Origin: an uncultured Alphaproteobacteria bacterium
Lineage (GTDB): Bacteria; Pseudomonadota; Alphaproteobacteria; Rhizobiales; Rhodomicrobiaceae
NCBI GenBank assembly: GCA_963842775.1
Contig: CAWJHQ010000013.1
Coordinates: 162,896-226,895, forward strand
Direction: 5' to 3'
DNA: 64,000 nucleotides
Positions 1 through 64,000 of this stretch are shown piece by piece; position 1 is the stretch's first letter, and the number at the start of each line of letters is the position of its first letter. The position numbers and the translations under genes were made by a program. The notes below the pieces were generated by a model that was given only the letters and a program-made list of their open reading frames with translations, was not told where the DNA came from and searched no databases.

Positions 1-583
1 AATATTTTGGATATTTTGTGATGACATGAACCGCCAACTTCGCCAATTCTCTGGCAGTCATGAGTTGTTTTGGATGCGGCAGGCCGGTGGAATTGGCAAA
101 GGTCGATTTCGTGATGCCGATGCGACGCGCATGGTCGGTCATCATCTGAGCAAATGCCTCTTCCGACCCCGCCAATCCTTCGGCCAATATGATGCAGGCG
201 TCGTTGCCCGACTGCACAATGATGCCCTGCAGGAGGTCCTCGACGGTCACGCGCGTATTGAGCGGCGCAAACATCGCCGACGTTCCTGAGGGTGCGCCGC
301 CGGTCCGCCAGGCGTTTTCGCTCACCGGGAAGTCGGTCTGCAGCGTGATCTTGCCCTCATCCAGCGCCTCGAACACCACGGCGAGCGTCATGAGTTTGCT
401 CATGCTCGCCGGCTGCATCAACTCGTCGGCCTTTTTCTCGAACAGGACGGTCTGGGTATCCGCATCGAGAAGGAAAGCATAGTCCGCCTCGGTCTCGATC
501 TGCGCGCGCACTTGCGCCGAAAACAGGCAAAGTGAGATGAGCAGGAACCAAGCTGAGCAAAGATGGCGGAGCGTCAGAATCAT
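1..583 (-). CDS. dacC: D-alanyl-D-alanine carboxypeptidase (low-MW PBP5/6, DacC-like), N-terminal ~194 aa; the gene runs off the window start
   Basis: The minus frame reads MILTLRHLCSAWFLLISLCLFSAQVRAQ (signal peptide) ...ASMSKLMTL (SxxK active site) ...QSGNDA (SxN motif), with ATG at 581-583. It is truncated by the window edge, so it is absent from the ORF track. Confidence 0.8.
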   Translation of the reverse strand, partial: MILTLRHLCSAWFLLISLCLFSAQVRAQIETEADYAFLLDADTQTVLFEKKADELMQPASMSKLMTLAVVFEALDEGKITLQTDFPVSENAWRTGGAPSGTSAMFAPLNTRVTVEDLLQGIIVQSGNDACIILAEGLAGSEEAFAQMMTDHARRIGITKSTFANSTGLPHPKQLMTARELAKLAVHVITKYPKY

Positions 584-705
584 GAAAGGTCAACGATAAG
601 GTGATTTTTCAACGGAATCGGAGCCTGGGCACTATTAGCCGCCAAGGCGCAAAAATCAATGCCGCAGACCGGGCGCGGCATTCACTGTCCCGATATCGTC
701 TGCGC

Positions 706-1885
706 TCAGCCGCCCGGCACCGGCTGCAAATAGGCCCCCGTCAGTCCCGCGGCGCGCATGCGCACAACCGCCGCCTCGGCTTCCATCTGATTGGCGAACG
801 GCCCGACGCGAAGACGGTGCAAGGTCGCTCCGCCGATGGTTTCCGGTTCGAGGGCGACCGGCGCCAGGTCGGTCAGCGTCGATGCAAGCCGCTCGGCCAG
901 TCGCTGATCGGGAAACAGCCCGGCCTCGATATAGGCGGGCCGCTGCCGCTGGGCCTTGGCGCTTACCGGGGCAGCATGTTGGCGCGGTGAAGCAACACTC
1001 GCTGCCTTGCCGAAGGATGGCGTCGTTGCGGGCGCCCGGCTTGGCGGTGCTGCGGATACGTGACCGGGAGCCGGTGCCGGAGGCTTTGCGCTCGGAGGGA
1101 GGGAGGCTGTCTTGCGCGGTTGGCCAGCGCCCGCGATTGGTCTTGTGTCAAAACCCTGGATCGGCAGAATAGCTTGTGACAGGAACAGCCGGGCCCATGC
1201 TGGTTCGCTGGCGACCGTCGCCGTAGAAAGCGGCGGGTTCGTTTGCGGCACGCCGATAGCGCATGGCCTTTGCCGGGGAAGCGGCGAATGCCACATGCGG
1301 CCCGGCCCAATGCTGATGCGCCAGCACTTGCCGCTCATAGCTGTCATCGCCATTAAGCGGCGCCGGACCGAGATACTGGATCCGGACAGGGGCGGTCCCG
1401 GCGCGCTGGACCTGCAGAAGAGATGCAACGGCCCAGGACAGATCGATCGCCCGGCCGCGTGCGTACGGTCCGCGATCATTGACGCGAACCACGAGAGAGC
1501 GGCCGTTTTGCAGATTGGTGATGCGCGCAAGCGAAGGCATCGGCAAGGTCGGATGGGCGGCCGTCAGCGCTTCCATATCGTAGATTTCGCCGTTGGCGGT
1601 GCGCCTGCCATGGAACAGCTCGCCATACCACGAGGCGACCCCCGTCGTGTCATAGCGCCCAACCTCCTGCGGGACAAAAAGTTGGCCGTTCAACCGGTAT
1701 GGTGCGCCGACCTTATATCTGCCGCCGCCTTTGGGAACGGGTTGGCCGAGTTCGACGATGCGCGGTCCGAGCCTCGTGCTTTCCTCGCGGCCAAAGCCGC
1801 CGCCGGAGCCCAAGTCGCAACCCGAAAGCAGCACCGTACCGCAAAGCAGCGCCGCGGAGCCCGCAGCGCCGCGCAGGCGACGCAT
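706..1885 (-). CDS. rlpA: Septal-ring lytic transglycosylase RlpA (lipoprotein, DPBB domain) with a Pro-rich linker and C-terminal SPOR domain. It is read in two frames: 1148-1885, and 706-~1150 carrying the SPOR domain. This is an apparent frameshift near 1150-1200.
   Basis: MRRLRGAAGSAALLCGTVLLSGC lipobox. A DPBB core is present (WYGELFHGRRTANGEIYD...ITNLQNGRSLVVRVNDRGPY). The downstream frame ends with ...GATLHRLRVGPFANQMEAEAAVVRMRAAGLTGAYLQPV, which is SPOR-like. rlpA-dacC synteny is conserved. Confidence 0.75.
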
Positions 1886-2129
1886 TCTGATTTGAAACGA
1901 TCTGCCAAACTCAAAAGCAACCACGACGCAACCCATCCAACGCCCCGCCGAATGTTCGGCAGGAGACCGTGCTCAACATCCAGACGGGCGCGCGTGCGAA
2001 CGCTTGGATTGCACAACTTTAAGGAGAGTTGCTTAGAATCAGGTTAATGAGCGGTTTCGAGGAGTATGAGGCTGAGACAGGCGCGTCACTCGCGCCGCCC
2101 TCATCTCCGAATGCCCGCGGCCCAGGCGG

Positions 2130-2735
2130 TCAGAGAAAGCGGACGATCTGGCCGCGCTCGATGTCGCGCCTGAGCGGCACGGTTTTTTTGCCAGTCTGCA
2201 TGATCGACCCGCCATATTGCGAGGTCATGACGCTGCGGATGATCGCGCCGTAAAAGCCTTCCGTCGTATGCTGTGCCTCCGAGCCTTCCTGCATGACGCG
2301 GGCAATCATGTCATAGGCCGCCTCCCAGGCGTCCCGCACCTCAGGCGTAAATTCGGGGCCGAGCACGCGGTTGAACGTCCAGAGCAGCGCCTCGCCGACC
2401 ACTGCATAGTGATCGTCCTCGACATCGTACGACAGATGCCGCCGTCCAAGGTCGACGATCTCCTCCGAAACCGCGGCAATCTGATCGAGGCTCCTGGCGA
2501 CGCCCGCCAGCATCTGCACGAATTTCGTCTTATGCGCCGCCATATCTTGCGGAAACAGCGCCCGCAGCCCGGGGGATATCCGAAACAGTTCGTCGTAGAA
2601 GATGCGGCTGGCTTCCGCCGCTTGCGGGCCGATACGTTTGAAACTGTCCTGGACAATCCCGACCTGCGCAGGCGTTAACGCCGTGCGGACGATAAAAATA
2701 TAGCCACCATGCTGTGCGAGATGGATTTTACTCAT
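2130..2735 (-). CDS. Single-domain globin (bacterial hemoglobin-like) with a ~55-aa C-terminal tail of unknown nature
   Basis: LTPAQVGIVQDSFKRIGPQAAEASRIFYDELFRISPGLRALFPQDMAAHKTKFVQMLAGVARSL...HYAVVGEALLWTFNRVLGPEFTPEVRDAWEAAYDMIARVM resembles Vitreoscilla-type globin and flavohemoglobin N-domains. Start is at cat 2733-2735. Confidence 0.6.
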   Translation of the reverse strand: MSKIHLAQHGGYIFIVRTALTPAQVGIVQDSFKRIGPQAAEASRIFYDELFRISPGLRALFPQDMAAHKTKFVQMLAGVARSLDQIAAVSEEIVDLGRRHLSYDVEDDHYAVVGEALLWTFNRVLGPEFTPEVRDAWEAAYDMIARVMQEGSEAQHTTEGFYGAIIRSVMTSQYGGSIMQTGKKTVPLRRDIERGQIVRFL

Positions 2736-2929
2736 GGCGCTCGATTGGTGAGAATAACAACTATCTTTGCTTATTGAAAAAATAGTATTCACTCAACTCA
2801 ATTTCGCTTATTTACCAAATCCATAGGGGTCTTACTTATAGAACACCACTTATATATTTGCTTCCCTGTTGATAGGTTGTTCGAGGGAGGCCGCTCGCAC
2901 CACGACCGCGCGCAGGCGAGCCGATCGCG

Positions 2930-4787
2930 CTAATTCTCGTCCATCTTCAGCGCCGCGATGAAGGCTTCCTGCGGGATCTCGACACGGCCGAACTGCCGCA
3001 TCTTCTTCTTGCCTTCCTTCTGCTTGTCGAGAAGCTTGCGCTTGCGGGTCACGTCGCCGCCATAGCATTTCGCGGTCACGTCCTTGCGCATCGCGGAAAT
3101 GGTCTCGCGCGCGATGATGCGGCCGCCGATCGCCGCCTGGATCGGGATCTGGAACAGGTGCCGGGGGATCAGCTCCTTGAGCTTCTCGCACATCACCCGT
3201 CCGCGCTGCTGCGACCGCGACCGGTGCACGATCATCGACAGCGCGTCCACCGGCTCGGCATTGACGAGGATCGACATCTTCACGAGATCGCCCGGCTCAT
3301 AGCCGATGATCTTATAGTCGAACGAGGCATAGCCGCTGGTGACCGATTTCAGCCGGTCGTAGAAGTCGAACACCACTTCATTCAGCGGCAGCTCATAGAC
3401 GACCAGCGCCCGGCTGCCGGCATAGGAAAGATCCTTCTGCCGCCCGCGCCGGTCCTCGCACAGCTTCAGCACGGAGCCGAGATATTCGTCCGGCACCAGG
3501 ATGGTGGCGCTGATCCAGGGCTCCTCCATGCGGTCGATCTTGACCGGATCGGGCATATCGGCGGGATTATGCATCTCCTGCATGGTGCCGTCGGTCATGA
3601 AGAGGTGATAGATGACGCTCGGCGCCGTCGTGATGAGGTCGATCTTGAATTCGCGCTCGAGCCGCTCGCGGATGATTTCCAGGTGCAGGAGGCCGAGGAA
3701 GCCGCAGCGGAAACCGAAGCCGAGCGCGGCGGAGGTCTCCATCTCATATTGGAAGGAGGCGTCGTTGAGGCGCAGCTTGCCCATGGCCTCGCGCAGATCC
3801 TCGAATTGCGACGAGTCCACCGGGAAGAGGCCGCAGAACACCACCGGCTGCGAATCCTGAAACCCGGGCAGCGCTTTCGCGGCTGGCCGCTTCTCGTCGG
3901 TAATGGTGTCGCCGACGCGGGTGTCGGCCACTTCCTTGATGGCGGCGGTGAAGAAGCCGATTTCGCCGGCGTCGAGGCCGTCGCGAAGCTCGGATTTCGG
4001 GCGAAAAATACCCACGCGGTCGACGAGATAGCTGCCGCCGGTCGCCATCAGCTTGATGCGCTGACCTTTCGACAATTTCCCATCGACCACGCGCACCAGC
4101 ACCACGACCCCGAGATAAGCATCGTACCAGCTATCGACCAGCATGGCCTTCAGCGGCCCGTCCGGATCGCCCTTCGGGGCGGGAAGCCGGTGCACGATAG
4201 CTTCCAGCACTTCGTCGACACCGAGGCCGGATTTGGCCGAAATCTCGATGGCGTCCGTTGCGTCGAGCCCGATCACATCCTCGATCTGCTGGCGCACCCG
4301 GTCCGGCTCGGCGGCGGGCAGATCGATCTTATTGAGGACCGGCACGATCTCGTGATTATTGTCGAGCGCCTTGTAGACGTTGGCGAGCGTCTGCGCCTCG
4401 ACGCCCTGGCTCGCATCGACGACCAGCAGCGACCCCTCGCAGGCGGCCAGACTCCGGCTCACCTCATAGGCGAAATCCACATGGCCCGGCGTGTCGATCA
4501 GATTGAGCTGATACGGCCGGCCGTCGCGGGCGGTGTAGTCGAGCCGCACGGTCTGCGCCTTGATGGTGATGCCGCGCTCCCGCTCGATATCCATCGAATT
4601 CGAGCACCTGGCTCTTCATCTCCCGCGCGGAAAGGCCGCCGCAGATCTGGATCAGACGGTCGGCCAGGGTCGACTTGCCGTGGTCGATATGGGCGACGAT
4701 GGAGAAATTGCGGATGCGATCCATCGGCCGCGCATGCGGTACGGCGGATTTGGCGGCGGGCCTCAATGTCTGGCTTGGTGTGCTCAT
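2930..4787 (-). CDS. lepA: Elongation factor 4 (LepA). It is split into 4464-4787 (N-terminus) and 2930-4594 by a +1 indel near 4600.
   Basis: The N-terminal frame reads ...[38 protein letters not shown], then jumps frame. The main frame continues [40 protein letters not shown]...[12 protein letters not shown], which is full-length LepA. Confidence 0.9.
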
Positions 4788-4862
4788 GACCGTTAGATAA
4801 TGGAAAAGGTTTGGTGCGCAAAGCCCTTCAATGGATTTCGGCCGGAGCGCGCCAAGTTCCCG

Positions 4863-5591
4863 TCAAGCCAGGCCCGGCAGCGGCGCGGCGCCGAACAGCC
4901 AGGGATGCAGGTGCAGCATGATCGCCCAGAGCAGCACCGCCACGCCGATGCGCCACCAGCCGATCTCGGCGATGCTGAGTCTCGCGCGCCCTTGCAGCAC
5001 GGCAAGCATCGGTATGAACGAGGTTTTTGCGGCAAACCGGTCCCAGCTTGCGCCGTAGGTTTCGGATTTTCGCCATTCCTGCAGCACCGCGCCGCCGATA
5101 GCCGTCAGCGCGAATAGGCCGAAAAACCAAAACCCTCGCCAATTGGGCTGGCTGATCAGATGCGCGATGCCCCACAGCCCGAAACTCCACATCAGCGGAT
5201 GGCGGGTGACGGCGAAAATCCCTTGCGCGACGCCGGGACGTTCAAGCAGCGCGCCTTTATTTGGCAAAGTCGGATTGGGCGAGGACAGGCCGCCGACGAA
5301 CAGCACGGCCGCGCCAAGGATGATGAGCGCCTTGAGCCAGGGCCACCAGATCGGGAAGGCCCAAAGCACCGGGTCGGGCGCGGCGGCATTGAAGGCGCGC
5401 ACCCAGACCCAGATCACGATCAGCGAGACGAGCGAGAACAGCCCCATATAGGGCCCCTCGCCGATTGCTCCGACCACCGTTCGACGGAGCGGCGTCGCAG
5501 GAACGATGTGGATGCCCAAGAACACCAGCCCCGCAATTGCAAGCGTCATCATGTCGACCCCCCAATATTGTTGCGTCAGATTAAACACCAA
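4863..5591 (-). CDS. NnrU family membrane protein (isoprenylcysteine/phospholipid methyltransferase-like fold)
   Basis: A multi-TM protein with the conserved TRHPLMWSFGLWGIAH motif typical of NnrU. The start could be the internal MMTLAIAG at ~5551. Confidence 0.6.
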   Translation of the reverse strand: MVFNLTQQYWGVDMMTLAIAGLVFLGIHIVPATPLRRTVVGAIGEGPYMGLFSLVSLIVIWVWVRAFNAAAPDPVLWAFPIWWPWLKALIILGAAVLFVGGLSSPNPTLPNKGALLERPGVAQGIFAVTRHPLMWSFGLWGIAHLISQPNWRGFWFFGLFALTAIGGAVLQEWRKSETYGASWDRFAAKTSFIPMLAVLQGRARLSIAEIGWWRIGVAVLLWAIMLHLHPWLFGAAPLPGLA

Positions 5592-5857
5592 TTCCCTCGC
5601 CAGGCCATGCCCGCGAGGCTTTGCTTGCCGTCTCCTTCATTTTCCGCCCCCCTTGAGGGACGGCGCGGGCGGGATTGTATTTCTCGAAAAGCCGATCTCT
5701 TGGTGAACGAATCATTGAGGATCGGCCTGGCTCCGGAGGCGGCCAACGCTGCTCGGCCGCAACGCCCATGAATTCGGGGGATGTCATGGACGCAGCGGCT
5801 GATTTCAGCGTGGAGCTCGGTTAAGCATGCACCTTCGTCAAAACAGCGAATGTGGCA

Positions 5858-6070
5858 TCACGGAAGGCTATAGCCTTTGCCGCCCCAGTCGCCCCATATT
5901 CCGTCGCCATCGATGTTGAACGATCCGACGCCGTCTATTCCAAGCGAGAAGAACAATCCGTCTTCGGCCAGCTTGACTCTCAATGGGCCGAAGCTCGCCT
6001 TGAGGGCCCCGGATACGTCCTCCATCTCGTCAGAGGTGAGATTGCGGATTTCTGTAATGTCTTGCGTGTT
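5858..6070 (-). CDS. Small secreted peptide precursor (70 aa) with a double-glycine-type leader and a glycine-rich core (bacteriocin/microcin-like)
   Basis: MNTQDITEIRNLTSDEMEDVSGA|LKASFGPLRVKLAEDGLFFSLGIDGVGSFNIDGDGIWGDWGGKGYSLP. The leader fits the GG-leader consensus: hydrophobic residues at -4, -7, -12 and -15, Glu at -8, Gly at -2 and Ala at -1. A GAGGAG RBS lies 5 nt upstream. Codon usage is atypical and GC is lower than in flanking genes. Confidence 0.5.
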   Translation of the reverse strand, partial: NTQDITEIRNLTSDEMEDVSGALKASFGPLRVKLAEDGLFFSLGIDGVGSFNIDGDGIWGDWGGKGYSLP

Positions 6071-6240
6071 CATGCGTGCGCTCCTCGATCCATTCGACTG
6101 CCAATGGTGGCGGTTGCCATCGGCCGTGATTGTTGCGGATCGCAAAGCGTCGGGCAGTTACCTGGGAAACAAACTGTGATTAGCGGCCGGCCAATGTCGC
6201 CCGTCCGGCCATGGGTCCCTCACGGTCAATCGCGTCCATG

Positions 6241-6390
6241 TCAGGCGTGGACCTGCGAGCCGCCTTGTCCATGACGCACGCGATGCCACTTCCTGCGCTG
6301 CCGGCGGACATACACTGCGATGTTCAGCGAGGCCGACACGATGCCAACGCCGTAGCATACGATCTGTGAAGTGAGCAGGAGAGTGTTCAT
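6241..6390 (-). CDS. 49-aa small membrane protein (one TM helix plus a basic C-terminal tail), candidate immunity or partner protein
   Basis: MNTLLLTSQIVCYGVGIVSASLNIAVYVRRQRRKWHRVRHGQGGSQVHA. An AAGGA RBS lies 9 nt upstream. It is in the same orientation as the GG-leader peptide and ~170 bp upstream of it. Confidence 0.4.
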   Translation of the reverse strand: MNTLLLTSQIVCYGVGIVSASLNIAVYVRRQRRKWHRVRHGQGGSQVHA

Positions 6391-6651
6391 GGTCGTAGGT
6401 TCCTTCGGACCAGGCTTATGGCGATTGCAGCGCCGGATTGAGATGAATTCAAAGCTGGGCTGGCGAACGCTCCTGTTCAATCAAACCCACGCTCTGCAAG
6501 AATGACGAACGGCGCACGGCAAGGCCGACAGGCCCACGCGCTTTTTTTGCTGTGTCGTCGGTCTCAAGCAGAAGGCGGAGACTTTGGGTGGTGGGTGACG
6601 TGAGGCCATGAGGTCGGGCGCGATGGCGCCCGTGGGGCACCCGGCCGCGTG

Positions 6652-7816
6652 TTAGTCTTGCACCAGCCGCGCCTGTTGTTCGGACCAGGGATGCTCCATT
6701 GTCAGGGCAACGTAAGCGGCGGTCGGCCGGTCATATCGCGACGCAATTCGCGCCAGCTCGCTGTCGAGCGATCGGGCCGGCGCCTCGCTTTGCGGCTGAA
6801 GCACGATGTCGGCGCCGGCGGCTGCGACGGTTGCGTCCGGCCGCAGGCGGAGTCCGTGCCGGGTTTGCACAACCCCGTCAGTCTCGCCGATGAGGCTCAG
6901 CCTGCTCAGCTCCGTCCGTGAATAGGCATCGACCATGAAGCCGAGCGCCATTTCGTCGACATTTGGGGCGACCTTGATGCCGATGGTTTCGTGCCGCCAG
7001 AAGCTCAGCCTGTTGCGAACATAGGTCTTGCGGTGCTCGGCGTTGAGCCGGAAAAACGAGCTGCGATGGCGAGCGTCCCAGTCGGGCGCGCCCAGGCGCA
7101 TGGCCAGCTTCTCGGCCTCGGCGCGGCCGCTGATCGCTTCGACCAGCGCAATCATCAGGGGAACCGAGGAGGTGATGCCGGTCGATGTCGCGATGTCGCG
7201 ATCGACCACATAGCGCCGGTCGGGTACGTATTCCATCGTCGGGTTTTCCGTCTGGAGCTGCTTGATGGAATACCAATGGCCGGTGGCCCTGCGTCCCTCG
7301 AGCAATCCTGTGGCCGACATTGTCAGCGAGCCGTTGCAGATGGAAACGATCTTTGCGCCCTTCCCATGCTGGGCCTTGATCCAGGCGATGATCGCCGGAT
7401 CGTCGCGCGGCTCCATTGCGGGAATGACGACGTAGTCGGCCCCCTCGGGATGCGACGCGTCGAACTGAGCCGTCGTCGCTTGCGGCTCTATGCTGCCGGC
7501 CGGATAGAGCCGGATCGGATCAGGCTCGGTCGGCAACGACGGTCACGTCCGCGACACCCGATTCCACAAGCACTCCATAAGAGCTGAGCAGGTCGGAGAC
7601 CTCCGTGCCCTTGTTCAGCGCGAGAATTGCGATGGCTGGCCGTGGGCGCTTGGGCGGTTTCAGGGCCTCGATCGTCTGCTGGTGCTCGGCGGGCGACACT
7701 CGATCAGGCGGAAGCGATGGGGTGGGTTCGCCGCTCGCCGCCAGCAGGATCGGCAGGCTGGCGACGGCAAGCACCGCGACCCCTGCAAGACAAAGGATCA
7801 GAGTTCGTATGCGCAT
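6652..7816 (-). CDS. DJ-1/PfpI family protein with an N-terminal signal peptide. It is split into 7520-7816 and 6652-7536 by an apparent frameshift near 7525.
   Basis: MRIRTLILCLAGVAVLAVASLPILLAASG...PRPAIAILALNKGTEVSDLLSSYGVLVESGVADVTVVA, then ...VVIPAMEPRDDPAIIAWIKAQHGKGAKIVSICNGSLTMSATGLL, which is the DJ-1/PfpI nucleophile-elbow region. A GGAGG RBS is present. Confidence 0.7.
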
Positions 7817-7985
7817 CGGGACCTCCTTCGTTGCCGCGCCGACGATACCAGCTTCGGGAAACGCCGTTCCGACAGAAAACGTGCAGTTTCTGCCAATCAG
7901 CTTCGGTAACCCCTGGCGCAAAGCGAAGATCCGGGCGGCTCCCCGAACCGCTTGACCGCCCCCTCAATCCCGCCCACCCTGTTGG

Positions 7986-9260
7986 GTGAGCAAACATACC
8001 CAAGGCCGTCACATGCCCAAGGCGCCCGCGTCCGCCCCCGACCGCGCAACCGCCCCGTCCTCCCTGCCGCTCACCGGTATTCGCGTGCTGGACCTCGCCT
8101 CCTACATCGCCGCGCCCGTCGCCGCGACGGTGCTGGCCGATTACGGCGCGGATGTCGTCAAGGTCGAGCCGCCGGGCCGGGGCGATCCGAACCGGATGAT
8201 GTACACGCTCGCCGCCTACCCGCAGCATGAAGTGAACTATCCCTGGCATCTGGACGCGCGCGGCAAGCGCTCGCTGGCCATCGACCTGAAGGACGAGGCC
8301 GCCCGCGAGGCGCTCTACCGGCTGATCGGCCAGGCGGATGTGTTCATCATCAACCTGCCCTTGAGCGTGCGCGAGCGGCTGAAGCTGGACCACGCCACCG
8401 TCGCCGCGCTCAATCCGCGCCTCATCTATGCGTCCTTCACCGGCTATGGAGAGGAGGGGCCGGACGCCGACCAGCCGGGTTTCGACACCAACGCCTATTT
8501 CGCCCGCGCCGGACTGCTCGACGGCTGCCGCTACGACGACGCGCTGCCGGGCGTGGTGATGCCGGGCCAGGGCGACCGGGCGGCGGCCATCGCGCTCGCC
8601 ATGGGCATCATGGTGGCGCTGTGGAACCGGGAGAAGACCGGGCGCGGCACCAAGGTTTCGTCCTCGCTGTTCGCCAACGGCATCTGGGCCAACGGCAATA
8701 TCGTGCAAGGGGCACTGCTCGGCGCGGCGATGCCCAAGCGGCCGCCGCCGCATACGCCGCGCAGCGCGGTGTCCAACCTATACCGCATGGCGGACGAACG
8801 CTGGGTGCAACTCACCGTCGTCGACGAGCCGAAGCAGTTCCCGGTGCTGTGCAAGGCGCTGGATCGCGAATTCGCCATCACCGACCCGCGCTTCACCACG
8901 CGCGAGCTGCGGCGCGAGAACAGCGCCGTGCTGGCGGCGATCTTCGCCGAGGCGTTTGCCGCGCAGCCCTATGCTTTTTGGCGCGAGCGGCTGAAAACGT
9001 GCGGTCTGCCCTTCGCCGTGATCAACCGCGCCTCGGATCTCGCCGGGGACGAGCAGGCCGTGGCGGCGGGCATATTCGTCGAGACCGCCAATCCGGAATT
9101 GCCGCTGACGCTGGCGCTGCCCTTCACCATCGACGACGTGACGCTGCCGCCGCCGCGGCCCGGCCCGGCGCTGGGCGAACATTCCGCGGAGGTGCTGGCC
9201 GAGGCCGGCTTCACGCCCGAGGAGATCGCCGCGCTGAAAAGCCGGGGCGTGGTTGAGTGA
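7986..9260 (+). CDS. CoA transferase, family III (CaiB/BaiF)
   Basis: ITGIRVLDLASYIAAPVAATVLADYGADVVKVEPPGRGDP...LIYASFTGYGEEGP is characteristic of class III CoA-transferases. The start could be the internal Met at 8013. Confidence 0.85.
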   Translation: MSKHTQGRHMPKAPASAPDRATAPSSLPLTGIRVLDLASYIAAPVAATVLADYGADVVKVEPPGRGDPNRMMYTLAAYPQHEVNYPWHLDARGKRSLAIDLKDEAAREALYRLIGQADVFIINLPLSVRERLKLDHATVAALNPRLIYASFTGYGEEGPDADQPGFDTNAYFARAGLLDGCRYDDALPGVVMPGQGDRAAAIALAMGIMVALWNREKTGRGTKVSSSLFANGIWANGNIVQGALLGAAMPKRPPPHTPRSAVSNLYRMADERWVQLTVVDEPKQFPVLCKALDREFAITDPRFTTRELRRENSAVLAAIFAEAFAAQPYAFWRERLKTCGLPFAVINRASDLAGDEQAVAAGIFVETANPELPLTLALPFTIDDVTLPPPRPGPALGEHSAEVLAEAGFTPEEIAALKSRGVVE

Positions 9261-9654
9261 TGCTCGCGTGAGCGGACGATAGTCCCGCAGCCGGGGCGAC
9301 AGCTGTGCCTGGGGATAAGGCATGGTATGCCAGCAGTACAATGCGGACGGTTCGCCAAAATCAGCCCGTCGGCTCAAGCCAATCTCGCGAGCCAAGGTGA
9401 TGGTTCGAACGCGGCGATTTCATCGGAAGGTGACTGCGTGGGCAGGCGTCGCAGACCGACTTCACGGTTTTTCGCCTTTGTTATTTCTTGCACAACGGTT
9501 ACCCATTTCGTTAGTAGCGGCGGCGCATCGTTTGCGAGCAGCTCGGGCATTCGGCCTGGACTTCTTAAGTTGCATTAGGGTAGCGAGTTGGTCACACATG
9601 TATTGCGTCCGAGCGTTCTTCTTCTCCAATTTCCGAATTCCAACACTGGCGCCG

Positions 9655-11418
9655 ATGGGGATCGCTGCCTTCATCATCGCGGGAGGGCTTTCCAGCCTCG
9701 CATTCGCGCAGGCTTCGCTGACCGCCACCACGACCACCGTCGCTTCTTCGCTGGATCGGAGTATTCCGGGGCAGTCCATCGACTTCACAGCAACCGTGAC
9801 AGCTCCCCTTGGTACGCCAACCGGCGTGGTGATCTTTGCGGACGGTGGGAACAGGCTGGGCTCGGCTGCCCTGGAGGCAGACGGCAGAGCAGTGCTTTCC
9901 GCTCCCCCGCTGGCGGAGGGGAGCCACGCGATTACTGCGCGATATGAGGGTGATGCGCTCTTCGCCGGGTCTGTATCTCCAGTGCTGACGCAAATAGTCC
10001 TGCCGGCTACCGCTGCCCCAGATCAAGTTCCGGCGGGGACTGTCCTGCTCGCCGTGATCGTATTCGTAGCGTTGTTGCTGCTGCTGCGACGCTCCGTTTT
10101 CCTGTTGATCGGGCGGATATTCAGACTACTCTGGCGACTGATCGTGCGCATCGTCAGGCTGGTTGCAAAGCCGACCGTCCGGCTCCTGCGCTCGCTTCGC
10201 TTAATCTCCAAAGCGCAGCCCAAAGGCCAACCCGCCGCAGCGGTACAATCGGTTGTGGGACTGAGCGCGGTGGCGTTGGCCCAAGCTTTTTCCAGCGAAA
10301 CCGAAGAGGCAATCGCCAGGAATTTTGATCCCGCCTCGATCAGAATACAGCGCAATAAGCAGTTCTTCTGCACTTGGCTCTCGCCCTTGGGCGATCCGTA
10401 TGTGCCTTACGACAACGCAAAGGCGGAGGCGGACCTCAAAAGCGCAAAGCATTTCTTCAGCGCGGAGATTCCAACGGAATCGAACGCCCTGAATTTGTAC
10501 GACGATATAGATGGCGCGTTTGTCGTGAATTTGCTGAAGGACAGCGATAACTCCTGTTTTTACGTGCTTTCAGAGTTCAAGAAGGTGATCAACGGCAATG
10601 TCATCGTGCTAGCGGTGCTGTTTTCATTCATTGTTTCGGTTGTCGCGGTTGCAAATATACTATTATCCACGTCGATTGATTTCTATTTAATGTTTGGCCT
10701 CGAAAAACATCTGCCTATTCACGCAGAACTGTTCGGCCGGAATTTCGAACTCAGCGCAACGCCGGATTTCTTCAATAAAATGGTGTTCGGCAGCCTGTCA
10801 TGTTTGGCAGGGTATTTCCTGATGTGGTTCTTCTATTACACTGAATATGCTCAATTTCAGCGGAATAACGGGCAGCAGATGAGCAATTTTCTTGTCGAAT
10901 ATCTTGCCAGTATCAACAGCAATTTCCGCCAAATCCATACGAATGCGACCCAGACCATCCTTGAGGAAAAAGACGTCCTCGAAATGAAGCATGACACCGC
11001 GCTGTGGATAACAAATCTACAGTGGACGGCGTTCCGGGCATTCTTTGTTGAGCATTTTCTTAGAAATATGCTTTTTCAGATTCGCCGCAACTGCAGTTAC
11101 TATCTGTTGCTCATTCCTCTCTGTTTTATCCTGGCAATCCTGGTTACCGCGGCAGCGTTTGACATAAGACAACTTAGCGTTTTAGACCTAAATTCTAATG
11201 TATATCAGCAGAATAGTTTCTATCCATTCTTCGCGTGGCTGCTTTTTACCTATTACGGATATTTGAGCAAGTCCGTGTCCTTCATATGGGAGTCGATCGA
11301 AAAGCGCAGATGGTTCAGGTTCCAAGAGCTGAACCTGCAGGACGCGATGACGCGGATCATGGACTCTTACGTGGTACAGCTTGACCGCTGGCGGAGCATG
11401 ATGAAGTCGCGAGGGTGA
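9655..11418 (+). CDS. Chimeric membrane protein: signal peptide, a bacterial Ig-like (Big_3-type) exodomain, a TM helix, an Arg-rich amphipathic segment, then a low-GC C-terminal module with four predicted TM helices. Function unknown.
   Basis: MGIAAFIIAGGLSSLAFAQA signal peptide. The Ig-like motif is ...TTTTVASSLDRSIPGQSIDFTATVTAPLGTPTGVVIFADGGNRLGSAALEADGRAVL...HAITARYEGDALFAGSVSPVLTQIV. The TM helix is VLLAVIVFVALLLLL, followed by RRSVFLLIGRIFRLLWRLIVRIVRLVAK. The region from ~10.35 kb to the stop drops to ~45% GC against ~65% upstream. The ORF is continuous from 9322, and the exact start is uncertain (9598 or 9655). Confidence 0.55.
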   Translation: MGIAAFIIAGGLSSLAFAQASLTATTTTVASSLDRSIPGQSIDFTATVTAPLGTPTGVVIFADGGNRLGSAALEADGRAVLSAPPLAEGSHAITARYEGDALFAGSVSPVLTQIVLPATAAPDQVPAGTVLLAVIVFVALLLLLRRSVFLLIGRIFRLLWRLIVRIVRLVAKPTVRLLRSLRLISKAQPKGQPAAAVQSVVGLSAVALAQAFSSETEEAIARNFDPASIRIQRNKQFFCTWLSPLGDPYVPYDNAKAEADLKSAKHFFSAEIPTESNALNLYDDIDGAFVVNLLKDSDNSCFYVLSEFKKVINGNVIVLAVLFSFIVSVVAVANILLSTSIDFYLMFGLEKHLPIHAELFGRNFELSATPDFFNKMVFGSLSCLAGYFLMWFFYYTEYAQFQRNNGQQMSNFLVEYLASINSNFRQIHTNATQTILEEKDVLEMKHDTALWITNLQWTAFRAFFVEHFLRNMLFQIRRNCSYYLLLIPLCFILAILVTAAAFDIRQLSVLDLNSNVYQQNSFYPFFAWLLFTYYGYLSKSVSFIWESIEKRRWFRFQELNLQDAMTRIMDSYVVQLDRWRSMMKSRG

Positions 11419-11473
11419 CCGGCCCGAGCCGGGCCTTGGCGGACGATCGACAAACCGCGCGAGCGGGGTTGAA

Positions 11474-11899
11474 GTGGAGGGGACTGCCATGACCGGTGAG
11501 AGCCACGGTCTTACAGGACTGTCGGCCATTCAGGCGCTGGACTACACGGTCATTCGCGTGCGCGACATGGAAGCGATGCGCGCCTTTTACGGGCGTACTT
11601 TGCGATTCCCGTTTGTGCGTGAATTATCGCCGAATTGGGTCGAGTATCGCATCGGCCCGAACATCCTGGCCCTGGCGGGCAGCTTCAATTTCGTCGAGAA
11701 CCAGGCGCTTGAGGCAGGCATAGCGACCGTGCAGCTTGCGTTCCGCGTGCCCTATGAGGCGGTAGACGTCTGTGCCGCGGAACTGACAGCGGCTGGAATC
11801 CCCCTCCTTTCGCCGCCGACCGACCAGCCCTGGCGGCACCGAACGCTCTTCTTCCGCGACCCTGACGGCAACCTTATGGAAATATATGCGGATTTCTGA
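11474..11899 (+). CDS. VOC family protein (glyoxalase/bleomycin-resistance/dioxygenase fold)
   Basis: LDYTVIRVRDMEAMRAFYGRTLRFP...FRDPDGNLMEIY matches the paired beta-alpha-beta-beta-beta VOC signature. Confidence 0.75.
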   Translation: MEGTAMTGESHGLTGLSAIQALDYTVIRVRDMEAMRAFYGRTLRFPFVRELSPNWVEYRIGPNILALAGSFNFVENQALEAGIATVQLAFRVPYEAVDVCAAELTAAGIPLLSPPTDQPWRHRTLFFRDPDGNLMEIYADF

Positions 11900-11919
11900 C
11901 TCTCTGCGCGCTGACGCGG

Positions 11920-12393
11920 TCATGCGGACGAGTTGAACAGGGGAACGATCTGCGTCCGCACAAAAGCAATGCGGCTGTCGAGGGCGGCGGCGTTTCGCTC
12001 GGTCGGGTCGGCATTCACGGGGGCGAGTTCGTCCAGCGGCCACTTATTGCGTACCGCCGTGACCCAATCCTGCATCACATCGCAATATGTCTGGAGCGCC
12101 GCAAGCGGCGTGGGGGCCGCCTCCGTCACCAGATAGCAAGGCGGGATATCGCCGACCACGGTCCAGAGCCACTCATCGACAGGGGGCGGCGAATCGATGC
12201 GGAACAGAAACACCGCCAGTATGCCGCCAATCCCCAAGCCGAAATAGCTTTCCGCGATCCCGTGGCACCACCGGAACGACTGGATGTATTCGGTAGCCTC
12301 ATGCAGCAGGGCGTGAAGCTGATCGGTCTCTTCCTCATCCTCGCCCATCATATGGGCGGCGGGCGTCACGCTTAACATATTCACATCCGTCAT
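11920..12393 (-). CDS. Hypothetical protein (157 aa), no recognisable family
   Basis: Clean ORF with genome-typical codon usage, acidic N-terminus (MMGEDEEETDQ) and one short hydrophobic segment (GLGIGGILAVFLF). Confidence 0.4.
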   Translation of the reverse strand: MTDVNMLSVTPAAHMMGEDEEETDQLHALLHEATEYIQSFRWCHGIAESYFGLGIGGILAVFLFRIDSPPPVDEWLWTVVGDIPPCYLVTEAAPTPLAALQTYCDVMQDWVTAVRNKWPLDELAPVNADPTERNAAALDSRIAFVRTQIVPLFNSSA

Positions 12394-12490
12394 CGCGACA
12401 TCCTTTATCGCGACTTACGAATGCCGCGCAAGGCGGTAGCGGCACGGAGGCGATCCGGCTTCAAGGCGATCCGCCCTCGCATTCCGCCCC

Positions 12491-13525
12491 TCACGCATAG
12501 CCGAGTTCGGCGAGGAAGCTGTCCATCCGGGCCATGCCCTCGGCCGCGGTGCCGCCCTTGGCGCGCTCGGCCTGGAGCACCAGCTTGGCGGCTTCCTTGA
12601 GCTTTGCCTTGACGTCGTCGGGGAACTGAATGACACGCACGCCCAGTTGCTTGATGGCCTTCTGCAGGGTCAGCTCTTCCTTGTGCTCATAATCGAATGT
12701 GCGGCGCCAATAGCGTTCCTCGAGTGTCGCCATGAGGATTTGCTGGAGGTCTTTCGGCAGCTTGTCGTAGGCGGCCTTGCTGAAGATGAACCCGTCCGCA
12801 TTGATGCAAAGCGGCGGGCGCACATGATATTTCGCGAAATCGTAAAGCTTCATGCTGAGCGCGCCTTGCGAGGCGCCCCAATGCGCGCCGTCCAGGACGC
12901 CGGTCTGGAGGGCCTTGTACAGCTCGCCGGGAGGCGTCGCCGTGGTCTTGGCGCCCGCCTCGGTCAGATAGGTGGCGAGCGTGCCGGTGGAGCGGACGGT
13001 GAGCGCGGAGAAATCGGCCAGGTTCTCGATCGGCTTCTTGACCACCAGCTCGGTCACGTAGGATTTCTCCGCCATGAACATGACGCCCTGCTTCAGCAGG
13101 TCGTCGGCAAAGATCTTTTCCCCGCCGAGATTCTTCAGGAAGTGCGCCGCCTCCCAGACCCGTTGAAACGTGCCGGGCATGCCGCCGACGATGCTGGCGG
13201 ATTTGACGTCGTTCTCGATGTAGGACGCCAGGATCGTTCCCATCTCGACGACGCCGCGCCGGACGGCATTGAAGATTTCCGCGCCCTTGAAGATCTCGCC
13301 CGACCCGTAGAGCTGCATCTTGAAGCGGCCGCCGGTGCGCTCGGCGAGCAGGTCGGCGATGATGGTCAGGCTGTCGGTGAAGGAGGCCGAGGCGGCCGGC
13401 CAATGCGACTGAACGCGCCACAGCACCTTCTGCTGCGCGCAGGCAATATTAGGAGCGGCAATGACCGCGCCGGCTGCGAGCGCCCCCGACAACACGGAAC
13501 GGCGGCTCGCTAAATGTTTTCGCAT
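12491..13525 (-). CDS. TRAP transporter substrate-binding protein (DctP family) with a Tat-type signal. It is an orphan: no DctQ/M is adjacent.
   Basis: RRSVLSGALAAGAVIAAPNIACAQQ signal, followed by the DctP-type fold signature (...YGSGEIFKGAEIFNAVRRGVVEMG...). Confidence 0.8.
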   Translation of the reverse strand: MRKHLASRRSVLSGALAAGAVIAAPNIACAQQKVLWRVQSHWPAASASFTDSLTIIADLLAERTGGRFKMQLYGSGEIFKGAEIFNAVRRGVVEMGTILASYIENDVKSASIVGGMPGTFQRVWEAAHFLKNLGGEKIFADDLLKQGVMFMAEKSYVTELVVKKPIENLADFSALTVRSTGTLATYLTEAGAKTTATPPGELYKALQTGVLDGAHWGASQGALSMKLYDFAKYHVRPPLCINADGFIFSKAAYDKLPKDLQQILMATLEERYWRRTFDYEHKEELTLQKAIKQLGVRVIQFPDDVKAKLKEAAKLVLQAERAKGGTAAEGMARMDSFLAELGYA

Positions 13526-13717
13526 TTTTCCCTCCCCACGCCATCGTTACTCGGCCCCGAGGGTAATATGCACCATCTGTAATCGCCCGCGCCCGTATTT
13601 TTGCTTTCCGGCGACGAATTACATTTTTGCATTTTGCGCGGAACTTCAATGCCATGCGCTCGCGCCGCCGGGCGGCTTGAACAGCGGGCACGCCTTCTCT
13701 AGGCTTTATCCGCAATC

Positions 13718-14962
13718 ATGCGGGAGGTTGGTATGGCAGAGTATTTCGATGCGGATGAAACGCGCGATCCGCTGACGCGCGAAGCCGCGCTGCTCGGTCG
13801 CCTGCCCGAGTTCATCGCCTATGCCCGCAAGGCGGCGCCAGGCTGGGCGCGGCATCTGCACGAGACCGGCCACGGTCCGGTCGCCAGCCGCGAGGCGCTT
13901 GCGGCGCTGCCGCTCCTGCGCAAATCCGACCTGCCGGAGATGCAGAAATCCGATCCCCCCTTTGGCGGCTTCGTGACCGGCAAGCCGGTGGCGCGCATCA
14001 TGGTGTCGCCCGGCCCGATCCACGAGCCGCAAGCCGCCGCGCCTGACCCGTGGCGCTTGGCGCGGGCGCTGTTCGCGGCCGGGTTCCGGCGCGGCGACAT
14101 CGTCCACAACGCCTTCGCCTATCATCTGACGCCGGCCGGCTTCATGCTGGACGAAGCGGCGCGCGCGCTCGGCTGCACCGTGATCCCGGCGGGGACGGGC
14201 AACACCGAACAGCAGGCCGAAGCCATTCTGCGCCTCAGGCCCGCAGCCTATGTCGGGACGCCCGATTTCCTGAAAGTGCTGCTCGACAAGGTCGCCGAAC
14301 TTGGCGGCGGGCCGTGCAGCATCACCAAGGCCCTCGTCTCGGGCGGCGCGCTGTTCCCCGCATTGCGCGCCGACTATGCCGCGCGCGGCGTTGCCGTGCT
14401 GCAATGCTACGCGACCGCCGAACTTGGCCTCATCGCTTATGAAAGCGCGGCGGATAGCGGCCTGATCGTGACGGAAGGCGCGCTTGTCGAAATCGTGCGC
14501 CCGGGCACCGGCGATCCCGTGCCGGAAGGCGAGGTCGGCGAAGTCGTGGTGACGAATTTCGACGAAACCTATCCGCTCATCCGCTTCGCGACCGGCGACC
14601 TGTCGGCGGTGATGCCGGGCCTCTCACCATGCGGGCGCACGGGCATGCGCCTCAAAGGATGGATGGGCCGCGCCGATCAGACGACCAAGGTGAAGGGCAT
14701 GTTCGTGCATCCGCGCGACATCGCCGAGATCGGCAAGCGGCATCCCGAGCTTGGGCGGTTGCGGCTGGTGGTCCGCCGCAGCGGCGATCAGGATGAGATG
14801 GTGCTGATGGCCGAGAGCGCGGCGGGCGCTGAGGAACTGCGGGCGCGAGTGGGCGAAACACTCGGCAGCGTCACGCGGCTGAAGGGGACGGTGGAATTCG
14901 CCGCGCCCGGGTCGCTGCCCAATGACGGCAAGGTCATCGCCGACGAACGGGATTATTCCTGA
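13718..14962 (+). CDS. Phenylacetate-CoA ligase family protein (PaaK-like adenylate-forming enzyme)
   Basis: PaaK-like N-domain, the motif YATAELGLIAYES and a C-terminal ...TKVKGMFVHPRDIAEI. The start may be at 13733 (MAEYFD). Confidence 0.75.
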   Translation: MREVGMAEYFDADETRDPLTREAALLGRLPEFIAYARKAAPGWARHLHETGHGPVASREALAALPLLRKSDLPEMQKSDPPFGGFVTGKPVARIMVSPGPIHEPQAAAPDPWRLARALFAAGFRRGDIVHNAFAYHLTPAGFMLDEAARALGCTVIPAGTGNTEQQAEAILRLRPAAYVGTPDFLKVLLDKVAELGGGPCSITKALVSGGALFPALRADYAARGVAVLQCYATAELGLIAYESAADSGLIVTEGALVEIVRPGTGDPVPEGEVGEVVVTNFDETYPLIRFATGDLSAVMPGLSPCGRTGMRLKGWMGRADQTTKVKGMFVHPRDIAEIGKRHPELGRLRLVVRRSGDQDEMVLMAESAAGAEELRARVGETLGSVTRLKGTVEFAAPGSLPNDGKVIADERDYS

Positions 14963-15389
14963 GGATCCAGAAGTGATCGCGGATGGAATGTCACGGCCGC
15001 TTCGGCGCGGGAACGTCGGCGACTCGGCAATCCGGACCGCAATCCTCTCCTCGCTTGATGCTCATTCATTCGTAATAACCCTTATCGATTGGCCGGCGAT
15101 CTGGCAGGATAGTGTCAGAAATATAAAGCCGCAGACTGGGAGCGATGGAGCCGCGCAATAGCGAGGCCATCGGTCCGCTTTGCCGAGCTATGCATTCAAC
15201 AAATAGCGGCTAGGACATCGTGCGCAAAAACGGGAATCAGTTTGCGCGATACGATCGAGCAAAAACAAAGAGTTAGAGCATATGCGCGATTCCCTCGAGC
15301 GCATTCCGCTCTGACCGGCTGCGGCGCATGCCCGTGGCCGGGCGGTAGGTGGCGGCCGTCTGAGCACGCCATCAAGGGCACACTGGGGA

Positions 15390-16565
15390 GTGGGAGACCT
15401 GATGATGAGAATGATCGGAATGCTCAAGTCGATCGGTTGCGCGGCCATTCTGCCGCTATTGGCCGGCGCGGCTTCGGCTCAGGATATCAAGCTGCCGGAA
15501 TCATTGACGTTCACGGCCTACGATACCGGCTCCTCGGGCTTCAACATCGCGGTTGCCGTCGGCAACGCCCTCAAGGATAAGCACGGCTCCAATGTGCGTG
15601 TGCTGCCGGCGGGCAATGATGTGGCCCGGCTGGCGCCGCTCAAGGCCAATCGCGCCCAGGCGTCCGCCATGGGCATCGGCATCTATTTCGCGCAGGAAGG
15701 CGTGTTCGAGTTCGGCGTCAAGGAGTGGGGCCCGCAACCGCTGCGCGTGATGCTTTCGGTTACGGACTGCAATGCCGTCTCGCTCGGCGTGGCGAAGGAT
15801 GTGGGTGTCAAGGAGATCAAGGACCTCAAGGGCAAGCGCGTCGGCATCGTCGTCGGCGCCCCGGCGCTCAACCAGAATGCCTACGCCGTCCTCGCTTTCG
15901 CCGGCCTGACGAAAGATGACGTCAAACTGGTCGAGTTCTCCGGCTACGGCGCCATGTGGAAGGGGATGCTCAACAATGAGGTCGACGCGGCTATCGCCTC
16001 CACCATTTCCGGCCAGGTCAAGGAAGTCGAGACCTCGCCGCGCGGCGTCATGTATCCGTCGGCTCCGGCAGCCGATAAGGAAGGCTGGGCGCGTCTGCGC
16101 AAGATCGGACCTTACTACTATCCGCACCCGACCACCTGCGGTCCCGGCATCACCAAAGACAATCCGGTGGAGATACCCTCCTATCCCTATCCCATCTTCA
16201 TGGCCTACGCGTCTCAGCCGGCCGATCTCGTTTACAGTCTCACCAAGGCGATGATCGTCGATTACGACGCCTATAAGGACGCGGCGCCGGGCGCGACCGG
16301 CCTCGACGTCAAGCGGCAGAATCTCACCTGGGTGGTGCCGTACCACGAGGGGGCGGTGAAGGCGCTGAAGGAAGCAGGCGTCTGGACGGCGGAGCACGAC
16401 ACCTACAATCAGAACCTCATCAAGCGCCAGGACACGCTGGCCGAGGCATGGGCCGCTTACGTCAAGAGCAACCCTGCCGGCGACGAAGCCGCCTTCGCCA
16501 AGGGCTGGATGGCGGCGCGCAAGGATGCGCTGGTGAAAGCCGGATTCGACCCGATCTTCGAATAA
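15390..16565 (+). CDS. TAXI-family TRAP transporter solute receptor
   Basis: Signal peptide, then ...TGSSGFNIAVAVGNALKDKHGSNVRVLPAGNDVARL... and ...YPHPTTCGPGITKDNPVEIPSYPY typical of TAXI substrate-binding proteins. Confidence 0.85.
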   Translation: MGDLMMRMIGMLKSIGCAAILPLLAGAASAQDIKLPESLTFTAYDTGSSGFNIAVAVGNALKDKHGSNVRVLPAGNDVARLAPLKANRAQASAMGIGIYFAQEGVFEFGVKEWGPQPLRVMLSVTDCNAVSLGVAKDVGVKEIKDLKGKRVGIVVGAPALNQNAYAVLAFAGLTKDDVKLVEFSGYGAMWKGMLNNEVDAAIASTISGQVKEVETSPRGVMYPSAPAADKEGWARLRKIGPYYYPHPTTCGPGITKDNPVEIPSYPYPIFMAYASQPADLVYSLTKAMIVDYDAYKDAAPGATGLDVKRQNLTWVVPYHEGAVKALKEAGVWTAEHDTYNQNLIKRQDTLAEAWAAYVKSNPAGDEAAFAKGWMAARKDALVKAGFDPIFE

Positions 16566-16706
16566 TTCATAGGGCGTTGCCGGACGCCGGCAAGCGTACC
16601 GGGGGAGGAGCAGGCGCCGAGCGTCCCACCGCCGCGTGGCCGTGGGGCCGGCGCGCGTCCACATCCCGGAATAGCCGCCTACGGTTCGCAACGCGCCCAA
16701 TCAAGG

Positions 16707-18786
16707 ATGGCGACCCCCGTGTCTTCGAGCGCAGAACAATTCGGCGCATCCCCGCTGCCGCCCAAGGGCAATATCGAATTCGAAGATCCGCACGCTTTCA
16801 GCGGACCCGTCGAGGCCGAGGTCGCGCGTGTGCGCAAGCTCACCGGCTTCTGGCGCTGGCTGCTCATCGTCGGCGACGGCAGCGACCATTTTCCTCTGCG
16901 TCAACCAGCAGTTCACGTTGCGTTTCTTCGTCGGCTACACCCAGCTCAACACGGAATATTTCTACGTCCTCATTCTGTGCATGCTGCCCTTCACCTTCCT
17001 GATCTTTCCCGCGACGAACTCTGCCCCGCTTGAGCGCGTGCCCTGGTACGACGTCGCGCTCTTCCTCGCGACGGTCGTCACATCCGCCTACCTCATGACC
17101 AGCGTGCGCAAGGCCGCCGAACTCGGCTGGGAATATTCCGGCGCGCCTATGCCCGTGGTGGTCGCGGGCATCGCCCTGTGGATCCTGCTGATGGAGGCCT
17201 TGCGCCGTACCGGCGGCTGGAGCCTGCTCTTGAGCGTGCTTCCCTTCACGGTCTATCCGCTATTTGCCGATGCGCAGTGGCTCGGGCCCTTGCGTGGCCA
17301 GCAATCGACGCTGGAGCAGGCCGCCGCCTATCACACCCTGTCCAATGAGAGCGTGCTGGGCATCCCCCTCCAGGCCTTCGCCGACACGGTCATCGGCTTC
17401 CTCGTCTTCGGCACCGCGCTGATGATGACGGGGGCAGGCAAGTTCTTCATCAATCTCGCCTTCGCGCTGTGCGGCACGTTCCGGGGCGGCGCCGCCAAAG
17501 TGGCCATCTTCGCCAGCGGCATGCTCGGCATGATGTCCGGCAGCATCGTCTCGAATGTGCTGACCGCCGGGACCATGACCATCCCGGTGATGAAGAAGAC
17601 CGGCTTCCGCGCATCCTATGCCGGCGCCATCGAAGCCTGCGCCTCCACGGGCGCCGTGCTGGCCCCGCCGGTGATGGGCGCGACCGCCTTCGTCATCGCG
17701 CAGTTCCTCAATGTCAGTTATGCCGAGGTTGCTGTCGCGGCGATCATTCCCGCCACGCTCTACTATGTCGGGCTGTTCACGCAGGTGGACTCCTACGCCG
17801 CCCGGCATGGCCTGAAGGGCATTCACCGCAGCGAGCTCCCCAGCGTCGTCACCACCCTCAAGGAGGGCTGGTACTACGTCTTCGTCATCGCGCTGCTGAT
17901 CGTCATGCTGCTGTATTTCAAGCGCGAAAGCCACGCGCCGTTTTATGCCACGGTGCTGCTGCTCGTTCTGAACCAGCTCTTCTCAGAAGGGTCGCGCTGG
18001 ACATGGCGCACGATTCCGCAATTCCTGGAGGCCAATGGCCGCACATTCGTCGAGCTGATTGCAATACTGGCCGGCTGCGGCCTCTTGATCGGCGCCTTCT
18101 CGATGACCGGTGTCGTTTCCTCGCTCGCCGGCGACCTGTTGCGCATCGCCGGCGACAACGCGCTGCTCCTGCTCGCCATGTGCGCCGTCACCAGCCTGGT
18201 GCTGGGCCTCGGGCTCACCACCACGGCGTGCTATATCTTCCTCGCCATCCTGGTCGCGCCCGCGCTGGAAAAGCTCGGCTTGAACAAGATGGCGGTGCAT
18301 ATGTTCATCTTCTATTGGGGGATGCTGTCCGCCATCACGCCGCCCGTGGCGATCGCCTCCTTCGCGGCGGCGGGCATCGCCGGGGCTCCGGCCATGAAGA
18401 CGGGCTGGGAATCGATGCGCGTCGGCAGCATCATCTATTTCATTCCATTCTTCTTCGTCCTCAATCCCGCGCTCGTGCTGCAGGGCGACAACCCTTATCT
18501 GGAGGCCCTCGGCCTTACCCTCCTTGCGGTTGCCGGCACGCTGGTGATCTGCGGCGGCATTCAGGGCTATCAGGCCGGCGTGGGCGATCTGCGCCGCACG
18601 GGATCGCTGGAATGGCCGCTGCGCATCCTGCTGATCGTCGGCGGCTTCATCCTGGCGACGCCGGGCGGCGGCATCCTGGCCTTTTCGCAAGCGCAGGTGA
18701 CGGGGTGCGGCCTGCTCGTGCTCGTGCCGACGCTCCTCGTCGCGCGATTGCTGGCGCGGCGCGGCGAGGCTGGCGCGTTTGGGTGA
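16707..18786 (+). CDS. TAXI-type TRAP transporter fused permease (4TM+12TM). The N-terminus (16707-~16880) and body (16828-18786) are in different frames, an apparent frameshift near 16880.
   Basis: RKLTGFWRWLLIV start, then a multi-TM body with AIFASGMLGMMSGSIVSNVL...VLAPPVMGATAFVIAQFL typical of DctM-like fused permeases. It lies immediately downstream of the TAXI receptor gene. Confidence 0.8.
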
Positions 18787-18950
18787 GACAAGGCGCGACC
18801 CGTGAGTGGAGGAGCGGCACTCGGCTATTCAGTAAGCTGTTCTAGCGCGGGATCGGTTGAAGTGGAAACATCGAAGCCGGAGGCCCGCTCTCGATCTTTG
18901 CTGGTCGCTCGATCGACGGAAAACCGGATTCCACTTTTCCTGATCGCGCT

Positions 18951-19562
18951 CTAGAAACGATAGCCGTAGCGGATCCCGAGGCGATCCATGCCTTCGTTGG
19001 AGTCCTGCGTGTTGGCGTTGGAGATGTGCTCGAAATACAGCGAAAAGCTGCTGTGCTCATCGAAGCGGTATCCGAGTTCGGCAGGGATGTGGAATAGCAG
19101 GCGCGAGCCGAGCGCCTTTTTGTCGGGATCGGTAGGGTCCAGATTGCCGTCATGGATCGCAGCGCCGACGCCCACGCCGAAGAAGATGCCGGCCTCTGTC
19201 TCATATTGCCAGCGCGCATCGATATAGGCGTGGCTCGTCTGCCCTTGCGTGTTGATCGTCGCGCCGATCGCGGGCCGGATCGTGCCGCCGAAAAACGCCG
19301 CCGACGGAGAGAGCAGCGCCTCGATATTGATGTCGACGCTTTCCTCCTCGCGGCGGAAACCGCTCCAGAGATCGGGCGTGTCATGATCGAGCACGCCAAT
19401 CCTGACCTCGGAAAAGAGGTCGCCAGCCGAAACGGGCGTCGCGCAGCCGATCGCTAAAAGCAGGGCGGCCGTCAGCCGGCGGAGATTGGAATGCGGAGAT
19501 GCCACGGAGTGCTTCCTCGGTGAATTCGGCCTCACTCTAAGCCATGCGCCGGATGGCCGCAA
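18951..19562 (-). CDS. pagL: Outer-membrane lipid A 3-O-deacylase (PagL-like) / acyloxyacyl hydrolase family
   Basis: Signal peptide LRRLTAALLLAIGCATPVSA and a beta-barrel terminating ...EGMDRLGIRYGYRF, with HxS-like catalytic residues. The true start is probably GTG near 19505, which has a GAGGAAG RBS. Confidence 0.6.
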   Translation of the reverse strand: MRPSGAWLRVRPNSPRKHSVASPHSNLRRLTAALLLAIGCATPVSAGDLFSEVRIGVLDHDTPDLWSGFRREEESVDINIEALLSPSAAFFGGTIRPAIGATINTQGQTSHAYIDARWQYETEAGIFFGVGVGAAIHDGNLDPTDPDKKALGSRLLFHIPAELGYRFDEHSSFSLYFEHISNANTQDSNEGMDRLGIRYGYRF

Positions 19563-19756
19563 CTCCGCTTGAGTTGTGAGCGGAGCAGCCCCTCCCGCCG
19601 CTCTCGAGCCTAATCCGTTCTCAAATGGTTAGAGCGGCAGCTATCATTTTGTTCGTACGCAGTGTTTTTTGGCAAGGCAGCGTGAGATGCGCACAGCTGT
19701 TGGCGCTCTCCCCTGTAGCGCCAACACAACAAGCGCCGCGAATCGCGGCGCGTGAC

Positions 19757-20881
19757 TTACCCGAACATCAAAATCTGCCGGATTGCCTTGCCTTCGCGCA
19801 GTGCGTCGAACCCCTCATTGATCTGGTCGAGGGTGATCGTGCCGGTGAGCAGCCGGTCCACCGGCAGCTTGCCGCGCTTGAACAGGCGGACATAGCGCGG
19901 GATGTCGCGGCTCGGGACGGCGCTGCCCATATAGCTGCCCTTCACCGTGCGCTCTTCGGCGATCAGGCTGATGGCGGGCAGCGCCCAGGCGGCGTTCGGG
20001 TTGGGCAGGCCGGCGGTTATGGTCATGCCGCCGCGCCGGGTGATGCGGTAGGCGAGGTCGAGCGCGGGGACCGCTCCGGCCATTTCGAAGGCGTAATGAA
20101 CGCCGCCGCCGGTTGCGTCCTTGATCGCCTGCGCCGCGCCTTCGCCCGCCTTGAAACTGTCCGTTGCGCCGAGCGACATGGCGACCGCCAGCTTGTCCTC
20201 GGAAAGGTCCACGGCGACGATCCGCTCCGCGCCCGCCGCCACCGCGCCCAGAATGGTCGACAGGCCGACGCCGCCGAGGCCGACCACCGCGACGGTCGAA
20301 CCGGGCTCGACCCTTGCGGTGTTCACCACCGCGCCGACGCCGGTCAGCACCGCGCAGCCGAACAAAGCGGCCTGCTCCAGCGGCACTTCAGGGTCGATCT
20401 TGACCAGCGAATTGCGCGAGCAGGTGGCGTATTCGGCAAAAGCGGAGACGCCGAGCAGATGATTGATTTCCGCGCCATTGCGGCGGATGCGGCGTTCGCC
20501 CGAGATCAGCGTTCCGGCGCCGCCCGCGACAGCCGCCGGTTCGCAGAGGGCAGGGCGTCCCGAGGCACAGGGCACGCAATGGCCGCAGCTCGGCACGAAG
20601 ACCAGGGCGACATGATCGCCGAGCTTGAGGTCGGTCACATCGCGGCCGACTTCCTCGACGATTCCAGCGGCTTCGTGGCCGAGCACCATCGGCGTCGGGC
20701 GCGGCCGGTTGCCGTCGATCACGGACAGGTCGGAGTGGCAGAGGCCTGCGGCGACGATCTTGACCAGCACTTCGCCGGAGGCCGGGCCTTGCAGGTCGAT
20801 CTCGCCGATGGTGAGCGGCCTGGATTGGGCGTAGGGCGGTGCGCGGCCCATGTCTTCGAGAATCGCGGCGCGGACTTTCAT
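19757..20881 (-). CDS. Zn-dependent alcohol dehydrogenase (MDR superfamily, class III-like)
   Basis: MKVRAAILEDMG...LVKIVAAGLCHSDLSVIDG...GHEAAGIVEEVG...VAVVGLGGVGLSTILGAVAAGA (GxGxxG Rossmann motif). Confidence 0.85.
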   Translation of the reverse strand: MKVRAAILEDMGRAPPYAQSRPLTIGEIDLQGPASGEVLVKIVAAGLCHSDLSVIDGNRPRPTPMVLGHEAAGIVEEVGRDVTDLKLGDHVALVFVPSCGHCVPCASGRPALCEPAAVAGGAGTLISGERRIRRNGAEINHLLGVSAFAEYATCSRNSLVKIDPEVPLEQAALFGCAVLTGVGAVVNTARVEPGSTVAVVGLGGVGLSTILGAVAAGAERIVAVDLSEDKLAVAMSLGATDSFKAGEGAAQAIKDATGGGVHYAFEMAGAVPALDLAYRITRRGGMTITAGLPNPNAAWALPAISLIAEERTVKGSYMGSAVPSRDIPRYVRLFKRGKLPVDRLLTGTITLDQINEGFDALREGKAIRQILMFG

Positions 20882-21064
20882 GGCTTGTTCCTCCCTGATC
20901 GCCGGCCATTCTAAGCGGATTTGCCTCTCTTTCACCAACAGATGCCGCGCGGCCGAGGCTCCTGAAGCTCGCCGCGTGGGAGGCATGATTGCGCCATCAG
21001 AATTTCTGGTTGACGATAATAGTGTTGTTATATAAATACATCGTTATATAACGAGAGACGCAAT

Positions 21065-21403
21065 ATGCTGAACCTCGATGCCGCCTTCTCCGCGCTTGCC
21101 GACCCGACGCGCCGGGCCATTCTCGCCCGTCTTGCATCGGGCGAGGTGACCGTCATGGAGCTGGCCAAGCCGTTCGAGATGACGCAGCCCGCCATCTCTC
21201 GCCATCTGAAAGTGCTCGAAGGCGCGGGGCTGATCGTCCGCCGTGTCGAAGGCACGAAGCGCCCTTGCCGGCTGGCGCCGGGCGCCATCGACGCGATCGA
21301 CCAGTGGCTTGCCATGCTGCGGCAGGCTCTGGCGAAGAATTACGACCGGCTGGATGAGGTTCTGGCCGCCATGCAGCCCGAGGAAGAAAAGGACACGCCA
21401 TGA
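21065..21403 (+). CDS. ArsR/SmtB family transcriptional regulator
   Basis: LADPTRRAILARLASGEVTVMELAKPFEMTQPAISRHLKVLEGAGLI is a winged HTH. Confidence 0.85.
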   Translation: MLNLDAAFSALADPTRRAILARLASGEVTVMELAKPFEMTQPAISRHLKVLEGAGLIVRRVEGTKRPCRLAPGAIDAIDQWLAMLRQALAKNYDRLDEVLAAMQPEEEKDTP

Positions 21404-21864
21404 GCAAGATGACACTCAAGACCGAAGGCGACACACATGTCGTGGTGACCCGGCGCTTCGCCGCATCCCCGGAGGCCGTCTTCCGCGCCCATACCGAGCC
21501 GAAGCTCATCCAGAAATGGCTTCTCGGCCCGGAGGGCTGGACGATGCCCGTCTGCATCAACGAGGCGCGGCCCGGTGGGAAGATCCGCTATGAGTGGACG
21601 GACGGCAAGGGCGGCGGCTTCCATCTGACCGGCGAATATCTGGAGCTGGTGCCTTTCAGCCGGATCGTCCACGTGGAGCGCATGCATCTGCCCGACCCGA
21701 CGCCGGACAACCACGTCGAAACGCGGTTCGAGCCGGACGCGGCCGGCACGCTCATGACCATGCGCATGACCCTGCCCAATTCCCAGACCCGGGCAGCGAT
21801 GCTTGCCAGCGGCATGGAGCACGGCATGGAAGCGAGCTACGTCCGGCTCGAGGGGATGCTTTAG
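21400..21864 (+). CDS. SRPBCC (Aha1/activator of Hsp90 ATPase-like) domain protein, overlapping arsR by 4 bp
   Basis: VVVTRRFAASPEAVFRAHTEPKLIQKWL...; it is the usual ArsR partner gene. Confidence 0.7.
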   Translation: MSKMTLKTEGDTHVVVTRRFAASPEAVFRAHTEPKLIQKWLLGPEGWTMPVCINEARPGGKIRYEWTDGKGGGFHLTGEYLELVPFSRIVHVERMHLPDPTPDNHVETRFEPDAAGTLMTMRMTLPNSQTRAAMLASGMEHGMEASYVRLEGML

Positions 21865-21962
21865 CCCGTCGCCGTTTTGGGTGAATGCGCCTCTTCGTAA
21901 TCCTCGCGAATGGAACCCAGGCGGTTCCGCTAAACAGATCCAACCGATTGGGACACAGAACC

Positions 21963-22427
21963 ATGATATCGGCACCGCATATCGTCGACACCGAGATCCA
22001 GGAGGCGGCGGTGATCCGGCTCACCATCCCGCGCAGCAAGATGAGGGAGCTGTTCGGCCCCGCCGTCGGCGAGCTGATGACGGCGCTCGCCGCACAAGGC
22101 GTGGAGCCCGACGGAGCCGTCTTCGCGCATCACCTGAAGATGAGCCCGGACATTTTCGACTTCGAATTGGGTGTGAAGGTCTCGGCGCCGGTTACGGCTG
22201 CCGGGCGGGTGAAACCGGGCCAGCTTCCCGCGGCAAAGGTGGCGCGAACCGTCTATAGCGGTCCCTATGAAGGTCTGCCATCCGCGTGGGACGAGTTCGT
22301 CCGGTGGATGAGGGCGAACGGCCACGAGCAAGCCGAAAGCCTGTGGGAGGTGTATTCGGTCGGTCCGCAATCGACGCCTGATCCCGCGAACTGGCGCACC
22401 GAACTGAACCGGCCTCTGACAAATTGA
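21963..22427 (+). CDS. GyrI-like small-molecule-binding domain protein
   Basis: Size and the pattern ...AVIRLTIPRSKMRELFGPAVGELMTALAAQGVEPDGAVFAHH... are consistent with the GyrI/SbmC effector-binding fold. Confidence 0.55.
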   Translation: MISAPHIVDTEIQEAAVIRLTIPRSKMRELFGPAVGELMTALAAQGVEPDGAVFAHHLKMSPDIFDFELGVKVSAPVTAAGRVKPGQLPAAKVARTVYSGPYEGLPSAWDEFVRWMRANGHEQAESLWEVYSVGPQSTPDPANWRTELNRPLTN

Positions 22428-22593
22428 TCCCGCGCGTGGGTTCAATTGGCGTTAAATCGGTGTCGAGATCGCACTATTCATGTCATCCCGGACGCCGCGA
22501 AGCGGCGAGCCGGGAGCCAATCACATAGCCGCAAGTGAATAGGCCCCGGCTCTGACGGCCGGGGCGACGAGGATATGCAATTCGCCCGGGCGA

Positions 22594-23554
22594 TCAGCCC
22601 ATGGACGCCGGCTGATAATTCTCGATCGGCAGATGGGCGAGGCCGAGCAGCGCCGTATCGTCGCGGGTGAGAATGCCGGTATAGACATTCTCCATGATGC
22701 CGCGCATCGGGCCCTTGGCTTCGAAGGGCGGGCGGAAGCGCTCGGCGCCGCCGGCGGCCGCCCAGCCATTGACCACGCTGCCGCAGAGATACACCCCGCC
22801 CCAGGCGGCGGCGGCCAGTGCGAGATCGCCGGCCACGCGGCCGAGCAGAATGGAGAAAATGCGCAAGGTTTCCGAGGCCGTCGTGTCGTTCTGCGCCAGG
22901 TTGAAAATCTGCGCCGCGCTCAGGCTGGTGTCCACGGTTGCTCCCAATCGCTCGGCGAGGCAGCGATAGAGCCGCGCAACGCCCCGGCCCGAGAGGACTT
23001 CCTCCACCGAACCCGCATCGCGCAGCAATTCGAGTTGCGCCGTGTCCAGCGCGCCGAGCGTCATATGCCCAGGCTCGCCGGGATTGGTAATCCAGCCGGC
23101 GCCCGCGGGGATCGCCGCCGCCGCTCCGAAACCGGTGCCGACATTCACCGCGATCATGGTCTGGCGCAAACGGTCGCTGCGGCGCGCCGGGCCGATGGAG
23201 GCGATCTCATTGTCCGCCAGATGGGGCAGCGCCAATGCGACAGCCTGCAAATCATTGAGGAGCCGGGTGGGCGCGCCGCCGAGAAGCTTCCGCAACCTCG
23301 CCCGCCGTGATCGTCCAGGGCGCGTTGGTCACCTTGACGCTGTCGCCGTCTACCGGGCCGGCGACGCCGATGGCCGCCGAAGTGCAGCCTTCCGGCCCTT
23401 TGGTTTCATCGAGGAACGCGTCAAGCGCGTCATAGAAGCTCGCATGCCGGGTGTGCGGGTAGCTGCGGCGTTCACCGAGCGCGTGCTGTTGCTGCGCGCG
23501 GGCGAAACGCACATTCGAGCCGCCGACATCGGCTACCAGTCGCCACGGCCTCAT
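22594..23554 (-). CDS. glk: Glucokinase, split into 23252-23554 and 22594-23295 by an apparent frameshift near 23270
   Basis: N-terminal WRLVADVGGSNVRFA (ROK/Glk ATP-binding motif), then ...AVNVGTGFGAAAAIP...GEPGHMTLG. Confidence 0.8.
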
Positions 23555-24939
23555 GCCAGAGCTCCTTGTTTTTGCGGGGCAAGCGCCGCCAGAAAGGTTT
23601 CTCGCCAGTTTGCGGCATCGCGCTCGCAGACGCGCTTGAACAGCGCCTTGTGCCGCGCGCAGCGCTCGTCCAGCGGCATCGCCAATGCCTGCTCCAGCGC
23701 ATGGGCGATGTCGTCAATGTCGTAAGGGTTGACGATCAGGGCTTCCTCCAAATCCTCCGCAGCCCCGGCAAATCGCGACAGCACCAGCACACCGGGATCA
23801 TTCTCATCCTGAGCGGCGATATACTCCTTCGCAACCAGATTCATGCCGTCTCGCAGCGGTGTCACCAGCCCCACTTCAGACCCGCGGAACAACGCCGCCA
23901 GCCGCTCGCGTGAAATATTGCGGTGGATGTAGCGGACCGGCGTCCAGTCGAAATCGCCATATTCGCCATTGATGGAGCCGGAGAGCTGCTCCAGCTCCTC
24001 GCGAATGTCGGTATAGGCGGCGACGTCCTCGCGTGTCGGCGGCGCGATCTGCATCAGCGTCACCGTCTTATGCTTGTCGGGGTAAAGTTCGAGCAGCCGG
24101 CGGAACGCCTTCATCCGTTCGGGAAGGCCCTTCGTATAATCGAGCCGGTCGACACCGACAATGTGGGAGCGGGCCAGATGCCGCCGGTTCAGCCGCTCGA
24201 TGGCCTCCTCGGCCGCCGCCGTGTGCGCCATGGCGACGAAATTATCCACGTCGATGCCGATCGGGAAGGCGCGGGCGATGACGGTGCGGCCATAGGCCAT
24301 CACCCGGCCGTCGCTGAGCACCTTGCCGCCGATATTCTCGGCGACGACGCGCTGGAAATTGAGCACGTCGATATTGGTCTGAAAGCCGATGACGTCATAG
24401 GCGAAGAGCGACTTGATCAGCCATTGATGCACGGGCACGGCCAGCAGCACGCCCGGCGGCGGGAACGGAATGTGGAGGAAAAAACCGATCCTTTGCTGCA
24501 TCCCGCGCGACCTCAGCTCCGAGGCGAGCGAAATCAGATGATAGTCGTGCACCCAGATGATGTCGTCCGGCCGCAGGAGCGGAGCCAGCGCATCCGCCAG
24601 CCGGGCATTGACGCGGCGATAGCCGTCGAAATAGGCGGTCTCGAATGCAACGAGGTCGAGGCGGTAGTGACAGACCGGCCAAAGCACCTGATTGGCGAAG
24701 CCGACATAATATTCGTCATAGTCCTGCTGCGTGAGCGGTATGGTGGCGATGGTCACCTTGCCCTGCTGGGCAACATTGGTTTCGCGTGGCGCATCCTCGT
24801 CGACGACCGTGCCGTCCCAGCCGAACCACATGCCCCCGGTCTCGCGGAGGGCGTCGCCCAACGCCACGGCGAGCCCTCCAGACTGGTTTTTCTTCTCCAG
24901 ATAAGCGACACGATTGGAAACGACGACAAGTCGGCTCAT
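23551..24939 (-). CDS. otsA: Alpha,alpha-trehalose-phosphate synthase (GT20)
   Basis: MSRLVVVSNRVA...MWFGWDG...VHDYHLISLASELR... is full-length OtsA. Confidence 0.9.
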   Translation of the reverse strand: MSRLVVVSNRVAYLEKKNQSGGLAVALGDALRETGGMWFGWDGTVVDEDAPRETNVAQQGKVTIATIPLTQQDYDEYYVGFANQVLWPVCHYRLDLVAFETAYFDGYRRVNARLADALAPLLRPDDIIWVHDYHLISLASELRSRGMQQRIGFFLHIPFPPPGVLLAVPVHQWLIKSLFAYDVIGFQTNIDVLNFQRVVAENIGGKVLSDGRVMAYGRTVIARAFPIGIDVDNFVAMAHTAAAEEAIERLNRRHLARSHIVGVDRLDYTKGLPERMKAFRRLLELYPDKHKTVTLMQIAPPTREDVAAYTDIREELEQLSGSINGEYGDFDWTPVRYIHRNISRERLAALFRGSEVGLVTPLRDGMNLVAKEYIAAQDENDPGVLVLSRFAGAAEDLEEALIVNPYDIDDIAHALEQALAMPLDERCARHKALFKRVCERDAANWRETFLAALAPQKQGALA

Positions 24940-26721
24940 ACAACGCTTTCCCAAGGGCGTGAAAGCCGGACCGCGCCATTGATGATCCCGACCATGGAAT
25001 AGGTCTGAGGAAAATTGCCCCATGCCTCGCCGGTGGCGGCATCGGTATCCTCGGACATCAACCCGAGATGGTTCCGGGTATTCAAGAGCGCTTCGAAGAT
25101 TTCACGCGCCTTCTCGCGCCGCCCCACGCGAGACAAGGCATCCACCCGCCAGAATGCGCAGACGTTAAAGGCGGTTTTCGGCATGCCGAAATCGTCTGCG
25201 GCCTCATAGCGCATCATATGCGGCCCGCGCCCCAAGGTTTTTTCCATCTGCTCCAGCGTCGACACGAAGCGCGGATGCTGCGGCTCGATGAAGCCGACCT
25301 CGCTCATCAGCAGCACGCTCGCATCCAGATGCTCGCCCTCGAAGCTTTCGACGAAGGCCTTGCGCTTTTCGGACCAGGCCCGTTCCATGATGGTGTTCTT
25401 GATGAAGTCGGCCCGCTCGCGCCAGAGCCGTGCCCTGTCGCCGAGCTGCAGGTGCAGCGCGATTTTCGCGAGCCGGTCGCAGGCGGCCCAGCACATGACG
25501 CTGGAGGAGGTGTGGACGCGGGCGCGGTGGCGCAGCTCCCACATGCCGGCATCCGGCTTGTCGTAGAGTTCGAAGGACCGCTCGCCGGCAAATTCAAGCT
25601 TCTTGAAGTCCTCGACGCCGGCCGGCGCGAACAGCCGCTTGTCGAAGAAGGCCTGCGAGGCGCCGAGCACCAGATTGCCGTAAGTGTCGTGCTGGAAATG
25701 CTCGTGCGCCTGGTTGCCGACGCGCACCGGCCCGTAATTGCGGTAGCCGGGCAGGTCCGGCGCGAAACGCTCCGTGAGCTGATGTTCCAGCCCCACGCCA
25801 TAGACCGGCTGGAGATGACCGTCCCGCGCATCGGCGACGATGTTCATGATCCAGCGGAAATAGTTCTCCATCGTCTTGACGGCGGAGAGCGAGTTCAGCG
25901 CCCGCACGACGAACAGCGCGTCCCTGATCCAGCAATAGCGGTAATCCCAGTTGCGCTCCGTCTCCGCCGCTTCAGGGATGCTGGTCGTCAGGGCCGCCAC
26001 AATCGCACCGGTCGGTTCGTAATTGCAAAGCTTCAGGGTTATCGCCGCGCGAATAACGGCGTCTTGCCAGTCCTGCGGCAATGCCAGCCGGTGGACCCAA
26101 TTTCGCCAATAGAGCTGAGTGCGCTCTTCATAGGTTACGGCCGTCTCAGCGGCGCCTTCCGTCAGTGTCTCGTCGGGCCCCAGAATCAGATTGACCTGTT
26201 CGGCTAGATTAAACGAGACCTCATCAAGAATATAATCAATCGGCGCGTCTGTCGTAAGGCGGATGGCAAATTTTGGTCCAGCATAGCGGATATGGTTGGA
26301 GCCGAACGTGACATTAGGTGCGATGTTACCATATTCGAATCTCGGTTTCACCCGGATTCGCACCCGCGGACTTCCCGCTGATCGGCATAATTCGACGTAT
26401 GAGCATTTGCGGACGAAAGGCGCGGTCCCGCCAATAAAAACGCGGAATGAAATCGATCACTTGCACCGAGCCGCTGCGGCCGTGCAGCGTCGTCTTCAAA
26501 AGCGCGGTATTCGGCAGGTAGACCTGCTCGCTGGATACGAAATCCTCCATCTCGATCGAGAACCCGCCTTCGCCGGGCGCCTGTTTCGGGCTGCCGAGAA
26601 GCGTATGGAACACCGGGTCCTTGTCGAAGCGCGGCAGGCAGCACCAGACGACGTTTGCCTTGCGGTCTACGAGCGCGGCGATGCCGCAATTGCCGATAAT
26701 GCCAAGATCAAGATTGCTCAC
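24936..26721 (-). CDS. Glycoside hydrolase family 15 (glucoamylase/trehalase-like), split into 26326-26721 and 24936-26363 by an apparent frameshift near 26340
   Basis: MSNLDLGIIGNCGIAALVD...then ...NWDYRYCWIRDALFVVRALNSL..., the GH15 (alpha/alpha)6 catalytic-domain signature. It lies between otsA and otsB. Confidence 0.8.
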
Positions 26722-27463
26722 GATTATTTCCTATTCTTTCGATGATAGCATTGAGCCAGGATAAAAGTTCCTCGCGGTCCTGAACGCGGTAGCGGGCCTG
26801 GGTGTCGCCCTGGCCGACCTTGATGGAAATGCCGTGCAGGCGATTGACGCTGGCGAAGCCGTCCTCGTCGGTCAGATCGTCGCCGGCAAACACCGGCACG
26901 CGTCCTGCGAAGGGCTTCTCGGTGAGGAAACTCTCGATCGCCTCGCCTTTGTTCCCCGCATGGCCGACGGCCTCGATCACCATTTTCCCGCGCCGCACGG
27001 TGATCGAGGGCGTGCAGTTCACCGCCTGCTCCATCGCTTCCAGGCAGACGCCCTCCAATTCGGGGCGCAGCCGGTAATGCAGGGCCAACGCGCCTTGCTT
27101 GGCCTCCAGCAGCAGACCGGTCTCCTGGGCGACGAGCCGTTCCAGCTTCGTTTCGATGACCTTGAGCGCTTCGCCGTCATATTCCGGGTGATGCATCTGG
27201 CCCGTGGCGTCGCGCCGCGTCAGCCCATGCACGCCCGCGACCGGCAGCCGCACGGGGGTGAGGAACCGGTCGATCGCGGCGATGTCCCGCCCCGTGATGA
27301 TGGCCACCGCGCCTTCATGCGAAAGCCGCAGCGCGGTGAGCGCGTCCCTCGTCGCCTCCGTGACTTCCACAAGCTCTGGGTGCGCGACGATATCGGCGAG
27401 CGTGCCGTCGAAATCGAAGAAGAAGGCGAAATGCTCGGGTTCGATCGGCTCAGGAAGAGGCAT
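26708..27463 (-). CDS. otsB: Trehalose-6-phosphate phosphatase (HAD family)
   Basis: FFFDFDGTLA (HAD motif I) ...AIITGR...; start at cat 27461-27463. Confidence 0.85.
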   Translation of the reverse strand: MPLPEPIEPEHFAFFFDFDGTLADIVAHPELVEVTEATRDALTALRLSHEGAVAIITGRDIAAIDRFLTPVRLPVAGVHGLTRRDATGQMHHPEYDGEALKVIETKLERLVAQETGLLLEAKQGALALHYRLRPELEGVCLEAMEQAVNCTPSITVRRGKMVIEAVGHAGNKGEAIESFLTEKPFAGRVPVFAGDDLTDEDGFASVNRLHGISIKVGQGDTQARYRVQDREELLSWLNAIIERIGNNREQS

Positions 27464-27630
27464 AGACCATCTCGTCAACGGAAATTGAGACCAGGCATTA
27501 AACACGCGAGGCATGTGATTGTTATATGCAATGCACAAAATACCTAATCGGCTTTGGTTCCGATTCGGATCGCCGAACCGGTTTAGGTGAGTGCTCGTCG
27601 GCTGTAACAGAAGGGGCAGCAACGTCACAA

Positions 27631-27730
27631 GCGCATCCGTCCAAACGGAGGCGGCACGCGGAAATTTGATAGATCGATGCAAAACAACAACGAGAGCGCT
27701 GACATGCGAACGGAGCGGACGGGTCAGCGC
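27631..27730 (+). repeat. Copy A of a ~100-nt two-hairpin intergenic element (5' hairpin GCATCCGTCCAAACGGAGG...GATCGATGC, 3' hairpin GCTGAC-ATGCGAACGGAGCGGACGG-GTCAGC)
   Basis: Shares 60-85% identity with copies at 28746-28850, 48706-48778 and 60947-61050, and reverse at 55581-55629. The second stem differs between copies while staying complementary, and the loop core TGAACGAnGTGA is conserved. Confidence 0.6.
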
Positions 27731-27902
27731 ACCAGGGCCAGGCCCCCACTTCTAGCGCTCGCCATTTCCGCGCTTCAACGGCTTTGCCGTCCTATCCAAC
27801 ATGAACTATCTCTATGTGGAGAAATGTGGGCTATGTGCCAGTGCGGGCTTGCGGATCGGAGCCTGACGGGCGCACGCGCCCGAAATGCTTGAGGTGAGTG
27901 AG

Positions 27903-28205
27903 ATGATGGCGCCGCTCCCCCGTATCGAAATCGAATATTGCCGCCAATGCCGCTGGCTGCTCCGCGCCGGCTGGATGGCGCAGGAGTTGCTCACCACCTT
28001 CGAGGACGAACTCGGCGGCGTCACGCTGGTGCCCGGAATCGGCGGCGTGTTCGAGGTGCGCGCCGATGGCGACATCATCTGGTCGCGCAAAAGCGAAGGG
28101 CGCTTTCCCGAGCTGAAGGAGATCAAGCAGCGGCTGCGCGACCGCATCGCGCCCGGCCGCGATCTCGGGCATTCGGACCGCAAAGCGGACGCCCCGCAGG
28201 ACTGA
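27903..28205 (+). CDS. SelT/SelW/Rdx family redox protein (CxxC form)
   Basis: PRIEIEYCRQCRWLLRAGWMAQELLTTF matches the Rdx-fold N-terminal CxxC motif. There is no in-frame TGA. Confidence 0.7.
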   Translation: MMAPLPRIEIEYCRQCRWLLRAGWMAQELLTTFEDELGGVTLVPGIGGVFEVRADGDIIWSRKSEGRFPELKEIKQRLRDRIAPGRDLGHSDRKADAPQD

Positions 28206-28267
28206 TCGCCTTTACGCCCGCTGGCATTCCGCCAGATCCGCCTTTATGATCGCCCCCGCGTTAGGCC

Positions 28268-28332
28268 GCCATGTGTCCGGGCTCGCCGAGACCCGGCTGG
28301 CGCGCGCCGCTTTGCGGTGGCGTGTTCCGCGG
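28268..28332 (+). repeat. R1 repeat, copy 1 (65 nt, contains the CCGGG-CTCGCCGAGA-CCCGG hairpin), 5' flank of the tRNA-like cassette
   Basis: ~90% identical to 28881-28945. Confidence 0.7.
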
Positions 28333-28348
28333 TTTGTCGCGCCAAACC

Positions 28349-28417
28349 GAGGTTGCTGCTCTGGGCGGGTCTCCGGGGAACCGGAGATCAGGGGTTCGAG
28401 GCCCTTCAACTTCACCA
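28349..28417 (+). ncRNA. tRNA-like element with an alanine/tmRNA-type acceptor stem (G3:U70), T-arm and encoded ACCA, but with the anticodon arm replaced by a 7-bp stem capped by a GGAA tetraloop
   Basis: GAGGTTG-ctgctctgggcggg-TCTCCGG-GGAA-CCGGAGA-tc-AGGGG-TTCGAGG-CCCTT-CAACTTC-A-CCA. The acceptor stem pairs perfectly apart from the single G3:T70 wobble. Confidence 0.45.
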
Positions 28418-28480
28418 CGCTCGATGGTTGAGCATTGGACTGTTAATCCAACGGATTGGGTTCGATTCCCAAATCAAGAA
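28418..28480 (+). ncRNA. tRNA-Asn(GTT)-like fragment: D-arm, anticodon arm and T-arm are intact, but there is no complementary acceptor stem. It follows the ACCA of the preceding module directly.
   Basis: GCTC-GATGGTT-GAGC, TTGGA-CTGTTAA-TCCAA, TTGGG-TTCGATT-CCCAA. Confidence 0.4.
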
Positions 28481-28488
28481 AAGCATAC

Positions 28489-28722
28489 GGAAGCCGGCGG
28501 CTTCCCCGCCTTGCCCGAGGCTTCGGCCGAAGGCGAGGCAGCGCAGAGGCGCTTTGTGCGGGGGCGGATACCGCCTGGCCGCAAAGCCTCCGGCCCAGGT
28601 GCCGGCGCGGTGGACTGCCTTCGGGTGGAAAACCGTGACCGCAGCCTGACGCGGGTGGCGGCGCGGCCGGGCTCAAGCCCTCGCCCGCGATCCTCATGCG
28701 TGGGACGCCGCCGGTGACCTTG
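28489..28722 (+). repeat. R2 repeat, copy 1 (~233 nt, GC-rich, with several UUCG-type hairpins)
   Basis: ~90% identical to 29124-29356. Contains the hairpins GAAGCC-GGC-GGCTTC and GGC-TTCG-GCC. Confidence 0.7.
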
Positions 28723-28745
28723 ATCCGCCGCCACCGCTCAATCCG

Positions 28746-28850
28746 TGCATCGATCCAAACGGAGGCGACAAGCCGGAGTTTGGTAAAATTGATGCACAAA
28801 AAAAAAGCTAGGGCGCGGACATGTGAACGACGTGAATGTGTCAGTGCCCG
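28746..28850 (+). repeat. Copy B of the two-hairpin element (most complete copy: GCATCGATCCAAACGGAGGCGACAAGCCGGAGTTTGGTAAAATTGATGCAC ... GGACATGTGAACGACGTGAATGTGTC)
   Basis: See copy A. It sits between the two tandem cassette units. Confidence 0.6.
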
Positions 28851-28880
28851 AAATCGCCTATGATGGCGGCGCTGTAAGAC

Positions 28881-28945
28881 GCCATGTGTCCGGGCTCGCC
28901 GAGACCCGGCTGGCGCGCGCTGCGTTGCAGTGGCGTGTTCCGCGG
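28881..28945 (+). repeat. R1 repeat, copy 2
   Basis: See 28268-28332. Confidence 0.7.
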
Positions 28946-28955
28946 CTTGTAGCTC

Positions 28956-29027
28956 GACGCTGTAGCTCAGAGGGAGAGCGCCTGGGAGACCAGGAGGTCG
29001 GGGGTTCAATTCCCTTCAGCGACACCA
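28956..29027 (+). ncRNA. tRNA-Pro-like element with the anticodon loop replaced by a GAGA tetraloop (non-decoding tRNA mimic or pseudogene)
   Basis: GACGCTG-TA-GCTC-AGAGGGA-GAGC-G-CCTGG-GAGA-CCAGG-AGGTC-GGGGG-TTCAATT-CCCTT-CAGCGAC-A-CCA. It follows the canonical tRNA-Pro layout except for the 4-nt anticodon loop and an A2:A71 mismatch. Confidence 0.45.
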
Positions 29028-29100
29028 AACGACTAGCTCATTGGGAGAGCATCGGAACGTCAATCCGACGGTACTTGGTTCGAACTCCAAGGTCAAATGG
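29028..29100 (+). ncRNA. tRNA-Asp(GTC)-like fragment with C33 and no matching acceptor stem, directly abutting the preceding ACCA
   Basis: GCTC-ATTGGGA-GAGC, TCGGA-ACGTCAA-TCCGA, CTTGG-TTCGAAC-(T)CCAAG. Confidence 0.35.
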
Positions 29101-29123
29101 CCTGAAAAGCCAAACGAAACGCA

Positions 29124-29356
29124 GGAAGCCGGCGGCTTCCCCGCCTTGCCCAAGGCTCCGGCCGAAGGCGAGGCAAGCGCTGAGGCGCTTTGTGCGAGGG
29201 CGGATACCGCCCGGCCGCAAAGCCTCTCGCCCAGGTGCCGGCGCGGTGGACTGCCTTCGGGCGGAAAGCCGTCGCCGCAGCCTGACGCGGATGGCGGCGT
29301 GGCCGGGCTCAAGCCCTCGCCCGCGATCCTCATGCGTGGACGCCGCCGGTGACCTT
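29124..29356 (+). repeat. R2 repeat, copy 2
   Basis: See 28489-28722. Confidence 0.7.
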
Positions 29357-29459
29357 ACTCTGCCCGAATCGCCCGTCCGCCGACGTCACATGGGGCAGCC
29401 GGAATGGGCGCCCGGACCAATCCCGAACGCCCTTCTCCTTTCGCGTGAAGTCGCACCGA

Positions 29460-29885
29460 TCACGTGCTCGGTGCGCCCGGCGTGCGCCGCCAGGCATTCA
29501 TCCACAGGATCTCCCACACATAGCCGTCCGGGTCCTCGATGTGGCGGTTATACATGAAGCCAAGGTCCTGTCGCCGGGTTGGGATCGGCGGTGCCGCCTG
29601 CCGCGACCGCGAGGGTCAGCGTCGCGTCGACCGCGTCGCGGTTGTCCACGCTGAGTGCGATCAGTGCCTGGCTTTCGCGCCGCGCGTCGCCGATCGGGCG
29701 TTTGGTGAAATTGCTGATAGTGGTCATGGGTGAGCAGCATGACCCCGAATCGCGTCCGAAAACATCAGCGAGGTGGCGCCTTCGCCCGAAAACTGTATGT
29801 TCACCTCGCCGCCGAGCGCCACGTAAAACGCGGTCGAAGCGGCGAGATCGCGCACCGGCAGGTTCACGAAAATCATCTTAGGCAT
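29460..29885 (-). CDS. VOC/glyoxalase-like small protein, readable only by joining three frames (apparent indels at ~29725, ~29690 and ~29560)
   Basis: MPKMIFVNLPVRDLAASTAFYVALGGEVNIQFSGEGATSLMFSDAIR | LLTHDHYQQF | TKRPIGDARRESQALIALSVDNRDAVDATLTLAVAAGG... | GFMYNRHIEDPDGYVWEILWMNA. A strong AAGGAGG RBS is present. Confidence 0.6.
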
Positions 29886-30388
29886 CACTTCCTCCTTCTC
29901 AAGAAGCTGATCGCCGGGCTCTAGCGCCGATCGATCGGCCAGCGCACGCCTGCGACGGTGAGCATCCTTCTTCTCGGGCAGCATCGACACTCTCAGGCTG
30001 GGCTGGATTCCTCTGCTCACGCGTCGGTTCCCACGTCCGCGGCAGGCCGTTGGCAGGCCATACTGATCGGCGCTGAGAGATGTTCAAGATCATCTTTTAT
30101 CGCCTGACTGCCGTTTGTGTGACTATGGCGGCGAAGCCGCGCCCATCCGAAAAGCTGGAACACATCGCGCTCAGCCTGCTTGACAGCAGCCCTCCGGCTG
30201 CACCAAGAATGCCGCCATGACGGTCTCATCTCCCATCGCAGCGACGCTGAAAAAATGGCCCCAACAGGGGACCGTGGATCCGCGCGCGGAGTAAAGACGT
30301 CACGCATCAGGATCATTCGAGGCCCCGCCGGTTCGGTCGGGGTCTTTTTGTTTGTCCCGTCGCCGGCATCACGAGGAGACGGACCGAC

Positions 30389-31285
30389 ATGCAGAGCATT
30401 CATGCAATTCCACGCGGCCTATGGCTGCCGCTCGTTACGCCGTTCCGGGACGGCAAGCTGGACGAAGCATCCACGCGGCGCCTTGTCAGGCATTACACGG
30501 CCGAGCCGGTCGACGGCCTGATCCTCGCGGCGACCTCGGGGGAGGGCCTCACCTTGGACGAGGCGGAAGTCCAATGTCTCGTGGAGCTGGTGGCGGCTGA
30601 ACGCGGCACGCGGATGCCGGCCTATCTCGGCATGTCCGGCAGCGATACGCGCAAGAGCGTGAAAGCGCTGGAGCGCACGGCATCCTGGCCCATCGACGGC
30701 TATCTGATCGTCTGCCCCTATTACAGCCGGCCGTCGCAACTGGGCCTGTTCGAGCATTACCGCGCGCTCGCCGACAGCACGGCCAAGCCCATCCTCATCT
30801 ACAACATACCCGCTCGAACCGGCGTCAATCTCGGCAACGAAACCATGCTGCGGCTGGCGGAGCATCCCAATATCGTCGGGGTCAAGGATTGTTCGCTGGA
30901 TGCCGCGCAGTCCTTCGACCTGATCCGCAGCCGTCCCGCCGGATTCGCGGTGCTGACAGGAGAAGATACGCTGTTCTACCGCGCGCTGACGGAAGGGGCC
31001 GATGGGGGAATTCTTGTCTCGGCGCATATCGAGACGCACGCCTTCGCTTCGATCGGGAACAAGCTGCGGGCGGGCGACCAGCCCGGCGCGCTCGCCGGCT
31101 GGCAGAGGCTCGCCGATTTGCCGCGCCTGCTCTTCGCCGAGCCAAACCCCGCACCCGTCAAATATTGGCTGTGGCGGCTGGGGCTCATCGATAGCGCCGA
31201 GCTGCGTTTGCCGATGACGCCGGTGAGCGAAGGGCTCGCCGCGCTGATCGATCGGGAAATCGCGCTGAAGCGCCGGGCGGATTGA
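30389..31285 (+). CDS. Dihydrodipicolinate synthase/N-acetylneuraminate lyase family (DapA-like) class I aldolase
   Basis: LPLVTPFRDGKLDE...GLILAATSGEGLTLDEAE...VGVKDCS (Schiff-base Lys context) ... Confidence 0.75.
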   Translation: MQSIHAIPRGLWLPLVTPFRDGKLDEASTRRLVRHYTAEPVDGLILAATSGEGLTLDEAEVQCLVELVAAERGTRMPAYLGMSGSDTRKSVKALERTASWPIDGYLIVCPYYSRPSQLGLFEHYRALADSTAKPILIYNIPARTGVNLGNETMLRLAEHPNIVGVKDCSLDAAQSFDLIRSRPAGFAVLTGEDTLFYRALTEGADGGILVSAHIETHAFASIGNKLRAGDQPGALAGWQRLADLPRLLFAEPNPAPVKYWLWRLGLIDSAELRLPMTPVSEGLAALIDREIALKRRAD

Positions 31286-31397
31286 CATGAGCCGCGAGGC
31301 GACGCGGAGCGCTGGCCGCCGTCTCGCGCGCTTTCATCTTCAGTACATCACGGTTTTGCGTTAGTGATGCCCATTCAGGGCGTTACGGGAGGCTGCC

Positions 31398-32603
31398 ATG
31401 GCCCGCACCGGGTTTTTTTCCTATGAGATCGTCGTCAAGGACGATGAGCGCGCCTTTCTGACGCGCAACGGCCGTTTTGTGGAATTGCTGGGGCCGGGCA
31501 AATTCACCCGCTTCGACCCGCGCGGCGAGCTCGGGGCCGAGGTGGTGAAGATCGTTCGCGCCGATGTGCCGCCCGAGCGCGTTCTGATGCTCGCCAAAAC
31601 CCATCCGCAGCTCGCGGCGGACAATTTCGAGGTCGTGCAGACCGGGCCGACGCAAGTGGCGATCGTCTCCTTCGACGGCGACCCGAAGCATATCGTGCTG
31701 CCCAACTCCACCCGCGCCTTCTGGAAGACGCTGACCAATGTCACCGTGGAGACGATCGAGACAGCCAATGAGCTGCGCGTTTCGAGGCAGCATCTCAACA
31801 AGATCGATGCGGGCCGCACCTCCGTCATCGTCCAGGCGGTGGTCGAGGCGCATGAGGCGGCGCTGCTCATCATCGACGGCGAGCTGAAGGAACGGCTCGG
31901 TCCCGGTCATCACGCCTTCTGGGCGGTCGGGCGCACCGTGCGCCTGCCGAAGATCGATCTCAGGCCGCAGCCGCTCGAAGTCACCGCGCAGGAAATCCTC
32001 ACCAAGGACCGCGTGGCGATCCGGGTGACGCTCACCGCCTTCTACAAGGTCATCGATCCGGTGCTCGCCGCGACCAGCACGGCCGATCTGGCCAACACGA
32101 TCTACCGGCTGGTGCAATTCGCCATCCGCGAGGCCGTGGCGACGCGCACGCTCGACGACATTCTCGCCGCCCGCGATACGATCGACCGCGAAGTGCGCAA
32201 CTTCGTCGAGGGCCGGGTGAAGGTGCTCGGCGCGGAGATCGGCGAGATCGGGGTGAAGGACGTCATCCTGCCCGGCGACATTCGCGAGCTCTTGAACAAG
32301 GTGGTCGAGGCGGAGCGCGTGGCGAAGGCCAATCTCATCCGCCGCCAGGAGGAGACCGCCGCGACCCGCTCGCTGCTCAACACCGCCAAGCTGATGGAGA
32401 ACAATCCGCTGCTTCTGCGGCTGAAGGAGCTGGAGGCGCTGGAAAAGCTGGTCGAAAAGGTCGGCCGCATCGATCTGCATACGGGCGGACAGGGCGGCGG
32501 CTTCGAGGCGCTGCTCACGCAAGCTCTACACGATCGACGGCGAGATCGCCCGGCCGAAGGCGGATGGCGGGGCGGGTTAGGCGCGGCCGCCTGCTTTTCC
32601 TGA
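31398..32603 (+). CDS. SPFH/band-7 domain protein (stomatin/HflK/C superfamily). The C-terminal ~30 aa may be affected by an indel.
   Basis: The SPFH core reads ...LTKDRVAIRVTLTAFYKVIDPVLAA...LREAVATRTLDDILAARDTIDREV... Confidence 0.7.
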   Translation: MARTGFFSYEIVVKDDERAFLTRNGRFVELLGPGKFTRFDPRGELGAEVVKIVRADVPPERVLMLAKTHPQLAADNFEVVQTGPTQVAIVSFDGDPKHIVLPNSTRAFWKTLTNVTVETIETANELRVSRQHLNKIDAGRTSVIVQAVVEAHEAALLIIDGELKERLGPGHHAFWAVGRTVRLPKIDLRPQPLEVTAQEILTKDRVAIRVTLTAFYKVIDPVLAATSTADLANTIYRLVQFAIREAVATRTLDDILAARDTIDREVRNFVEGRVKVLGAEIGEIGVKDVILPGDIRELLNKVVEAERVAKANLIRRQEETAATRSLLNTAKLMENNPLLLRLKELEALEKLVEKVGRIDLHTGGQGGGFEALLTQALHDRRRDRPAEGGWRGGLGAAACFS

Positions 32604-32656
32604 ATTGATCGGCAAGGCCCGGCGGCATTAAGCTTTTGGGAAAGGCTCGCTGCGCC

Positions 32657-32725
32657 GAAGCATCATTGCGAAAAGTGGTCTTCCCGGTTTTCGCGAAGAA
32701 TGATGCGCAAACAAGGAAGCCAGCT
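32657..32725 (+). repeat. R4 hairpin element, copy 1 (GCATCATTGCGAAAAGTGGTCTTCCCGGTTTTCGCGAAGAATGATGCGCAAACAAGG), in the 5' UTR of the BKACE gene
   Basis: Near-identical copy at 43967-44030. The stem is 15 bp with one bulge, and an AAGGAAG RBS-like motif lies downstream. Confidence 0.6.
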
Positions 32726-32728
32726 GTC

Positions 32729-33472
32729 ATGATCGTCCAGGCCTGCCTCAACGGCGCTCGCGCGCCCGGATTTCATCCCCGCCTGCCGGTCACGGCCGAG
32801 GCGATCGCGGGCGATGCGGCCGAAGCCGTCGCGGCGGGCGCGGCGGAGCTGCACATCCATGTGAGAGGGCCGGCGGGCGGGGAAAGCCTTGAGCCCGATG
32901 CGGTCGATGCGACGCTTGCCGCGGTGCGCCGGCGCCTGCCCGGCACGTTGATCGGCATCAGCACCGGCGAATGGATCGAGAAGGATGATGATCGGCGCCT
33001 CGGCCTGATTTCGCGATGGCGCGAGCTGCCGGACTACGCATCGGTCAATCTCGGCGAGACGGGTGCGCCCGCTGTCATCGAAGCGCTCCACCGGCGCGGC
33101 GTTGGCATCGAGGCCGGTCTGGCTGTTGCCGCCGATGCAGAGCGCCTCATCGGAGCCGGACTGGGCGGGCTGTCTTTGCGCGTGCTCGTCGAAATCGGGC
33201 AACAATCGCTCGGCGAGGCGATGGTGGAAGCCGATGCGGTCCTCGCAGTGCTGGCGCGTGCAGGTTTGCGCAAGCCTGTCCTCCTCCACGGCTCGGACGC
33301 CACGGTCTGGCCGTTCGTCGAACGCGCCGCCCGCGAGGGGTTTTCGACCCGCGTCGGGCTCGAGGATGGCAACGCGCTTCCCGGCGGCGAGATCGCTCCG
33401 GACAATGCGGCATTGGTCGCCGGTGCGGTGGAAATCATGCGTAATGGGGCGATGGTCAGACGAGCGAAATGA
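32729..33472 (+). CDS. 3-keto-5-aminohexanoate cleavage enzyme family (BKACE/DUF849)
   Basis: MIVQACLNGAR...AAELHIHVRGPAGGESLEPDAVDATLAAVRRRLPGTLIGISTGEW matches the BKACE TIM-barrel family. Confidence 0.75.
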   Translation: MIVQACLNGARAPGFHPRLPVTAEAIAGDAAEAVAAGAAELHIHVRGPAGGESLEPDAVDATLAAVRRRLPGTLIGISTGEWIEKDDDRRLGLISRWRELPDYASVNLGETGAPAVIEALHRRGVGIEAGLAVAADAERLIGAGLGGLSLRVLVEIGQQSLGEAMVEADAVLAVLARAGLRKPVLLHGSDATVWPFVERAAREGFSTRVGLEDGNALPGGEIAPDNAALVAGAVEIMRNGAMVRRAK

Positions 33473-33485
33473 CGGAGGGCGGTGC

Positions 33486-33851
33486 ATGGACGTCACGGCG
33501 CTGATCGATCGCTATTGCGACGTATGGAACGAGCCCGATCCGGGGCGCCGGGCCGCGCTGCTGGAGGCGGTCTGGGCTCCAGGCGCAAGCTACACGGATC
33601 CATCGGTCCATGCGGCGGGCGGCGACGAACTGCTGGCTCACATCGCCAAGGTGCGGGGGCGGCGGCCGGGCGCGAAAGTGCTCCGCACGAGCGCGGTGGA
33701 TGCGCATCACGGGCTGGCGAGATTTGCCTGGCATGTCGTGCAGGCGGACGGCGTCGCGCTGCCCGATGGCCTCGACATCGCCTTCATCTCCGGAGACGGC
33801 GCGCGGATCGAGCGCATCATCGGCTTCTTCGGGCCGCTCAGCGTCAACTGA
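33486..33851 (+). CDS. NTF2-like (SnoaL/DUF4440-type) small protein
   Basis: MDVTALIDRYCDVWNEPDPGRRAALLEAVWAPGASYTDP... matches the SnoaL-like pattern. Confidence 0.55.
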   Translation: MDVTALIDRYCDVWNEPDPGRRAALLEAVWAPGASYTDPSVHAAGGDELLAHIAKVRGRRPGAKVLRTSAVDAHHGLARFAWHVVQADGVALPDGLDIAFISGDGARIERIIGFFGPLSVN

Positions 33852-35433
33852 TCCAGAGCTTGATCGCGATCGCTGCCAGCGATAGGCCGCCGAGCCAAAG
33901 CGCCGCGCGGGCGGGCCAGGCGCGGGCGGACTGCGCGGCGGCCATCCGGTCGACGGTCGCATTGTCGAGGTGCAGGCCGTTTTCGCCGGCTTCCGCGAAG
34001 GCCGCGCTCATGCGGCGGGCTTGTTCGGCAAGACGCGGCGCTTCGGCGACGAGGCCCGCCAAGGCGCTGACGCCCTGGGCCGCCTCGTTCAGGCGCGCGC
34101 GCGGGCCGATCTGCTCTTCCATCCAGGCCTTCACCACCGGCTCGGCGGCGGTCCAGATGTTCAGCCGCGGATCGAGCGAGCGGGCGACGCCCTCGACCAC
34201 CACCATGGTCTTTTGCAGCAGCAGCAATTCCGGCCGCGTCTGCATGTCGAACAATTCCGTCACCTCGAAAAGCTGCGACAGTAGCCGCGCCATGGAAATT
34301 TCCTCGGCGGTGCGGTCCATCAGCGGCTCGCCGATCGAGCGCAGCGCCTGGGCGAAGGCCTCGACGCTGTAATGGGCGGGTACATAGCCCGCATCCAGAT
34401 GCATCTGGGCGGTGCGGCGATAGTCGCGCGTGAGGAAGCCGTAGAGGATTTCGGCGAGGAAGCGTTTCTCCTTCGGTCCGAGCCGTCCCATGATGCCGAA
34501 ATCGACGGCGACCAGCGTTCCGGGCGGCTCGACGAACAGATTGCCCTGATGCATGTCGGCGTGGAAGAAGCCGTCGCGCATCGCATGGCGCAGGAACGAG
34601 CGGATGACGTGATTGCCCAGCGCCGAGCGGTCGATCCCGGCACTGTCGATGGCGGCGAGGTCGGCCATGGGGATAGCCTCGATCCATTCCGTGGTCATGA
34701 CGCGCGCCGAAGTCCGTGTCCAATCCACTTTCGGCACACGGAAACCCTCATCGCCGGCGCGGGCGATGTTCTCAGCCATTTCCGACATGGCCGCCGCTTC
34801 CAGGCGCAGATCGAGTTCCAGCCGCATCCAATCGGCGAGCGTGTCGACGACGGCGACGGGCCGCAGCCGCCGTGACGGCTTGTGCCATGCCTCGATCTGG
34901 CGGGCGGCGAAATAGAAGCTGTCGAGATCGTGGCGGAAGCGCCTCTCGACGCCCGGCCGGAGGATCTTCACCGCGACTTTGCGCGAGGAGCCATCCGCCT
35001 CACGAACCGTCGCCTTGTGCACTTGCGCGATGGAGGCCGCGGCGATCGGCTCGCTCAGCGTCGCGAACAGCAGCTCCGGCTCCGCGTCCAGCGCATCGCG
35101 GATCGCGCGCCTGGCCTCGCTCATCGGGAAGGGCGGCAGCCGGTCCTGCAGATTGGCGAGATCGTTCGCCAGCTCCGGCCCGATCACGTCGCGGCGCGTC
35201 GCGAGAAACTGGCCGAGCTTGATGTAGCTGGGTCCGAGCGCCGCCAGCGCATTGGAAAGCCGCGAGGATTTGCCCTCGGCCCGCCGTTTCGCGCGCAAGG
35301 ACGCCGTCACCCGCCGCAACGCGCGGGCGGGCGCGGGCGCGTTCATGTCGTCCGGCCAGACCTGGACGCCATGCCAGAGGAGCATCACTCCGGCGCGGGC
35401 AAGGCGGAAGAGATTGATAATGCCGTAGAGCAT
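33844..35433 (-). CDS. ubiB: Ubiquinone biosynthesis protein UbiB (ABC1/ADCK atypical kinase)
   Basis: ...GPSYIKLGQFLATRRDVIGPELANDLANLQDRLPPF...VAVKILRPG...HADMHQGNLFV...; it sits next to ubiE. Confidence 0.9.
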   Translation of the reverse strand: MLYGIINLFRLARAGVMLLWHGVQVWPDDMNAPAPARALRRVTASLRAKRRAEGKSSRLSNALAALGPSYIKLGQFLATRRDVIGPELANDLANLQDRLPPFPMSEARRAIRDALDAEPELLFATLSEPIAAASIAQVHKATVREADGSSRKVAVKILRPGVERRFRHDLDSFYFAARQIEAWHKPSRRLRPVAVVDTLADWMRLELDLRLEAAAMSEMAENIARAGDEGFRVPKVDWTRTSARVMTTEWIEAIPMADLAAIDSAGIDRSALGNHVIRSFLRHAMRDGFFHADMHQGNLFVEPPGTLVAVDFGIMGRLGPKEKRFLAEILYGFLTRDYRRTAQMHLDAGYVPAHYSVEAFAQALRSIGEPLMDRTAEEISMARLLSQLFEVTELFDMQTRPELLLLQKTMVVVEGVARSLDPRLNIWTAAEPVVKAWMEEQIGPRARLNEAAQGVSALAGLVAEAPRLAEQARRMSAAFAEAGENGLHLDNATVDRMAAAQSARAWPARAALWLGGLSLAAIAIKLWIS

Positions 35434-35776
35434 GAGCGCCTTATAGCAAGGCCTGCGTAAATTTAGAGCCTCAATCTTCGGCGGATGGTGAGGAATTGCG
35501 CCGCAGGCCGCGACCCTTGACTCTCGGTCGTCGCCCCGGCCATCGAGCCGGGGCCCAATAATCTAACGTCATGTCATAACATTTTCGGGGGAACTCCATT
35601 GGACCCCGGCTCGCCTGGCGGCGTCCGGGGCGACACCAAGTGGAAGCTCACTGATATCGAAGTCCGGTTTATGCGCTAGAGCGCCGGATGCTCCGCTGAA
35701 CGCGGAGCTGCGCTCTAGGTCTTTGTTTATGCATCGGATTTGTCCGAAAAGTGCGTACACTTTTCGGTCCGATGCA

Positions 35777-36529
35777 CTAAATCCGCCAGCCCGAATGCAG
35801 CGCCGCGATGCCGCCGCTCAGATTGCGGTATTGCACGCGCTCGAACCCGGCTTTGGCCGTCATGGCGGCGAAGGCCTCCTGGTCGGGGAAGCGGCGGATG
35901 CTTTCGACGAGATATCGATAGGAGGGGCCGTCCCCGGCGACCAATTCGCCGAGCCTCGGAATGACCTTGAAGGAATAGGCCTCATAGACCTTGTCGAGCA
36001 TCGGCGTGCGGACGTCGGAGAATTCCAGGCAGAGGAACCGGCCGCCGCGTTTCAGCACGCGAAACGCCTCGGCCAGCGCCGCCTCGATCTGGGTGACATT
36101 CCTGATGCCGAAGGCGATGGTGTAGGCGTCGAAGCTCTTGTCGGGGAAGGGCAGGGTTTCGGCATTGCCCTGCACGAAGCGCAGCCTTTCGCCGAAGCGC
36201 TTGGCCAGCTTGTCGCGGCCGGCCTTCAGCATTTCGGCGCTGATGTCGCAAATGGTGGCGTTCGATTGCGGGCTGGCTGCATCAAGGAAGCGGCGCGCAA
36301 TGTCGCCGGTGCCGCCGGCCACGTCGAGCAGCGCCAGCGGTTCGCGTTTCGAGGGCGCCAGCCAGTTGATGAGATCGGCCTTCCACAGCCGGTGCATGCC
36401 GCCCGACATCAGGTCGTTCATCAGATCGTAGCGGCCCGCCACGCGCGAAAACACATTGTTGACGAGGTTCTGCCGGTCTTCCGCGTCGACATTGCGGAAA
36501 CCGAAGCTGGTTTGTGACGCCTTTTCCAT
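35777..36529 (-). CDS. ubiE: Demethylmenaquinone/ubiquinone C-methyltransferase UbiE
   Basis: [40 protein letters not shown]...[12 protein letters not shown]; start at cat 36527-36529. Confidence 0.9.
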
Positions 36530-37164
36530 CGCGCGCAACTTACTGCCTTTGCGCAGCTCTGGAAAGGGAGCGAACGGAGACCGCGACTTATTCGGCGCGG
36601 TCGCTTCGAGCGATCCGCTCCTGGTCGCCCAAATCCGGGTTTTGGCGCGGCGTCCAGCCCGCACCGGCGCTTGGCATGCGCAGGCACTGGACCTTGACGT
36701 AATCTTGAGCGCCGCGCGCCGCGATCGAGGTTTGGGCGAGATAGGCTTGCCCGTCGCGGCCGCAAAGGATTTCACTGGCAACGACCGGACCGCGAACGAC
36801 GTCCAACGCGGTATCCGCCTGGCAATCCATCCGCGACGTGCCGATCGCACAGACAAGTATCATTATTTGAAACAATTCAGGTCTCCTCTATCGGTCGCGC
36901 AATTGCCGCCGGGCAATTGCGTTCGACCGGAAGGGAGTAGCAAGCCGCGTGCCATAATCCGCCGATACAACCGAAGCGCGACATTATGCTGCAGTGCAGC
37001 AAACTCGACGATGGCTGCCGCCATGGCGGCAACGGCTGGCTGGCATGGCTAGGTTGAAGCGCCAGACCGAAGCAGGCAGGATTTCGCCCCGCTTCGCCAA
37101 GTTTGCATTTCGCCCGCCCGCCTCGCCCGCTATGGTCTGCCGCCAATTGCTGACAACGGACCCC

Positions 37165-38056
37165 ATGCCCGAACTCCCCGAAGTCGAAACCGTGCGGCGG
37201 GGCCTTGCTCCGGTGATGGAAGGCGCGCGCTTCGCCAAGGTGGAGCAGCGCCGCCCGGATCTGCGCTTTCCGTTTCCGAAGGATTTCGCCAAGCGGCTGA
37301 AGGGCCGCCGCGTCGAGCGGCTGGACCGGCGCGCGAAATATCTCATGGTCTGGCTGGACGGGGGCGAAGTGCTCGCCATGCATCTCGGCATGAGCGGACG
37401 CTTCGTCGTCGACAATGGAACCGGCAAGGGCCATCGCAAAATTCTCGGCGAATTCGTCCAGGAGGCGGGGGAGGACGGCAAGCACGACCACCTCATCCTC
37501 ACCATGAGCAACGGCGCCATCATCCGCTATAATGATGCGCGCCGCTTCGGCTATATGACGCTGATCGCGCCGGGCAAACTGGACGAGCATCCGCTATTCC
37601 ACGGCCTCGGCATCGAGCCGCTGGGCGATGCGCTGTCAGCCGATTTCCTCGCCGGCGCGAGGCAAGGGGCGCAAGCAGCCGCTGAAAGCCTTTCTGCTGG
37701 ATCAGCGCGTGCTGGCCGGGATCGGCAATATCTACGCCTGCGAGGCGCTGTATCGGGCAAGGCTCATGCCGGACAGGCCGGCCTCGGTGCTCGCCCTGCA
37801 AAGCGGCGCGCCTTCGGCGGCGGCCAAACGGCTTGCCCCGGCCATCCGCGAAGTCCTGGAAGATGCCCTGGAAGCGGGCGGCTCGTCCCTGCGCGACTAC
37901 CGCAAGGCCGACGGTTCGCTCGGCTATTTCCAGCACCGTTTCTGCGTCTATGGCCGCGAGGGCGAGCCGTGCCTGCGCAAGGGCTGCGGCGGCATCGTCG
38001 CGCGCAAGGTGCAAAGCGGGCGCTCGACATTCTATTGTCCGGTTTGCCAGAAGTGA
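37165..38056 (+). CDS. mutM: Formamidopyrimidine-DNA glycosylase (Fpg/MutM), split into 37165-~37680 and 37628-38056 by an apparent frameshift
   Basis: [14 protein letters not shown] (catalytic Pro2/Glu3) ...and a C-terminal zinc finger CPVCQK. Confidence 0.9.
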
Positions 38057-38098
38057 CCGGCTCCGCTGATAATGAGCAAAACATTAAGGAGCAGCCCC

Positions 38099-38872
38099 AT
38101 GGCCTTTCAAACCATTCTCGTCGAACGGCGGAGCCGCGTCGGCCTCATTACGCTCAATCGCCCCGAGGCGCTGAACGCATTGAATGCCGCGCTGATCGCC
38201 GAGCTGAACACGGCCCTGGATGAATTCGAGGCCGATAGCGGCATCGGCTGCGTCGTGCTGACCGGCTCCGACCGCGCCTTCGCCGCCGGCGCCGACATCA
38301 AGGAAATGAGCGGGCGCGGCTTCTCCGAGGTGATGGCCAACGATTTCCTCGCCCCCTGGGAGCGGATCAGCCGCTGCCGCAAGCCGATCATCGCGGCGGT
38401 CGCGGGCTATGCGCTGGGGGGCGGCTGCGAAGTGGCGATGATGTGCGATTTCATCATAGCCGCCGAGAGCGCCAAATTCGGCCAGCCGGAGATCAAGATC
38501 GGCGTCATTCCCGGGTCGGGCGGCACGCAGCGCCTGGCGCGCTTCATCGGCAAGGCGAAGGCGATGGACCTCTGCCTCACCGGCCGCATGATGGATGCCG
38601 CCGAAGCGGAACGCTCCGGGCTGGTCAGCCGGGTGGTGCCGAATGCCGATCTGCTCACCGAAGCCATGCGCGCCGCCGAGCAGATCGCGAGCCTGTCGCT
38701 GCCCTCGGTGATGACGGCGAAGGAAGCGGTGAACCGCGCCTTCGAGACGACGCTGGCCGAGGGCGTGCGCTTCGAGCGGCGCGTGTTCCAGGCGCTGTTC
38801 GCCACCGAGGATCAGAAGGAGGGGATGGAAGCCTTCATCGCCAAGCGCCCACCGGATTTCAAGCACCGTTAG
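38099..38872 (+). CDS. Enoyl-CoA hydratase (crotonase family)
   Basis: [18 protein letters not shown]...[48 protein letters not shown]. Confidence 0.9.
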
Positions 38873-39299
38873 AGCAGCGCTCTGGAGCGGCGACGGCTGG
38901 CGCGGGCTATGCTGAGGAGCGTGTACGATCGCGGTCCCTGTGGGCGCGGTCGCTCAGCGCGTTTATTTCCGCGGCGACCGATACCGTCATCTGGCTGTCG
39001 ACCTGGGGCAATTCCACCAGAATGGCGCGGGACTTTGCCGCTGCGAGAGCGGCGAAATAACACTATCGCGACCGCTGCCATAGAAGCTGTGCTCACCAAG
39101 CATCCGCCGAATTTGAAACGCTGTGCGAGGGCCGTTCACCGAAAAGCGATCCGTTCAGGCGGGCTTTTTGCTGGTTGCACGACGGAAACCTGCTTAGCTT
39201 GCTTCATTGCGCATCATTTTTCGCGAAACCGGGATGCCTTCCCTTCCGCAATGATGCCTAGCCTTCATGACCTGCCGTCCGTTCCAAGAGGAGAAATTG

Positions 39300-40187
39300 A
39301 TGAGCGAAACTCCAATGCTCCCATCCGACATTGTGGGGCTTACCAAGGTTGCGCCCTTGTCGCGCCGTGATTTCATGACGGCCGCCGCCGCCGCGACGGC
39401 AGGCTATACGCTGGCCGCCGGGCCCGTCCGCGCCGACGTCGTCAAGACCGACACCAGCGGCCTCACGGTCGGCGACGCAACCGCCAAGGTGGCGGGCGGG
39501 GAGATGCCGGTCTACTTCGCCAAGCCCCAGGGCAAGGACAATCCGCCGGTCATCCTCGTCGCGATGGAGGTGTTCGGCCTGCACGAATATATCAAGGACG
39601 TGACGCGCCGGCTGGCGAAGCTGGGCGCCCTCGCCGTCGCGCCGGACTATTATTTCCGCAAGGGCGTCGATCTCACCAAGATCACCGACACCAAGGAGTT
39701 GATGCCGATCGTCAATGCCAAGCCGGATGCGGAACTGCTCGCCGATCTCGATGCGACCGTCGCATGGGCGAAATCGCAGGGCGGCGACACCAGCCGTCTC
39801 GGCATTATCGGCTTTTGCCGCGGCGGACGCACCGTGTGGGAATACGCCGCCTATAGTGCCCAGCTCAAGGCGGGCGTGGCGTTTTACGGCTCGCTGGTCG
39901 ATCCGCAGAATCCCCTCTGGCCGAAAAGCCCGACACAGCTTGCGCCGGACATGAAAGCGCCGGTGCTCGGTCTTTACGGCGAGGCCGACCAGGGCATTCC
40001 GGTCACCCAGGTCGAGGCGATGAAGGCCGCGCTCGCAGCCGCCGGCAAGACCGCGGATTTCAAGATCTATCCCGGCGCACCGCACGGCTTCCACGCCGAT
40101 TACCGGCCGAGCTATCGTCCAGAGGTCGCCGAGGCTGCCTGGGGCGAAATGCAGAGCTGGTTCAAGAAATACAAGGTGCTGGGCTAA
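39300..40187 (+). CDS. Dienelactone hydrolase family protein with a Tat signal
   Basis: SRRDFMTAAAAATAGYTLAAGPVRA (twin-arginine signal); the nucleophile motif is GIIGFCRGG. Confidence 0.8.
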   Translation: MSETPMLPSDIVGLTKVAPLSRRDFMTAAAAATAGYTLAAGPVRADVVKTDTSGLTVGDATAKVAGGEMPVYFAKPQGKDNPPVILVAMEVFGLHEYIKDVTRRLAKLGALAVAPDYYFRKGVDLTKITDTKELMPIVNAKPDAELLADLDATVAWAKSQGGDTSRLGIIGFCRGGRTVWEYAAYSAQLKAGVAFYGSLVDPQNPLWPKSPTQLAPDMKAPVLGLYGEADQGIPVTQVEAMKAALAAAGKTADFKIYPGAPHGFHADYRPSYRPEVAEAAWGEMQSWFKKYKVLG

Positions 40188-40429
40188 TCCCGCCTAAGCA
40201 GACATGCCTTGGTTGCCCAACGAATGTCTGCTTAGATTCGTATGTTTTCGCAGAGTTTTTTCCCAAAACCGGGAAGGCCAGCCCCGCTTTCGTGGGGCCA
40301 TGCTTTTGGGAACTCTGCTTAGTGCCGCCGTTGACAATAACCGATCGGCTCGGCTATCGCGCGCCGATCGGTGGACGCCAAACGGGGCCATGACTGCCCT
40401 CCCGACCTGTCAATGGAGCAAATGACGCG

Positions 40430-40843
40430 ATGCGCCCTCAGCCCCTGATTGCCGTCACCGACGTCGAAGCCAGCAGCCGCTGGTATCAGCGCCTCCTCGG
40501 TTGCGAAAGCGCGCATGGCGGCGCGGAATATGAGCGCCTGGTCTCGAACGGTGCGCTGATCCTGCAATTGCACCGCTTCGACGTGGAGCATCACCACGGC
40601 CCGATCGCCGATGCCGAGGACAAGCCCTATGGCAATGGTTTGCTGCTGTGGTTCGAGACCGATGATTTCGACGCCGCCATGGCCCGCGCCGAGGCGATGC
40701 AGGCGGAGATCGTGATGCCCCGCCACCGTAATCCGCCCACAGGCGACGACGGCCCCAATCACTGGGAATGCTGGTTGCGCGATCCGGACGGCTATGTGGT
40801 CGTGATCGCCAGCCCGGATGGCTCGGCCACCCACATGGAGTAG
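40430..40843 (+). CDS. VOC/glyoxalase family protein
   Basis: MRPQPLIAVTDVEASSRWYQRLLGCES...WLRDPDGYVVVIASPDG. Confidence 0.7.
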   Translation: MRPQPLIAVTDVEASSRWYQRLLGCESAHGGAEYERLVSNGALILQLHRFDVEHHHGPIADAEDKPYGNGLLLWFETDDFDAAMARAEAMQAEIVMPRHRNPPTGDDGPNHWECWLRDPDGYVVVIASPDGSATHME

Positions 40844-40979
40844 CGGCGGCGGGCAGCGATACACTCCCTAGCGATGTGCATGAGTAGGTGAAATCCGGGG
40901 ACAGCGTCCCTGGCGATGGATATCTGCCGAAATAGCCGGTAAGAGTGGGAGGCGCAAACAGGCATCATGAAGGGATAAA

Positions 40980-41786
40980 ATGGTGAAATTCCAAACAAGA
41001 ATCATTGGGAGCATCCTACTCATTTCGGCCATTGCCGTGTCCTCGGCCTATGCTCAGCGCCGCGACGAGAAGCGCGGCGGCGACGATGATTGGGAGCGGT
41101 TGGGCTGCGAGGACGTGGGGCGCCGGACGGATAAGGACGAGATCAAGGTGGGCCGCCGCGAAGGCCGCTTCTCCGCGATCCGCCTGGAGGCAAAAGGGAA
41201 TGACGTCAGCATCCTCGATCTCAAGGTGATCTACGATCGCGGCGACCCGGACGACATTCGCGTGCGCTCCGAAATCCAGGAAGGCAGTCAGACCCGTCCG
41301 CTTGATCTCAGAGGCCGGGATCGGGTCATCGACCGGATCGAAATCGTCTCCAAGCGGGATTTCAAAGGCCGCGGCCGGGGCAAGGCGCAGGTTTGCGCTT
41401 ATGGCCTCAAAGCCAAGGATGAACGGCGCGGCGATGATCGGCGCGACGACCGCCGGTCCGACGGCAAATGGGAAGAGCTTGGCTGCCAGTCGGTCGGCCT
41501 GCTGGGCGACCGCGACACCATCAAGGTCGGCCGCCGCGAGGGCCGCTTCAAAGCGATCAAGCTCAATGTCTCAGGGAATGACGTTCATATCATGGACCTC
41601 AAAGTCATCTACACCAATGGGGATCCGGACGATATCCAGGTGCGGTCCGAAATTCGCCAGGGTGGCGAAACCCGTCCGCTTGACCTCAGGGGCCGCGAAC
41701 GCACCATCGATCGCGTCGAAATGATCTACCGCGCCAAGCCCAATTTCAAGGGCAAGGCCAGAGTGTGCGTGTCCGGGCTTCAATAA
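40980..41786 (+). CDS. Secreted protein with two tandem ~120-aa internal repeats, function unknown
   Basis: Signal peptide LLISAIAVSSAYAQ. The unit WE(R/E)LGC(E/Q)xVG...IKVGRREGRF.AI.L...GNDV.I.DLKVIY..GDPDDI.VRSEI..G..TRPLDLRGR.R.IDR.E... (ending ...VC..GL) occurs twice, at aa ~36-147 and ~151-268. Confidence 0.5.
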   Translation: MVKFQTRIIGSILLISAIAVSSAYAQRRDEKRGGDDDWERLGCEDVGRRTDKDEIKVGRREGRFSAIRLEAKGNDVSILDLKVIYDRGDPDDIRVRSEIQEGSQTRPLDLRGRDRVIDRIEIVSKRDFKGRGRGKAQVCAYGLKAKDERRGDDRRDDRRSDGKWEELGCQSVGLLGDRDTIKVGRREGRFKAIKLNVSGNDVHIMDLKVIYTNGDPDDIQVRSEIRQGGETRPLDLRGRERTIDRVEMIYRAKPNFKGKARVCVSGLQ

Positions 41787-42111
41787 GCTGAAAAATCCGG
41801 GCCGGGCCGGCGATGGGACCGGCCCGCTCCTCTCTATGGTCGTTCAGCGGATCGCCGGCCACCAGCAGCAAAGACACCTCATACTCGCGACGCTGGCAGC
41901 AACATAGCCTTCGGTCCAGCCGTCCTCTATCTTCTCGCGATGCATTCTTATGATGTGCCGCTGTGCGGCCGCGTCGTGGGCATGTGTTTCGTATTCACCT
42001 GCGCCATTCGCTCTCTGAAAATTTGCGTCGGACCGACATCAGACGCCATGACATTCCGAATGGGATGGAATACGTAATATCTGCGAGGCACTACCACCCA
42101 ACGGGCGCGGC

Positions 42112-42921
42112 ATGAACGAACAGCAGAAGCAAAACGCGGCGCTTGCCTATGAGCTTGTCCGCACCCGCCTCGCCGCGAGCCGCGACCCGCGCGAGCTGTG
42201 CCTGTGCGCCACGCAATGTTTCAGCCAGGGGCCCGAGGATGGCTGCATCGCCGAGATCTTCCGGCGCATCGGTGTCCGCGACCGCTTCTTCGTCGAGATC
42301 GGCGCGGGGGATGGGCGCGAGAACACCACGCGGCTGCTGCTGACGCTCGGCTGGTCGGGTATCTGGGTGGAAGGCAGCGGCAAGAATTGCGCCGCGATCC
42401 GCCGCGATTTCGCCGAACCGATCGCCAGCGGCCGGTTGCGGCTGATCGAGGGCATGGTGACGGCGGAGAATATCGAGGCGCTACTGCGCGAGGCGGGAGC
42501 GCCGGAGCGTTTCGACCAGCTCAGCGTCGATCTCGACATGAATACCTATCATATATGGGCGGCGCTGAAGTCGTTCCGGGCGCGGGCGGCCTGCATCGAA
42601 TATAATGCCTCGATCCCGCCGAGCTGGGAGTTCGTCGTGCCCTATGACCCGCAAGCGGTGTGGGACGGCTCGAACTGGTATGGCGCCGGGCTGAAATCGC
42701 TGCAATTGCTGGGCGAAGCGCAGGGCTACCGGCTCGTGGGCTGCGATTTCTACGGGGTGAACGCGTTTTTCGTCGGCTCGGGGGAGCCGCTTGGCGAATT
42801 CGCCGAGCCCTTCACCGCCGAAAAGCATTATCAGCCGCCGAACTATTTCGCCCCGTTCCGGCACGGCCATTGGCCCGCCTCGCCGAAGCTGACCCATCCG
42901 GGCGGCGATCACACTCTATAA
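42112..42921 (+). CDS. Putative SAM-dependent methyltransferase (FkbM-like)
   Basis: ...FFVEIGAGDGRENTTRLL... is the glycine-rich SAM-binding loop, and size and layout are FkbM-like. Moderate confidence only. Confidence 0.45.
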   Translation: MNEQQKQNAALAYELVRTRLAASRDPRELCLCATQCFSQGPEDGCIAEIFRRIGVRDRFFVEIGAGDGRENTTRLLLTLGWSGIWVEGSGKNCAAIRRDFAEPIASGRLRLIEGMVTAENIEALLREAGAPERFDQLSVDLDMNTYHIWAALKSFRARAACIEYNASIPPSWEFVVPYDPQAVWDGSNWYGAGLKSLQLLGEAQGYRLVGCDFYGVNAFFVGSGEPLGEFAEPFTAEKHYQPPNYFAPFRHGHWPASPKLTHPGGDHTL

Positions 42922-43916
42922 TAGGCCCGATACCACTCGACGAACTTCGCCACCCCCTCCTCCAGGGGCGTATGCGGCGCGAAGCCAACATCGCGCGCCA
43001 GATCGTCGACATCGGCATAGGTGGCCAGCACGTCGCCGGGCTGCATCGGCAGGAAATTCTTCTGGGCCACCCGTCCCGTCGCCTTCTCGATCGCGGCTAT
43101 AAAGTCGAGCAGCTCGACCGGATTATGATTGCCGATATTATAGAGACGATAGGGCGCGGTCGAGGTTCCCGGATCGGGATTTGCCGCGTCCCATGACCGG
43201 TTCGGCTCGGGGACGAGGCCGGCGACGCGGACCACGCCTTCGACGATGTCGTCTATATAGGTGAAATCCCGGGCGTGCCTGCCGTAATTGTAAACGTCGA
43301 TCGGCTCGCCCGCGAAGATCTGCCTCGTGAATGTGAACAGCGCCATGTCGGGCCTTCCCCACGGCCCATAGACGGTGAAGAAGCGCAGGCCCGTCACCGG
43401 CAGCTGATAAAGATGCGCATAGCTATGCGCCATCAGCTCGTTGGATTTCTTGGTCGCGGCGTAAAGGCTCAATGGGTGGTCGACATTGTGATGCACGCTG
43501 AAGGGCAGCGTGCCGTTGGCGCCATAGACCGAGCTCGACGAGGCATAGACCAGATGCTCGACGCCGGTCTGGCGGCATCCTTCGAGGATATGCAGGAAGC
43601 CGGTCACGTTGGAACCGATATAGGCGTGCGGGTTGGTCAGCGAATAGCGGACCCCGGCCTGCGCGCCGAGATGGATCACCTGGTTCGGCCTTTGCGAGGC
43701 GAACAGCGCCTCCATCGCCTCCCGGTCGGCGAGATCGGCCTCGACGAATTGAAAGCCATTGCGGCCGGCGAACTGGGCCAGCCGCGCCCGTTTCAGCGCC
43801 GGATCGTAATAATCGTTGAGATTGTCGAGGCCGACGACCTCATGTCCCAGATCAAGCAGCTTGAGCGCGGTGAAGAAGCCGATGAAGCCCGCGGCGCCCG
43901 TAACCAGAATTCTCAT
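42909..43916 (-). CDS. NAD-dependent nucleotide-sugar epimerase (UDP-glucuronate 4-epimerase-like, SDR family)
   Basis: MRILVTGAAGFIGFFTALKLL...YASSSSVYG...YAATKKSNE (YxxxK). Confidence 0.85.
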   Translation of the reverse strand: MRILVTGAAGFIGFFTALKLLDLGHEVVGLDNLNDYYDPALKRARLAQFAGRNGFQFVEADLADREAMEALFASQRPNQVIHLGAQAGVRYSLTNPHAYIGSNVTGFLHILEGCRQTGVEHLVYASSSSVYGANGTLPFSVHHNVDHPLSLYAATKKSNELMAHSYAHLYQLPVTGLRFFTVYGPWGRPDMALFTFTRQIFAGEPIDVYNYGRHARDFTYIDDIVEGVVRVAGLVPEPNRSWDAANPDPGTSTAPYRLYNIGNHNPVELLDFIAAIEKATGRVAQKNFLPMQPGDVLATYADVDDLARDVGFAPHTPLEEGVAKFVEWYRAYYRV

Positions 43917-43966
43917 GATGCGCACAGAACTGAATGGTAGGAAATCCGGAGCGGAGCAGACCTGCG

Positions 43967-44030
43967 AGGCATCATTGCGAAAAGTGGCCTTCCGATTTTC
44001 GTAAATAATGATGCGCAGACAAAGACCTTG
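43967..44030 (+). repeat. R4 hairpin element, copy 2 (between the epimerase start and rpsT)
   Basis: GCATCATTGCGAAAAGTGGCCTTCCGATTTTCGTAAATAATGATGCGCAGACAAAG; see copy 1. Confidence 0.6.
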
Positions 44031-44223
44031 AGCATGTCCGTTGTTGGGCAACCAACAAAAACTTGCTGAGGGCGCTCCCTGATTGACGTCTTAAGTGACC
44101 GGCGCTATACGTGCAACCACGTTTCCAATCTCCAGCCGACGGGCCCAGGGCCTTTACCCAAGCGTGTTCTTGCGGCCGGCACGGGACGGGCTGACGAGGA
44201 ACTTTTCAAAATTCAGGACCACC

Positions 44224-44490
44224 ATGGCCAATACCAAATCTGCTAAGAAGGCAGTGCGCGCAAGCGAAAGACGCACTGTGATCAACAAAAACCGCCGCAG
44301 CCGCATGCGCACATTCATCCGCAAGGTGGAAGAAGCGATCGCGACCGGCGACAAGAGCGTGGCGGAAACGGCGCTGCGCTCTGCTCAGCCGGAAATTATG
44401 CGCGGCGCACAGAAGGGCGTCATTCATAAGAATACCGCATCGCGGAAAATATCGCGCCTTTCGGCTCGGATTCGCGTGCTGGCGGGCTGA
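44224..44490 (+). CDS. rpsT: 30S ribosomal protein S20
   Basis: [39 protein letters not shown]... Confidence 0.95.
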
Positions 44491-44537
44491 TTCGGGGCCT
44501 GTTTTTCAACTCATGCAACGCTGTTGTTTTCGTGCAA

Positions 44538-44570
44538 CGCCTGGCAAAAGCCGGGCGTTTTTATTTTTTA
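44538..44570 (+). terminator. Rho-independent terminator of rpsT
   Basis: CGCCTGGCAAAAGCCGGGCG stem-loop followed by TTTTTATTTTTT. Confidence 0.75.
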
Positions 44571-45106
44571 CGCTTGCATTGAAGTTCACGTTTTAAATCA
44601 ATGATTTAAGGATTTGTTTACCTTTAGCAACCTAAAGTTGATTAATGGCTGTTTTTGCAATCAAGTGAAAAATGAGCCGAAATGGGTGGATTCGTGTTGA
44701 CCCGTATCCGCTCTTTGGTGACTCATTTCGCTCGAATTTTGTTGTTGTAATTCAATGGTTTGGTTTCGGAATATCGAGTTCGAGTCGCATTTATGCCCCT
44801 GTTGCCGCATCGAGCCTTTGCGGCTCGGCGAGCACGGCTACGGGCCCAGGCAGATTGCAACCCTTAAGCAGCGCGTGTATAGTTCGACTTATCCGAACGG
44901 GGACTGTTTCCCCTCCTGATATTTTTCCTTTGTATTGCGTACCGCCATTCTCACGTTTGCAAAATGGCATTTGCAGACGCACGGAATGAATTTGTCGAAG
45001 GTTGTTGTGGTTTATAAGGAGACTGCTTTCACCGGTTTTTAGCTTCGGTCTGTGCGGCGTCAAAGAAGCAAGAAGCGCGAATGCGGTCGGCGAGCAGGAG
45101 GTTTTT

Positions 45107-45574
45107 ATGTTTAGCGGGCTAGAGCGAGAGCGAGCGGCTTTGCGCCGTCAGCGAAGCGTTGCCTGGGCCTGGATCAAGGCTCGCGGCATCATGCAGAATC
45201 GACCCACACCCTCGCATGCGAAGCTGACGACCAGCGTTCTTCTCACGAGCGACGTGAGCGCAGGCGAAGGGGTTGCGAATTGGCGAGACAGCTTGGCTGC
45301 CATCGACCACCGCAATCTGGCGCGTCAGATCTGCGACCAATTCTACGACTTGTCCATCCTTACGGCCTGGCGTGATCGCAGCGCGAACGCGACTGCGGTT
45401 GAAAGGGCTCTGGGCATGGCTTTGCCGTCCTATTGCAGGGATAGGGCAAAGGTCCAGGTGAAGGACGCAAGTCCGAAGCCGGTCGAGAAGGCGCGCATCT
45501 TGAATGCGGTGTTCCCGGAACAGCCGGAACGACGCAGCGCGGTCGTCTTATCCATGAAATCCAAGGCGGCGTAA
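45107..45574 (+). CDS. Hypothetical protein (155 aa) between rpsT and dnaA
   Basis: An AGGAGG RBS lies 5 nt upstream (45096-45101). Codon usage is genome-typical and there is no recognisable domain. Confidence 0.5.
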   Translation: MFSGLERERAALRRQRSVAWAWIKARGIMQNRPTPSHAKLTTSVLLTSDVSAGEGVANWRDSLAAIDHRNLARQICDQFYDLSILTAWRDRSANATAVERALGMALPSYCRDRAKVQVKDASPKPVEKARILNAVFPEQPERRSAVVLSMKSKAA

Positions 45575-45685
45575 GTCCGTCAGCGCTGACAATCAATGGC
45601 AGCGTAACAACCGTCCATGAGAGACGGCGTGAATGATTTCGCGCGGCTTTAACGCTGTGGCGGAGCTTAACAGCGGGGTATTCCA

Positions 45686-47132
45686 GTGACGACTTTAGAA
45701 TTAAGCACCAATGCCATTGATAGCAAATGGCGGCGGGTTCAAGCGAGGCTGCGCGCCGAGCTTGGCGAAGACGTTTTCACCAGCTGGTTTGGTCGGGTGG
45801 AACTCGAATCGTGCGACGGCGGAACCGTTCATGTGTCCGTCCCGACGAAATTCCTGCGCAACTGGCTGCAATCGCACTATTCCGATCGCCTGCTGGCGTG
45901 CTGCAGCGCCGAACTGGCCGATGTCGACCGGCTCGAGTTCCGCGTGCGTCAGCCTCATGAGGCCGCACTTGCGGAGCGCCGCCGTCCGGAACGCATCCCG
46001 GCCAAGTTCGAGGCGCCCAAGCCGGGAGCCCCGCGCGTCGAAGAAACCGCCTTGCGCGATGGCCGCACCGGTTGGGATGGTTTCGAAGGATCGCCGCTGG
46101 AAGGACGCTTCACCTTCTCGTCCTTTATCGTAGGCTCGTCGAACAGGCTTGCCCATGCCGCCGCGCTTCAGGTGACCGAAGCGGTCGCCGATCATCCGCT
46201 GCGCTACAACCCGCTCTATCTCCATGCGAAGGTCGGCCTCGGCAAGACCCACCTCCTGCACGCCATCGCCTGGGAAGTGAAGCGCCGCAAGCCCAAGGCC
46301 AAGCTGCTGTACCTCACGGCGGAACGCTTCATGTACAGCTTCGCCGAAGCGCTGCAGACGCGCGAACTCGATCGCGTTCAAGGACAAGATCCGCGCCATC
46401 GACATTCTCCTGATCGACGATATCGAATTCCTTCAGGGCCGCACCTTCCAGCAGGAATTCTGCCACACGCTGAACTCGCTCATCGACGGCGGCAAGCAAG
46501 TGGTCGTGGCAGCCGATTGCCCGCCCATGCAGCTTGAAAGTTTTGACGCACGGATGCGGTCGCGCCTGTCGGGCGGATTGGTGGCCGAGGTTGGCGCGCT
46601 CGATTACGATCTGCGCTACAAGGTGCTGAAGCGCCGCGCGGCGGAGAAGGCCGAAAACGAGCGCGGTTTCGAGATCCCCGAGCCGGTGATCGAATATCTC
46701 GCCTCGCAGCTCACCGAAAGCGGCCGCGAACTGGAAGGTGCGATCACCCGCATTCACGCCGCGTTCCAGCTCACCTGCCAGCCGATCACGGTGGAGAGCG
46801 CCGAGCAGATCATCGGCGATCTGGTCCGCGGCAAGGAGCCTCGGCGCGTCAAGATCGACGACATTCTCCGCGTCGTGATGAAGCATTTCGGCGTCAATCG
46901 CGGCGATCTGCTCTCCAGCCGGCGGAACCGGTCGATCGTGCGGCCGCGCCAGATCGGCATGTATCTCGCCAAATCGCTGACGGCGCGCTCGCTGCCCGAG
47001 ATCGGCCGCCGGTTCGGCGGACGCGATCACACCACGGTGCTGCACGCGATCCGGAAGATCGAGTCGCTGCTGGCGGAAGATCCGACCATGAAAGAAGAGG
47101 TCGAGGTCCTCAAGCGGCTCTTGAAAGAGTAG
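45686..47132 (+). CDS. dnaA: Chromosomal replication initiator DnaA, split into 45686-~46370 and ~46380-47132 by an apparent single-base indel
   Basis: ...NPLYLHAKVGLGKTHLLHAIAW (Walker A) ... then IDILLIDDIEFLQGRTFQQEF (Walker B and sensor) ...RSIVRPRQIGMYLAKSLTARSLPEIGRRFGGRDHTTVLHAIRKIE (domain IV HTH). Confidence 0.95.
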
Positions 47133-47565
47133 TGCCGCGTTGCGGCTTTGGGTTGTAAGCTCAAAGCCATGCAGCGCCATGCCAGGTCCGGCCCTCGCGC
47201 CGGACCTGGCATATTTGGCCTTTGGCCGGCGTGTCGGCCATCAGCGGCGAACGGCGGCCCGAGCCGGCAGGCGTGTCCGAAGCTTTGGCGGGAGCGTTCA
47301 TCGATCCTGGTCCCCGCGAGGCCGCTTGCCAAACGGTTTAGGCCACGCGACAGTGCATCGCCCAATGATAGCGTTCGGCGCGGCGAATTGGCTTGACGGG
47401 GGACAAGAGCATGATCCGCAAGAGCAGGTGCTGGTTTTGCGATAAGGATCATGCTCAGCATAGAGCTGGAGCGCCGTTCTGATTCCATTCGAACGGAATG
47501 GGCTCAGGGTGCTGGCAAAGCCATTCAACGGTGCCGCGGAATCGCTGCGGCAAGGGGATGAGTCC

Positions 47566-48684
47566 ATGCGGTTGTTGATCGAGAAAAGTGCACTGCTGAA
47601 ATCCTTGCAGCATGTGACCAGCGTGGTCGAACGGCGCAATACGATCCCGATCCTGGCCAATGTGTCGCTGCGCGCCGAAAGCGACATGCTGCATCTGAAG
47701 GCCACGGACCTCGACATCGAGGTGACCGAGGTGGCGAAAGCCGAGACCGCCGCTCCGGGCGGCACCACGGTTCCGGCGCATACGCTGCACGATATCGTCC
47801 GCAAGCTGCCCGAAGGCGCCCAGATCGAGCTTGCCGGCAAGGGCGACGAGGGCCGCCTGGCGATCACGGCGGGCTCTTCCCGCTTTCTGCTCGCCTGCCT
47901 CCCCGCCGACGATTTTCCCGATCTCGGGCTTGACGGCATGTCGCATCGCTTCGAATTGCCGTCGCAGGATCTCAGGCGGCTGATCGACAAGACGCGCTTC
48001 GCCGTTTCCACCGATGAGACGCGCTATTATCTCAACGGCATCTATCTCCACGCCATCGAAGCGGATGGCGGCTGGTGCCTCCGGTCGGTGGCCACCGACG
48101 GCCACCGCCTGGCGCGCATGGATGTCGCTCTGCCCGAGGGCGGCATGGGGATGCCCGGCATCATTCTGCCGCGCAAGACGGTGCAGGAATTGGCGAAATT
48201 GCTCGCCGATCACGGCGATACCGTCGCCGTCGAACTCTCGGCGAACAAGATCCGCTTCACCGTCGGCAATGTGGTGCTGACCTCCAAGCTGATCGACGGC
48301 ACTTTCCCGGACTATCAGCGCGTCGTGCCGCAGGGTAATGACAAGATCATGCGGGTTGATAATGGCGTCTTCATCAGCGCCGTGGATCGCGTCTCCACCC
48401 TGTCCAGCGAGAAGGGCAGGGCGGTCAAATTGAACATCAGCGAAGATCGGCTGGTGCTTTCCGTGAATAATCCCAAATCCGGCTCCGCGACCGAGGAATT
48501 GAGCGTCGATTATAGCGGCGAGCCACTGGAAATCGGCTTCAACGCTCGCTATTTATTGGATATATCCGCGCAGTTCGAGGGAGACCGGGCGATGTTCAAG
48601 CTCTCCGACCCCAGCGCGCCGACCGTGCTTCAGGATGAGAAAGATTCTTCAGCCCTCTATGTCTTGATGCCGATGCGGGTCTGA
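47566..48684 (+). CDS. dnaN: DNA polymerase III beta sliding clamp
   Basis: MRLLIEKSALLKSLQHVTSVVERRNTIPILANVSL... is full-length. Confidence 0.95.
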   Translation: MRLLIEKSALLKSLQHVTSVVERRNTIPILANVSLRAESDMLHLKATDLDIEVTEVAKAETAAPGGTTVPAHTLHDIVRKLPEGAQIELAGKGDEGRLAITAGSSRFLLACLPADDFPDLGLDGMSHRFELPSQDLRRLIDKTRFAVSTDETRYYLNGIYLHAIEADGGWCLRSVATDGHRLARMDVALPEGGMGMPGIILPRKTVQELAKLLADHGDTVAVELSANKIRFTVGNVVLTSKLIDGTFPDYQRVVPQGNDKIMRVDNGVFISAVDRVSTLSSEKGRAVKLNISEDRLVLSVNNPKSGSATEELSVDYSGEPLEIGFNARYLLDISAQFEGDRAMFKLSDPSAPTVLQDEKDSSALYVLMPMRV

Positions 48685-48705
48685 GGCCGTCGGTATCCGC
48701 CTGGT

Positions 48706-48778
48706 GCATCGATCCAAATGAGGCGACAGGCCGGAGCTGGGAAGAGCCGGGCGCTGGATGCATTGGTGCGCTAGTGCC
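48706..48778 (+). repeat. Copy C (first hairpin only) of the two-hairpin element, ~40 nt upstream of recF
   Basis: TGCATCGATCCAAATGAGGCGACAGGCCGGAGCTGGGAAGAGCC...TGGATGCATTGG. Confidence 0.5.
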
Positions 48779-48817
48779 TCCCACGCGAGTGAAATGACTT
48801 CAGCCTGAGAGAATGTT

Positions 48818-49982
48818 TTGGCGGCATTGAGTTCATATGGCCTTCCGGCTGAGAGCGATCGGGGGAGCGGCATCCAACTCTGGCTTGCCCGGCTGAACCT
48901 CGCCAACTTCCGCAATTATACGCAAGCCACACTGCATCTGGAGGCACGTTCCGTCGTGCTGACCGGGCATAATGGCTCCGGCAAGACGAATATTCTCGAA
49001 GCGATCTCCATGCTGGCGCCCGGCCGCGGCCTTCGCGGCGCTCCTTTCACCGATCTGGCGCGGCTAAAAGGCGATGGCGGCTGGGCCGTCTCGGCGCGGC
49101 TCTGGCGCGACGGCGCGGAGATTGCGTTGGGCACCGGCCAGCAAGTCGGCGCGGGCGGCGCATCGTCGGGGCGAATCGTCAAGATCGACGGCGAACAGAC
49201 CGGCGGGTCCGGCGCCCTTGGCGAGTATTTGCAGGTTCTGTGGCTCATTCCGGCCATGGACGGCATGTTTACCGGCGCGGCATCCGAACGCCGCCGCTTT
49301 CTCGACCGGATGGTCGCGACGTTCGACGGCGCGCATCGCACGCGTCTCAACGCATTCGACCGCGCCATGCGCCAGCGCAACCGGCTGCTGGAAATCGGCG
49401 AGCGCTCCGAGCGCTTTTTCGCCGCGATCGAAAGCCAGATGGCGGAAACCGGCACCGCGATCGCCGCCGCGCGCATCGAGACGGTGGATCGGCTCGGCTG
49501 CGTGGCCACGGCGGCGCCCAATGCGGCAAGCGGCGCGTTTCCCCACGCTATCCTCGCCTTGGAGGGGACGCTGGAAGCGGCTTTGCGCGATCTGCCTGCG
49601 GTCGATGTCGAGGATGATTATGCACGCCAGCTCGCCGCGGGCCGCGATCGTGACCGCGCCGCCGGCCGCACCCTCACCGGCCCGCATCGCGCCGATCTCA
49701 GGGTGGCGCATGGGCCCGAAAGACATGCCTGCCGGCCTCTGCTCGACGGGCGAACAGAAGGCGCTGCTCATCGGCCTCGTTCTCGCACATGCGAAAGCGG
49801 TGAAGGAGGCGCGTGCGGGCCTTGCGCCGCTGCTGCTTTTAGACGAAATTGCAGCCCATCTGGACGAGCCGCGCCGCGCCGCCCTGTTCGAGGAAATCGA
49901 GCGGCTCGGCGCGCAGGCGTGGATGACCGGAACTGACAGCGGAAGTATTTCTGTCGCTTCAGGAAAAGGCCGAGTTTCTTAA
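48818..49982 (+). CDS. recF: DNA replication and repair protein RecF, split into 48818-~49720 and ~49740-49982 by an apparent frameshift
   Basis: LANFRNY...[17 protein letters not shown] (Walker A) ... then [19 protein letters not shown]...[11 protein letters not shown] (signature and Walker B). Confidence 0.9.
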
Positions 49983-50063
49983 CGTCGCCGAAGGCGCTAT
50001 AACACATCTCGGCAAACGCGCTGGCCGGCTTCATGTGACGCAAACGAGATTGAGTTAGGATAG

Positions 50064-52503
<2,440 letters not shown>

Positions 52504-52527
52504 GGGTTTTGAGTTGCTTGGGTAGGC

Positions 52528-53641
52528 GTGGGGATGTCTCTGTCCAGCGTGACGATGATGGTCCGGTCGTTCCAGCGGGGCGTCGATTTTGCGTGGTTCA
52601 TCTCACAGCTAGGCATCGCGGCCCTGTTGGCTCGGCTGGGATGGCGCGTTGCCGTTACATTTTGCGTCGACGCAAAAAAGAAATGCGTCGTCGCCCTGGA
52701 AACCGATAAGGCGATCATCCTAGGCGGCCGCATCCACAAGCGCCGCTCGGGAAGCGAAGATGCTTCATCCGGCCTTTGGCAGGATTCTCGTGCGTTTGCT
52801 CCGATTGTGTGACGCTCGCGGCGTCCGCCTCTATGTATGGGGCTACGCGGACAAGCAATTTTTCGGCTTCAGCTTCGCCGACTTCGCCAAGACCTCAAGG
52901 CTGGAGACGGGCCTGTTCGGTGTCGGCGCGCGCTACAATGCAAAAGAGTTTTCGTATGTTGTCGATAGCAGGGCTCCGTATTTTGACGGCCGCGCCCAAA
53001 CCGATCTGGAAAGCCTGCTTTCGGCAACCCCAACGGGCGTCTGGAAGACCAACGTTCAGGCGGCACAGTTCATCAAGACTGTAGCGGGATCGGATTTCCA
53101 GAAATATGCTGAGATCAATCGCGATCTCAACATTGCCATTGGCGAGCAGGATGTCGTTGTCGTCGGGCAATGCGAAGGTGACGCGGCCTGGATCGAGACC
53201 GACAGCATGGTCTCCGATAATGTAAATCTGATCGAGGAAGCGGCTAAGCTTTTCGGCAGCTCGGAAATTTTTTACAAGCCCCACCCGTTTAATCGAACCA
53301 ATCAAAGAGACATTGCCGCCGTCGAGGAAAGAGGCTTGGCGCGCATTGTCGCCCCTGAAATATCATTTGCCCAGATTGCTGCGAAGCGCCCGATTGTCGT
53401 GGTCAATACATCCGGCGCGGGTCTGGAAGCCGCATTGCGCGGCTGTACGGTGCACACATTCGGCACCAGCTATTATTCGCATTGGGGTTTCACGCAGGAC
53501 CGCACCGCATGCCCGAGACGTTCCAACAGGCTCACTCCCGAGGATGTGTTCTACGTCTTGGTTTTTAACTATTGCAAATATGGACAAAGAGCGCCGCTCA
53601 AGCGGCTGGACGCCGAGCAGGTGACGCAAAAATCGGCTTGA
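52528..53641 (+). CDS. Capsule polysaccharide biosynthesis protein (KpsS/KpsC-like Capsule_synth family); the N-terminal ~90 aa are in a different frame (apparent frameshift near 52780)
   Basis: ...SEIFYKPHPFNRTN...IVVVNTSGAGLEAALRGCTVHTFGTSYYSHWGFT matches the KpsS/KpsC C-terminal pattern. Confidence 0.6.
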
Positions 53642-53651
53642 TACAGAGACT

Positions 53652-53750
53652 ATTCCATTCCGATTGAATCGGACACGGGGGGCTCTATCTCTTCATTTGG
53701 CTGCATTTTCGCGACGCAAACCGGTGTCCGCTTTGCTGGAAAATGCTCTA
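53652..53750 (+). repeat. R3 intergenic element, copy 1 (palindrome TCCGATTGAATCGGA ... CTCTATCTCT ... nested hairpin GCATTTTC-GCGACGCAAACCGGTGTCCGCTTTGCTG-GAAAATGC)
   Basis: Similar copies are at 55425-55560 and 58632-58726; a possible degenerate relative is at 47465-47505. Confidence 0.6.
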
Positions 53751-54479
53751 AATACCGGCGACCTTGCGTTTAACCCGCTTGATCCGTTTGGCAGCTGATT
53801 TCTTCCACCGGGCTAACATCCCCGAAGCGCGCTTTGGCTGATACGGATCTTCGATGTGCCGTCCCCAGCCAATATGTCTGACGGCCGGATTTTCCAGCCC
53901 GGCCATTCGGAAGCCGGCTTTCTTGAAGGCGTAGCTGATATCCGGCTCGTGGCCCAACGGGGCGAATGCGCCGAATTCCTTATAATCCCTGAGGCGGCGA
54001 AGGCCGGGATTGAACGAATAGCTGAAATATTCCGGATGGAGCGCTGGGTCATATTGGAAGAAGTCCACGCCGGCGGCGCTCTCCACCGGAAGTTTTCGGA
54101 TTAAAGGATTCAATTCTTCGCGTGGACGGAGGCCGACCATGCTCACCCTATCGACATGCTGCAATAGAACCGCCGACTCGGTGATGAAGCCGCTTCGAAA
54201 AAACTCCCAATCGTCCTCGCAGTGAAAAATATAGGGCGTGGATACGGTCTGATACGCCCTGTCGATCGATGCGATCTGGCCCAGTTTTACATCGTTGACC
54301 AGAATTTCGAAATCGCCGTCAAATTCGGATGCGACAGTCTCAACGGTGGGATCGCATGAATCTTCCACGATGATGATTTTCTGGGGCCGGACGTCGAGAT
54401 TCGGGAGCAATGACGCAAGCGTCGCTCGCAGCAGGTCGAATTGGCCACAACTCGTGATCACCACCGAGTAGGCTGTCAT
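53748..54479 (-). CDS. Glycosyltransferase (GT-A fold, DxD-type)
   Basis: MTAYSVVITSCGQFDLLRATLASL...KIIIVEDSCD...; start at cat 54477-54479. Confidence 0.6.
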   Translation of the reverse strand: MTAYSVVITSCGQFDLLRATLASLLPNLDVRPQKIIIVEDSCDPTVETVASEFDGDFEILVNDVKLGQIASIDRAYQTVSTPYIFHCEDDWEFFRSGFITESAVLLQHVDRVSMVGLRPREELNPLIRKLPVESAAGVDFFQYDPALHPEYFSYSFNPGLRRLRDYKEFGAFAPLGHEPDISYAFKKAGFRMAGLENPAVRHIGWGRHIEDPYQPKRASGMLARWKKSAAKRIKRVKRKVAGI

Positions 54480-54571
54480 GCCTTTCCCCCAGATTATTCG
54501 TTTTCTCTTGCCAGAGACGCGGATGACAGGGCAAGCGAAAAGCCATAAGGGCACGAGATCGGGTACAAACG

Positions 54572-55390
54572 ATGGCGGAGCAGGAGTTGGACAGACGTGT
54601 TGCGGGAGGCCCCTCCAGGGCTGCGCGATCGGCACCGCCGATCTCCTGCTACATACGCACGCTGAACGAGGAGCGGCGCATTCGCGACGTGGTGCGGGCG
54701 GCATTTCAGGTGGCCGAAGAGGTCGTGCTGATCGATTCAGGCTCGACCGACGCGACGCTGGCAATCGCCGAGGCGGAAGGCGCTCGGGTGATCGGGCAGC
54801 CATGGCTCGGTAACGGCCGCCAGAAGCGGGTGGGGGAAGAGGCCGCCCGTCATGATTGGGTCCTGGACATCGATGCGGACGAAGTCGTGACGCCTGAACT
54901 CGCGGCGGAGATACGCGATGTCTTCGCGGCCGGCCCGCAATTTCAGATGTATGAGCTGACGCTCATCACCGTGCCGCCTTTCGGCGCTCCGTGGCGCAAT
55001 TTCAAGAAAGCGCACCGCGTCAAGCTTTACAACAAGCGCCATATCCGCATTCCCGACCATGCCGCCTGGGATCAGTTCGAGGTTCCGCCGGGGGAAAAAC
55101 TCGGGACGCTACGACAGCCGATCATGCATTATGCCTTTGCTGGCATGGAGCATGTGATTACCAAGCTGAATCGCGCCAGTTCGGTCCGTGCGCGCGAAGC
55201 CAGGCTGAAGCCGCTTTGGAATGTGATTTTGCGGATCGTTTTCGGCTTGCCGCGTGTATTTTTTGAAGGAATATTTCGTCAATGGCCTCATTCGAGGCGG
55301 CATCTATGGCTTCGCCTATGCCTGTGCTCTTGCGTTCGGGCGCTGGCTGCGCGACGTCAAAATGTATGAGCGGCATCGACGGGATCGCTG
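54572..55390 (+). CDS. Glycosyltransferase family 2 (LPS core/capsule type); the C-terminal ~35 aa are in an alternate frame (apparent frameshift near 55280)
   Basis: ISCYIRTLNEERRIRDVVRAAFQVAEEVVLIDSGSTDATLAIAE...VLDIDADEVV. Confidence 0.75.
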
Positions 55391-55424
55391 AAGCACACCG
55401 TCCGACCTGTTTCGCTCAGAGCCT

Positions 55425-55560
55425 TTTCCGTTCCGATTGACATCGGAACGGGCTCTATCTCTTTGTCTCTCTTTGTCTGGTCGCATTTTCGCGGGCGCAA
55501 ACCGCTGTCCATCCCCGCCTTCGCGGAGACAGGCTTTTGCTGGAAAATACGCTAAATATC
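55425..55560 (+). repeat. R3 intergenic element, copy 2
   Basis: GTTCCGATTGACATCGGAAC ... CTCTATCTCT ... GCATTTTCGCGGGCGCAAACCGCTGTCC...TGCTGGAAAATACGC. Confidence 0.6.
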
Positions 55561-56449
55561 AGCGCCCCAGCTCTTTGCGGTGCATCAAACTTACCAAACT
55601 CGGCTGCGTCGCCTCCGTCTTGATCGATGCTCTGGCGCGTCGTGCGGCAGGAAGCGTGACGAACACCTCGGCGTCTTCGGGCTTTTCCTGCCCCCATGTA
55701 AGCTCCAGCATTTTCGCGATGCGCGTCGTCCGCATGAATGCGTGGCAGAGCGCGAAGTAGAAGCCTTTCCAGCCCCCGAAAATATGGCGCCGGCCAAAAT
55801 AGCATTTGAGGAAGTTGAGCGGGAACTCGATGCCCAAGCGAAATTTGAGATAGGCGGCAGAACGGCGCTGCGAGTTCTGCGACCGGAAGCTGCTGAAATG
55901 ATTGTTTTTTTCGATGATATGAGAAAAAGACAGATAGGAATAATGGAAGATCGGCTGGCGAAGCTGCCTGGGCTCGATATTCCGCAAGATGACGCGATCA
56001 TGCACGGGATGTTCGCGATAGGCGCCTGCCGATCGGTGGTACAGCCTGACCTCGTTGTAATCGTTGGCCCATGGGCGCGGCTTGTCTTCCCCGGGATAGA
56101 CGGTAAGAATTCTCAGGCGGTAAGCCGCAGGGTCCGGCGCCCGTCCACCCGGGAAGAGGGCCTGGATCTCCGCTGCCAGCTCTGGTGTGACGACCTCGTC
56201 GGCATCGATATTCAGCACCCACATGTTGCGGCAGAGGCGTTCCGCAAAACCCTTTTGCGAGCCGTATCCCTTCCACTCATTGTAGCTGACCTTGGCCCCG
56301 AGCGACCTGGCCAGTTCAACGGTCCGATCGCTGCTTCCCGAATCCACCACGATAATTTCGTCCACCCAAGGTTTCAGGGCGGAGATGGTCCTCGGGAGGC
56401 GCTTCTCCTCATTCTTGACGATGATGAAAGCCGAAATTGGGATCGTCAC
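55559..56449 (-). CDS. Glycosyltransferase family 2, paralog of 54572-55390. The probable start is GTG at 56447-56449, and the C-terminus may be inflated by read-through into repeat copy E.
   Basis: VTIPISAFIIVKNEEKRLPRTISALKPWVDEIIVVDSGSSDRTVELA...VLNIDADEVV. Confidence 0.7.
   Translation of the reverse strand: MTIPISAFIIVKNEEKRLPRTISALKPWVDEIIVVDSGSSDRTVELARSLGAKVSYNEWKGYGSQKGFAERLCRNMWVLNIDADEVVTPELAAEIQALFPGGRAPDPAAYRLRILTVYPGEDKPRPWANDYNEVRLYHRSAGAYREHPVHDRVILRNIEPRQLRQPIFHYSYLSFSHIIEKNNHFSSFRSQNSQRRSAAYLKFRLGIEFPLNFLKCYFGRRHIFGGWKGFYFALCHAFMRTTRIAKMLELTWGQEKPEDAEVFVTLPAARRARASIKTEATQPSLVSLMHRKELGR
55581..55629 (-). repeat. Copy E (reverse orientation, first hairpin only) of the two-hairpin element
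   Basis: Read on the minus strand it gives GCATCGATCAAGACGGAGGCGACGCAGCCGAGTTTGGTAAGTTTGATGCAC. Confidence 0.5.
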
Positions 56450-56712
56450 GGTGGCGCCCGCATAAGTAGCAAAATCACCGTACACAACTACATGCTGCAG
56501 GCTGCACAAAAAAGTAGTGATTATACTGTTCCACAACCTTCGGGCGATCTGGCGGATTTTGGGAGAAAGCGTCACGGGCCGCGCACGCAAGCGGCCACAC
56601 ATTAGCAGCACTGTCGGGTGACTGCTGCTAAGCCATTGTTCTGGCAACAATAAATGGAACTCTTAACCTCGCTACGCTATACTCTCGGAGCACACGTTCG
56701 TCAACGGAAGAG

Positions 56713-56988
56713 GTGTCAATGACGGATCAGCATTTCCTTTCGCAAGTGCGAGGCTATAGCCTGACTACCGCCGAAATCCTTTACCGGATGCCCGACCATC
56801 CGGGATTGCTGCAATCCTTTCTCTGGCAGGAGTATGATCTGGCACCGCGATTCCCGCGGCTGGAAGCCTTCCTGCAATATTGGCGCGATCATCTTGAAGG
56901 CCCGCTCTACCGCGTGACGGTTTCGCATAAGAAATTGGTCTCCCCGGCGGAGTTCAATATCGCGAAAGGGAAATTCGTGTTGCATTAA
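56713..56988 (+). CDS. Usg-like family small protein
   Basis: MSMTDQHFLSQVRGYSLTTAEILYRMPDHPGLLQSFLWQEYDLAPRFPRLEAFLQYW... matches my recollection of the conserved alphaproteobacterial Usg family. Confidence 0.5.
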   Translation: MSMTDQHFLSQVRGYSLTTAEILYRMPDHPGLLQSFLWQEYDLAPRFPRLEAFLQYWRDHLEGPLYRVTVSHKKLVSPAEFNIAKGKFVLH

Positions 56989-57112
56989 CCACTTGGCGCG
57001 GCGCGTTGGGGCGTTTTTGCGCGGATTGGGCTCTGCGGGGCTTGATCAAGCGTGCCGCGGTCTGTATTCAGCGCAACTGAGGGCCTGTGGCTGAGCGCTG
57101 GATCGAGGACGG

Positions 57113-57862
57113 ATGATCAAATACACCAAGCGGGTGACGCGGCCTTATAAGCGCGCCGTGCAGGGCGGCTATCGTTCGATGCGGCGCTCCATCAGCGACA
57201 GATCGCCCGCCTGGCTCAGCCGTTCTCTCGAACCCGTGCTCGATTACATCGATCTGATCTTCGTCGATCACGGCATCTTCCGCTTAGCCTATGCGAACCG
57301 GCACCGGCTTTCGGCGGATGTGTGGCGGTCGAGCCAACCCTCACCTCTCGACATCCGCATCGTCGCCCGGCGCGGAGTGAAGACCGTCCTCAATCTGCGC
57401 GGCGATCGCGACTGCGGCAGCTACCGCCTGGAAGAGCAGGCCTGCCGGAAACACGGCATCCGGCTGGTGAATTTCACCGTCAGATCACGTCAGGCGCCCA
57501 CGAAGCGCACCTTCCATGAGGCCAAGGAGCTGTTCGACAGCATCGAATATCCGATGCTGCTGCATTGCAAATCCGGGGCCGACCGGGCGGGGCTGATGAG
57601 CGTGCTCTATATGATCCTGAAGGAGAATGTTCCGGTCGAGCAGGCGAAACGCCAGCTCAGTCTCCGCTTCGGCCACATCCGCCAGGCGGACACCGGCGTT
57701 CTCGATTTCGTGTTCGACAGCTATCTCGCCCATAATCGCCGCGAGCCGATCGCCTTTCTCGACTGGATCGACACGCATTATGACGAGAGGGCGATGAGCA
57801 AGAGTTTTAAGGCCAAATCGTGGGCCAATCTGATGGTCAACGGCGTTATGCGCCGGGAATAG
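57113..57862 (+). CDS. Protein-tyrosine/dual-specificity phosphatase-like protein (CX5R motif)
   Basis: ...YPMLLHCKSGADRAGLMSVLYM matches the HCxxGxxRxG P-loop. Confidence 0.6.
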   Translation: MIKYTKRVTRPYKRAVQGGYRSMRRSISDRSPAWLSRSLEPVLDYIDLIFVDHGIFRLAYANRHRLSADVWRSSQPSPLDIRIVARRGVKTVLNLRGDRDCGSYRLEEQACRKHGIRLVNFTVRSRQAPTKRTFHEAKELFDSIEYPMLLHCKSGADRAGLMSVLYMILKENVPVEQAKRQLSLRFGHIRQADTGVLDFVFDSYLAHNRREPIAFLDWIDTHYDERAMSKSFKAKSWANLMVNGVMRRE

Positions 57863-57881
57863 CCGGGGATCGGCTGCATTT

Positions 57882-58595
57882 TCAGCCGATCAGAGCCGCC
57901 CGCAGCGATGTTCCCGCGATCAGGTCGATCAGCGCCGCTCCCGGATAGAGAAACGCACTCCAGATGCCGAGGCCGGTTTGCGACCGGATGATATCGGGGA
58001 AGATCTGGAAGCGGTAATACGCCCAGGCCGCCAGGACCGGAATGAGCACGATCACCACCTGCAGGGCGGCGTGGCGCACCATGCGCGGCGCGATCTGATC
58101 GGCAAGGCGGAAGGCGAGCCCCTCCCAGCTTGACGCGCGGCCCGAGAATTTGAGCGCGTAGCGCGCGATCTGGCCGGCGGTCGAGGACCTCCCTTCCGCA
58201 TTGGTGAACGCCTCCCGGAAGCGCGTAAGGATGAGCCGGTAGAGGAAAAGCCGTGCCAGCTTGTGCGGTGTCACCCGGGTCGACAGCCAGACCGCCGCGA
58301 TCGGCAGCACGTCGATGATACCCGCGACCAGCGCCCATGTGCCGTAAAGACCGGCGGCGAGGACGATGGAGGTGACCGCAACCCTCAGCGTCTCGGCGTC
58401 ACCGATCGCCACTGCCGCCAATTCCGCCGCGCCGAAAAGCACCGCGACCACGAGCGAGGGGATCAGAATGCCCTGGACGCGCGTCTGGATGACCGCGTCG
58501 ACTTCCGCGAGGGCGAGCCGCTCCGCGACATCCTCGCCCCAGGCGAGCGCGCCCTGCAAGCCGCTGCGAAGCGCCTCGATGGACTTCAAAACCAT
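57882..58595 (-). CDS. Hypothetical multi-pass membrane protein
   Basis: Six or more hydrophobic segments; no recognisable family. Confidence 0.4.
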   Translation of the reverse strand: MVLKSIEALRSGLQGALAWGEDVAERLALAEVDAVIQTRVQGILIPSLVVAVLFGAAELAAVAIGDAETLRVAVTSIVLAAGLYGTWALVAGIIDVLPIAAVWLSTRVTPHKLARLFLYRLILTRFREAFTNAEGRSSTAGQIARYALKFSGRASSWEGLAFRLADQIAPRMVRHAALQVVIVLIPVLAAWAYYRFQIFPDIIRSQTGLGIWSAFLYPGAALIDLIAGTSLRAALIG

Positions 58596-58631
58596 GGCGC
58601 GGCCCTCCAAATCCCGTAAAGTCCTGGAGCC

Positions 58632-58726
58632 TGTTCGTTCCGATTGAACCGCAACGGGCCTTCGGCCTTTTACCCGGTCGCAGCTTTGCGACGCAAACCG
58701 GTACGCACTTTGCTGGAAAATGCTAG
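58632..58726 (+). repeat. R3 intergenic element, copy 3, ending 2 nt before the GTPase start codon
   Basis: GTTCCGATTGAACCGCAACGGG...TTTGCGACGCAAACCGGTACGCACTTTGCTGGAAAATGCTAGC. Confidence 0.6.
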
Positions 58727-58727
58727 C

Positions 58728-60458
58728 ATGACCGAAGGTTCAGGCCCAATGCGAACGGATGAAGACATCGCCGCCGCGCTCGACGATCCGGTCGATCTGC
58801 GCCCGTTGCTGCTTGCTGCGACGGATGCGGAATTGCAATCCATTCGCGACGCCCTCCCGGCGAACGGCGCCAGCCGCAATCCCGATGCGCTTTGCGTGGA
58901 AGTGGAACGGCTGATCGCCGAGCGCATTACGGCGGAGGAGGAGAAGCAGCGGGCGCCGTTATTCCGGCTTGCGGTGTGGGCGGCGCGGCGCTTGGGAGCG
59001 ACCGAAAAATTCCATAATCTCGATGAGGCCGACCGCGCGATCAACAGGCTGGCGAAGGGCGGGGGCGGCAAGTCCGCCAGCGCCGGGCCGGAATTGCGCT
59101 TTCCCGGCGGCGGCGATACGACCTTGCTGCAGATCGCGATGCATCTCGCCGAACTGCGGCAGAGGAAAAGCGGCAGGCTGCGGCGCTGGCGTCCCGTGCT
59201 CGACTGGCTTGTCGGCAAGGACAGGCCGCCGCGCGTCTCCGCTTCGGCGAAAAGGACGGCCGTGGCGCGCCGTACGGAAACGCTGCCTGGCTCGACTGCG
59301 CTCGAAGGCGACGCATTGTGGGATGCGATCCGGGGCGCCGCCGGCCGTCTCCCCCTCTCAGTCTGGGAAGAGAAATTGACCGAAGCCCGCAAGACGATTG
59401 GCCGCTTCAACATCATCGTTGCCGGACGCACCGGTGTCGGCAAGACGACGCTGATCGGCGCGATCTTCGGCGAGGAGGTCGGCAACACGCTGATGGGGCG
59501 GCCCCGGACGCGCGGGCGCATCTGGTATCCGCTGTCGCCGGGCGAGGCCGACATTCTGCGGCTCTGCGACACCGAGGGCCTTGAGATGGAGCGGTATAAG
59601 GAGACGCTCGACGGCCTGAAGCGCGAGATCGAAACCCGCAACGCTTCGGGCGACCCGTTCGACCATATTCACGTCGCCTGGCTATGTATCGACGAGCCGT
59701 CCCTGACGGTGCAGCCGGGCGAGGAAGAGCTGGTGAAGCTGCTGACGCGCGAGGGCATCCCGGTGATCGTCGTGCTGACCAAGGCCGGCATGGCGCCGGC
59801 CTTCAAGGCGAAGGTGCAGGAATTGATCCCGGACGCGCGGGCCGTGGTGCGCGTCCGCGCCCAGCCGATCGCCATGGAGGGGCAGAGCTTCCCGCAAATG
59901 GGCCTCGGCGAGCTGCTGCAGGCGACCGAGAACGCCATTCCCAACGCCGTCGAAGCCGCCTGGCATGTCGCCTCGCGCAATCTCGAAGCCATGCTGCGGC
60001 GCGCCGAAACGACGGTGCGGCGCGCGGCGGCGGCAGCGGGCGCGGCCGGCGCGACCCCGATACCGATCGCCGACGCGGCAGGTGTGTTCGGCATTCAGGT
60101 CGGGATGATCATCGCGATCAGCCTCAACATGGGCGTGAAACTGAAGCGCTCCGATCTCCAGGCCATGGCGATGACGCTGATCGGCGCGCTCGGGCTGACG
60201 GCGGGCGGACGCTTCCTTGCCGGTCAATTCGCCAAGCTCATTCCGGGGATCGGCACCATCGCCGGCTCGGCCATCACCGGCACCACGGCCGCAGCCTTGA
60301 CCTATGGCCTGGGCCGCGCCTATCTGGAATATCTGCGCGGCTTTTTCGAGCAGAATGAGCGTATGCCGGATGCCGACGAACTGGTGTCGGGTTTCCGCGT
60401 CTTCTGGCGGCGGTGGAAAAACAAGCAGGAATTGCCGCCGACAAATCAGGGTTCTTGA
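58728..60458 (+). CDS. GTPase (Era/EngB-like MMR_HSR1 G domain) with an unknown ~240-aa N-terminal domain and a C-terminal DUF697-like glycine-rich membrane-associated domain
   Basis: G1 is IIVAGRTGVGKTTLI, G3 is LCDTEGL and G4 is VVLTKAG. The C-terminus reads GVFGIQVGMIIAISLNMGV...IGALGLTAGGRFLAGQFAKLIPGIGTIAGSAITGTTAAALTYGLG. Confidence 0.65.
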   Translation: MTEGSGPMRTDEDIAAALDDPVDLRPLLLAATDAELQSIRDALPANGASRNPDALCVEVERLIAERITAEEEKQRAPLFRLAVWAARRLGATEKFHNLDEADRAINRLAKGGGGKSASAGPELRFPGGGDTTLLQIAMHLAELRQRKSGRLRRWRPVLDWLVGKDRPPRVSASAKRTAVARRTETLPGSTALEGDALWDAIRGAAGRLPLSVWEEKLTEARKTIGRFNIIVAGRTGVGKTTLIGAIFGEEVGNTLMGRPRTRGRIWYPLSPGEADILRLCDTEGLEMERYKETLDGLKREIETRNASGDPFDHIHVAWLCIDEPSLTVQPGEEELVKLLTREGIPVIVVLTKAGMAPAFKAKVQELIPDARAVVRVRAQPIAMEGQSFPQMGLGELLQATENAIPNAVEAAWHVASRNLEAMLRRAETTVRRAAAAAGAAGATPIPIADAAGVFGIQVGMIIAISLNMGVKLKRSDLQAMAMTLIGALGLTAGGRFLAGQFAKLIPGIGTIAGSAITGTTAAALTYGLGRAYLEYLRGFFEQNERMPDADELVSGFRVFWRRWKNKQELPPTNQGS

Positions 60459-60519
60459 TCATTTGACCGATTTATATAACTCTGTCGCGATGCCACGGGC
60501 AGAAAGAGAGTGCACCCCC

Positions 60520-60927
60520 ATGCCCAAAGCTATGAAAATCGGCTACGACGCCCTGATCCAGGCGGCCAGGCGGGAAATCGAGGAAGTGGATCCCGATCAA
60601 CTCATGGCCCGATTAGGGAAAGGCGATTTCATCATCGTCGATGTCCGGGATATTCGCGAGATCGAGCGGGACGGGCGCATTCCAGGCTCATTCCATTGTC
60701 CGCGCGGCATGCTCGAATTCTGGATCGATCCGGCCAGTCCCTATTTCAAGCCGATCTTCGGCGAGGCCAAGCGCTTCGTCTTTCATTGCACCCTCGATTG
60801 GCGCTCGGCGCTGGCAACGCAGACGGCGCAGAGAATGGGCATGGCCAACGTCGCGCACCTCAAGGGCGGCTTCAAGGCTTGGAAAGCGGCGGGCGGGCCT
60901 GTGGAAATGGTGACCGAAACGGCGTAA
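60520..60927 (+). CDS. Rhodanese-domain sulfurtransferase (single domain)
   Basis: ...FIIVDVRDIREIERDGRIPGSFHCPRG...RFVFHCTLDWRSA matches the active-site Cys loop. Confidence 0.75.
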   Translation: MPKAMKIGYDALIQAARREIEEVDPDQLMARLGKGDFIIVDVRDIREIERDGRIPGSFHCPRGMLEFWIDPASPYFKPIFGEAKRFVFHCTLDWRSALATQTAQRMGMANVAHLKGGFKAWKAAGGPVEMVTETA

Positions 60928-60946
60928 GGCTTGCGCGGTATCCTTA

Positions 60947-61050
60947 GGCATCGATCCAAACGGAGCTCCCAGCGGAGTTTGGTAAAATTGATGCATAGAC
61001 AAATAACTAGGACGCCGGCACGTGAACGAAGTGATGTGCCGGTACTAGGG
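60947..61050 (+). repeat. Copy D of the two-hairpin element, ending ~17 nt before the carboxyltransferase start
   Basis: GCATCGATCCAAACGGAGCTCCCAGCGGAGTTTGGTAAAATTGATGCATAGAC...GCCGGCAC-GTGAACGAAGTGAT-GTGCCGGT. Confidence 0.6.
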
Positions 61051-61066
61051 CAGACAGGATGACCGC

Positions 61067-62674
61067 GTGGGAAAAATCCTCAGTCATATTTCGACCTCCA
61101 GTGAAGAGTTCGTCAGCCACAGGGCATCGTTCGAGGCGCTGAATGCCGAGCTCATGTCGCATCGCAAGCTGGCCGCCGAGGGCGGTCCGCCGGTGGCGCG
61201 TGAACGTCATGCCGCGCGCGGTAAGCTCCTGCCGCGCCAGCGCGTCGCCAAGCTGATCGATCCCGGTTCGGCGTTTCTCGAACTCTCACCCCTTGCCGCG
61301 CATGAGCTTTATGGCGGCGAAGTGCCGGGCGCCGGCATCATTACCGGCGTCGGCCGGGTGTCGGGCCGCGAATGCCTCATCGTCTGCAACGATGCGACGA
61401 TCAAGGGCGGCACCTACTACCCGATGACGGTGAAGAAGCATCTGCGCGCCCAGGAAGTCGCCGAGGCCAACCGTCTGCCCTGCATCTACCTCGTCGATAG
61501 CGGCGGAGCGAACCTGCCTTTCCACACCGAGGTCTTCCCCGACCGCGATCATTTCGGCCGCATCTTCTATAATCAGGCGCGCATGTCGGCGGCCGGCATT
61601 CCGCAGATCGCGGTGGTGATGGGGTCGTGCACGGCGGGCGGCGCGTATGTTCCGGCCATGTCGGACGAGACGGTCATCGTGCGCAATCAGGGCACGATCT
61701 TTCTCGGCGGCCCGCCGCTGGTGAAGGCGGCGACCGGCGAGACGGTGACGGCCGAAGAACTCGGCGGGGCCGAGGTCCACACCCGCAAATCCGGCGTCGC
61801 CGATCACTATGCCGAGGACGACGAGGACGCGCTCGCCATCGCACGCCGCATCGTCTCCCATCTCAATATCCGCAAAAGCCCCGATCTGGTCTTCGCCGAG
61901 CCGCGCCCGCCCGCCTACGACATGGCCGAGTTGCACGGCATCGTGCCGTCACGTCTGGCGGTGCAATATGATGCGCGCGAGGTGATCGCCCGGCTGGTGG
62001 ACGGCTCCGAGCTGGACGAGTTCAAGGCCAATTACGGCACGACCATCGTCACCGGCTTCGCCCATCTGGAAGGTATTCCGGTGGGCGTGATCGCCAATAA
62101 CGGCATCCTCTATTCGGAATCGGCGCTGAAGGCGGCACATTTCATCGAGCTGTGCTGTAAGCGGCGCATTCCCCTGCTGTTCCTGCAGAACATCGCCGGC
62201 TTCATCGTCGGCCGGTCCTATGAGGCGGGCGGCATCGCCAAGGACGGCGCGAAAATGGTGATGGCCGTCGCCTGCGCCAATGTACCGAAGCTGACGCTGA
62301 TCATCGGCGGTTCTTACGGCGCCGGCAATTACGCCATGTGCGGACGCGCCTATGCGCCGCGCTTCCTGTTCTCCTGGCCGAATTCGCGGATTTCGGTGAT
62401 GGGCGGCGAACAGGCGTCCAGCGTTCTCGCGACCGTGCGTCGCGAGCGCATCGAGGCGGACGGCGGGAGCTGGGACGCGGCCGAGGAGGAGGCGTTCAAA
62501 GCGCCGATCCGCGATCAATATGACCGGGAAGGCAGCCCCTATTTTGCCACCGCCCGCCTGTGGGACGATGGGATCATCACGCCGCTCGAAAGCCGCCGCG
62601 TGCTGTCGCTTGCGCTCTCCGCTGCGCTGAATGCGCCCATTCCCGACACTGCATACGGAATTTTCCGGATGTAA
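61067..62674 (+). CDS. Acyl-CoA carboxylase carboxyltransferase (beta) subunit, methylcrotonyl-CoA/propionyl-CoA carboxylase type
   Basis: ...[33 protein letters not shown]...[28 protein letters not shown]...; GTG start. Confidence 0.9.
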
Positions 62675-62962
62675 TCAGAGTAAGCATTGTGCAACTCTTG
62701 CATCGGATCTTCAGAAAACTGATCCGGTATCAGCAAAACAGGCACAGATAATTCCTAAAAAATTTGATCTATTGGAATTGTGCTCGTTTGCTATTTGGCA
62801 AAACTGCCCATATGGCGACAAAAACGCGAATTTTTACCTGATTTAGCGCCAATTCAAAACATGATTTGAAACGGCCTGTTTAGGCGCGAGGACTATTTCT
62901 GGCGGGGAGGCTGTATTTTTGCCTCCTGCCTGGCGCCGCTGGATATTCGGCGGTCAAAGCGG

Positions 62963-63721
62963 ATGAGGTTTGCTGTGGAATTCGGCTATGATTTTGGTCT
63001 GGTCGCCGTATCGATCGCGATAGCGATCCTGGGCTCGTTTACGGGACTGGTCGTGACAACCGGCATAAGGCACGTTCAAGGACCGGAACTGGGGTTGCGG
63101 GTCATCCTCGGGGGGCTCGGCGTCGGCGGCGGCGTCTGGTCCATGCATTTTATTTCGATGCTGGCCGTGATCCTGCCGGTTCCGCTCAGCTATGACCTCG
63201 CCGAGACGGCCCTCTCCGCTGTCCTGGCCGTGATATTCACTTCGATCGCATTCGCGATCGTCGGGCGCAATGCGTTCGGCAAATATACGCTCCTTGTCAG
63301 TGCTCTGTTTCTAGGAACGGGCATCGCCGTGATGCACTATCTCGGGATGTATGCGGTACGGGGCAACTGCATCGTCACCTATTCCTGGCTAGGCGTGTCG
63401 ATCTCGGTGGCGATCGCGATCGAGGCATCCGGCGTAGCGCTATGGTTCGCATTCCGCGAGCGCGGCGTGATCGACACGCTGCTCGGCGCCGTTGCCTTGG
63501 GGCTGGCCATTGCCTCGATGCATTATTCGGGAATGGAGGCGACGCGTTTCCTGCCGGCGGAGAACGGGGCCGAGCTTTTCCAGGGCGCCCTCTCCAAGGC
63601 GCATCTCGCGATCGCCATTTCGTTCACGATCTACACCGTTTGCGGCATGTGCATATTCGTGTTCGCCTTCCGCACCTTTTCCAGACGGACGGTATCGACG
63701 GTGCGGACAAGGCTCAATTGA
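62963..63721 (+). CDS. Stand-alone MHYT-domain membrane protein (three MHYT repeats), putative gas/redox sensor module
   Basis: WSMHFISM, AVMHYLGM and ASMHYSGM on alternating TM helices. Confidence 0.8.
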   Translation: MRFAVEFGYDFGLVAVSIAIAILGSFTGLVVTTGIRHVQGPELGLRVILGGLGVGGGVWSMHFISMLAVILPVPLSYDLAETALSAVLAVIFTSIAFAIVGRNAFGKYTLLVSALFLGTGIAVMHYLGMYAVRGNCIVTYSWLGVSISVAIAIEASGVALWFAFRERGVIDTLLGAVALGLAIASMHYSGMEATRFLPAENGAELFQGALSKAHLAIAISFTIYTVCGMCIFVFAFRTFSRRTVSTVRTRLN

Positions 63722-64000
63722 GATTGCGCGGCTGCTTCTCGGGCATGGGGACCGCTTCGGCCGGTTGCGCCGCCGCCGAGGTCTCGGCCGCGACGATCAG
63801 TTCAGGGCGGTATTCGAAATGGAGCGTGTCGAAATGGTACCATTTCCCGCCCCATATGAAGCCGTGCTTCTCGAAAATCGCCGCGATCTCCCACGGAACC
63901 TGATTGCGATAGCGTAGGTCTTCCGACCGCCTCGGCCTGTTCCATTCCCAATAATCGCCGAACTTGGCGTTGATATCGATCGCGATGCCGAAGCCATGCG
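63714..64000 (-). CDS. M15 family metallopeptidase (VanY/D,D- or L,D-carboxypeptidase-like), C-terminal part; the gene runs off the window end
   Basis: The minus frame reads ...HGFGIAIDINAKFGDYWEW...FEKHGFIWGGKWYHFDTLHFEYRPELI. Its stop overlaps the MHYT gene end by 8 bp. Confidence 0.6.
   Translation of the reverse strand, partial: HGFGIAIDINAKFGDYWEWNRPRRSEDLRYRNQVPWEIAAIFEKHGFIWGGKWYHFDTLHFEYRPELIVAAETSAAAQPAEAVPMPEKQPRNLN

What the first reader, a model, noticed from the sequence alone, without database searches (positions are those of the whole stretch)
5858..6390. Double-glycine-leader, glycine-rich peptide gene plus adjacent 49-aa membrane protein in a ~1-kb low-GC gap (candidate bacteriocin and immunity pair without a cognate transporter in the window)
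The 70-aa product MNTQDITEIRNLTSDEMEDVSGA|LKASFGPLRVKLAEDGLFFSLGIDGVGSFNIDGDGIWGDWGGKGYSLP has a 23-aa leader. The leader matches the GG-leader consensus at every diagnostic position: hydrophobic residues at -4, -7, -12 and -15, Glu at -8, Gly at -2 and Ala at -1. The core is Gly/Asp-rich and Cys-free, like class II bacteriocins or microcins, and is not lanthipeptide-like. It has a strong GAGGAG RBS. It also uses A/T-ending codons rare elsewhere in the window (aca, gaa, aat, tct, gta, cca, ttg, aga, gga, ata). Just upstream on the same strand is MNTLLLTSQIVCYGVGIVSASLNIAVYVRRQRRKWHRVRHGQGGSQVHA, with one TM helix and a basic tail, the shape of many bacteriocin immunity proteins or small toxins. 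No C39-peptidase ABC exporter is present within 64 kb, so export would have to be in trans.
Basis: partly seen in the sequence, partly recalled or inferred. Interest (0 to 1): 0.55.

Follow-up and report, generated by a model that had tools for sequence, protein, structure and literature searches.

The report
Stand-alone double-glycine-leader peptide gene cassette
A real, conserved 71-residue gene for what looks like a secreted microcin-type peptide sits in a self-contained ~420-bp cassette found at unrelated sites in a few soil Alphaproteobacteria, while the neighbouring 49-residue membrane protein is an unrelated, widespread gene rather than its immunity partner.

Summary
About 26 homologous small proteins exist in soil metagenomes and one alphaproteobacterial MAG. 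The columns that never change are the diagnostic double-glycine-leader positions (L-12, E-8, G-2). Distant relatives end in a true GG and lie in tandem arrays of such peptides. Codon-position and dN/dS statistics show the sense frame is coding, with a constrained leader (0.21) and a freer core (0.56).

The "bacteriocin plus immunity pair" reading fails. The 49-aa membrane ORF is a real gene, but it belongs to its own family of 179+ clusters. It keeps its place near nnrU-lepA in a relative that lacks the peptide, and it is absent from every other peptide locus.

The conserved unit is a ~420-bp cassette (about 5756..6176). It holds 100 nt of palindrome-rich 5' non-coding DNA, the CDS and a long 3' hairpin, and it lies among unrelated genes in each locus, including a prophage lysis module and resolvases.

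No ABC exporter is in the window or in the other long contexts. No bacteriocin HMM matches.

Best reading: an orphan class II microcin-like precursor exported in trans. It is a new family of a known kind, of modest interest.

The parts
5858..6073 (-). CDS of the 71-aa precursor. Leader codons 1-23 are 6073..6005, ending SGA. The 48-aa Gly/Asp-rich core is 6004..5861. The stop is 5860..5858.
   Evidence: Codon-position differences are pos1 0.255, pos2 0.167, pos3 0.35. dN/dS is 0.21 for the leader and 0.56 for the core. The AF2 model has a helix at 14-21 followed by six beta-strands, with core pLDDT 80-90.
6074..6176 (-). Conserved 5' non-coding region, taken to be promoter, operators and 5' UTR. 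It contains a palindrome (A)CCTG-N5-CAGG(T) at 6160..6173, GGTAAC at 6157..6162, the palindrome TTGCG-ATC-CGCAA at 6133..6145, a degenerate TGAC-N4-GTCA element around 6106..6121, and the invariant RBS GAGGAG at 6082..6087.
   Evidence: Identity between loci with unrelated flanks jumps from about 0.3 to 0.8 at 6176 and stays at 0.74-0.83. Single-nucleotide indels show it is non-coding. There is no RNA covariation, and the fold z-score is -0.27. No Rfam family matches. No sigma-70 consensus is found.
5746..5857 (-). Conserved 3' region: a small hairpin just after the stop codon, then a long hairpin of about 16 bp (GCCGCnnCGTCCATGA ... TCATGGGCGTTGCGGC, core about 5756..5799) with no T-tract.
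   Evidence: The RNA fold is -49.1 kcal/mol with z = -4.1. The region is kept in L011 and L006, where the peptide C-terminus is deleted. In L026-28 it is cut in its loop and followed by a resolvase gene. No canonical terminator was called.
6241..6390 (-). 49-aa single-TM protein. It is a neighbouring, independent gene and not part of the cassette.
   Evidence: Against the syntenic L012 it shows 6 synonymous and 2 non-synonymous differences. Its family has 179+ clusters with a nearly invariant N-terminal 30 aa. It is present near nnrU-lepA without the peptide in L024 and absent from the other peptide loci.
6183..6207 (-). GC-rich hairpin between the 49-aa gene and the cassette, probably the terminator of the 49-aa gene. 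It lies outside the conserved unit.
   Evidence: I1/D1. The only Rfam hit is a weak partial match to this hairpin (E = 3.1).

Best explanation
Window 5858..6073 (minus) encodes the precursor of a new family of double-glycine-leader peptides of the class II microcin / unmodified Gram-negative bacteriocin type.

Proposed mechanism, which is inferred:
- The 23-residue leader forms an amphipathic helix.
- The transporter exports a 48-residue, acidic, Gly-rich, beta-strand peptide of 5.03 kDa that acts on neighbouring cells.

The gene is not part of a local operon. It travels as a self-contained cassette of about 420 bp (roughly 5756..6176). The cassette holds a strongly conserved, palindrome-rich 5' control region, an invariant RBS, the CDS and a long 3' hairpin. 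It occupies unrelated genomic sites, much as a phage 'moron' does.

The adjacent 49-aa membrane protein is an unrelated, vertically inherited small gene.

Shown here: the gene is real and under purifying selection, the leader motif is the most constrained part, the cassette boundaries and variable contexts, and the lack of linkage to the 49-aa gene. Inferred: cleavage, export in trans and antibacterial activity.
For: 1. There are 10 close homologues (58-94% identity, 62-88 aa). Profile and exhaustive searches bring the total to about 26, all small proteins.
2. The invariant columns coincide with GG-leader key positions. Distant members P0016, P0019, P0148 and P0150 carry canonical L-S/T-x-x-E-[IL]-x-x-V-[ST]-G-G.
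3. L013 holds three GG-leader peptide genes in tandem, one of them a family member. That layout is typical of PCAT substrates.
4. The coding signature favours the sense frame: substitutions run pos3 > pos1 > pos2, and dN/dS is 0.21 in the leader and 0.56 in the core. The competing antisense ORF is broken by stops in L011.
5. AF2 predicts a leader helix at residues 14-21 followed by a compact beta-meander, with core pLDDT 80-90.
6. The same ~420-bp unit is bounded at the same positions in loci whose flanks are unalignable. The neighbours are:
   - nnrU and the 49-aa gene (window)
   - a GH19 endolysin and SRAP (L001)
   - 6PGD, an SDR and shikimate kinase (L003)
   - DctM (L011)
   - a histidine kinase (L019)
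   - an RTX protein (L023)
   - resolvases (L026)
7. One MAG carries two copies.
8. L024, a relative with 80% nucleotide identity across nnrU-lepA, lacks the unit and has two other genes in the same slot.
9. GC3 is 0.69 against 0.79-0.89 in neighbouring genes.
10. From the literature: class II microcins use GG or GA cleavage sites about equally often, are highly diverse in sequence, and PCATs are widespread in Gram-negative bacteria (PMC12219008).
Against: - No PCAT, MFP or any ABC signature lies in the 64-kb window, in the 20-kb contexts of L001 and L002, or in L014 and L024. Pfam annotations on the 10.7-kb L026 context also list none.
- No membrane immunity gene is conserved within or next to the cassette.
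- No Pfam, NCBIfam, PHROG or PADLOC family matches at all, so no bacteriocin or leader model does.
- There is no homologue in 72,556 plasmids or 50,697 phage genomes.
- The family is rare. Nearly all contexts are short metagenome contigs, so co-occurrence with PCATs could not be measured.
- The core is acidic and not markedly hydrophobic, and it lacks the glycine zipper and the C-terminal disulfide seen in several characterised microcins.
- Activity is untested.
Confidence: 0.45

Rival explanations
1. The peptide is exported through a GG-leader/PCAT route, but its role is not killing competitors. It could be a signalling or pheromone-type peptide, or a self-directed autolysis peptide.
For: - No immunity gene is linked to the cassette.
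- The 5' control region is as conserved as the leader, which suggests tight, conserved regulation.
- The core is under moderate purifying selection rather than clear diversifying selection (dN/dS 0.56).
- GG-leader bacteriocin-like peptides that mediate autolysis have been reported in Neisseria (title and abstract of PMC11798529, seen).
Against: - No receptor or two-component partner is conserved next to the cassette, and contexts differ in every locus.
- A 48-aa folded beta core is large for a pheromone.
- Distant relatives sit in multi-precursor arrays typical of bacteriocins.
Confidence: 0.2
2. The product is a small cytoplasmic beta-protein, for example an accessory or 'moron' gene with a regulatory, stress or phage-related role. 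On this view the leader-like motif is a structural helix and not a secretion signal.
For: - No exporter is seen in any available context.
- No bacteriocin HMM matches.
- AF2 gives one compact model that includes the N-terminal helix.
- One copy lies at the end of a prophage lysis module and another beside resolvases.
- The cassette carries its own control region and its own 3' hairpin.
Against: - The invariant residues are exactly the GG-leader diagnostic positions, and distant homologues converge on the canonical LSxxELxxVSGG.
- Tandem arrays of GG-leader peptides occur in L013.
- The first 13 residues and the leader are low-confidence in the model (pLDDT 48-50), as expected for a detachable leader.
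Confidence: 0.2
3. One reading: the 71-aa peptide and the upstream 49-aa membrane protein form a bacteriocin and immunity pair.
For: - The two genes are adjacent on the same strand, 167 nt apart.
- The 49-aa ORF is a real gene with one TM helix. Validated microcin immunity proteins are small inner-membrane proteins encoded next to the toxin (PMC12219008).
Against: - The 49-aa gene lies outside the conserved unit, which starts at about 6176.
- No homologue of it occurs in any of the other peptide loci.
- Its family (179+ clusters) is far larger than the peptide family (about 26).
- L024 has it near nnrU-lepA with no peptide.
- A hairpin separates the two genes.
Confidence: 0.05
4. The conservation is not due to this ORF. 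On this view the region is a non-coding element, or it encodes the antisense ORF 5877..6179 (+), a 100-aa Pro/Ser-rich product.
For: - The antisense frame is open in several loci and gives comparable BLASTP identities.
- Its stop at 6179 lies near the left boundary of conservation.
- The non-coding flanks are as conserved as the CDS.
Against: - The antisense frame shares third codon positions with the sense frame, which is a known source of spurious ORFs in GC-rich DNA.
- Sense position 2 is the most conserved (0.167 against 0.255 for position 1), the opposite of what antisense coding predicts.
- The antisense frame is interrupted in L011 while the sense ORF is intact.
- The ATG and GAGGAG are conserved in nearly all loci.
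- 1-nt indels in the 5' region break any long frame there.
Confidence: 0.03

Closest known systems
Class II microcins of Gram-negative bacteria (MccV/ColV type; the expanded set in PMC12219008 and PMC9746304)
   Same: - A small precursor under 150 aa.
[quoted passage not shown]
- A Gly-rich, anionic, unmodified core.
- A conserved leader with a more variable core.
- Distant relatives with two C-terminal cysteines (P0015, P0016, P0019), as in class IIa microcins.
   Different: - No adjacent PCAT/MFP genes and no linked membrane immunity gene.
- No sequence or HMM similarity to any described microcin.
- The host is a soil alphaproteobacterium.
- The gene travels as a stand-alone ~420-bp cassette.
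- The core in this subfamily has no cysteines.
- Activity is untested.
Cdz contact-dependent glycine-zipper bacteriocins of Caulobacter (CdzC/CdzD; PMC5380434)
   Same: - An alphaproteobacterial host.
- A small protein in the 60-151 aa range with a leader ending G[G/A/S].
- Presumed export by type I secretion.
   Different: - Cdz proteins need one or two uninterrupted GxxxG glycine zippers of small hydrophobic residues. They are about 75% Gly/Ala/Val/Ile.
- The core here is interrupted by Asp, Glu, Lys and Pro, is predicted to be beta-strand, and is acidic.
- No cdzAB-like or cdzI-like genes are nearby.
Dispersed GG-leader precursor genes processed in trans (cyanobacterial bacteriocin loci, PMC3140520; prochlorosin-type dispersed precursors, from my own knowledge)
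   Same: - Precursor genes scattered away from the single transporter or processing locus.
- A conserved leader with variable cores.
- Several copies per genome.
   Different: - Those leaders are long (Nif11 or NHLP type) and their cores are usually modified.
- Here the leader is short (23 aa), and there are no modification enzymes and no Cys-rich core.
Phage 'morons' (autonomous promoter-gene-terminator inserts; from my own knowledge)
   Same: - A self-contained unit with its own control region and 3' hairpin.
- Lower GC than its surroundings.
- Location between unrelated genes, once directly after a prophage lysis module (L001).
   Different: - Most copies are not in recognisable prophages.
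- No homologue was found in 50,697 phage genomes or in IMG/VR.

Membership tests
Class II microcin / double-glycine-leader PCAT substrate | Small ribosomal precursor under 150 aa | tested here: met
   71 aa. Family members are 55-88 aa.
Class II microcin / double-glycine-leader PCAT substrate | N-terminal 15-25 aa leader with consensus L(-12) S/T(-11) E(-8) hydrophobic(-7) hydrophobic(-4) G(-2) G/A/S(-1) | tested here: met
   LTSDEMEDVSGA at residues 12-23. L12, E16 and G22 are invariant and S21 nearly invariant across 17 members. Distant members end in GG.
Class II microcin / double-glycine-leader PCAT substrate | Match to curated leader or bacteriocin HMMs (TIGR01847, TIGR03949, PF10439 and similar) | tested here: not met
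   No NCBIfam hit at E <= 10. The only Pfam hits are unrelated and far below threshold. These are short, mostly Gram-positive-derived models, so the failure is weak evidence.
Class II microcin / double-glycine-leader PCAT substrate | C39-peptidase ABC transporter (and MFP) encoded nearby | tested here: not met
   No ABC signature motif in any long frame of the window, L001, L002, L014 or L024. The large window ORFs scanned belong to other families.
Class II microcin / double-glycine-leader PCAT substrate | PCAT present somewhere in the same genome; leader cleaved and core exported | not testable with these tools
Class II microcin / double-glycine-leader PCAT substrate | Adjacent, co-inherited small membrane immunity protein | tested here: not met
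   The adjacent 49-aa TM gene is not co-conserved. No other ORF is conserved inside the cassette.
Class II microcin / double-glycine-leader PCAT substrate | Antibacterial activity of the mature peptide | not testable with these tools
   Needs secretion and inhibition assays.
Cdz-like glycine-zipper bacteriocins | One or two extended GxxxG zippers of small hydrophobic residues, not interrupted by Pro or charged residues | tested here: not met
   The core is LKASFGPLRVKLAEDGLFFSLGIDGVGSFNIDGDGIWGDWGGKGYSLP. Its glycines are spaced irregularly and separated by D, E, K and P (sequence; criteria from PMC5380434).
Lanthipeptide or other RiPP precursor | Cys/Ser/Thr-rich core and neighbouring modification enzymes | tested here: not met
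   The core has no Cys. Neighbours are NnrU, LepA, DJ-1/PfpI and a CoA-transferase-like ORF.
Type I toxin-antitoxin toxin | Short hydrophobic transmembrane peptide | tested here: not met
   Core GRAVY is 0.10 and pI 4.5, and the prediction is beta-strand with no TM helix. By contrast, the neighbouring 49-aa protein does have this shape.
Integron gene cassette (attC) | Promoter-less ORF followed by attC with R'' RYYYAAC ... R' GTTRRRY, in cassette arrays next to intI | tested here: not met
   GCTTAAC fits R'', but no conserved GTTRRRY lies at the 3' end. The unit has a 100-nt conserved 5' region, and there are no arrays and no integrase.

The most novel reading that the evidence does not exclude
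The ~420-bp unit is a mobile 'microcin moron'. It would be a minimal promoter-leader-core-hairpin cassette that hops between chromosomal sites, prophages and recombinase-rich islands and uses whatever PCAT the host already has.

On this reading the 5' control region plus the leader is the conserved adapter and the core is the diversifying payload. The long 3' hairpin, which is cut exactly in its loop next to a resolvase gene in L026-28, would be the recombination site. That would be a previously undescribed way for bacteriocin payloads to spread without their own export or immunity genes.
Probability: 0.15. Interest if true: 0.55.

Novelty: new member of a known kind. Interest (0 to 1): 0.3.

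Why it matters
Class II microcins were recently shown to be far more widespread and diverse than thought, but soil Alphaproteobacteria are barely represented. Almost all known examples sit beside their exporter and immunity genes.

This family would add an alphaproteobacterial lineage. It would also be a clear case of precursor genes that circulate on their own, with a regulatory region conserved as strongly as the leader. That makes two questions testable:
- whether resident PCATs accept such orphan substrates;
- how a producer tolerates a toxin gene that has no linked immunity gene.

The work also removes a false lead. The adjacent small membrane protein is a separate, widespread, unannotated family.

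Tried and rejected
- **Bacteriocin/leader HMMs and other libraries.** Pfam, NCBIfam, PHROGs and PADLOC gave nothing for either small protein.
- **Rfam on 5400..6800.** The only hit is a weak partial match to a flanking hairpin.
- **RNA structure in the 5' region.** There is no covariation, and the fold is no better than shuffled sequence. A riboswitch or leader RNA is rejected.
- **Promoter and terminator scan.** No sigma-70 promoter or canonical terminator was found. By eye, GG(T/G)AAC-N17-TCCG resembles ECF-type promoters but fits neither the EcfG (GGAAC-N16-17-CGTT) nor the sigma-54 spacing. This is left open.
- **Large-protein hits in the exhaustive search.** The PEGA/PKD, PYRIN and cadherin-repeat proteins, and the PDB 'Pizza' beta-propeller hits, are summed-repeat artefacts.
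- **Foldseek against PDB.** Nothing was significant; best E = 0.32. The afdb50 library was unavailable.
- **Other collections.** Plasmids, phages and IMG/VR hold no homologue. The metagenome scan returned only the syntenic L012.
- **Antisense ORF 5877..6179.** Rejected on codon-position asymmetry and on stops in L011.
- **In-frame upstream TTG start at 6145.** Rejected because 1-nt indels occur in the 5' region.
- **Mobility signatures.** I found no terminal inverted repeats or target-site duplications. The 20-nt repeat flanking the unit (5740-5759 and 6188-6207, 75% identity) is not reproduced in other loci and is probably chance. There is no tRNA in the window. The attC reading is rejected (see membership test).

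Full report
**What is there**

The finding's ORFs are on the minus strand. The peptide gene runs 6073..5858 (ATG 6073..6071, stop 5860..5858), with GAGGAG at 6087..6082. The product has 71 residues, not 70.

Its residues 12-23, LTSDEMEDVSGA, place L, T, E, M, V, G and A at positions -12, -11, -8, -7, -4, -2 and -1, and I at -15.

The predicted mature part is 48 aa, 5030.6 Da and pI 4.5, with 11 Gly and no Cys. The second ORF, 6390..6241, encodes the 49-aa single-TM protein with a basic tail.

The gap between nnrU (start at about 5549-5591) and the DJ-1/PfpI gene (stop 6652) is about 1.06 kb. Its GC content is 57-60%, against 62.5% for the whole window.

**Is the peptide gene real?**

It is real.
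- A word-indexed search of 5.8 billion proteins found 10 homologues of 62-88 aa at 58-94% identity.
- An exhaustive HMMER search of 1.84 billion cluster representatives, plus a profile search, brought the family to about 26 small proteins.
- The large proteins in the exhaustive list are repeat-sum artefacts.

I compared eight distinct coding sequences by codon position. Pairwise differences are 0.255, 0.167 and 0.35 at positions 1, 2 and 3. dN/dS is 0.47 overall, 0.21 for the leader and 0.56 for the core.

An antisense ORF (5877..6179, +) is open in several loci. It shares third codon positions with the sense frame, which is the usual source of spurious ORFs in GC-rich DNA. It would predict sense position 1 to be the most conserved, and that is not seen. 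It is also broken by stops in L011, where the sense ORF is intact.

**Is the N-terminus a double-glycine leader?**

A loose regex hits only this ORF in the six-frame translation of the window. By my estimate that alone is about what chance would give.

The weight comes from the family alignment. With 46% mean column identity, the invariant columns are R10, L12, E16, G22 and G58, and S21 is nearly invariant.

The most distant members carry textbook leaders:
- P0016: ...LTAEEIDGVTGG
- P0019: ...LSPNEIEAVSGG
- P0150...LSADELEAVSGG

On contig L013 the family member P0019 is followed by two more, unrelated GG-leader peptide genes in tandem. That is the usual layout of PCAT substrates.

AlphaFold2 with the 17-sequence alignment gives:
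- a low-confidence N-terminus;
- a helix at residues 14-21;
- a six-strand beta-meander, with pLDDT 80-90 in the core.

Nothing in the PDB resembles the model significantly.

**What is actually conserved: a cassette, not a pair**

BLASTN of the region against all homologous loci shows the same block in each. It starts about 100 nt upstream of the ATG and ends about 100 nt after the stop.

I computed an identity profile over seven loci with unrelated flanks:

| Region (window coordinates) | Mean pairwise identity |
|---|---|
| upstream of about 6185 | about 0.3 (background) |
| 5' non-coding region, from 6176 | 0.74-0.83 |
| leader | 0.81-0.87 |
| core | 0.64-0.85 |
| C-terminal end | about 0.33-0.39 (near background) |
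| 3' element, 5828..5760 | 0.53-0.63 |
| beyond about 5755 | background |

The 5' region has these properties:
- It is non-coding, because it contains 1-nt indels.
- It has no covarying RNA structure, and its fold z-score is -0.27.
- It matches no Rfam family.
- It holds conserved palindromes: (A)CCTG-N5-CAGG(T), TTGCG-ATC-CGCAA and TGAC-N4-GTCA.
- I read it as promoter plus operator sites. This is an inference, and the sigma factor and regulator are unknown.

The 3' region folds into a long hairpin (-49 kcal/mol for 116 nt, z = -4.1). It has no T-tract.
- It is retained in L011 and L006, where the peptide's C-terminus has been deleted.
- In L026-28 it is cut in its loop and followed by a resolvase gene.

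The two flanking elements never occur without the peptide gene in the DNA held here.

**Contexts**

The neighbours differ in every locus:

| Locus | Neighbouring genes |
|---|---|
| window, L012 | nnrU and the 49-aa gene |
| L001 | GH19 + PG-binding endolysin upstream; SRAP, HEPN and an AAA ATPase downstream |
| L003 | 6-phosphogluconate dehydrogenase, SDR, shikimate kinase |
| L011 | DctM |
| L019 | histidine kinase |
| L023 | RTX repeat protein |
| L026 | several resolvase genes and a WD40 giant protein |

One alphaproteobacterial MAG has two copies, one frameshifted and one a 3' fragment.

L024 is a 774-kb contig with 80% nucleotide identity to the window across nnrU-lepA. It has the small membrane gene in the same neighbourhood. 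Two other genes (Metallophos_2 and rubrerythrin/VIT1) lie between that gene and nnrU, and there is no cassette.

GC3 of the peptide gene is 0.69, against 0.79-0.89 in neighbouring core genes.

Together these data say the cassette is an accessory, horizontally moving unit. It is reminiscent of a phage moron. However, no copy was found in phage, plasmid or IMG/VR collections, and I found no terminal repeats or target duplications.

**The 49-aa membrane protein**

It is a real gene. Against the syntenic contig L012 (90% nucleotide identity), its 150 nt carry 8 differences, of which 6 are synonymous.

It is nevertheless independent of the peptide.
- It lies outside the conserved block.
- It has no tblastn counterpart in any other peptide locus.
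- Its own family has 179+ clusters, mostly 57 aa, with a nearly invariant N-terminal 30 residues.
- It occurs without the peptide in L024.

The immunity-partner reading is therefore not supported.

**Exporter**

No ABC signature motif occurs in any long open frame of the window, L001, L002, L014 or L024. The large window ORFs I scanned belong to other families. Whether a PCAT exists elsewhere in the genome cannot be tested with 64 kb.

**Interpretation**

The most likely reading (0.45) is an orphan class II microcin-like precursor. A PCAT encoded elsewhere would cleave it after Gly22-Ala23 and export it.

The literature supports parts of this. GA cleavage sites are as common as GG, sequence diversity is extreme, and PCATs are widespread (PMC12219008).

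The gene fails the Cdz glycine-zipper definition (PMC5380434). It also fails the RiPP, type I toxin and integron-cassette definitions.

The alternatives are:
- an exported peptide with a signalling or autolysis role (0.2);
- a non-exported small beta-protein whose leader-like motif is structural (0.2);
- a non-coding or antisense explanation (0.03).

**Verdict**

This is a new, rare family within a known and recently much-expanded class.

Two features go beyond the ordinary:
- the stand-alone ~420-bp cassette;
- the 5' control region, which is conserved as strongly as the leader.

Interest is modest (0.3).

Noticed in passing
window 6241..6390 (-); L024 6001..6171: The 49-aa protein belongs to a large, unannotated family of about 57-aa single-TM proteins (179+ clusters). 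The N-terminus MNTLLITTQIVCYGVGIVSASLNIATFVRRR is nearly invariant and the basic tail varies. The gene is syntenic with nnrU-lepA. It has the shape of a type I toxin or small membrane regulator, and no Pfam, NCBIfam, PHROG or PADLOC family matches.
   Followed up: partly
window 9322..11418 (+): A 698-aa ORF with one Big_3_5 Ig-like domain and a long TM-rich C-terminal half. GC falls to 0.43-0.47 at about 10500..11400 in a 62.5% GC window, so the gene is probably foreign DNA.
   Followed up: no
L013 100..926: Three different GG-leader peptide genes lie in tandem on a 928-nt forest-soil contig. They are P0019, METDMNVEEKNEIRELTVAELEVVSGG|MKWD..., and MNVQAEIRELTATEVCAVSGG|ATPSPGG...
   Followed up: partly
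L026 5547..6494 (also L027, L028): This copy of the cassette ends in the loop of its 3' hairpin and is followed at once by a split resolvase/invertase gene. Two more resolvase genes lie within 5 kb. This may hint that the hairpin is a recombination site.
   Followed up: partly
L001 7544..14106: In MAG CAVSXH01 the (frameshifted) cassette lies 1.4 kb downstream of a GH19 + PG_binding endolysin. It is followed by SRAP, HEPN and AAA_16 genes, which looks like a prophage end or defence-island setting.
   Followed up: partly
L023 3..887 (-): The divergent family member P0009 lacks the conserved 5' region. It sits beside an RTX (HemolysinCabind) repeat protein, which is a type I secretion substrate.
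   Followed up: no
P0007 (L011 1953..2141): JGI names this 62-aa family member 'ABC-type siderophore export system fused ATPase/permease subunit'. That cannot be right for a protein of this size and is probably an annotation artefact.
   Followed up: no
window 5900..5960 (core residues 43-62): The core motif slGIDGVGsFNIDxxGvW weakly resembles the beta-hairpin of NHL-type beta-propeller blades. The hits are to designed 'Pizza' propellers, at about 2.9 bits per repeat, significant only when summed. Whether the 48-aa peptide could oligomerise like a single blade is pure speculation.
   Followed up: no
window 47509..52259: dnaN, recF and gyrB lie here, so the window is close to the chromosomal replication origin. 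There are no tRNA genes anywhere in the 64 kb.
   Followed up: no

Follow-up and report, generated by a model that had tools for sequence, protein, structure and literature searches.

A CTAG-delimited two-hairpin repeat family of alphaproteobacterial intergenic regions, probably spread as a non-autonomous mobile element

Introduction

Among the described repeats closest to the element treated here, RIME1 has a two-palindrome architecture and the Bru-RS repeats carry a CTAG-type site used by IS711; to our knowledge CTAG-delimited modules and a conserved linker are not part of the RIME description. The RIMEs (Osteras, Stanley and Finan 1995), together with the Sm-repeats and the A/B/C palindromes of Sinorhizobium meliloti, come from the same bacterial order as the present DNA and resemble the element in being intergenic repeats of about 100 nt, dozens per genome, in which large palindromes are combined as mosaics, and RIME-type repeats are routinely masked in sRNA screens (PMC2573895). 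Bru-RS1 and Bru-RS2 (Halling and Bricker 1994) of Brucella, likewise a Hyphomicrobiales genus, are related palindromic repeats of 103-106 bp that are intergenic and often paired (PMC10800456), and are compared here by description, from which they are of similar size to the present unit.

The REP/BIME and REPIN elements of E. coli and Pseudomonas, moved by the RAYT transposase, are also reminiscent of the present family, being imperfect hairpins that stand on a conserved tetranucleotide and have a strand-specific structure, which form mosaics, occupy intergenic sites and persist for long periods while decaying. They differ in that the foot is GTAG there and CTAG here, and in that the present unit consists of two unlike hairpins, oriented alike and connected through a conserved A-rich linker. 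Finally, the MITEs of CTAG/TA-targeting DDE transposases, for example RUP and Correia, are comparable as small, non-coding, many-copy elements with nested insertions. Here we analyse a window of 64,000 nucleotides from an uncultured alphaproteobacterium, in which a sequence-only reading had proposed five copies of one element, to be understood either as an sRNA or cis-regulatory RNA or as a RIME/REP-like intergenic mosaic repeat.

Results

The 18-nt 5' motif GCATCGATCCAAACGGAG bears out that one element underlies all five sequences: at up to three mismatches it has five sites in the window (27633+, 28747+, 48706+, 55613- and 60948+), a count reached in 0 of 100 shuffles (shuffle mean 0.13). 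Copies B and D carry the 22-nt 3' motif without mismatch and E carries it with three, whereas in A and C it is unrecognisable at up to three mismatches. The proposal that all copies share hairpin 1 stands for B (28745-28852, z = -6.9 (-6.95) against shuffles) and D (60946-61052, z = -5.4), both predicted to fold as two hairpins, but A, C and E, which fold no better than shuffles (z = -1.1, -0.9 and -2.0, respectively), hold merely decayed remnants of it. Two-hairpin units survive intact in B and D, the other three copies are decayed, and the five differ in age. Their gene context is as first described, while their extents, redrawn from the family consensus and from empty sites, are slightly larger.

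Copy B (28742..28852, plus strand, 113.8 bits) has its terminal CTAGs mutated to TCCG and CGAA and a linker of A9; it opens a 2.6-kb segment (28722-31330) that is missing in the sister species, and it is flanked by the two repeated tRNA-like units. Copy D (60944..61048, plus strand, 94.5 bits) separates a rhodanese gene from a carboxyltransferase gene and differs from the canonical version in contigs of the same species by three small deletions, the site reading CTAGTGCA...TGCACTAG in L121-L123. Copy A (27628..27735, plus strand, 38.8 bits) is full-length and mutated, with ends CAAG...CCAG, a broken hairpin 1 and a retained hairpin 2 stem GCGCTGAC/GTCAGCGC, and lies in the divergent intergenic region between otsB (minus strand) and the Rdx (SelW-like) gene. 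Copy C (about 48701..48778, plus strand, just 7.1 bits), with dnaN on one side and recF on the other, is strongly decayed, hairpin 1 being broken and hairpin 2 mostly deleted; since the orthologous copy of the sister species L131 is far more intact, this insertion is old and shared. Copy E (55556..55635, minus strand, 38.6 bits) consists of hairpin 1 with the linker, followed by the 5' half of hairpin 2; its hairpin 1 encodes the final codons of the GT2 open reading frame, at the 3' end of that gene, and occupies the same site in the sister contig L127. Within its hairpin 2 sits an X-type two-hairpin element (55399..55555, minus strand), recognised by its sequence as GCGTATTTTCCAGC...GCGAAAATGC, an A-rich linker and then AGCCCGTTCCGAT...GGAACGG, which is absent from L127 (160 nt of window versus 4 nt).

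The full unit of about 115 nt consists of CTAG, hairpin 1, the A-rich linker TAAACAAAGAG, CTAG, hairpin 2 and CTAG. Hairpin 1 is built as GTGCATCGAT-CCAAAC-(GGA x GGA internal loop)-GGC...GCC with a 4-nt bulge on the 3' side, and the right-hand CTAG co-varies with the internal one, both being part of the hairpin-2 stem. Variants have module 1 alone or a foreign second module, and in the locus L029 a complete second element is nested in the internal CTAG, with a CTAG on either side. The tetranucleotide occurs 24 times where 220 would be expected, a 9-fold under-representation, and module ends account for many of the occurrences that remain.

A covariance model gives 11 matches in the window at E <= 0.01, and at least ten further relatives of the same architecture are found there. 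A member of a related subfamily (35671..35784, minus strand, 50.2 bits, E 4.5e-10) has the hairpin-1 foot GTGCATCGGA/TCCGATGCA, the linker TAAACAAAGAC and the CTAG of the family with different inner stems, and its relatives occur on plasmids of Aminobacter, Rhizobium and A. vitis. Superfamily relatives lie at 32651..32733 (plus strand, 28.1 bits; GCATCATT stem and A-rich linker without a second hairpin), 43961..44076 (plus strand, 27.5 bits; two hairpins), 47400..47513 (plus strand, 25.6 bits; directly 5' of dnaN), 40188..40323 (minus strand, 24.3 bits) and 39187..39265 (minus strand, 20.7 bits; first hairpin and linker alone). Two more X-type elements, again recognised by sequence, are on the minus strand at 58660..58760 and at 53640..53770, the latter with two hairpins (TTAG-AGCATTTTCCAGC...GCGAAAATGC, linker, ATAG, hairpin 2) and of the type that is also nested in L029. 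The family hence belongs to a larger superfamily of shared architecture, whose members insert into each other's CTAG and so give rise to mosaics.

Across the family 93% of stem cells pair, against 22-40% in slid controls, eight pairs show double changes, the covariation score is reached in 0 of 500 shuffles, and the consensus fold from RNAalifold contains hairpin 1 together with the core of hairpin 2. The compensatory hairpin 2 stem differences proposed earlier are real, pairs 82/110 and 84/108 being C-G and G-C in D instead of the U-A and A-U or G-U of most copies. Such covariation had been taken as the hallmark of a functional RNA; it is however equally expected for a mobile palindromic repeat, and tells us no more than that the hairpins are of importance to the element. 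Stem mismatches are G:T in 105 cells versus A:C in 20 (76 versus 17 after collapsing at 92% identity; the tallies are of cells, not independent events), and six columns have G:T in at least five sequences while none has A:C that often. Since G:T is tolerated far above A:C, the top strand folds as single-stranded DNA or RNA.

This bias agrees poorly with a double-stranded DNA palindrome to which a nucleoid, gyrase, IHF-like or partition protein would bind, a role that has been proposed for the BIMEs of E. coli; such a palindrome should gather the two mismatches in equal numbers. The notion draws on the intergenic position of the copies and on the extreme conservation of hairpin 1, including palindromic ATCGAT and GTGCAC-like motifs, but the conserved asymmetry, with a 4-nt bulge in one arm and the GGA x GGA loop, makes a poor double-stranded palindrome, and insertion polymorphism and bursts point to mobility, so that we regard it as extremely improbable.

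A strict pattern match gathered 36 further loci from about ten alphaproteobacterial MAGs, and copies also occur on Agrobacterium vitis plasmids. One MAG has at least 11 copies (ten on Spart_062 contigs, the eleventh being L004, whose small scaffold was binned as Spart_214) with a mean identity of 94%, their flanks being at the random level of 47%. When copy B was searched by blastn against 72,556 plasmids, Sinorhizobium replicons among them, the only matches were in A. vitis; compared with RIME by description and by this search, the family is at least a distinct sequence family.

Site A is empty in the sister-species contigs L129 and L130, where the flanks are conserved (GTCAC-GAGA-GCCAG), and L128 also lacks the copy; at site D the window and L121-L123 carry the element, whereas in the sister species L124, L126 and L127 the conserved flanks on either side enclose no copy. 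Copies C and E are present in sister species too. We can conclude that insertion took place at different times into unrelated intergenic sites, recently for A and D and earlier, in common with the sister species, for C and E, and that copies decay after insertion.

The empty sites largely refute the alternative of a cis-regulatory 5'-UTR RNA or a trans-acting sRNA family that controls a regulon and has its fold selected at each locus, since sister species lack A and D though the flanking intergenic sequence is otherwise conserved. This alternative would account for the compensatory changes and the G:U tolerance of the top strand, for the position of A, C and D 19-150 nt 5' of start codons in the orientation of the downstream gene, and for an A. 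vitis copy (L037) that ends 29 nt ahead of an SBP gene. However, 0 Rfam families match the element even at E <= 10, copy C has decayed in place, the unit is framed by no promoter-like or terminator-like site, and 868 kb of orthologous carboxyltransferase loci hold 0 copies, the sequence upstream of the 80 genes included, the element showing no conservation upstream of orthologous genes. Nor is there enrichment upstream of a coherent gene set, the adjoining genes being mutually and functionally unrelated and the 16 classifiable copies lying at convergent (6/16), tandem (6/16) and divergent (4/16) sites alike; further, the family has copies in convergent 3' regions and within other repeats. We therefore consider regulon control very unlikely.

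Discussion

Judged from their sequences, the five copies in all probability belong to one non-coding, non-autonomous mobile repeat family with a unit of about 115 nt. Of the possibilities raised in the sequence-only reading, it is the RIME/REP-like intergenic mosaic that is supported, by the dispersed copies in multiple genomes, the presence or absence of A and D between sister species, the decay of old copies, the mosaic and nested arrangements and the lack of positional or gene-set coherence.

A transposase encoded elsewhere would move the element in trans, and would recognise its top strand in single-stranded form, because the stems evolve via G:T and almost never A:C and because the tandem G.A and the bulge are conserved. 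Each hairpin has a CTAG at its foot, which may be the target site, the cleavage site or both. A CTAG/TA target preference is known from DDE transposases of the IS630 family (IS630, IS870 of A. vitis) and the IS5/IS427 group (IS711), and the present family resembles their MITEs in its short terminal inverted repeat CTAGTGCAYYGA (12/15 positions) and in having CTAG at either junction, as a duplication of TA or CTAG could produce. It differs from MITEs in that conservation reaches far past the termini, that the right-hand CTAG co-varies with the internal one in the hairpin-2 stem, and that the top-strand G:T bias is unexpected for an element recognised as double-stranded DNA. We lean slightly towards a single-strand route by an HUH enzyme (REP/RAYT or IS200/IS605-like) over a CTAG-targeting DDE transposase of IS630 or IS5 type. 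It should also be mentioned that, in contrast to REP/BIME and REPIN, a RAYT homologue was not recovered: the approximately 1.3 Mb of sequence examined yielded no transposase, RAYT or IS200-type gene, a cognate insertion sequence with matching ends was not found either, and the Rhizobiales plasmids in PLSDB yielded no RAYT. Furthermore, the empty sites read TCCG/CCCG (D) and GAGA (A) in the sister species and not CTAG, and a clean target-site duplication is not demonstrable there, which counts against mobility.

Hairpin 1 is near-invariant across distant genera, including stretches not forced by the search pattern, and this conservation, exceeding the need of a transposase-binding end alone, leaves room for a host- or RNA-level function. 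In tandem gene pairs, moreover, copies are co-oriented with transcription in 5/6 cases (about 10/13 when window relatives are added by eye), which hints at selection at the transcript level. One could accordingly imagine a host-maintained, REP-like structural element whose copies persist through usefulness and not transposition alone, the A-rich linker serving, in co-transcribed copies, as a single-stranded RNase E-type processing site, hairpin 1 guarding the 3' end of the upstream mRNA and hairpin 2 the 5' end of the downstream one, and, in antisense orientation, hairpin 2 and the T-rich linker acting as a weak terminator. The G:U tolerance of the top strand, the retention of linker and hairpin-1 foot across otherwise differing subfamilies, and the minus strand of B, where a hairpin is followed by AGC and T9, would agree with this. 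The orientation sample is however small (6 tandem pairs), a terminator scan calls neither B nor D on either strand, the old copies C and E have decayed, and bursts of near-identical copies and nested insertion are unexplained without mobility. We find such maintenance unlikely as an explanation by itself; it is an add-on to mobility and not an alternative.

The mobile repeat family is, with RIME and Bru-RS compared by description, a new one among the RIME, Bru-RS, REP or MITE-like mosaic repeats of the Hyphomicrobiales. Its members are of the ordinary selfish kind found in intergenic regions of soil alphaproteobacteria and not a dedicated gene switch, and should a copy affect its neighbouring genes, for example through mRNA processing or stability when co-transcribed, this would be incidental to that insertion rather than the sign of a common regulon.

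Copies of the element in the window

The five copies proposed by the sequence-only reading are indeed present, since searching the window for GCATCGATCCAAACGGAG with at most three mismatches returns 27633(+), 28747(+), 48706(+), 55613(-) and 60948(+), which mark copies A (27628-27735), B (28742-28852), C (about 48701-48778), E (55556-55635, reverse strand) and D (60944-61048), whereas shuffled sequence gives a mean of 0.13 matches and at least five in 0 of 100 shuffles. The two hairpins attributed to the copies are found in B (z = -6.95) and D (z = -5.43), but A, C and E fold at the level of shuffled sequence and are decayed; the 3' motif is matched exactly by B and D and with three mismatches by E. 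The window matches same-species metagenome contigs at about 97% identity, interrupted by 4-11 gap openings for every 4-5 kb. Against one of these contigs (L121) three of the 11 gaps lie within copy D, and the decay seen in the window copies may accordingly be due in part to noise in the assembly of hairpin DNA. Two genes of the window, recF (48818-49982; a 372-aa ORF against 409-412 aa in relatives) and gyrB (50070-52503; split into 729 aa and 99 aa against 810 aa), look frameshifted, which suggests long-read assembly indel errors or real pseudogenes.

The gene context described for A, C, D and E is confirmed by Pfam, which places copy A beside otsB (reverse strand) and Rdx, copy C beside dnaN and recF, copy D beside a rhodanese and the carboxyltransferase gene, and copy E at the 3' end of a GT2 gene. 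The last codons and the stop of this GT2 glycosyltransferase ORF come from copy E, by way of its hairpin 1 (region 55559-55640), and the same C-terminal read-in is found in a sister species (L127, 5042-5123); repeat sequence has been part of a protein C-terminus for some time. The dnaN gene is bracketed by two repeats, a superfamily member at 47400-47513 directly 5' of its start (47509) and copy C downstream.

Structure and strand bias

In an alignment of 29 copies the two-hairpin structure pairs 93% of cells as opposed to 22-40% with slid partners, and the compensatory changes put forward on the basis of the window copies recur in this larger set, where 0 of 500 shuffles reach the covariation score. 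Both-sided changes occur in eight pairs, of which hairpin 2 contributes six and the apex of hairpin 1 two, and RNAalifold, run independently, reproduced hairpin 1 exactly together with the core of hairpin 2. There is hardly any variation in hairpin 1, its outer stem and features beyond the search pattern included, and even though the strict hairpin-1 seed pattern inflates the apparent invariance of that part, the Agrobacterium vitis copies found by BLAST nonetheless agree. Conserved non-canonical features are furthermore present in the form of a GGA x GGA internal loop, a 4-nt bulge and a tandem G.A beside the hairpin 2 loop.

The mismatches are unevenly distributed, with G:T in 105 cells and A:C in 20 (76 against 17 after collapse at 92% identity), and as these are cells and not independent events the direction is clear and the effect size uncertain. 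G:T is found in at least five sequences in six columns, A:C that often in none, and several changes follow a path from Watson-Crick through G:T to Watson-Crick, as where the internal CTAG/CTGG pairs with the terminal CTAG/CCAG. Since a palindrome acting as duplex would gather G:T and A:C equally, we can conclude that the top strand folds alone, either as single-stranded DNA in mobilisation or, where it is transcribed, as RNA. A reading as a small ORF (ATG in GATGCA..., 'MHKQRASALTYE...') is excluded by 1-nt linker indels between copies, which rule out a conserved ORF.

Family and host range

The family was sampled by one scan of one genome per species with the pattern TCCAAACGGAG-N4-16-GGAGTTTGGTAAAA, which gave 36 loci. 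These belong to about 10 MAGs with the labels Alphaproteobacteria, Hyphomicrobiaceae and Rhodomicrobiaceae, to a small scaffold binned as Acidihalobacter and to a 5-Mb contig labelled Acidobacteriota. The latter (L020, 'uncultured Acidobacteriota') carries two copies within 2.5 kb, at 1330-1440 and 3728-3846, which points to a bin that is mislabelled or chimeric or else to the element having been transferred beyond Alphaproteobacteria. Aligning the matches with their flanks reveals a sharply bounded unit, CTAG-TGCATCGATCCAAACGGAGG-loop-CCGGAGTTTGGTAAAATCGATGCA-TAAACAAAGAG-CTAG-TGCGCTGACATATGAA-loop-TGAATGTGTCAGTGCA-CTAG, which at about 115 nt is shorter than 300 nt, non-coding and dispersed with unrelated flanks, as is typical of a MITE. 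By blastn the unit is found at 75-78% identity in intergenic regions of A. vitis plasmids, one copy (L037) lying 29 nt upstream of an SBP gene, so that the range of the family includes at least Rhizobiaceae and the Rhodomicrobiaceae/Hyphomicrobiaceae group. The window derives from a Rhodomicrobiaceae relative, its best named homologues being from Rhodomicrobium at 70-81% identity. In a blastn comparison of copy B with all PLSDB plasmids the only matches were in A. vitis, and no copy was found in viral contigs.

The five copies are moreover one subfamily of a larger group. A covariance model (R1) built on 29 full copies scores B at 113.8 bits, D at 94.5, A at 38.8, E at 38.6 and C at 7.1, and gives further significant hits at 35671-35784(-), 32651-32733, 43961-44076, 47400-47513, 40188-40323(-), 39187-39265(-) and 15235-15319. 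Together with copies of a different two-hairpin element, here called X-type, at 53640-53770(-), 58660-58760(-) and 55399-55555(-), this amounts to about 15 related elements in 64 kb, and it is their shared plan that makes the five copies a subfamily: a GCAT...-type stem with a 4-nt bulge on its 3' arm, a linker (C/T)AAACAAAGA(G/C), CTAG, and a second, freely varying hairpin closed by CTAG. Relatives of the subfamily at 35671 occur in Aminobacter, Rhizobium and A. vitis plasmids. In the window CTAG is 9-fold rarer than base composition predicts, with 24 sites against about 220 expected, and many of those remaining are ends of repeat modules, e.g. 18842/18951, 35676/35715, 28808 and 61007/61045. 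The element at 18842-18954 is a CTAG-bounded palindrome of about 110 nt, CTAGCGCGGGATCGG...CCTGATCGCGCTCTAG, which is unrelated in sequence to the other families and scores 6.4 bits with model R1.

Evidence of mobility

Several observations make it probable that the element is a non-autonomous mobile intergenic repeat. A recent burst is evident in 11 copies of one MAG (10 on Spart_062 contigs and one, L004, on the Acidihalobacter-binned Spart_214 scaffold), which average 94% identity with flanks at 47%, the random level. The two CTAG-delimited modules of the unit occur in several combinations, with the first (module 1) found alone (L015, L017) or joined to a foreign second module (L007), and in one locus (L029) a complete different two-hairpin element is inserted in the internal CTAG with CTAG on both its sides; such combinations, and the position of all copies in intergenic regions or at gene ends, are those of a RIME-type mosaic.

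Copies A and D are furthermore polymorphic for presence at orthologous sites, as MITEs are. Copy D is present in contigs of the same species (about 97% identical) in the canonical form CTAGTGCA...TGCACTAG, whereas in three sister-species contigs, where the rhodanese is 86-88% identical, the site is empty with 38-40 nt between the genes and both flanks conserved. Copy A is likewise missing from two sister contigs (L129 and L130), which read GTCAC-GAGA-GCCAG against GTCAC-AAGC[...]CAGG-GCCAG in the window. Copy C and hairpin 1 of copy E are also found in sister species, and since copy C is far more intact in these than in the window it is decaying at its site; the X-type element of about 155 nt in the second hairpin of copy E is restricted to the window lineage. 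Eighty orthologous carboxyltransferase loci from metagenomes (868 kb) hold no copy of the element, these being at most 79% identical to the window and too distant to act as empty sites. An A. vitis copy (L038) is present in 7 of 7 strains and hence not polymorphic, and the orthologous intergenic region of R. acidisoli lacks the element and is too diverged to fix its boundaries. The orthologous copies of A. vitis F2/5 (L038, 1500-1560) and A. ampelinum S4 (L040) differ in that the hairpin 1 apex between CCAAAC and GTTTGG is in S4 the reverse complement of that in F2/5 (GGAGGCGTTAGCCGAG against TCGGCTGAAGCCTCCG), with the 4-nt bulge lost as well; this is a hairpin-loop flip, such as palindromes typically undergo at the DNA level.

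With respect to target-site duplication, the right CTAG pairs and co-varies with the internal CTAG and the nested element of L029 is flanked by CTAG, and a duplication is possible, but the empty sites of D read TCCG/CCCG and that of A reads GAGA, neither of which is CTAG. Comparison of the end CTAGTGCATCGATCC with the reverse complement of the 3' end CTAGTGCACTGACAC shows agreement at 12 of 15 positions, a likeness to terminal inverted repeats that may simply reflect the two hairpin feet.

Copy B is not a simple insertion. The region 28722-31330, considered together with 28257-28721 and 28869-29356, is a 2.6-kb segment with copy B at its start, and it is absent altogether from the sister contigs L129 and L130, in which cassette unit 1 (ending ...GGTGACCTT) directly abuts window position 31331. 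Besides copy B the segment contains a second tRNA-like cassette unit, a glyoxalase-like ORF and a DHDPS-family gene, and no integrase was found within it. Rfam makes tRNA-like calls at 28419-28472, 28956-29024 and 29031-29095, where ARAGORN calls none.

A possible regulatory function

The notion that the copies form a regulatory RNA family or mark a regulon is not upheld. Rfam 15 has no model matching any copy at gathering score across the window and none at E <= 10 on copy D, the adjoining genes are unrelated, no rule of gene set or of position is apparent, and by a simple ORF heuristic, which is what the gene maps of the MAG loci amount to, the classifiable copies lie between 6 convergent, 6 tandem and 4 divergent gene pairs. 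A promoter or terminator reading finds no support in the scans. Neither B nor D is called as an intrinsic terminator on either strand, and a T9 run starting 3 nt past the stem exists on the minus strand of copy B only. The possibility of an IHF site was also considered, and on checking by eye the consensus is lacking.

Effects on individual loci are nonetheless plausible and might concern mRNA processing or stability. On the sense strand, the A-rich linker that lies single-stranded between the hairpins resembles an RNase E-type site, the antisense strand offers hairpin 2 followed by a T-rich stretch (T9 in copy B), and 5 of 6 copies in tandem gene pairs are co-oriented with transcription. Any such effects on neighbouring transcripts would be by-products of insertion and not a regulon.

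Possible mechanism of mobilisation

The element is seen to have inserted many times at unrelated intergenic sites, to prefer CTAG or be associated with it, to nest, to decay and to be structurally constrained on its top strand, and mobilisation would be brought about in trans by an enzyme encoded elsewhere. Compatible with the junctions are a DDE transposase of a CTAG-targeting kind, such as are known from IS630/IS870 and IS5/IS427 (e.g. IS711), and an HUH single-strand enzyme (REP/RAYT or IS200/IS605-like), which would use the left CTAG as its target and cleave the element at its own CTAG on the right. We lean only mildly towards this single-strand route, which is favored by the bias of the top strand, the dissimilarity of the two hairpins, the conservation of their irregularities and the location of the right CTAG within the hairpin-2 stem. 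As to a cognate autonomous IS, all-against-all comparison of ORFs revealed no repeated transposase-like protein among the loci (about 1.3 Mb, a weak negative), and a search for an autonomous partner found no long-range CTAGTGC...GCACTAG end pairs. RayT and IS200 TnpA have no match in the window and 132 loci, which at about 1.3 Mb is likewise a weak negative, and tblastn of E. coli RayT against plasmids returned 26 records, 0 of them from Rhizobiales. It is a rather speculative extension, which we hold to be unlikely, that the element and its relatives are substrates of an unrecognised HUH-type system (REPIN/RAYT- or IS200/IS605-like) of Hyphomicrobiales, in which CTAG would be the cleavage or target tetranucleotide at the hairpin foot, the invariant hairpin 1 and A-rich linker the recognition module and hairpin 2 its freely co-varying partner, or else that the same module is an RNA-level processing signal co-opted by the host across genera.

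Relation to known repeats and implications

The alternative suggestion of the sequence-only reading, a RIME- or REP-like intergenic mosaic element, is the better supported one, the element being a modular, nested and probably mobile repeat alike in kind to the mosaics long known in Rhizobiales. It is of the same kind as RIMEs, Sm-repeats and Bru-RS1/2 of Rhizobiales, REP/BIME and MITEs, and because blastn of copy B finds A. vitis only among PLSDB plasmids and Rfam is without a model we class it as a new family within a known kind of repeat, RIME and Bru-RS having been compared by description and not by sequence. In REP/REPIN-RAYT systems imperfect hairpins carry a conserved tetranucleotide at their foot, and the RAYT (Y1 HUH) gene typically has such repeats at its flanks; here both hairpins begin CTAG-(T/A)GC, and this foot tetranucleotide differs from the GTAG of enterobacterial REPs. 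IS200/IS605-derived PATEs have different subterminal hairpins, are strand-specific and insert 3' of a fixed tetranucleotide without duplication; the present unit has two different hairpins, a top-strand G:T bias of 105:20, a CTAG 5' of it and its own 3' CTAG in the stem, and no TnpA was found in the window and 132 loci.

For annotation it matters that about 2-3% of the window is made up of this family and its relatives, which fold very well and covary and will thereby give rise to false calls of structured RNA, and recognizing them is also of value to sRNA and riboswitch screens of these genomes. In two places the repeats extend an ORF or lie directly before a start codon. They furthermore provide a clean example of mosaic repeats inserting into one another at CTAG, and the dated insertions, young at A and D and old at C and E, are possible lineage markers in Rhodomicrobiaceae-like MAGs. 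If indeed the top-strand bias stems from single-strand transposition, the family would be a sign that alphaproteobacteria have a REP/RAYT-like system so far undescribed.
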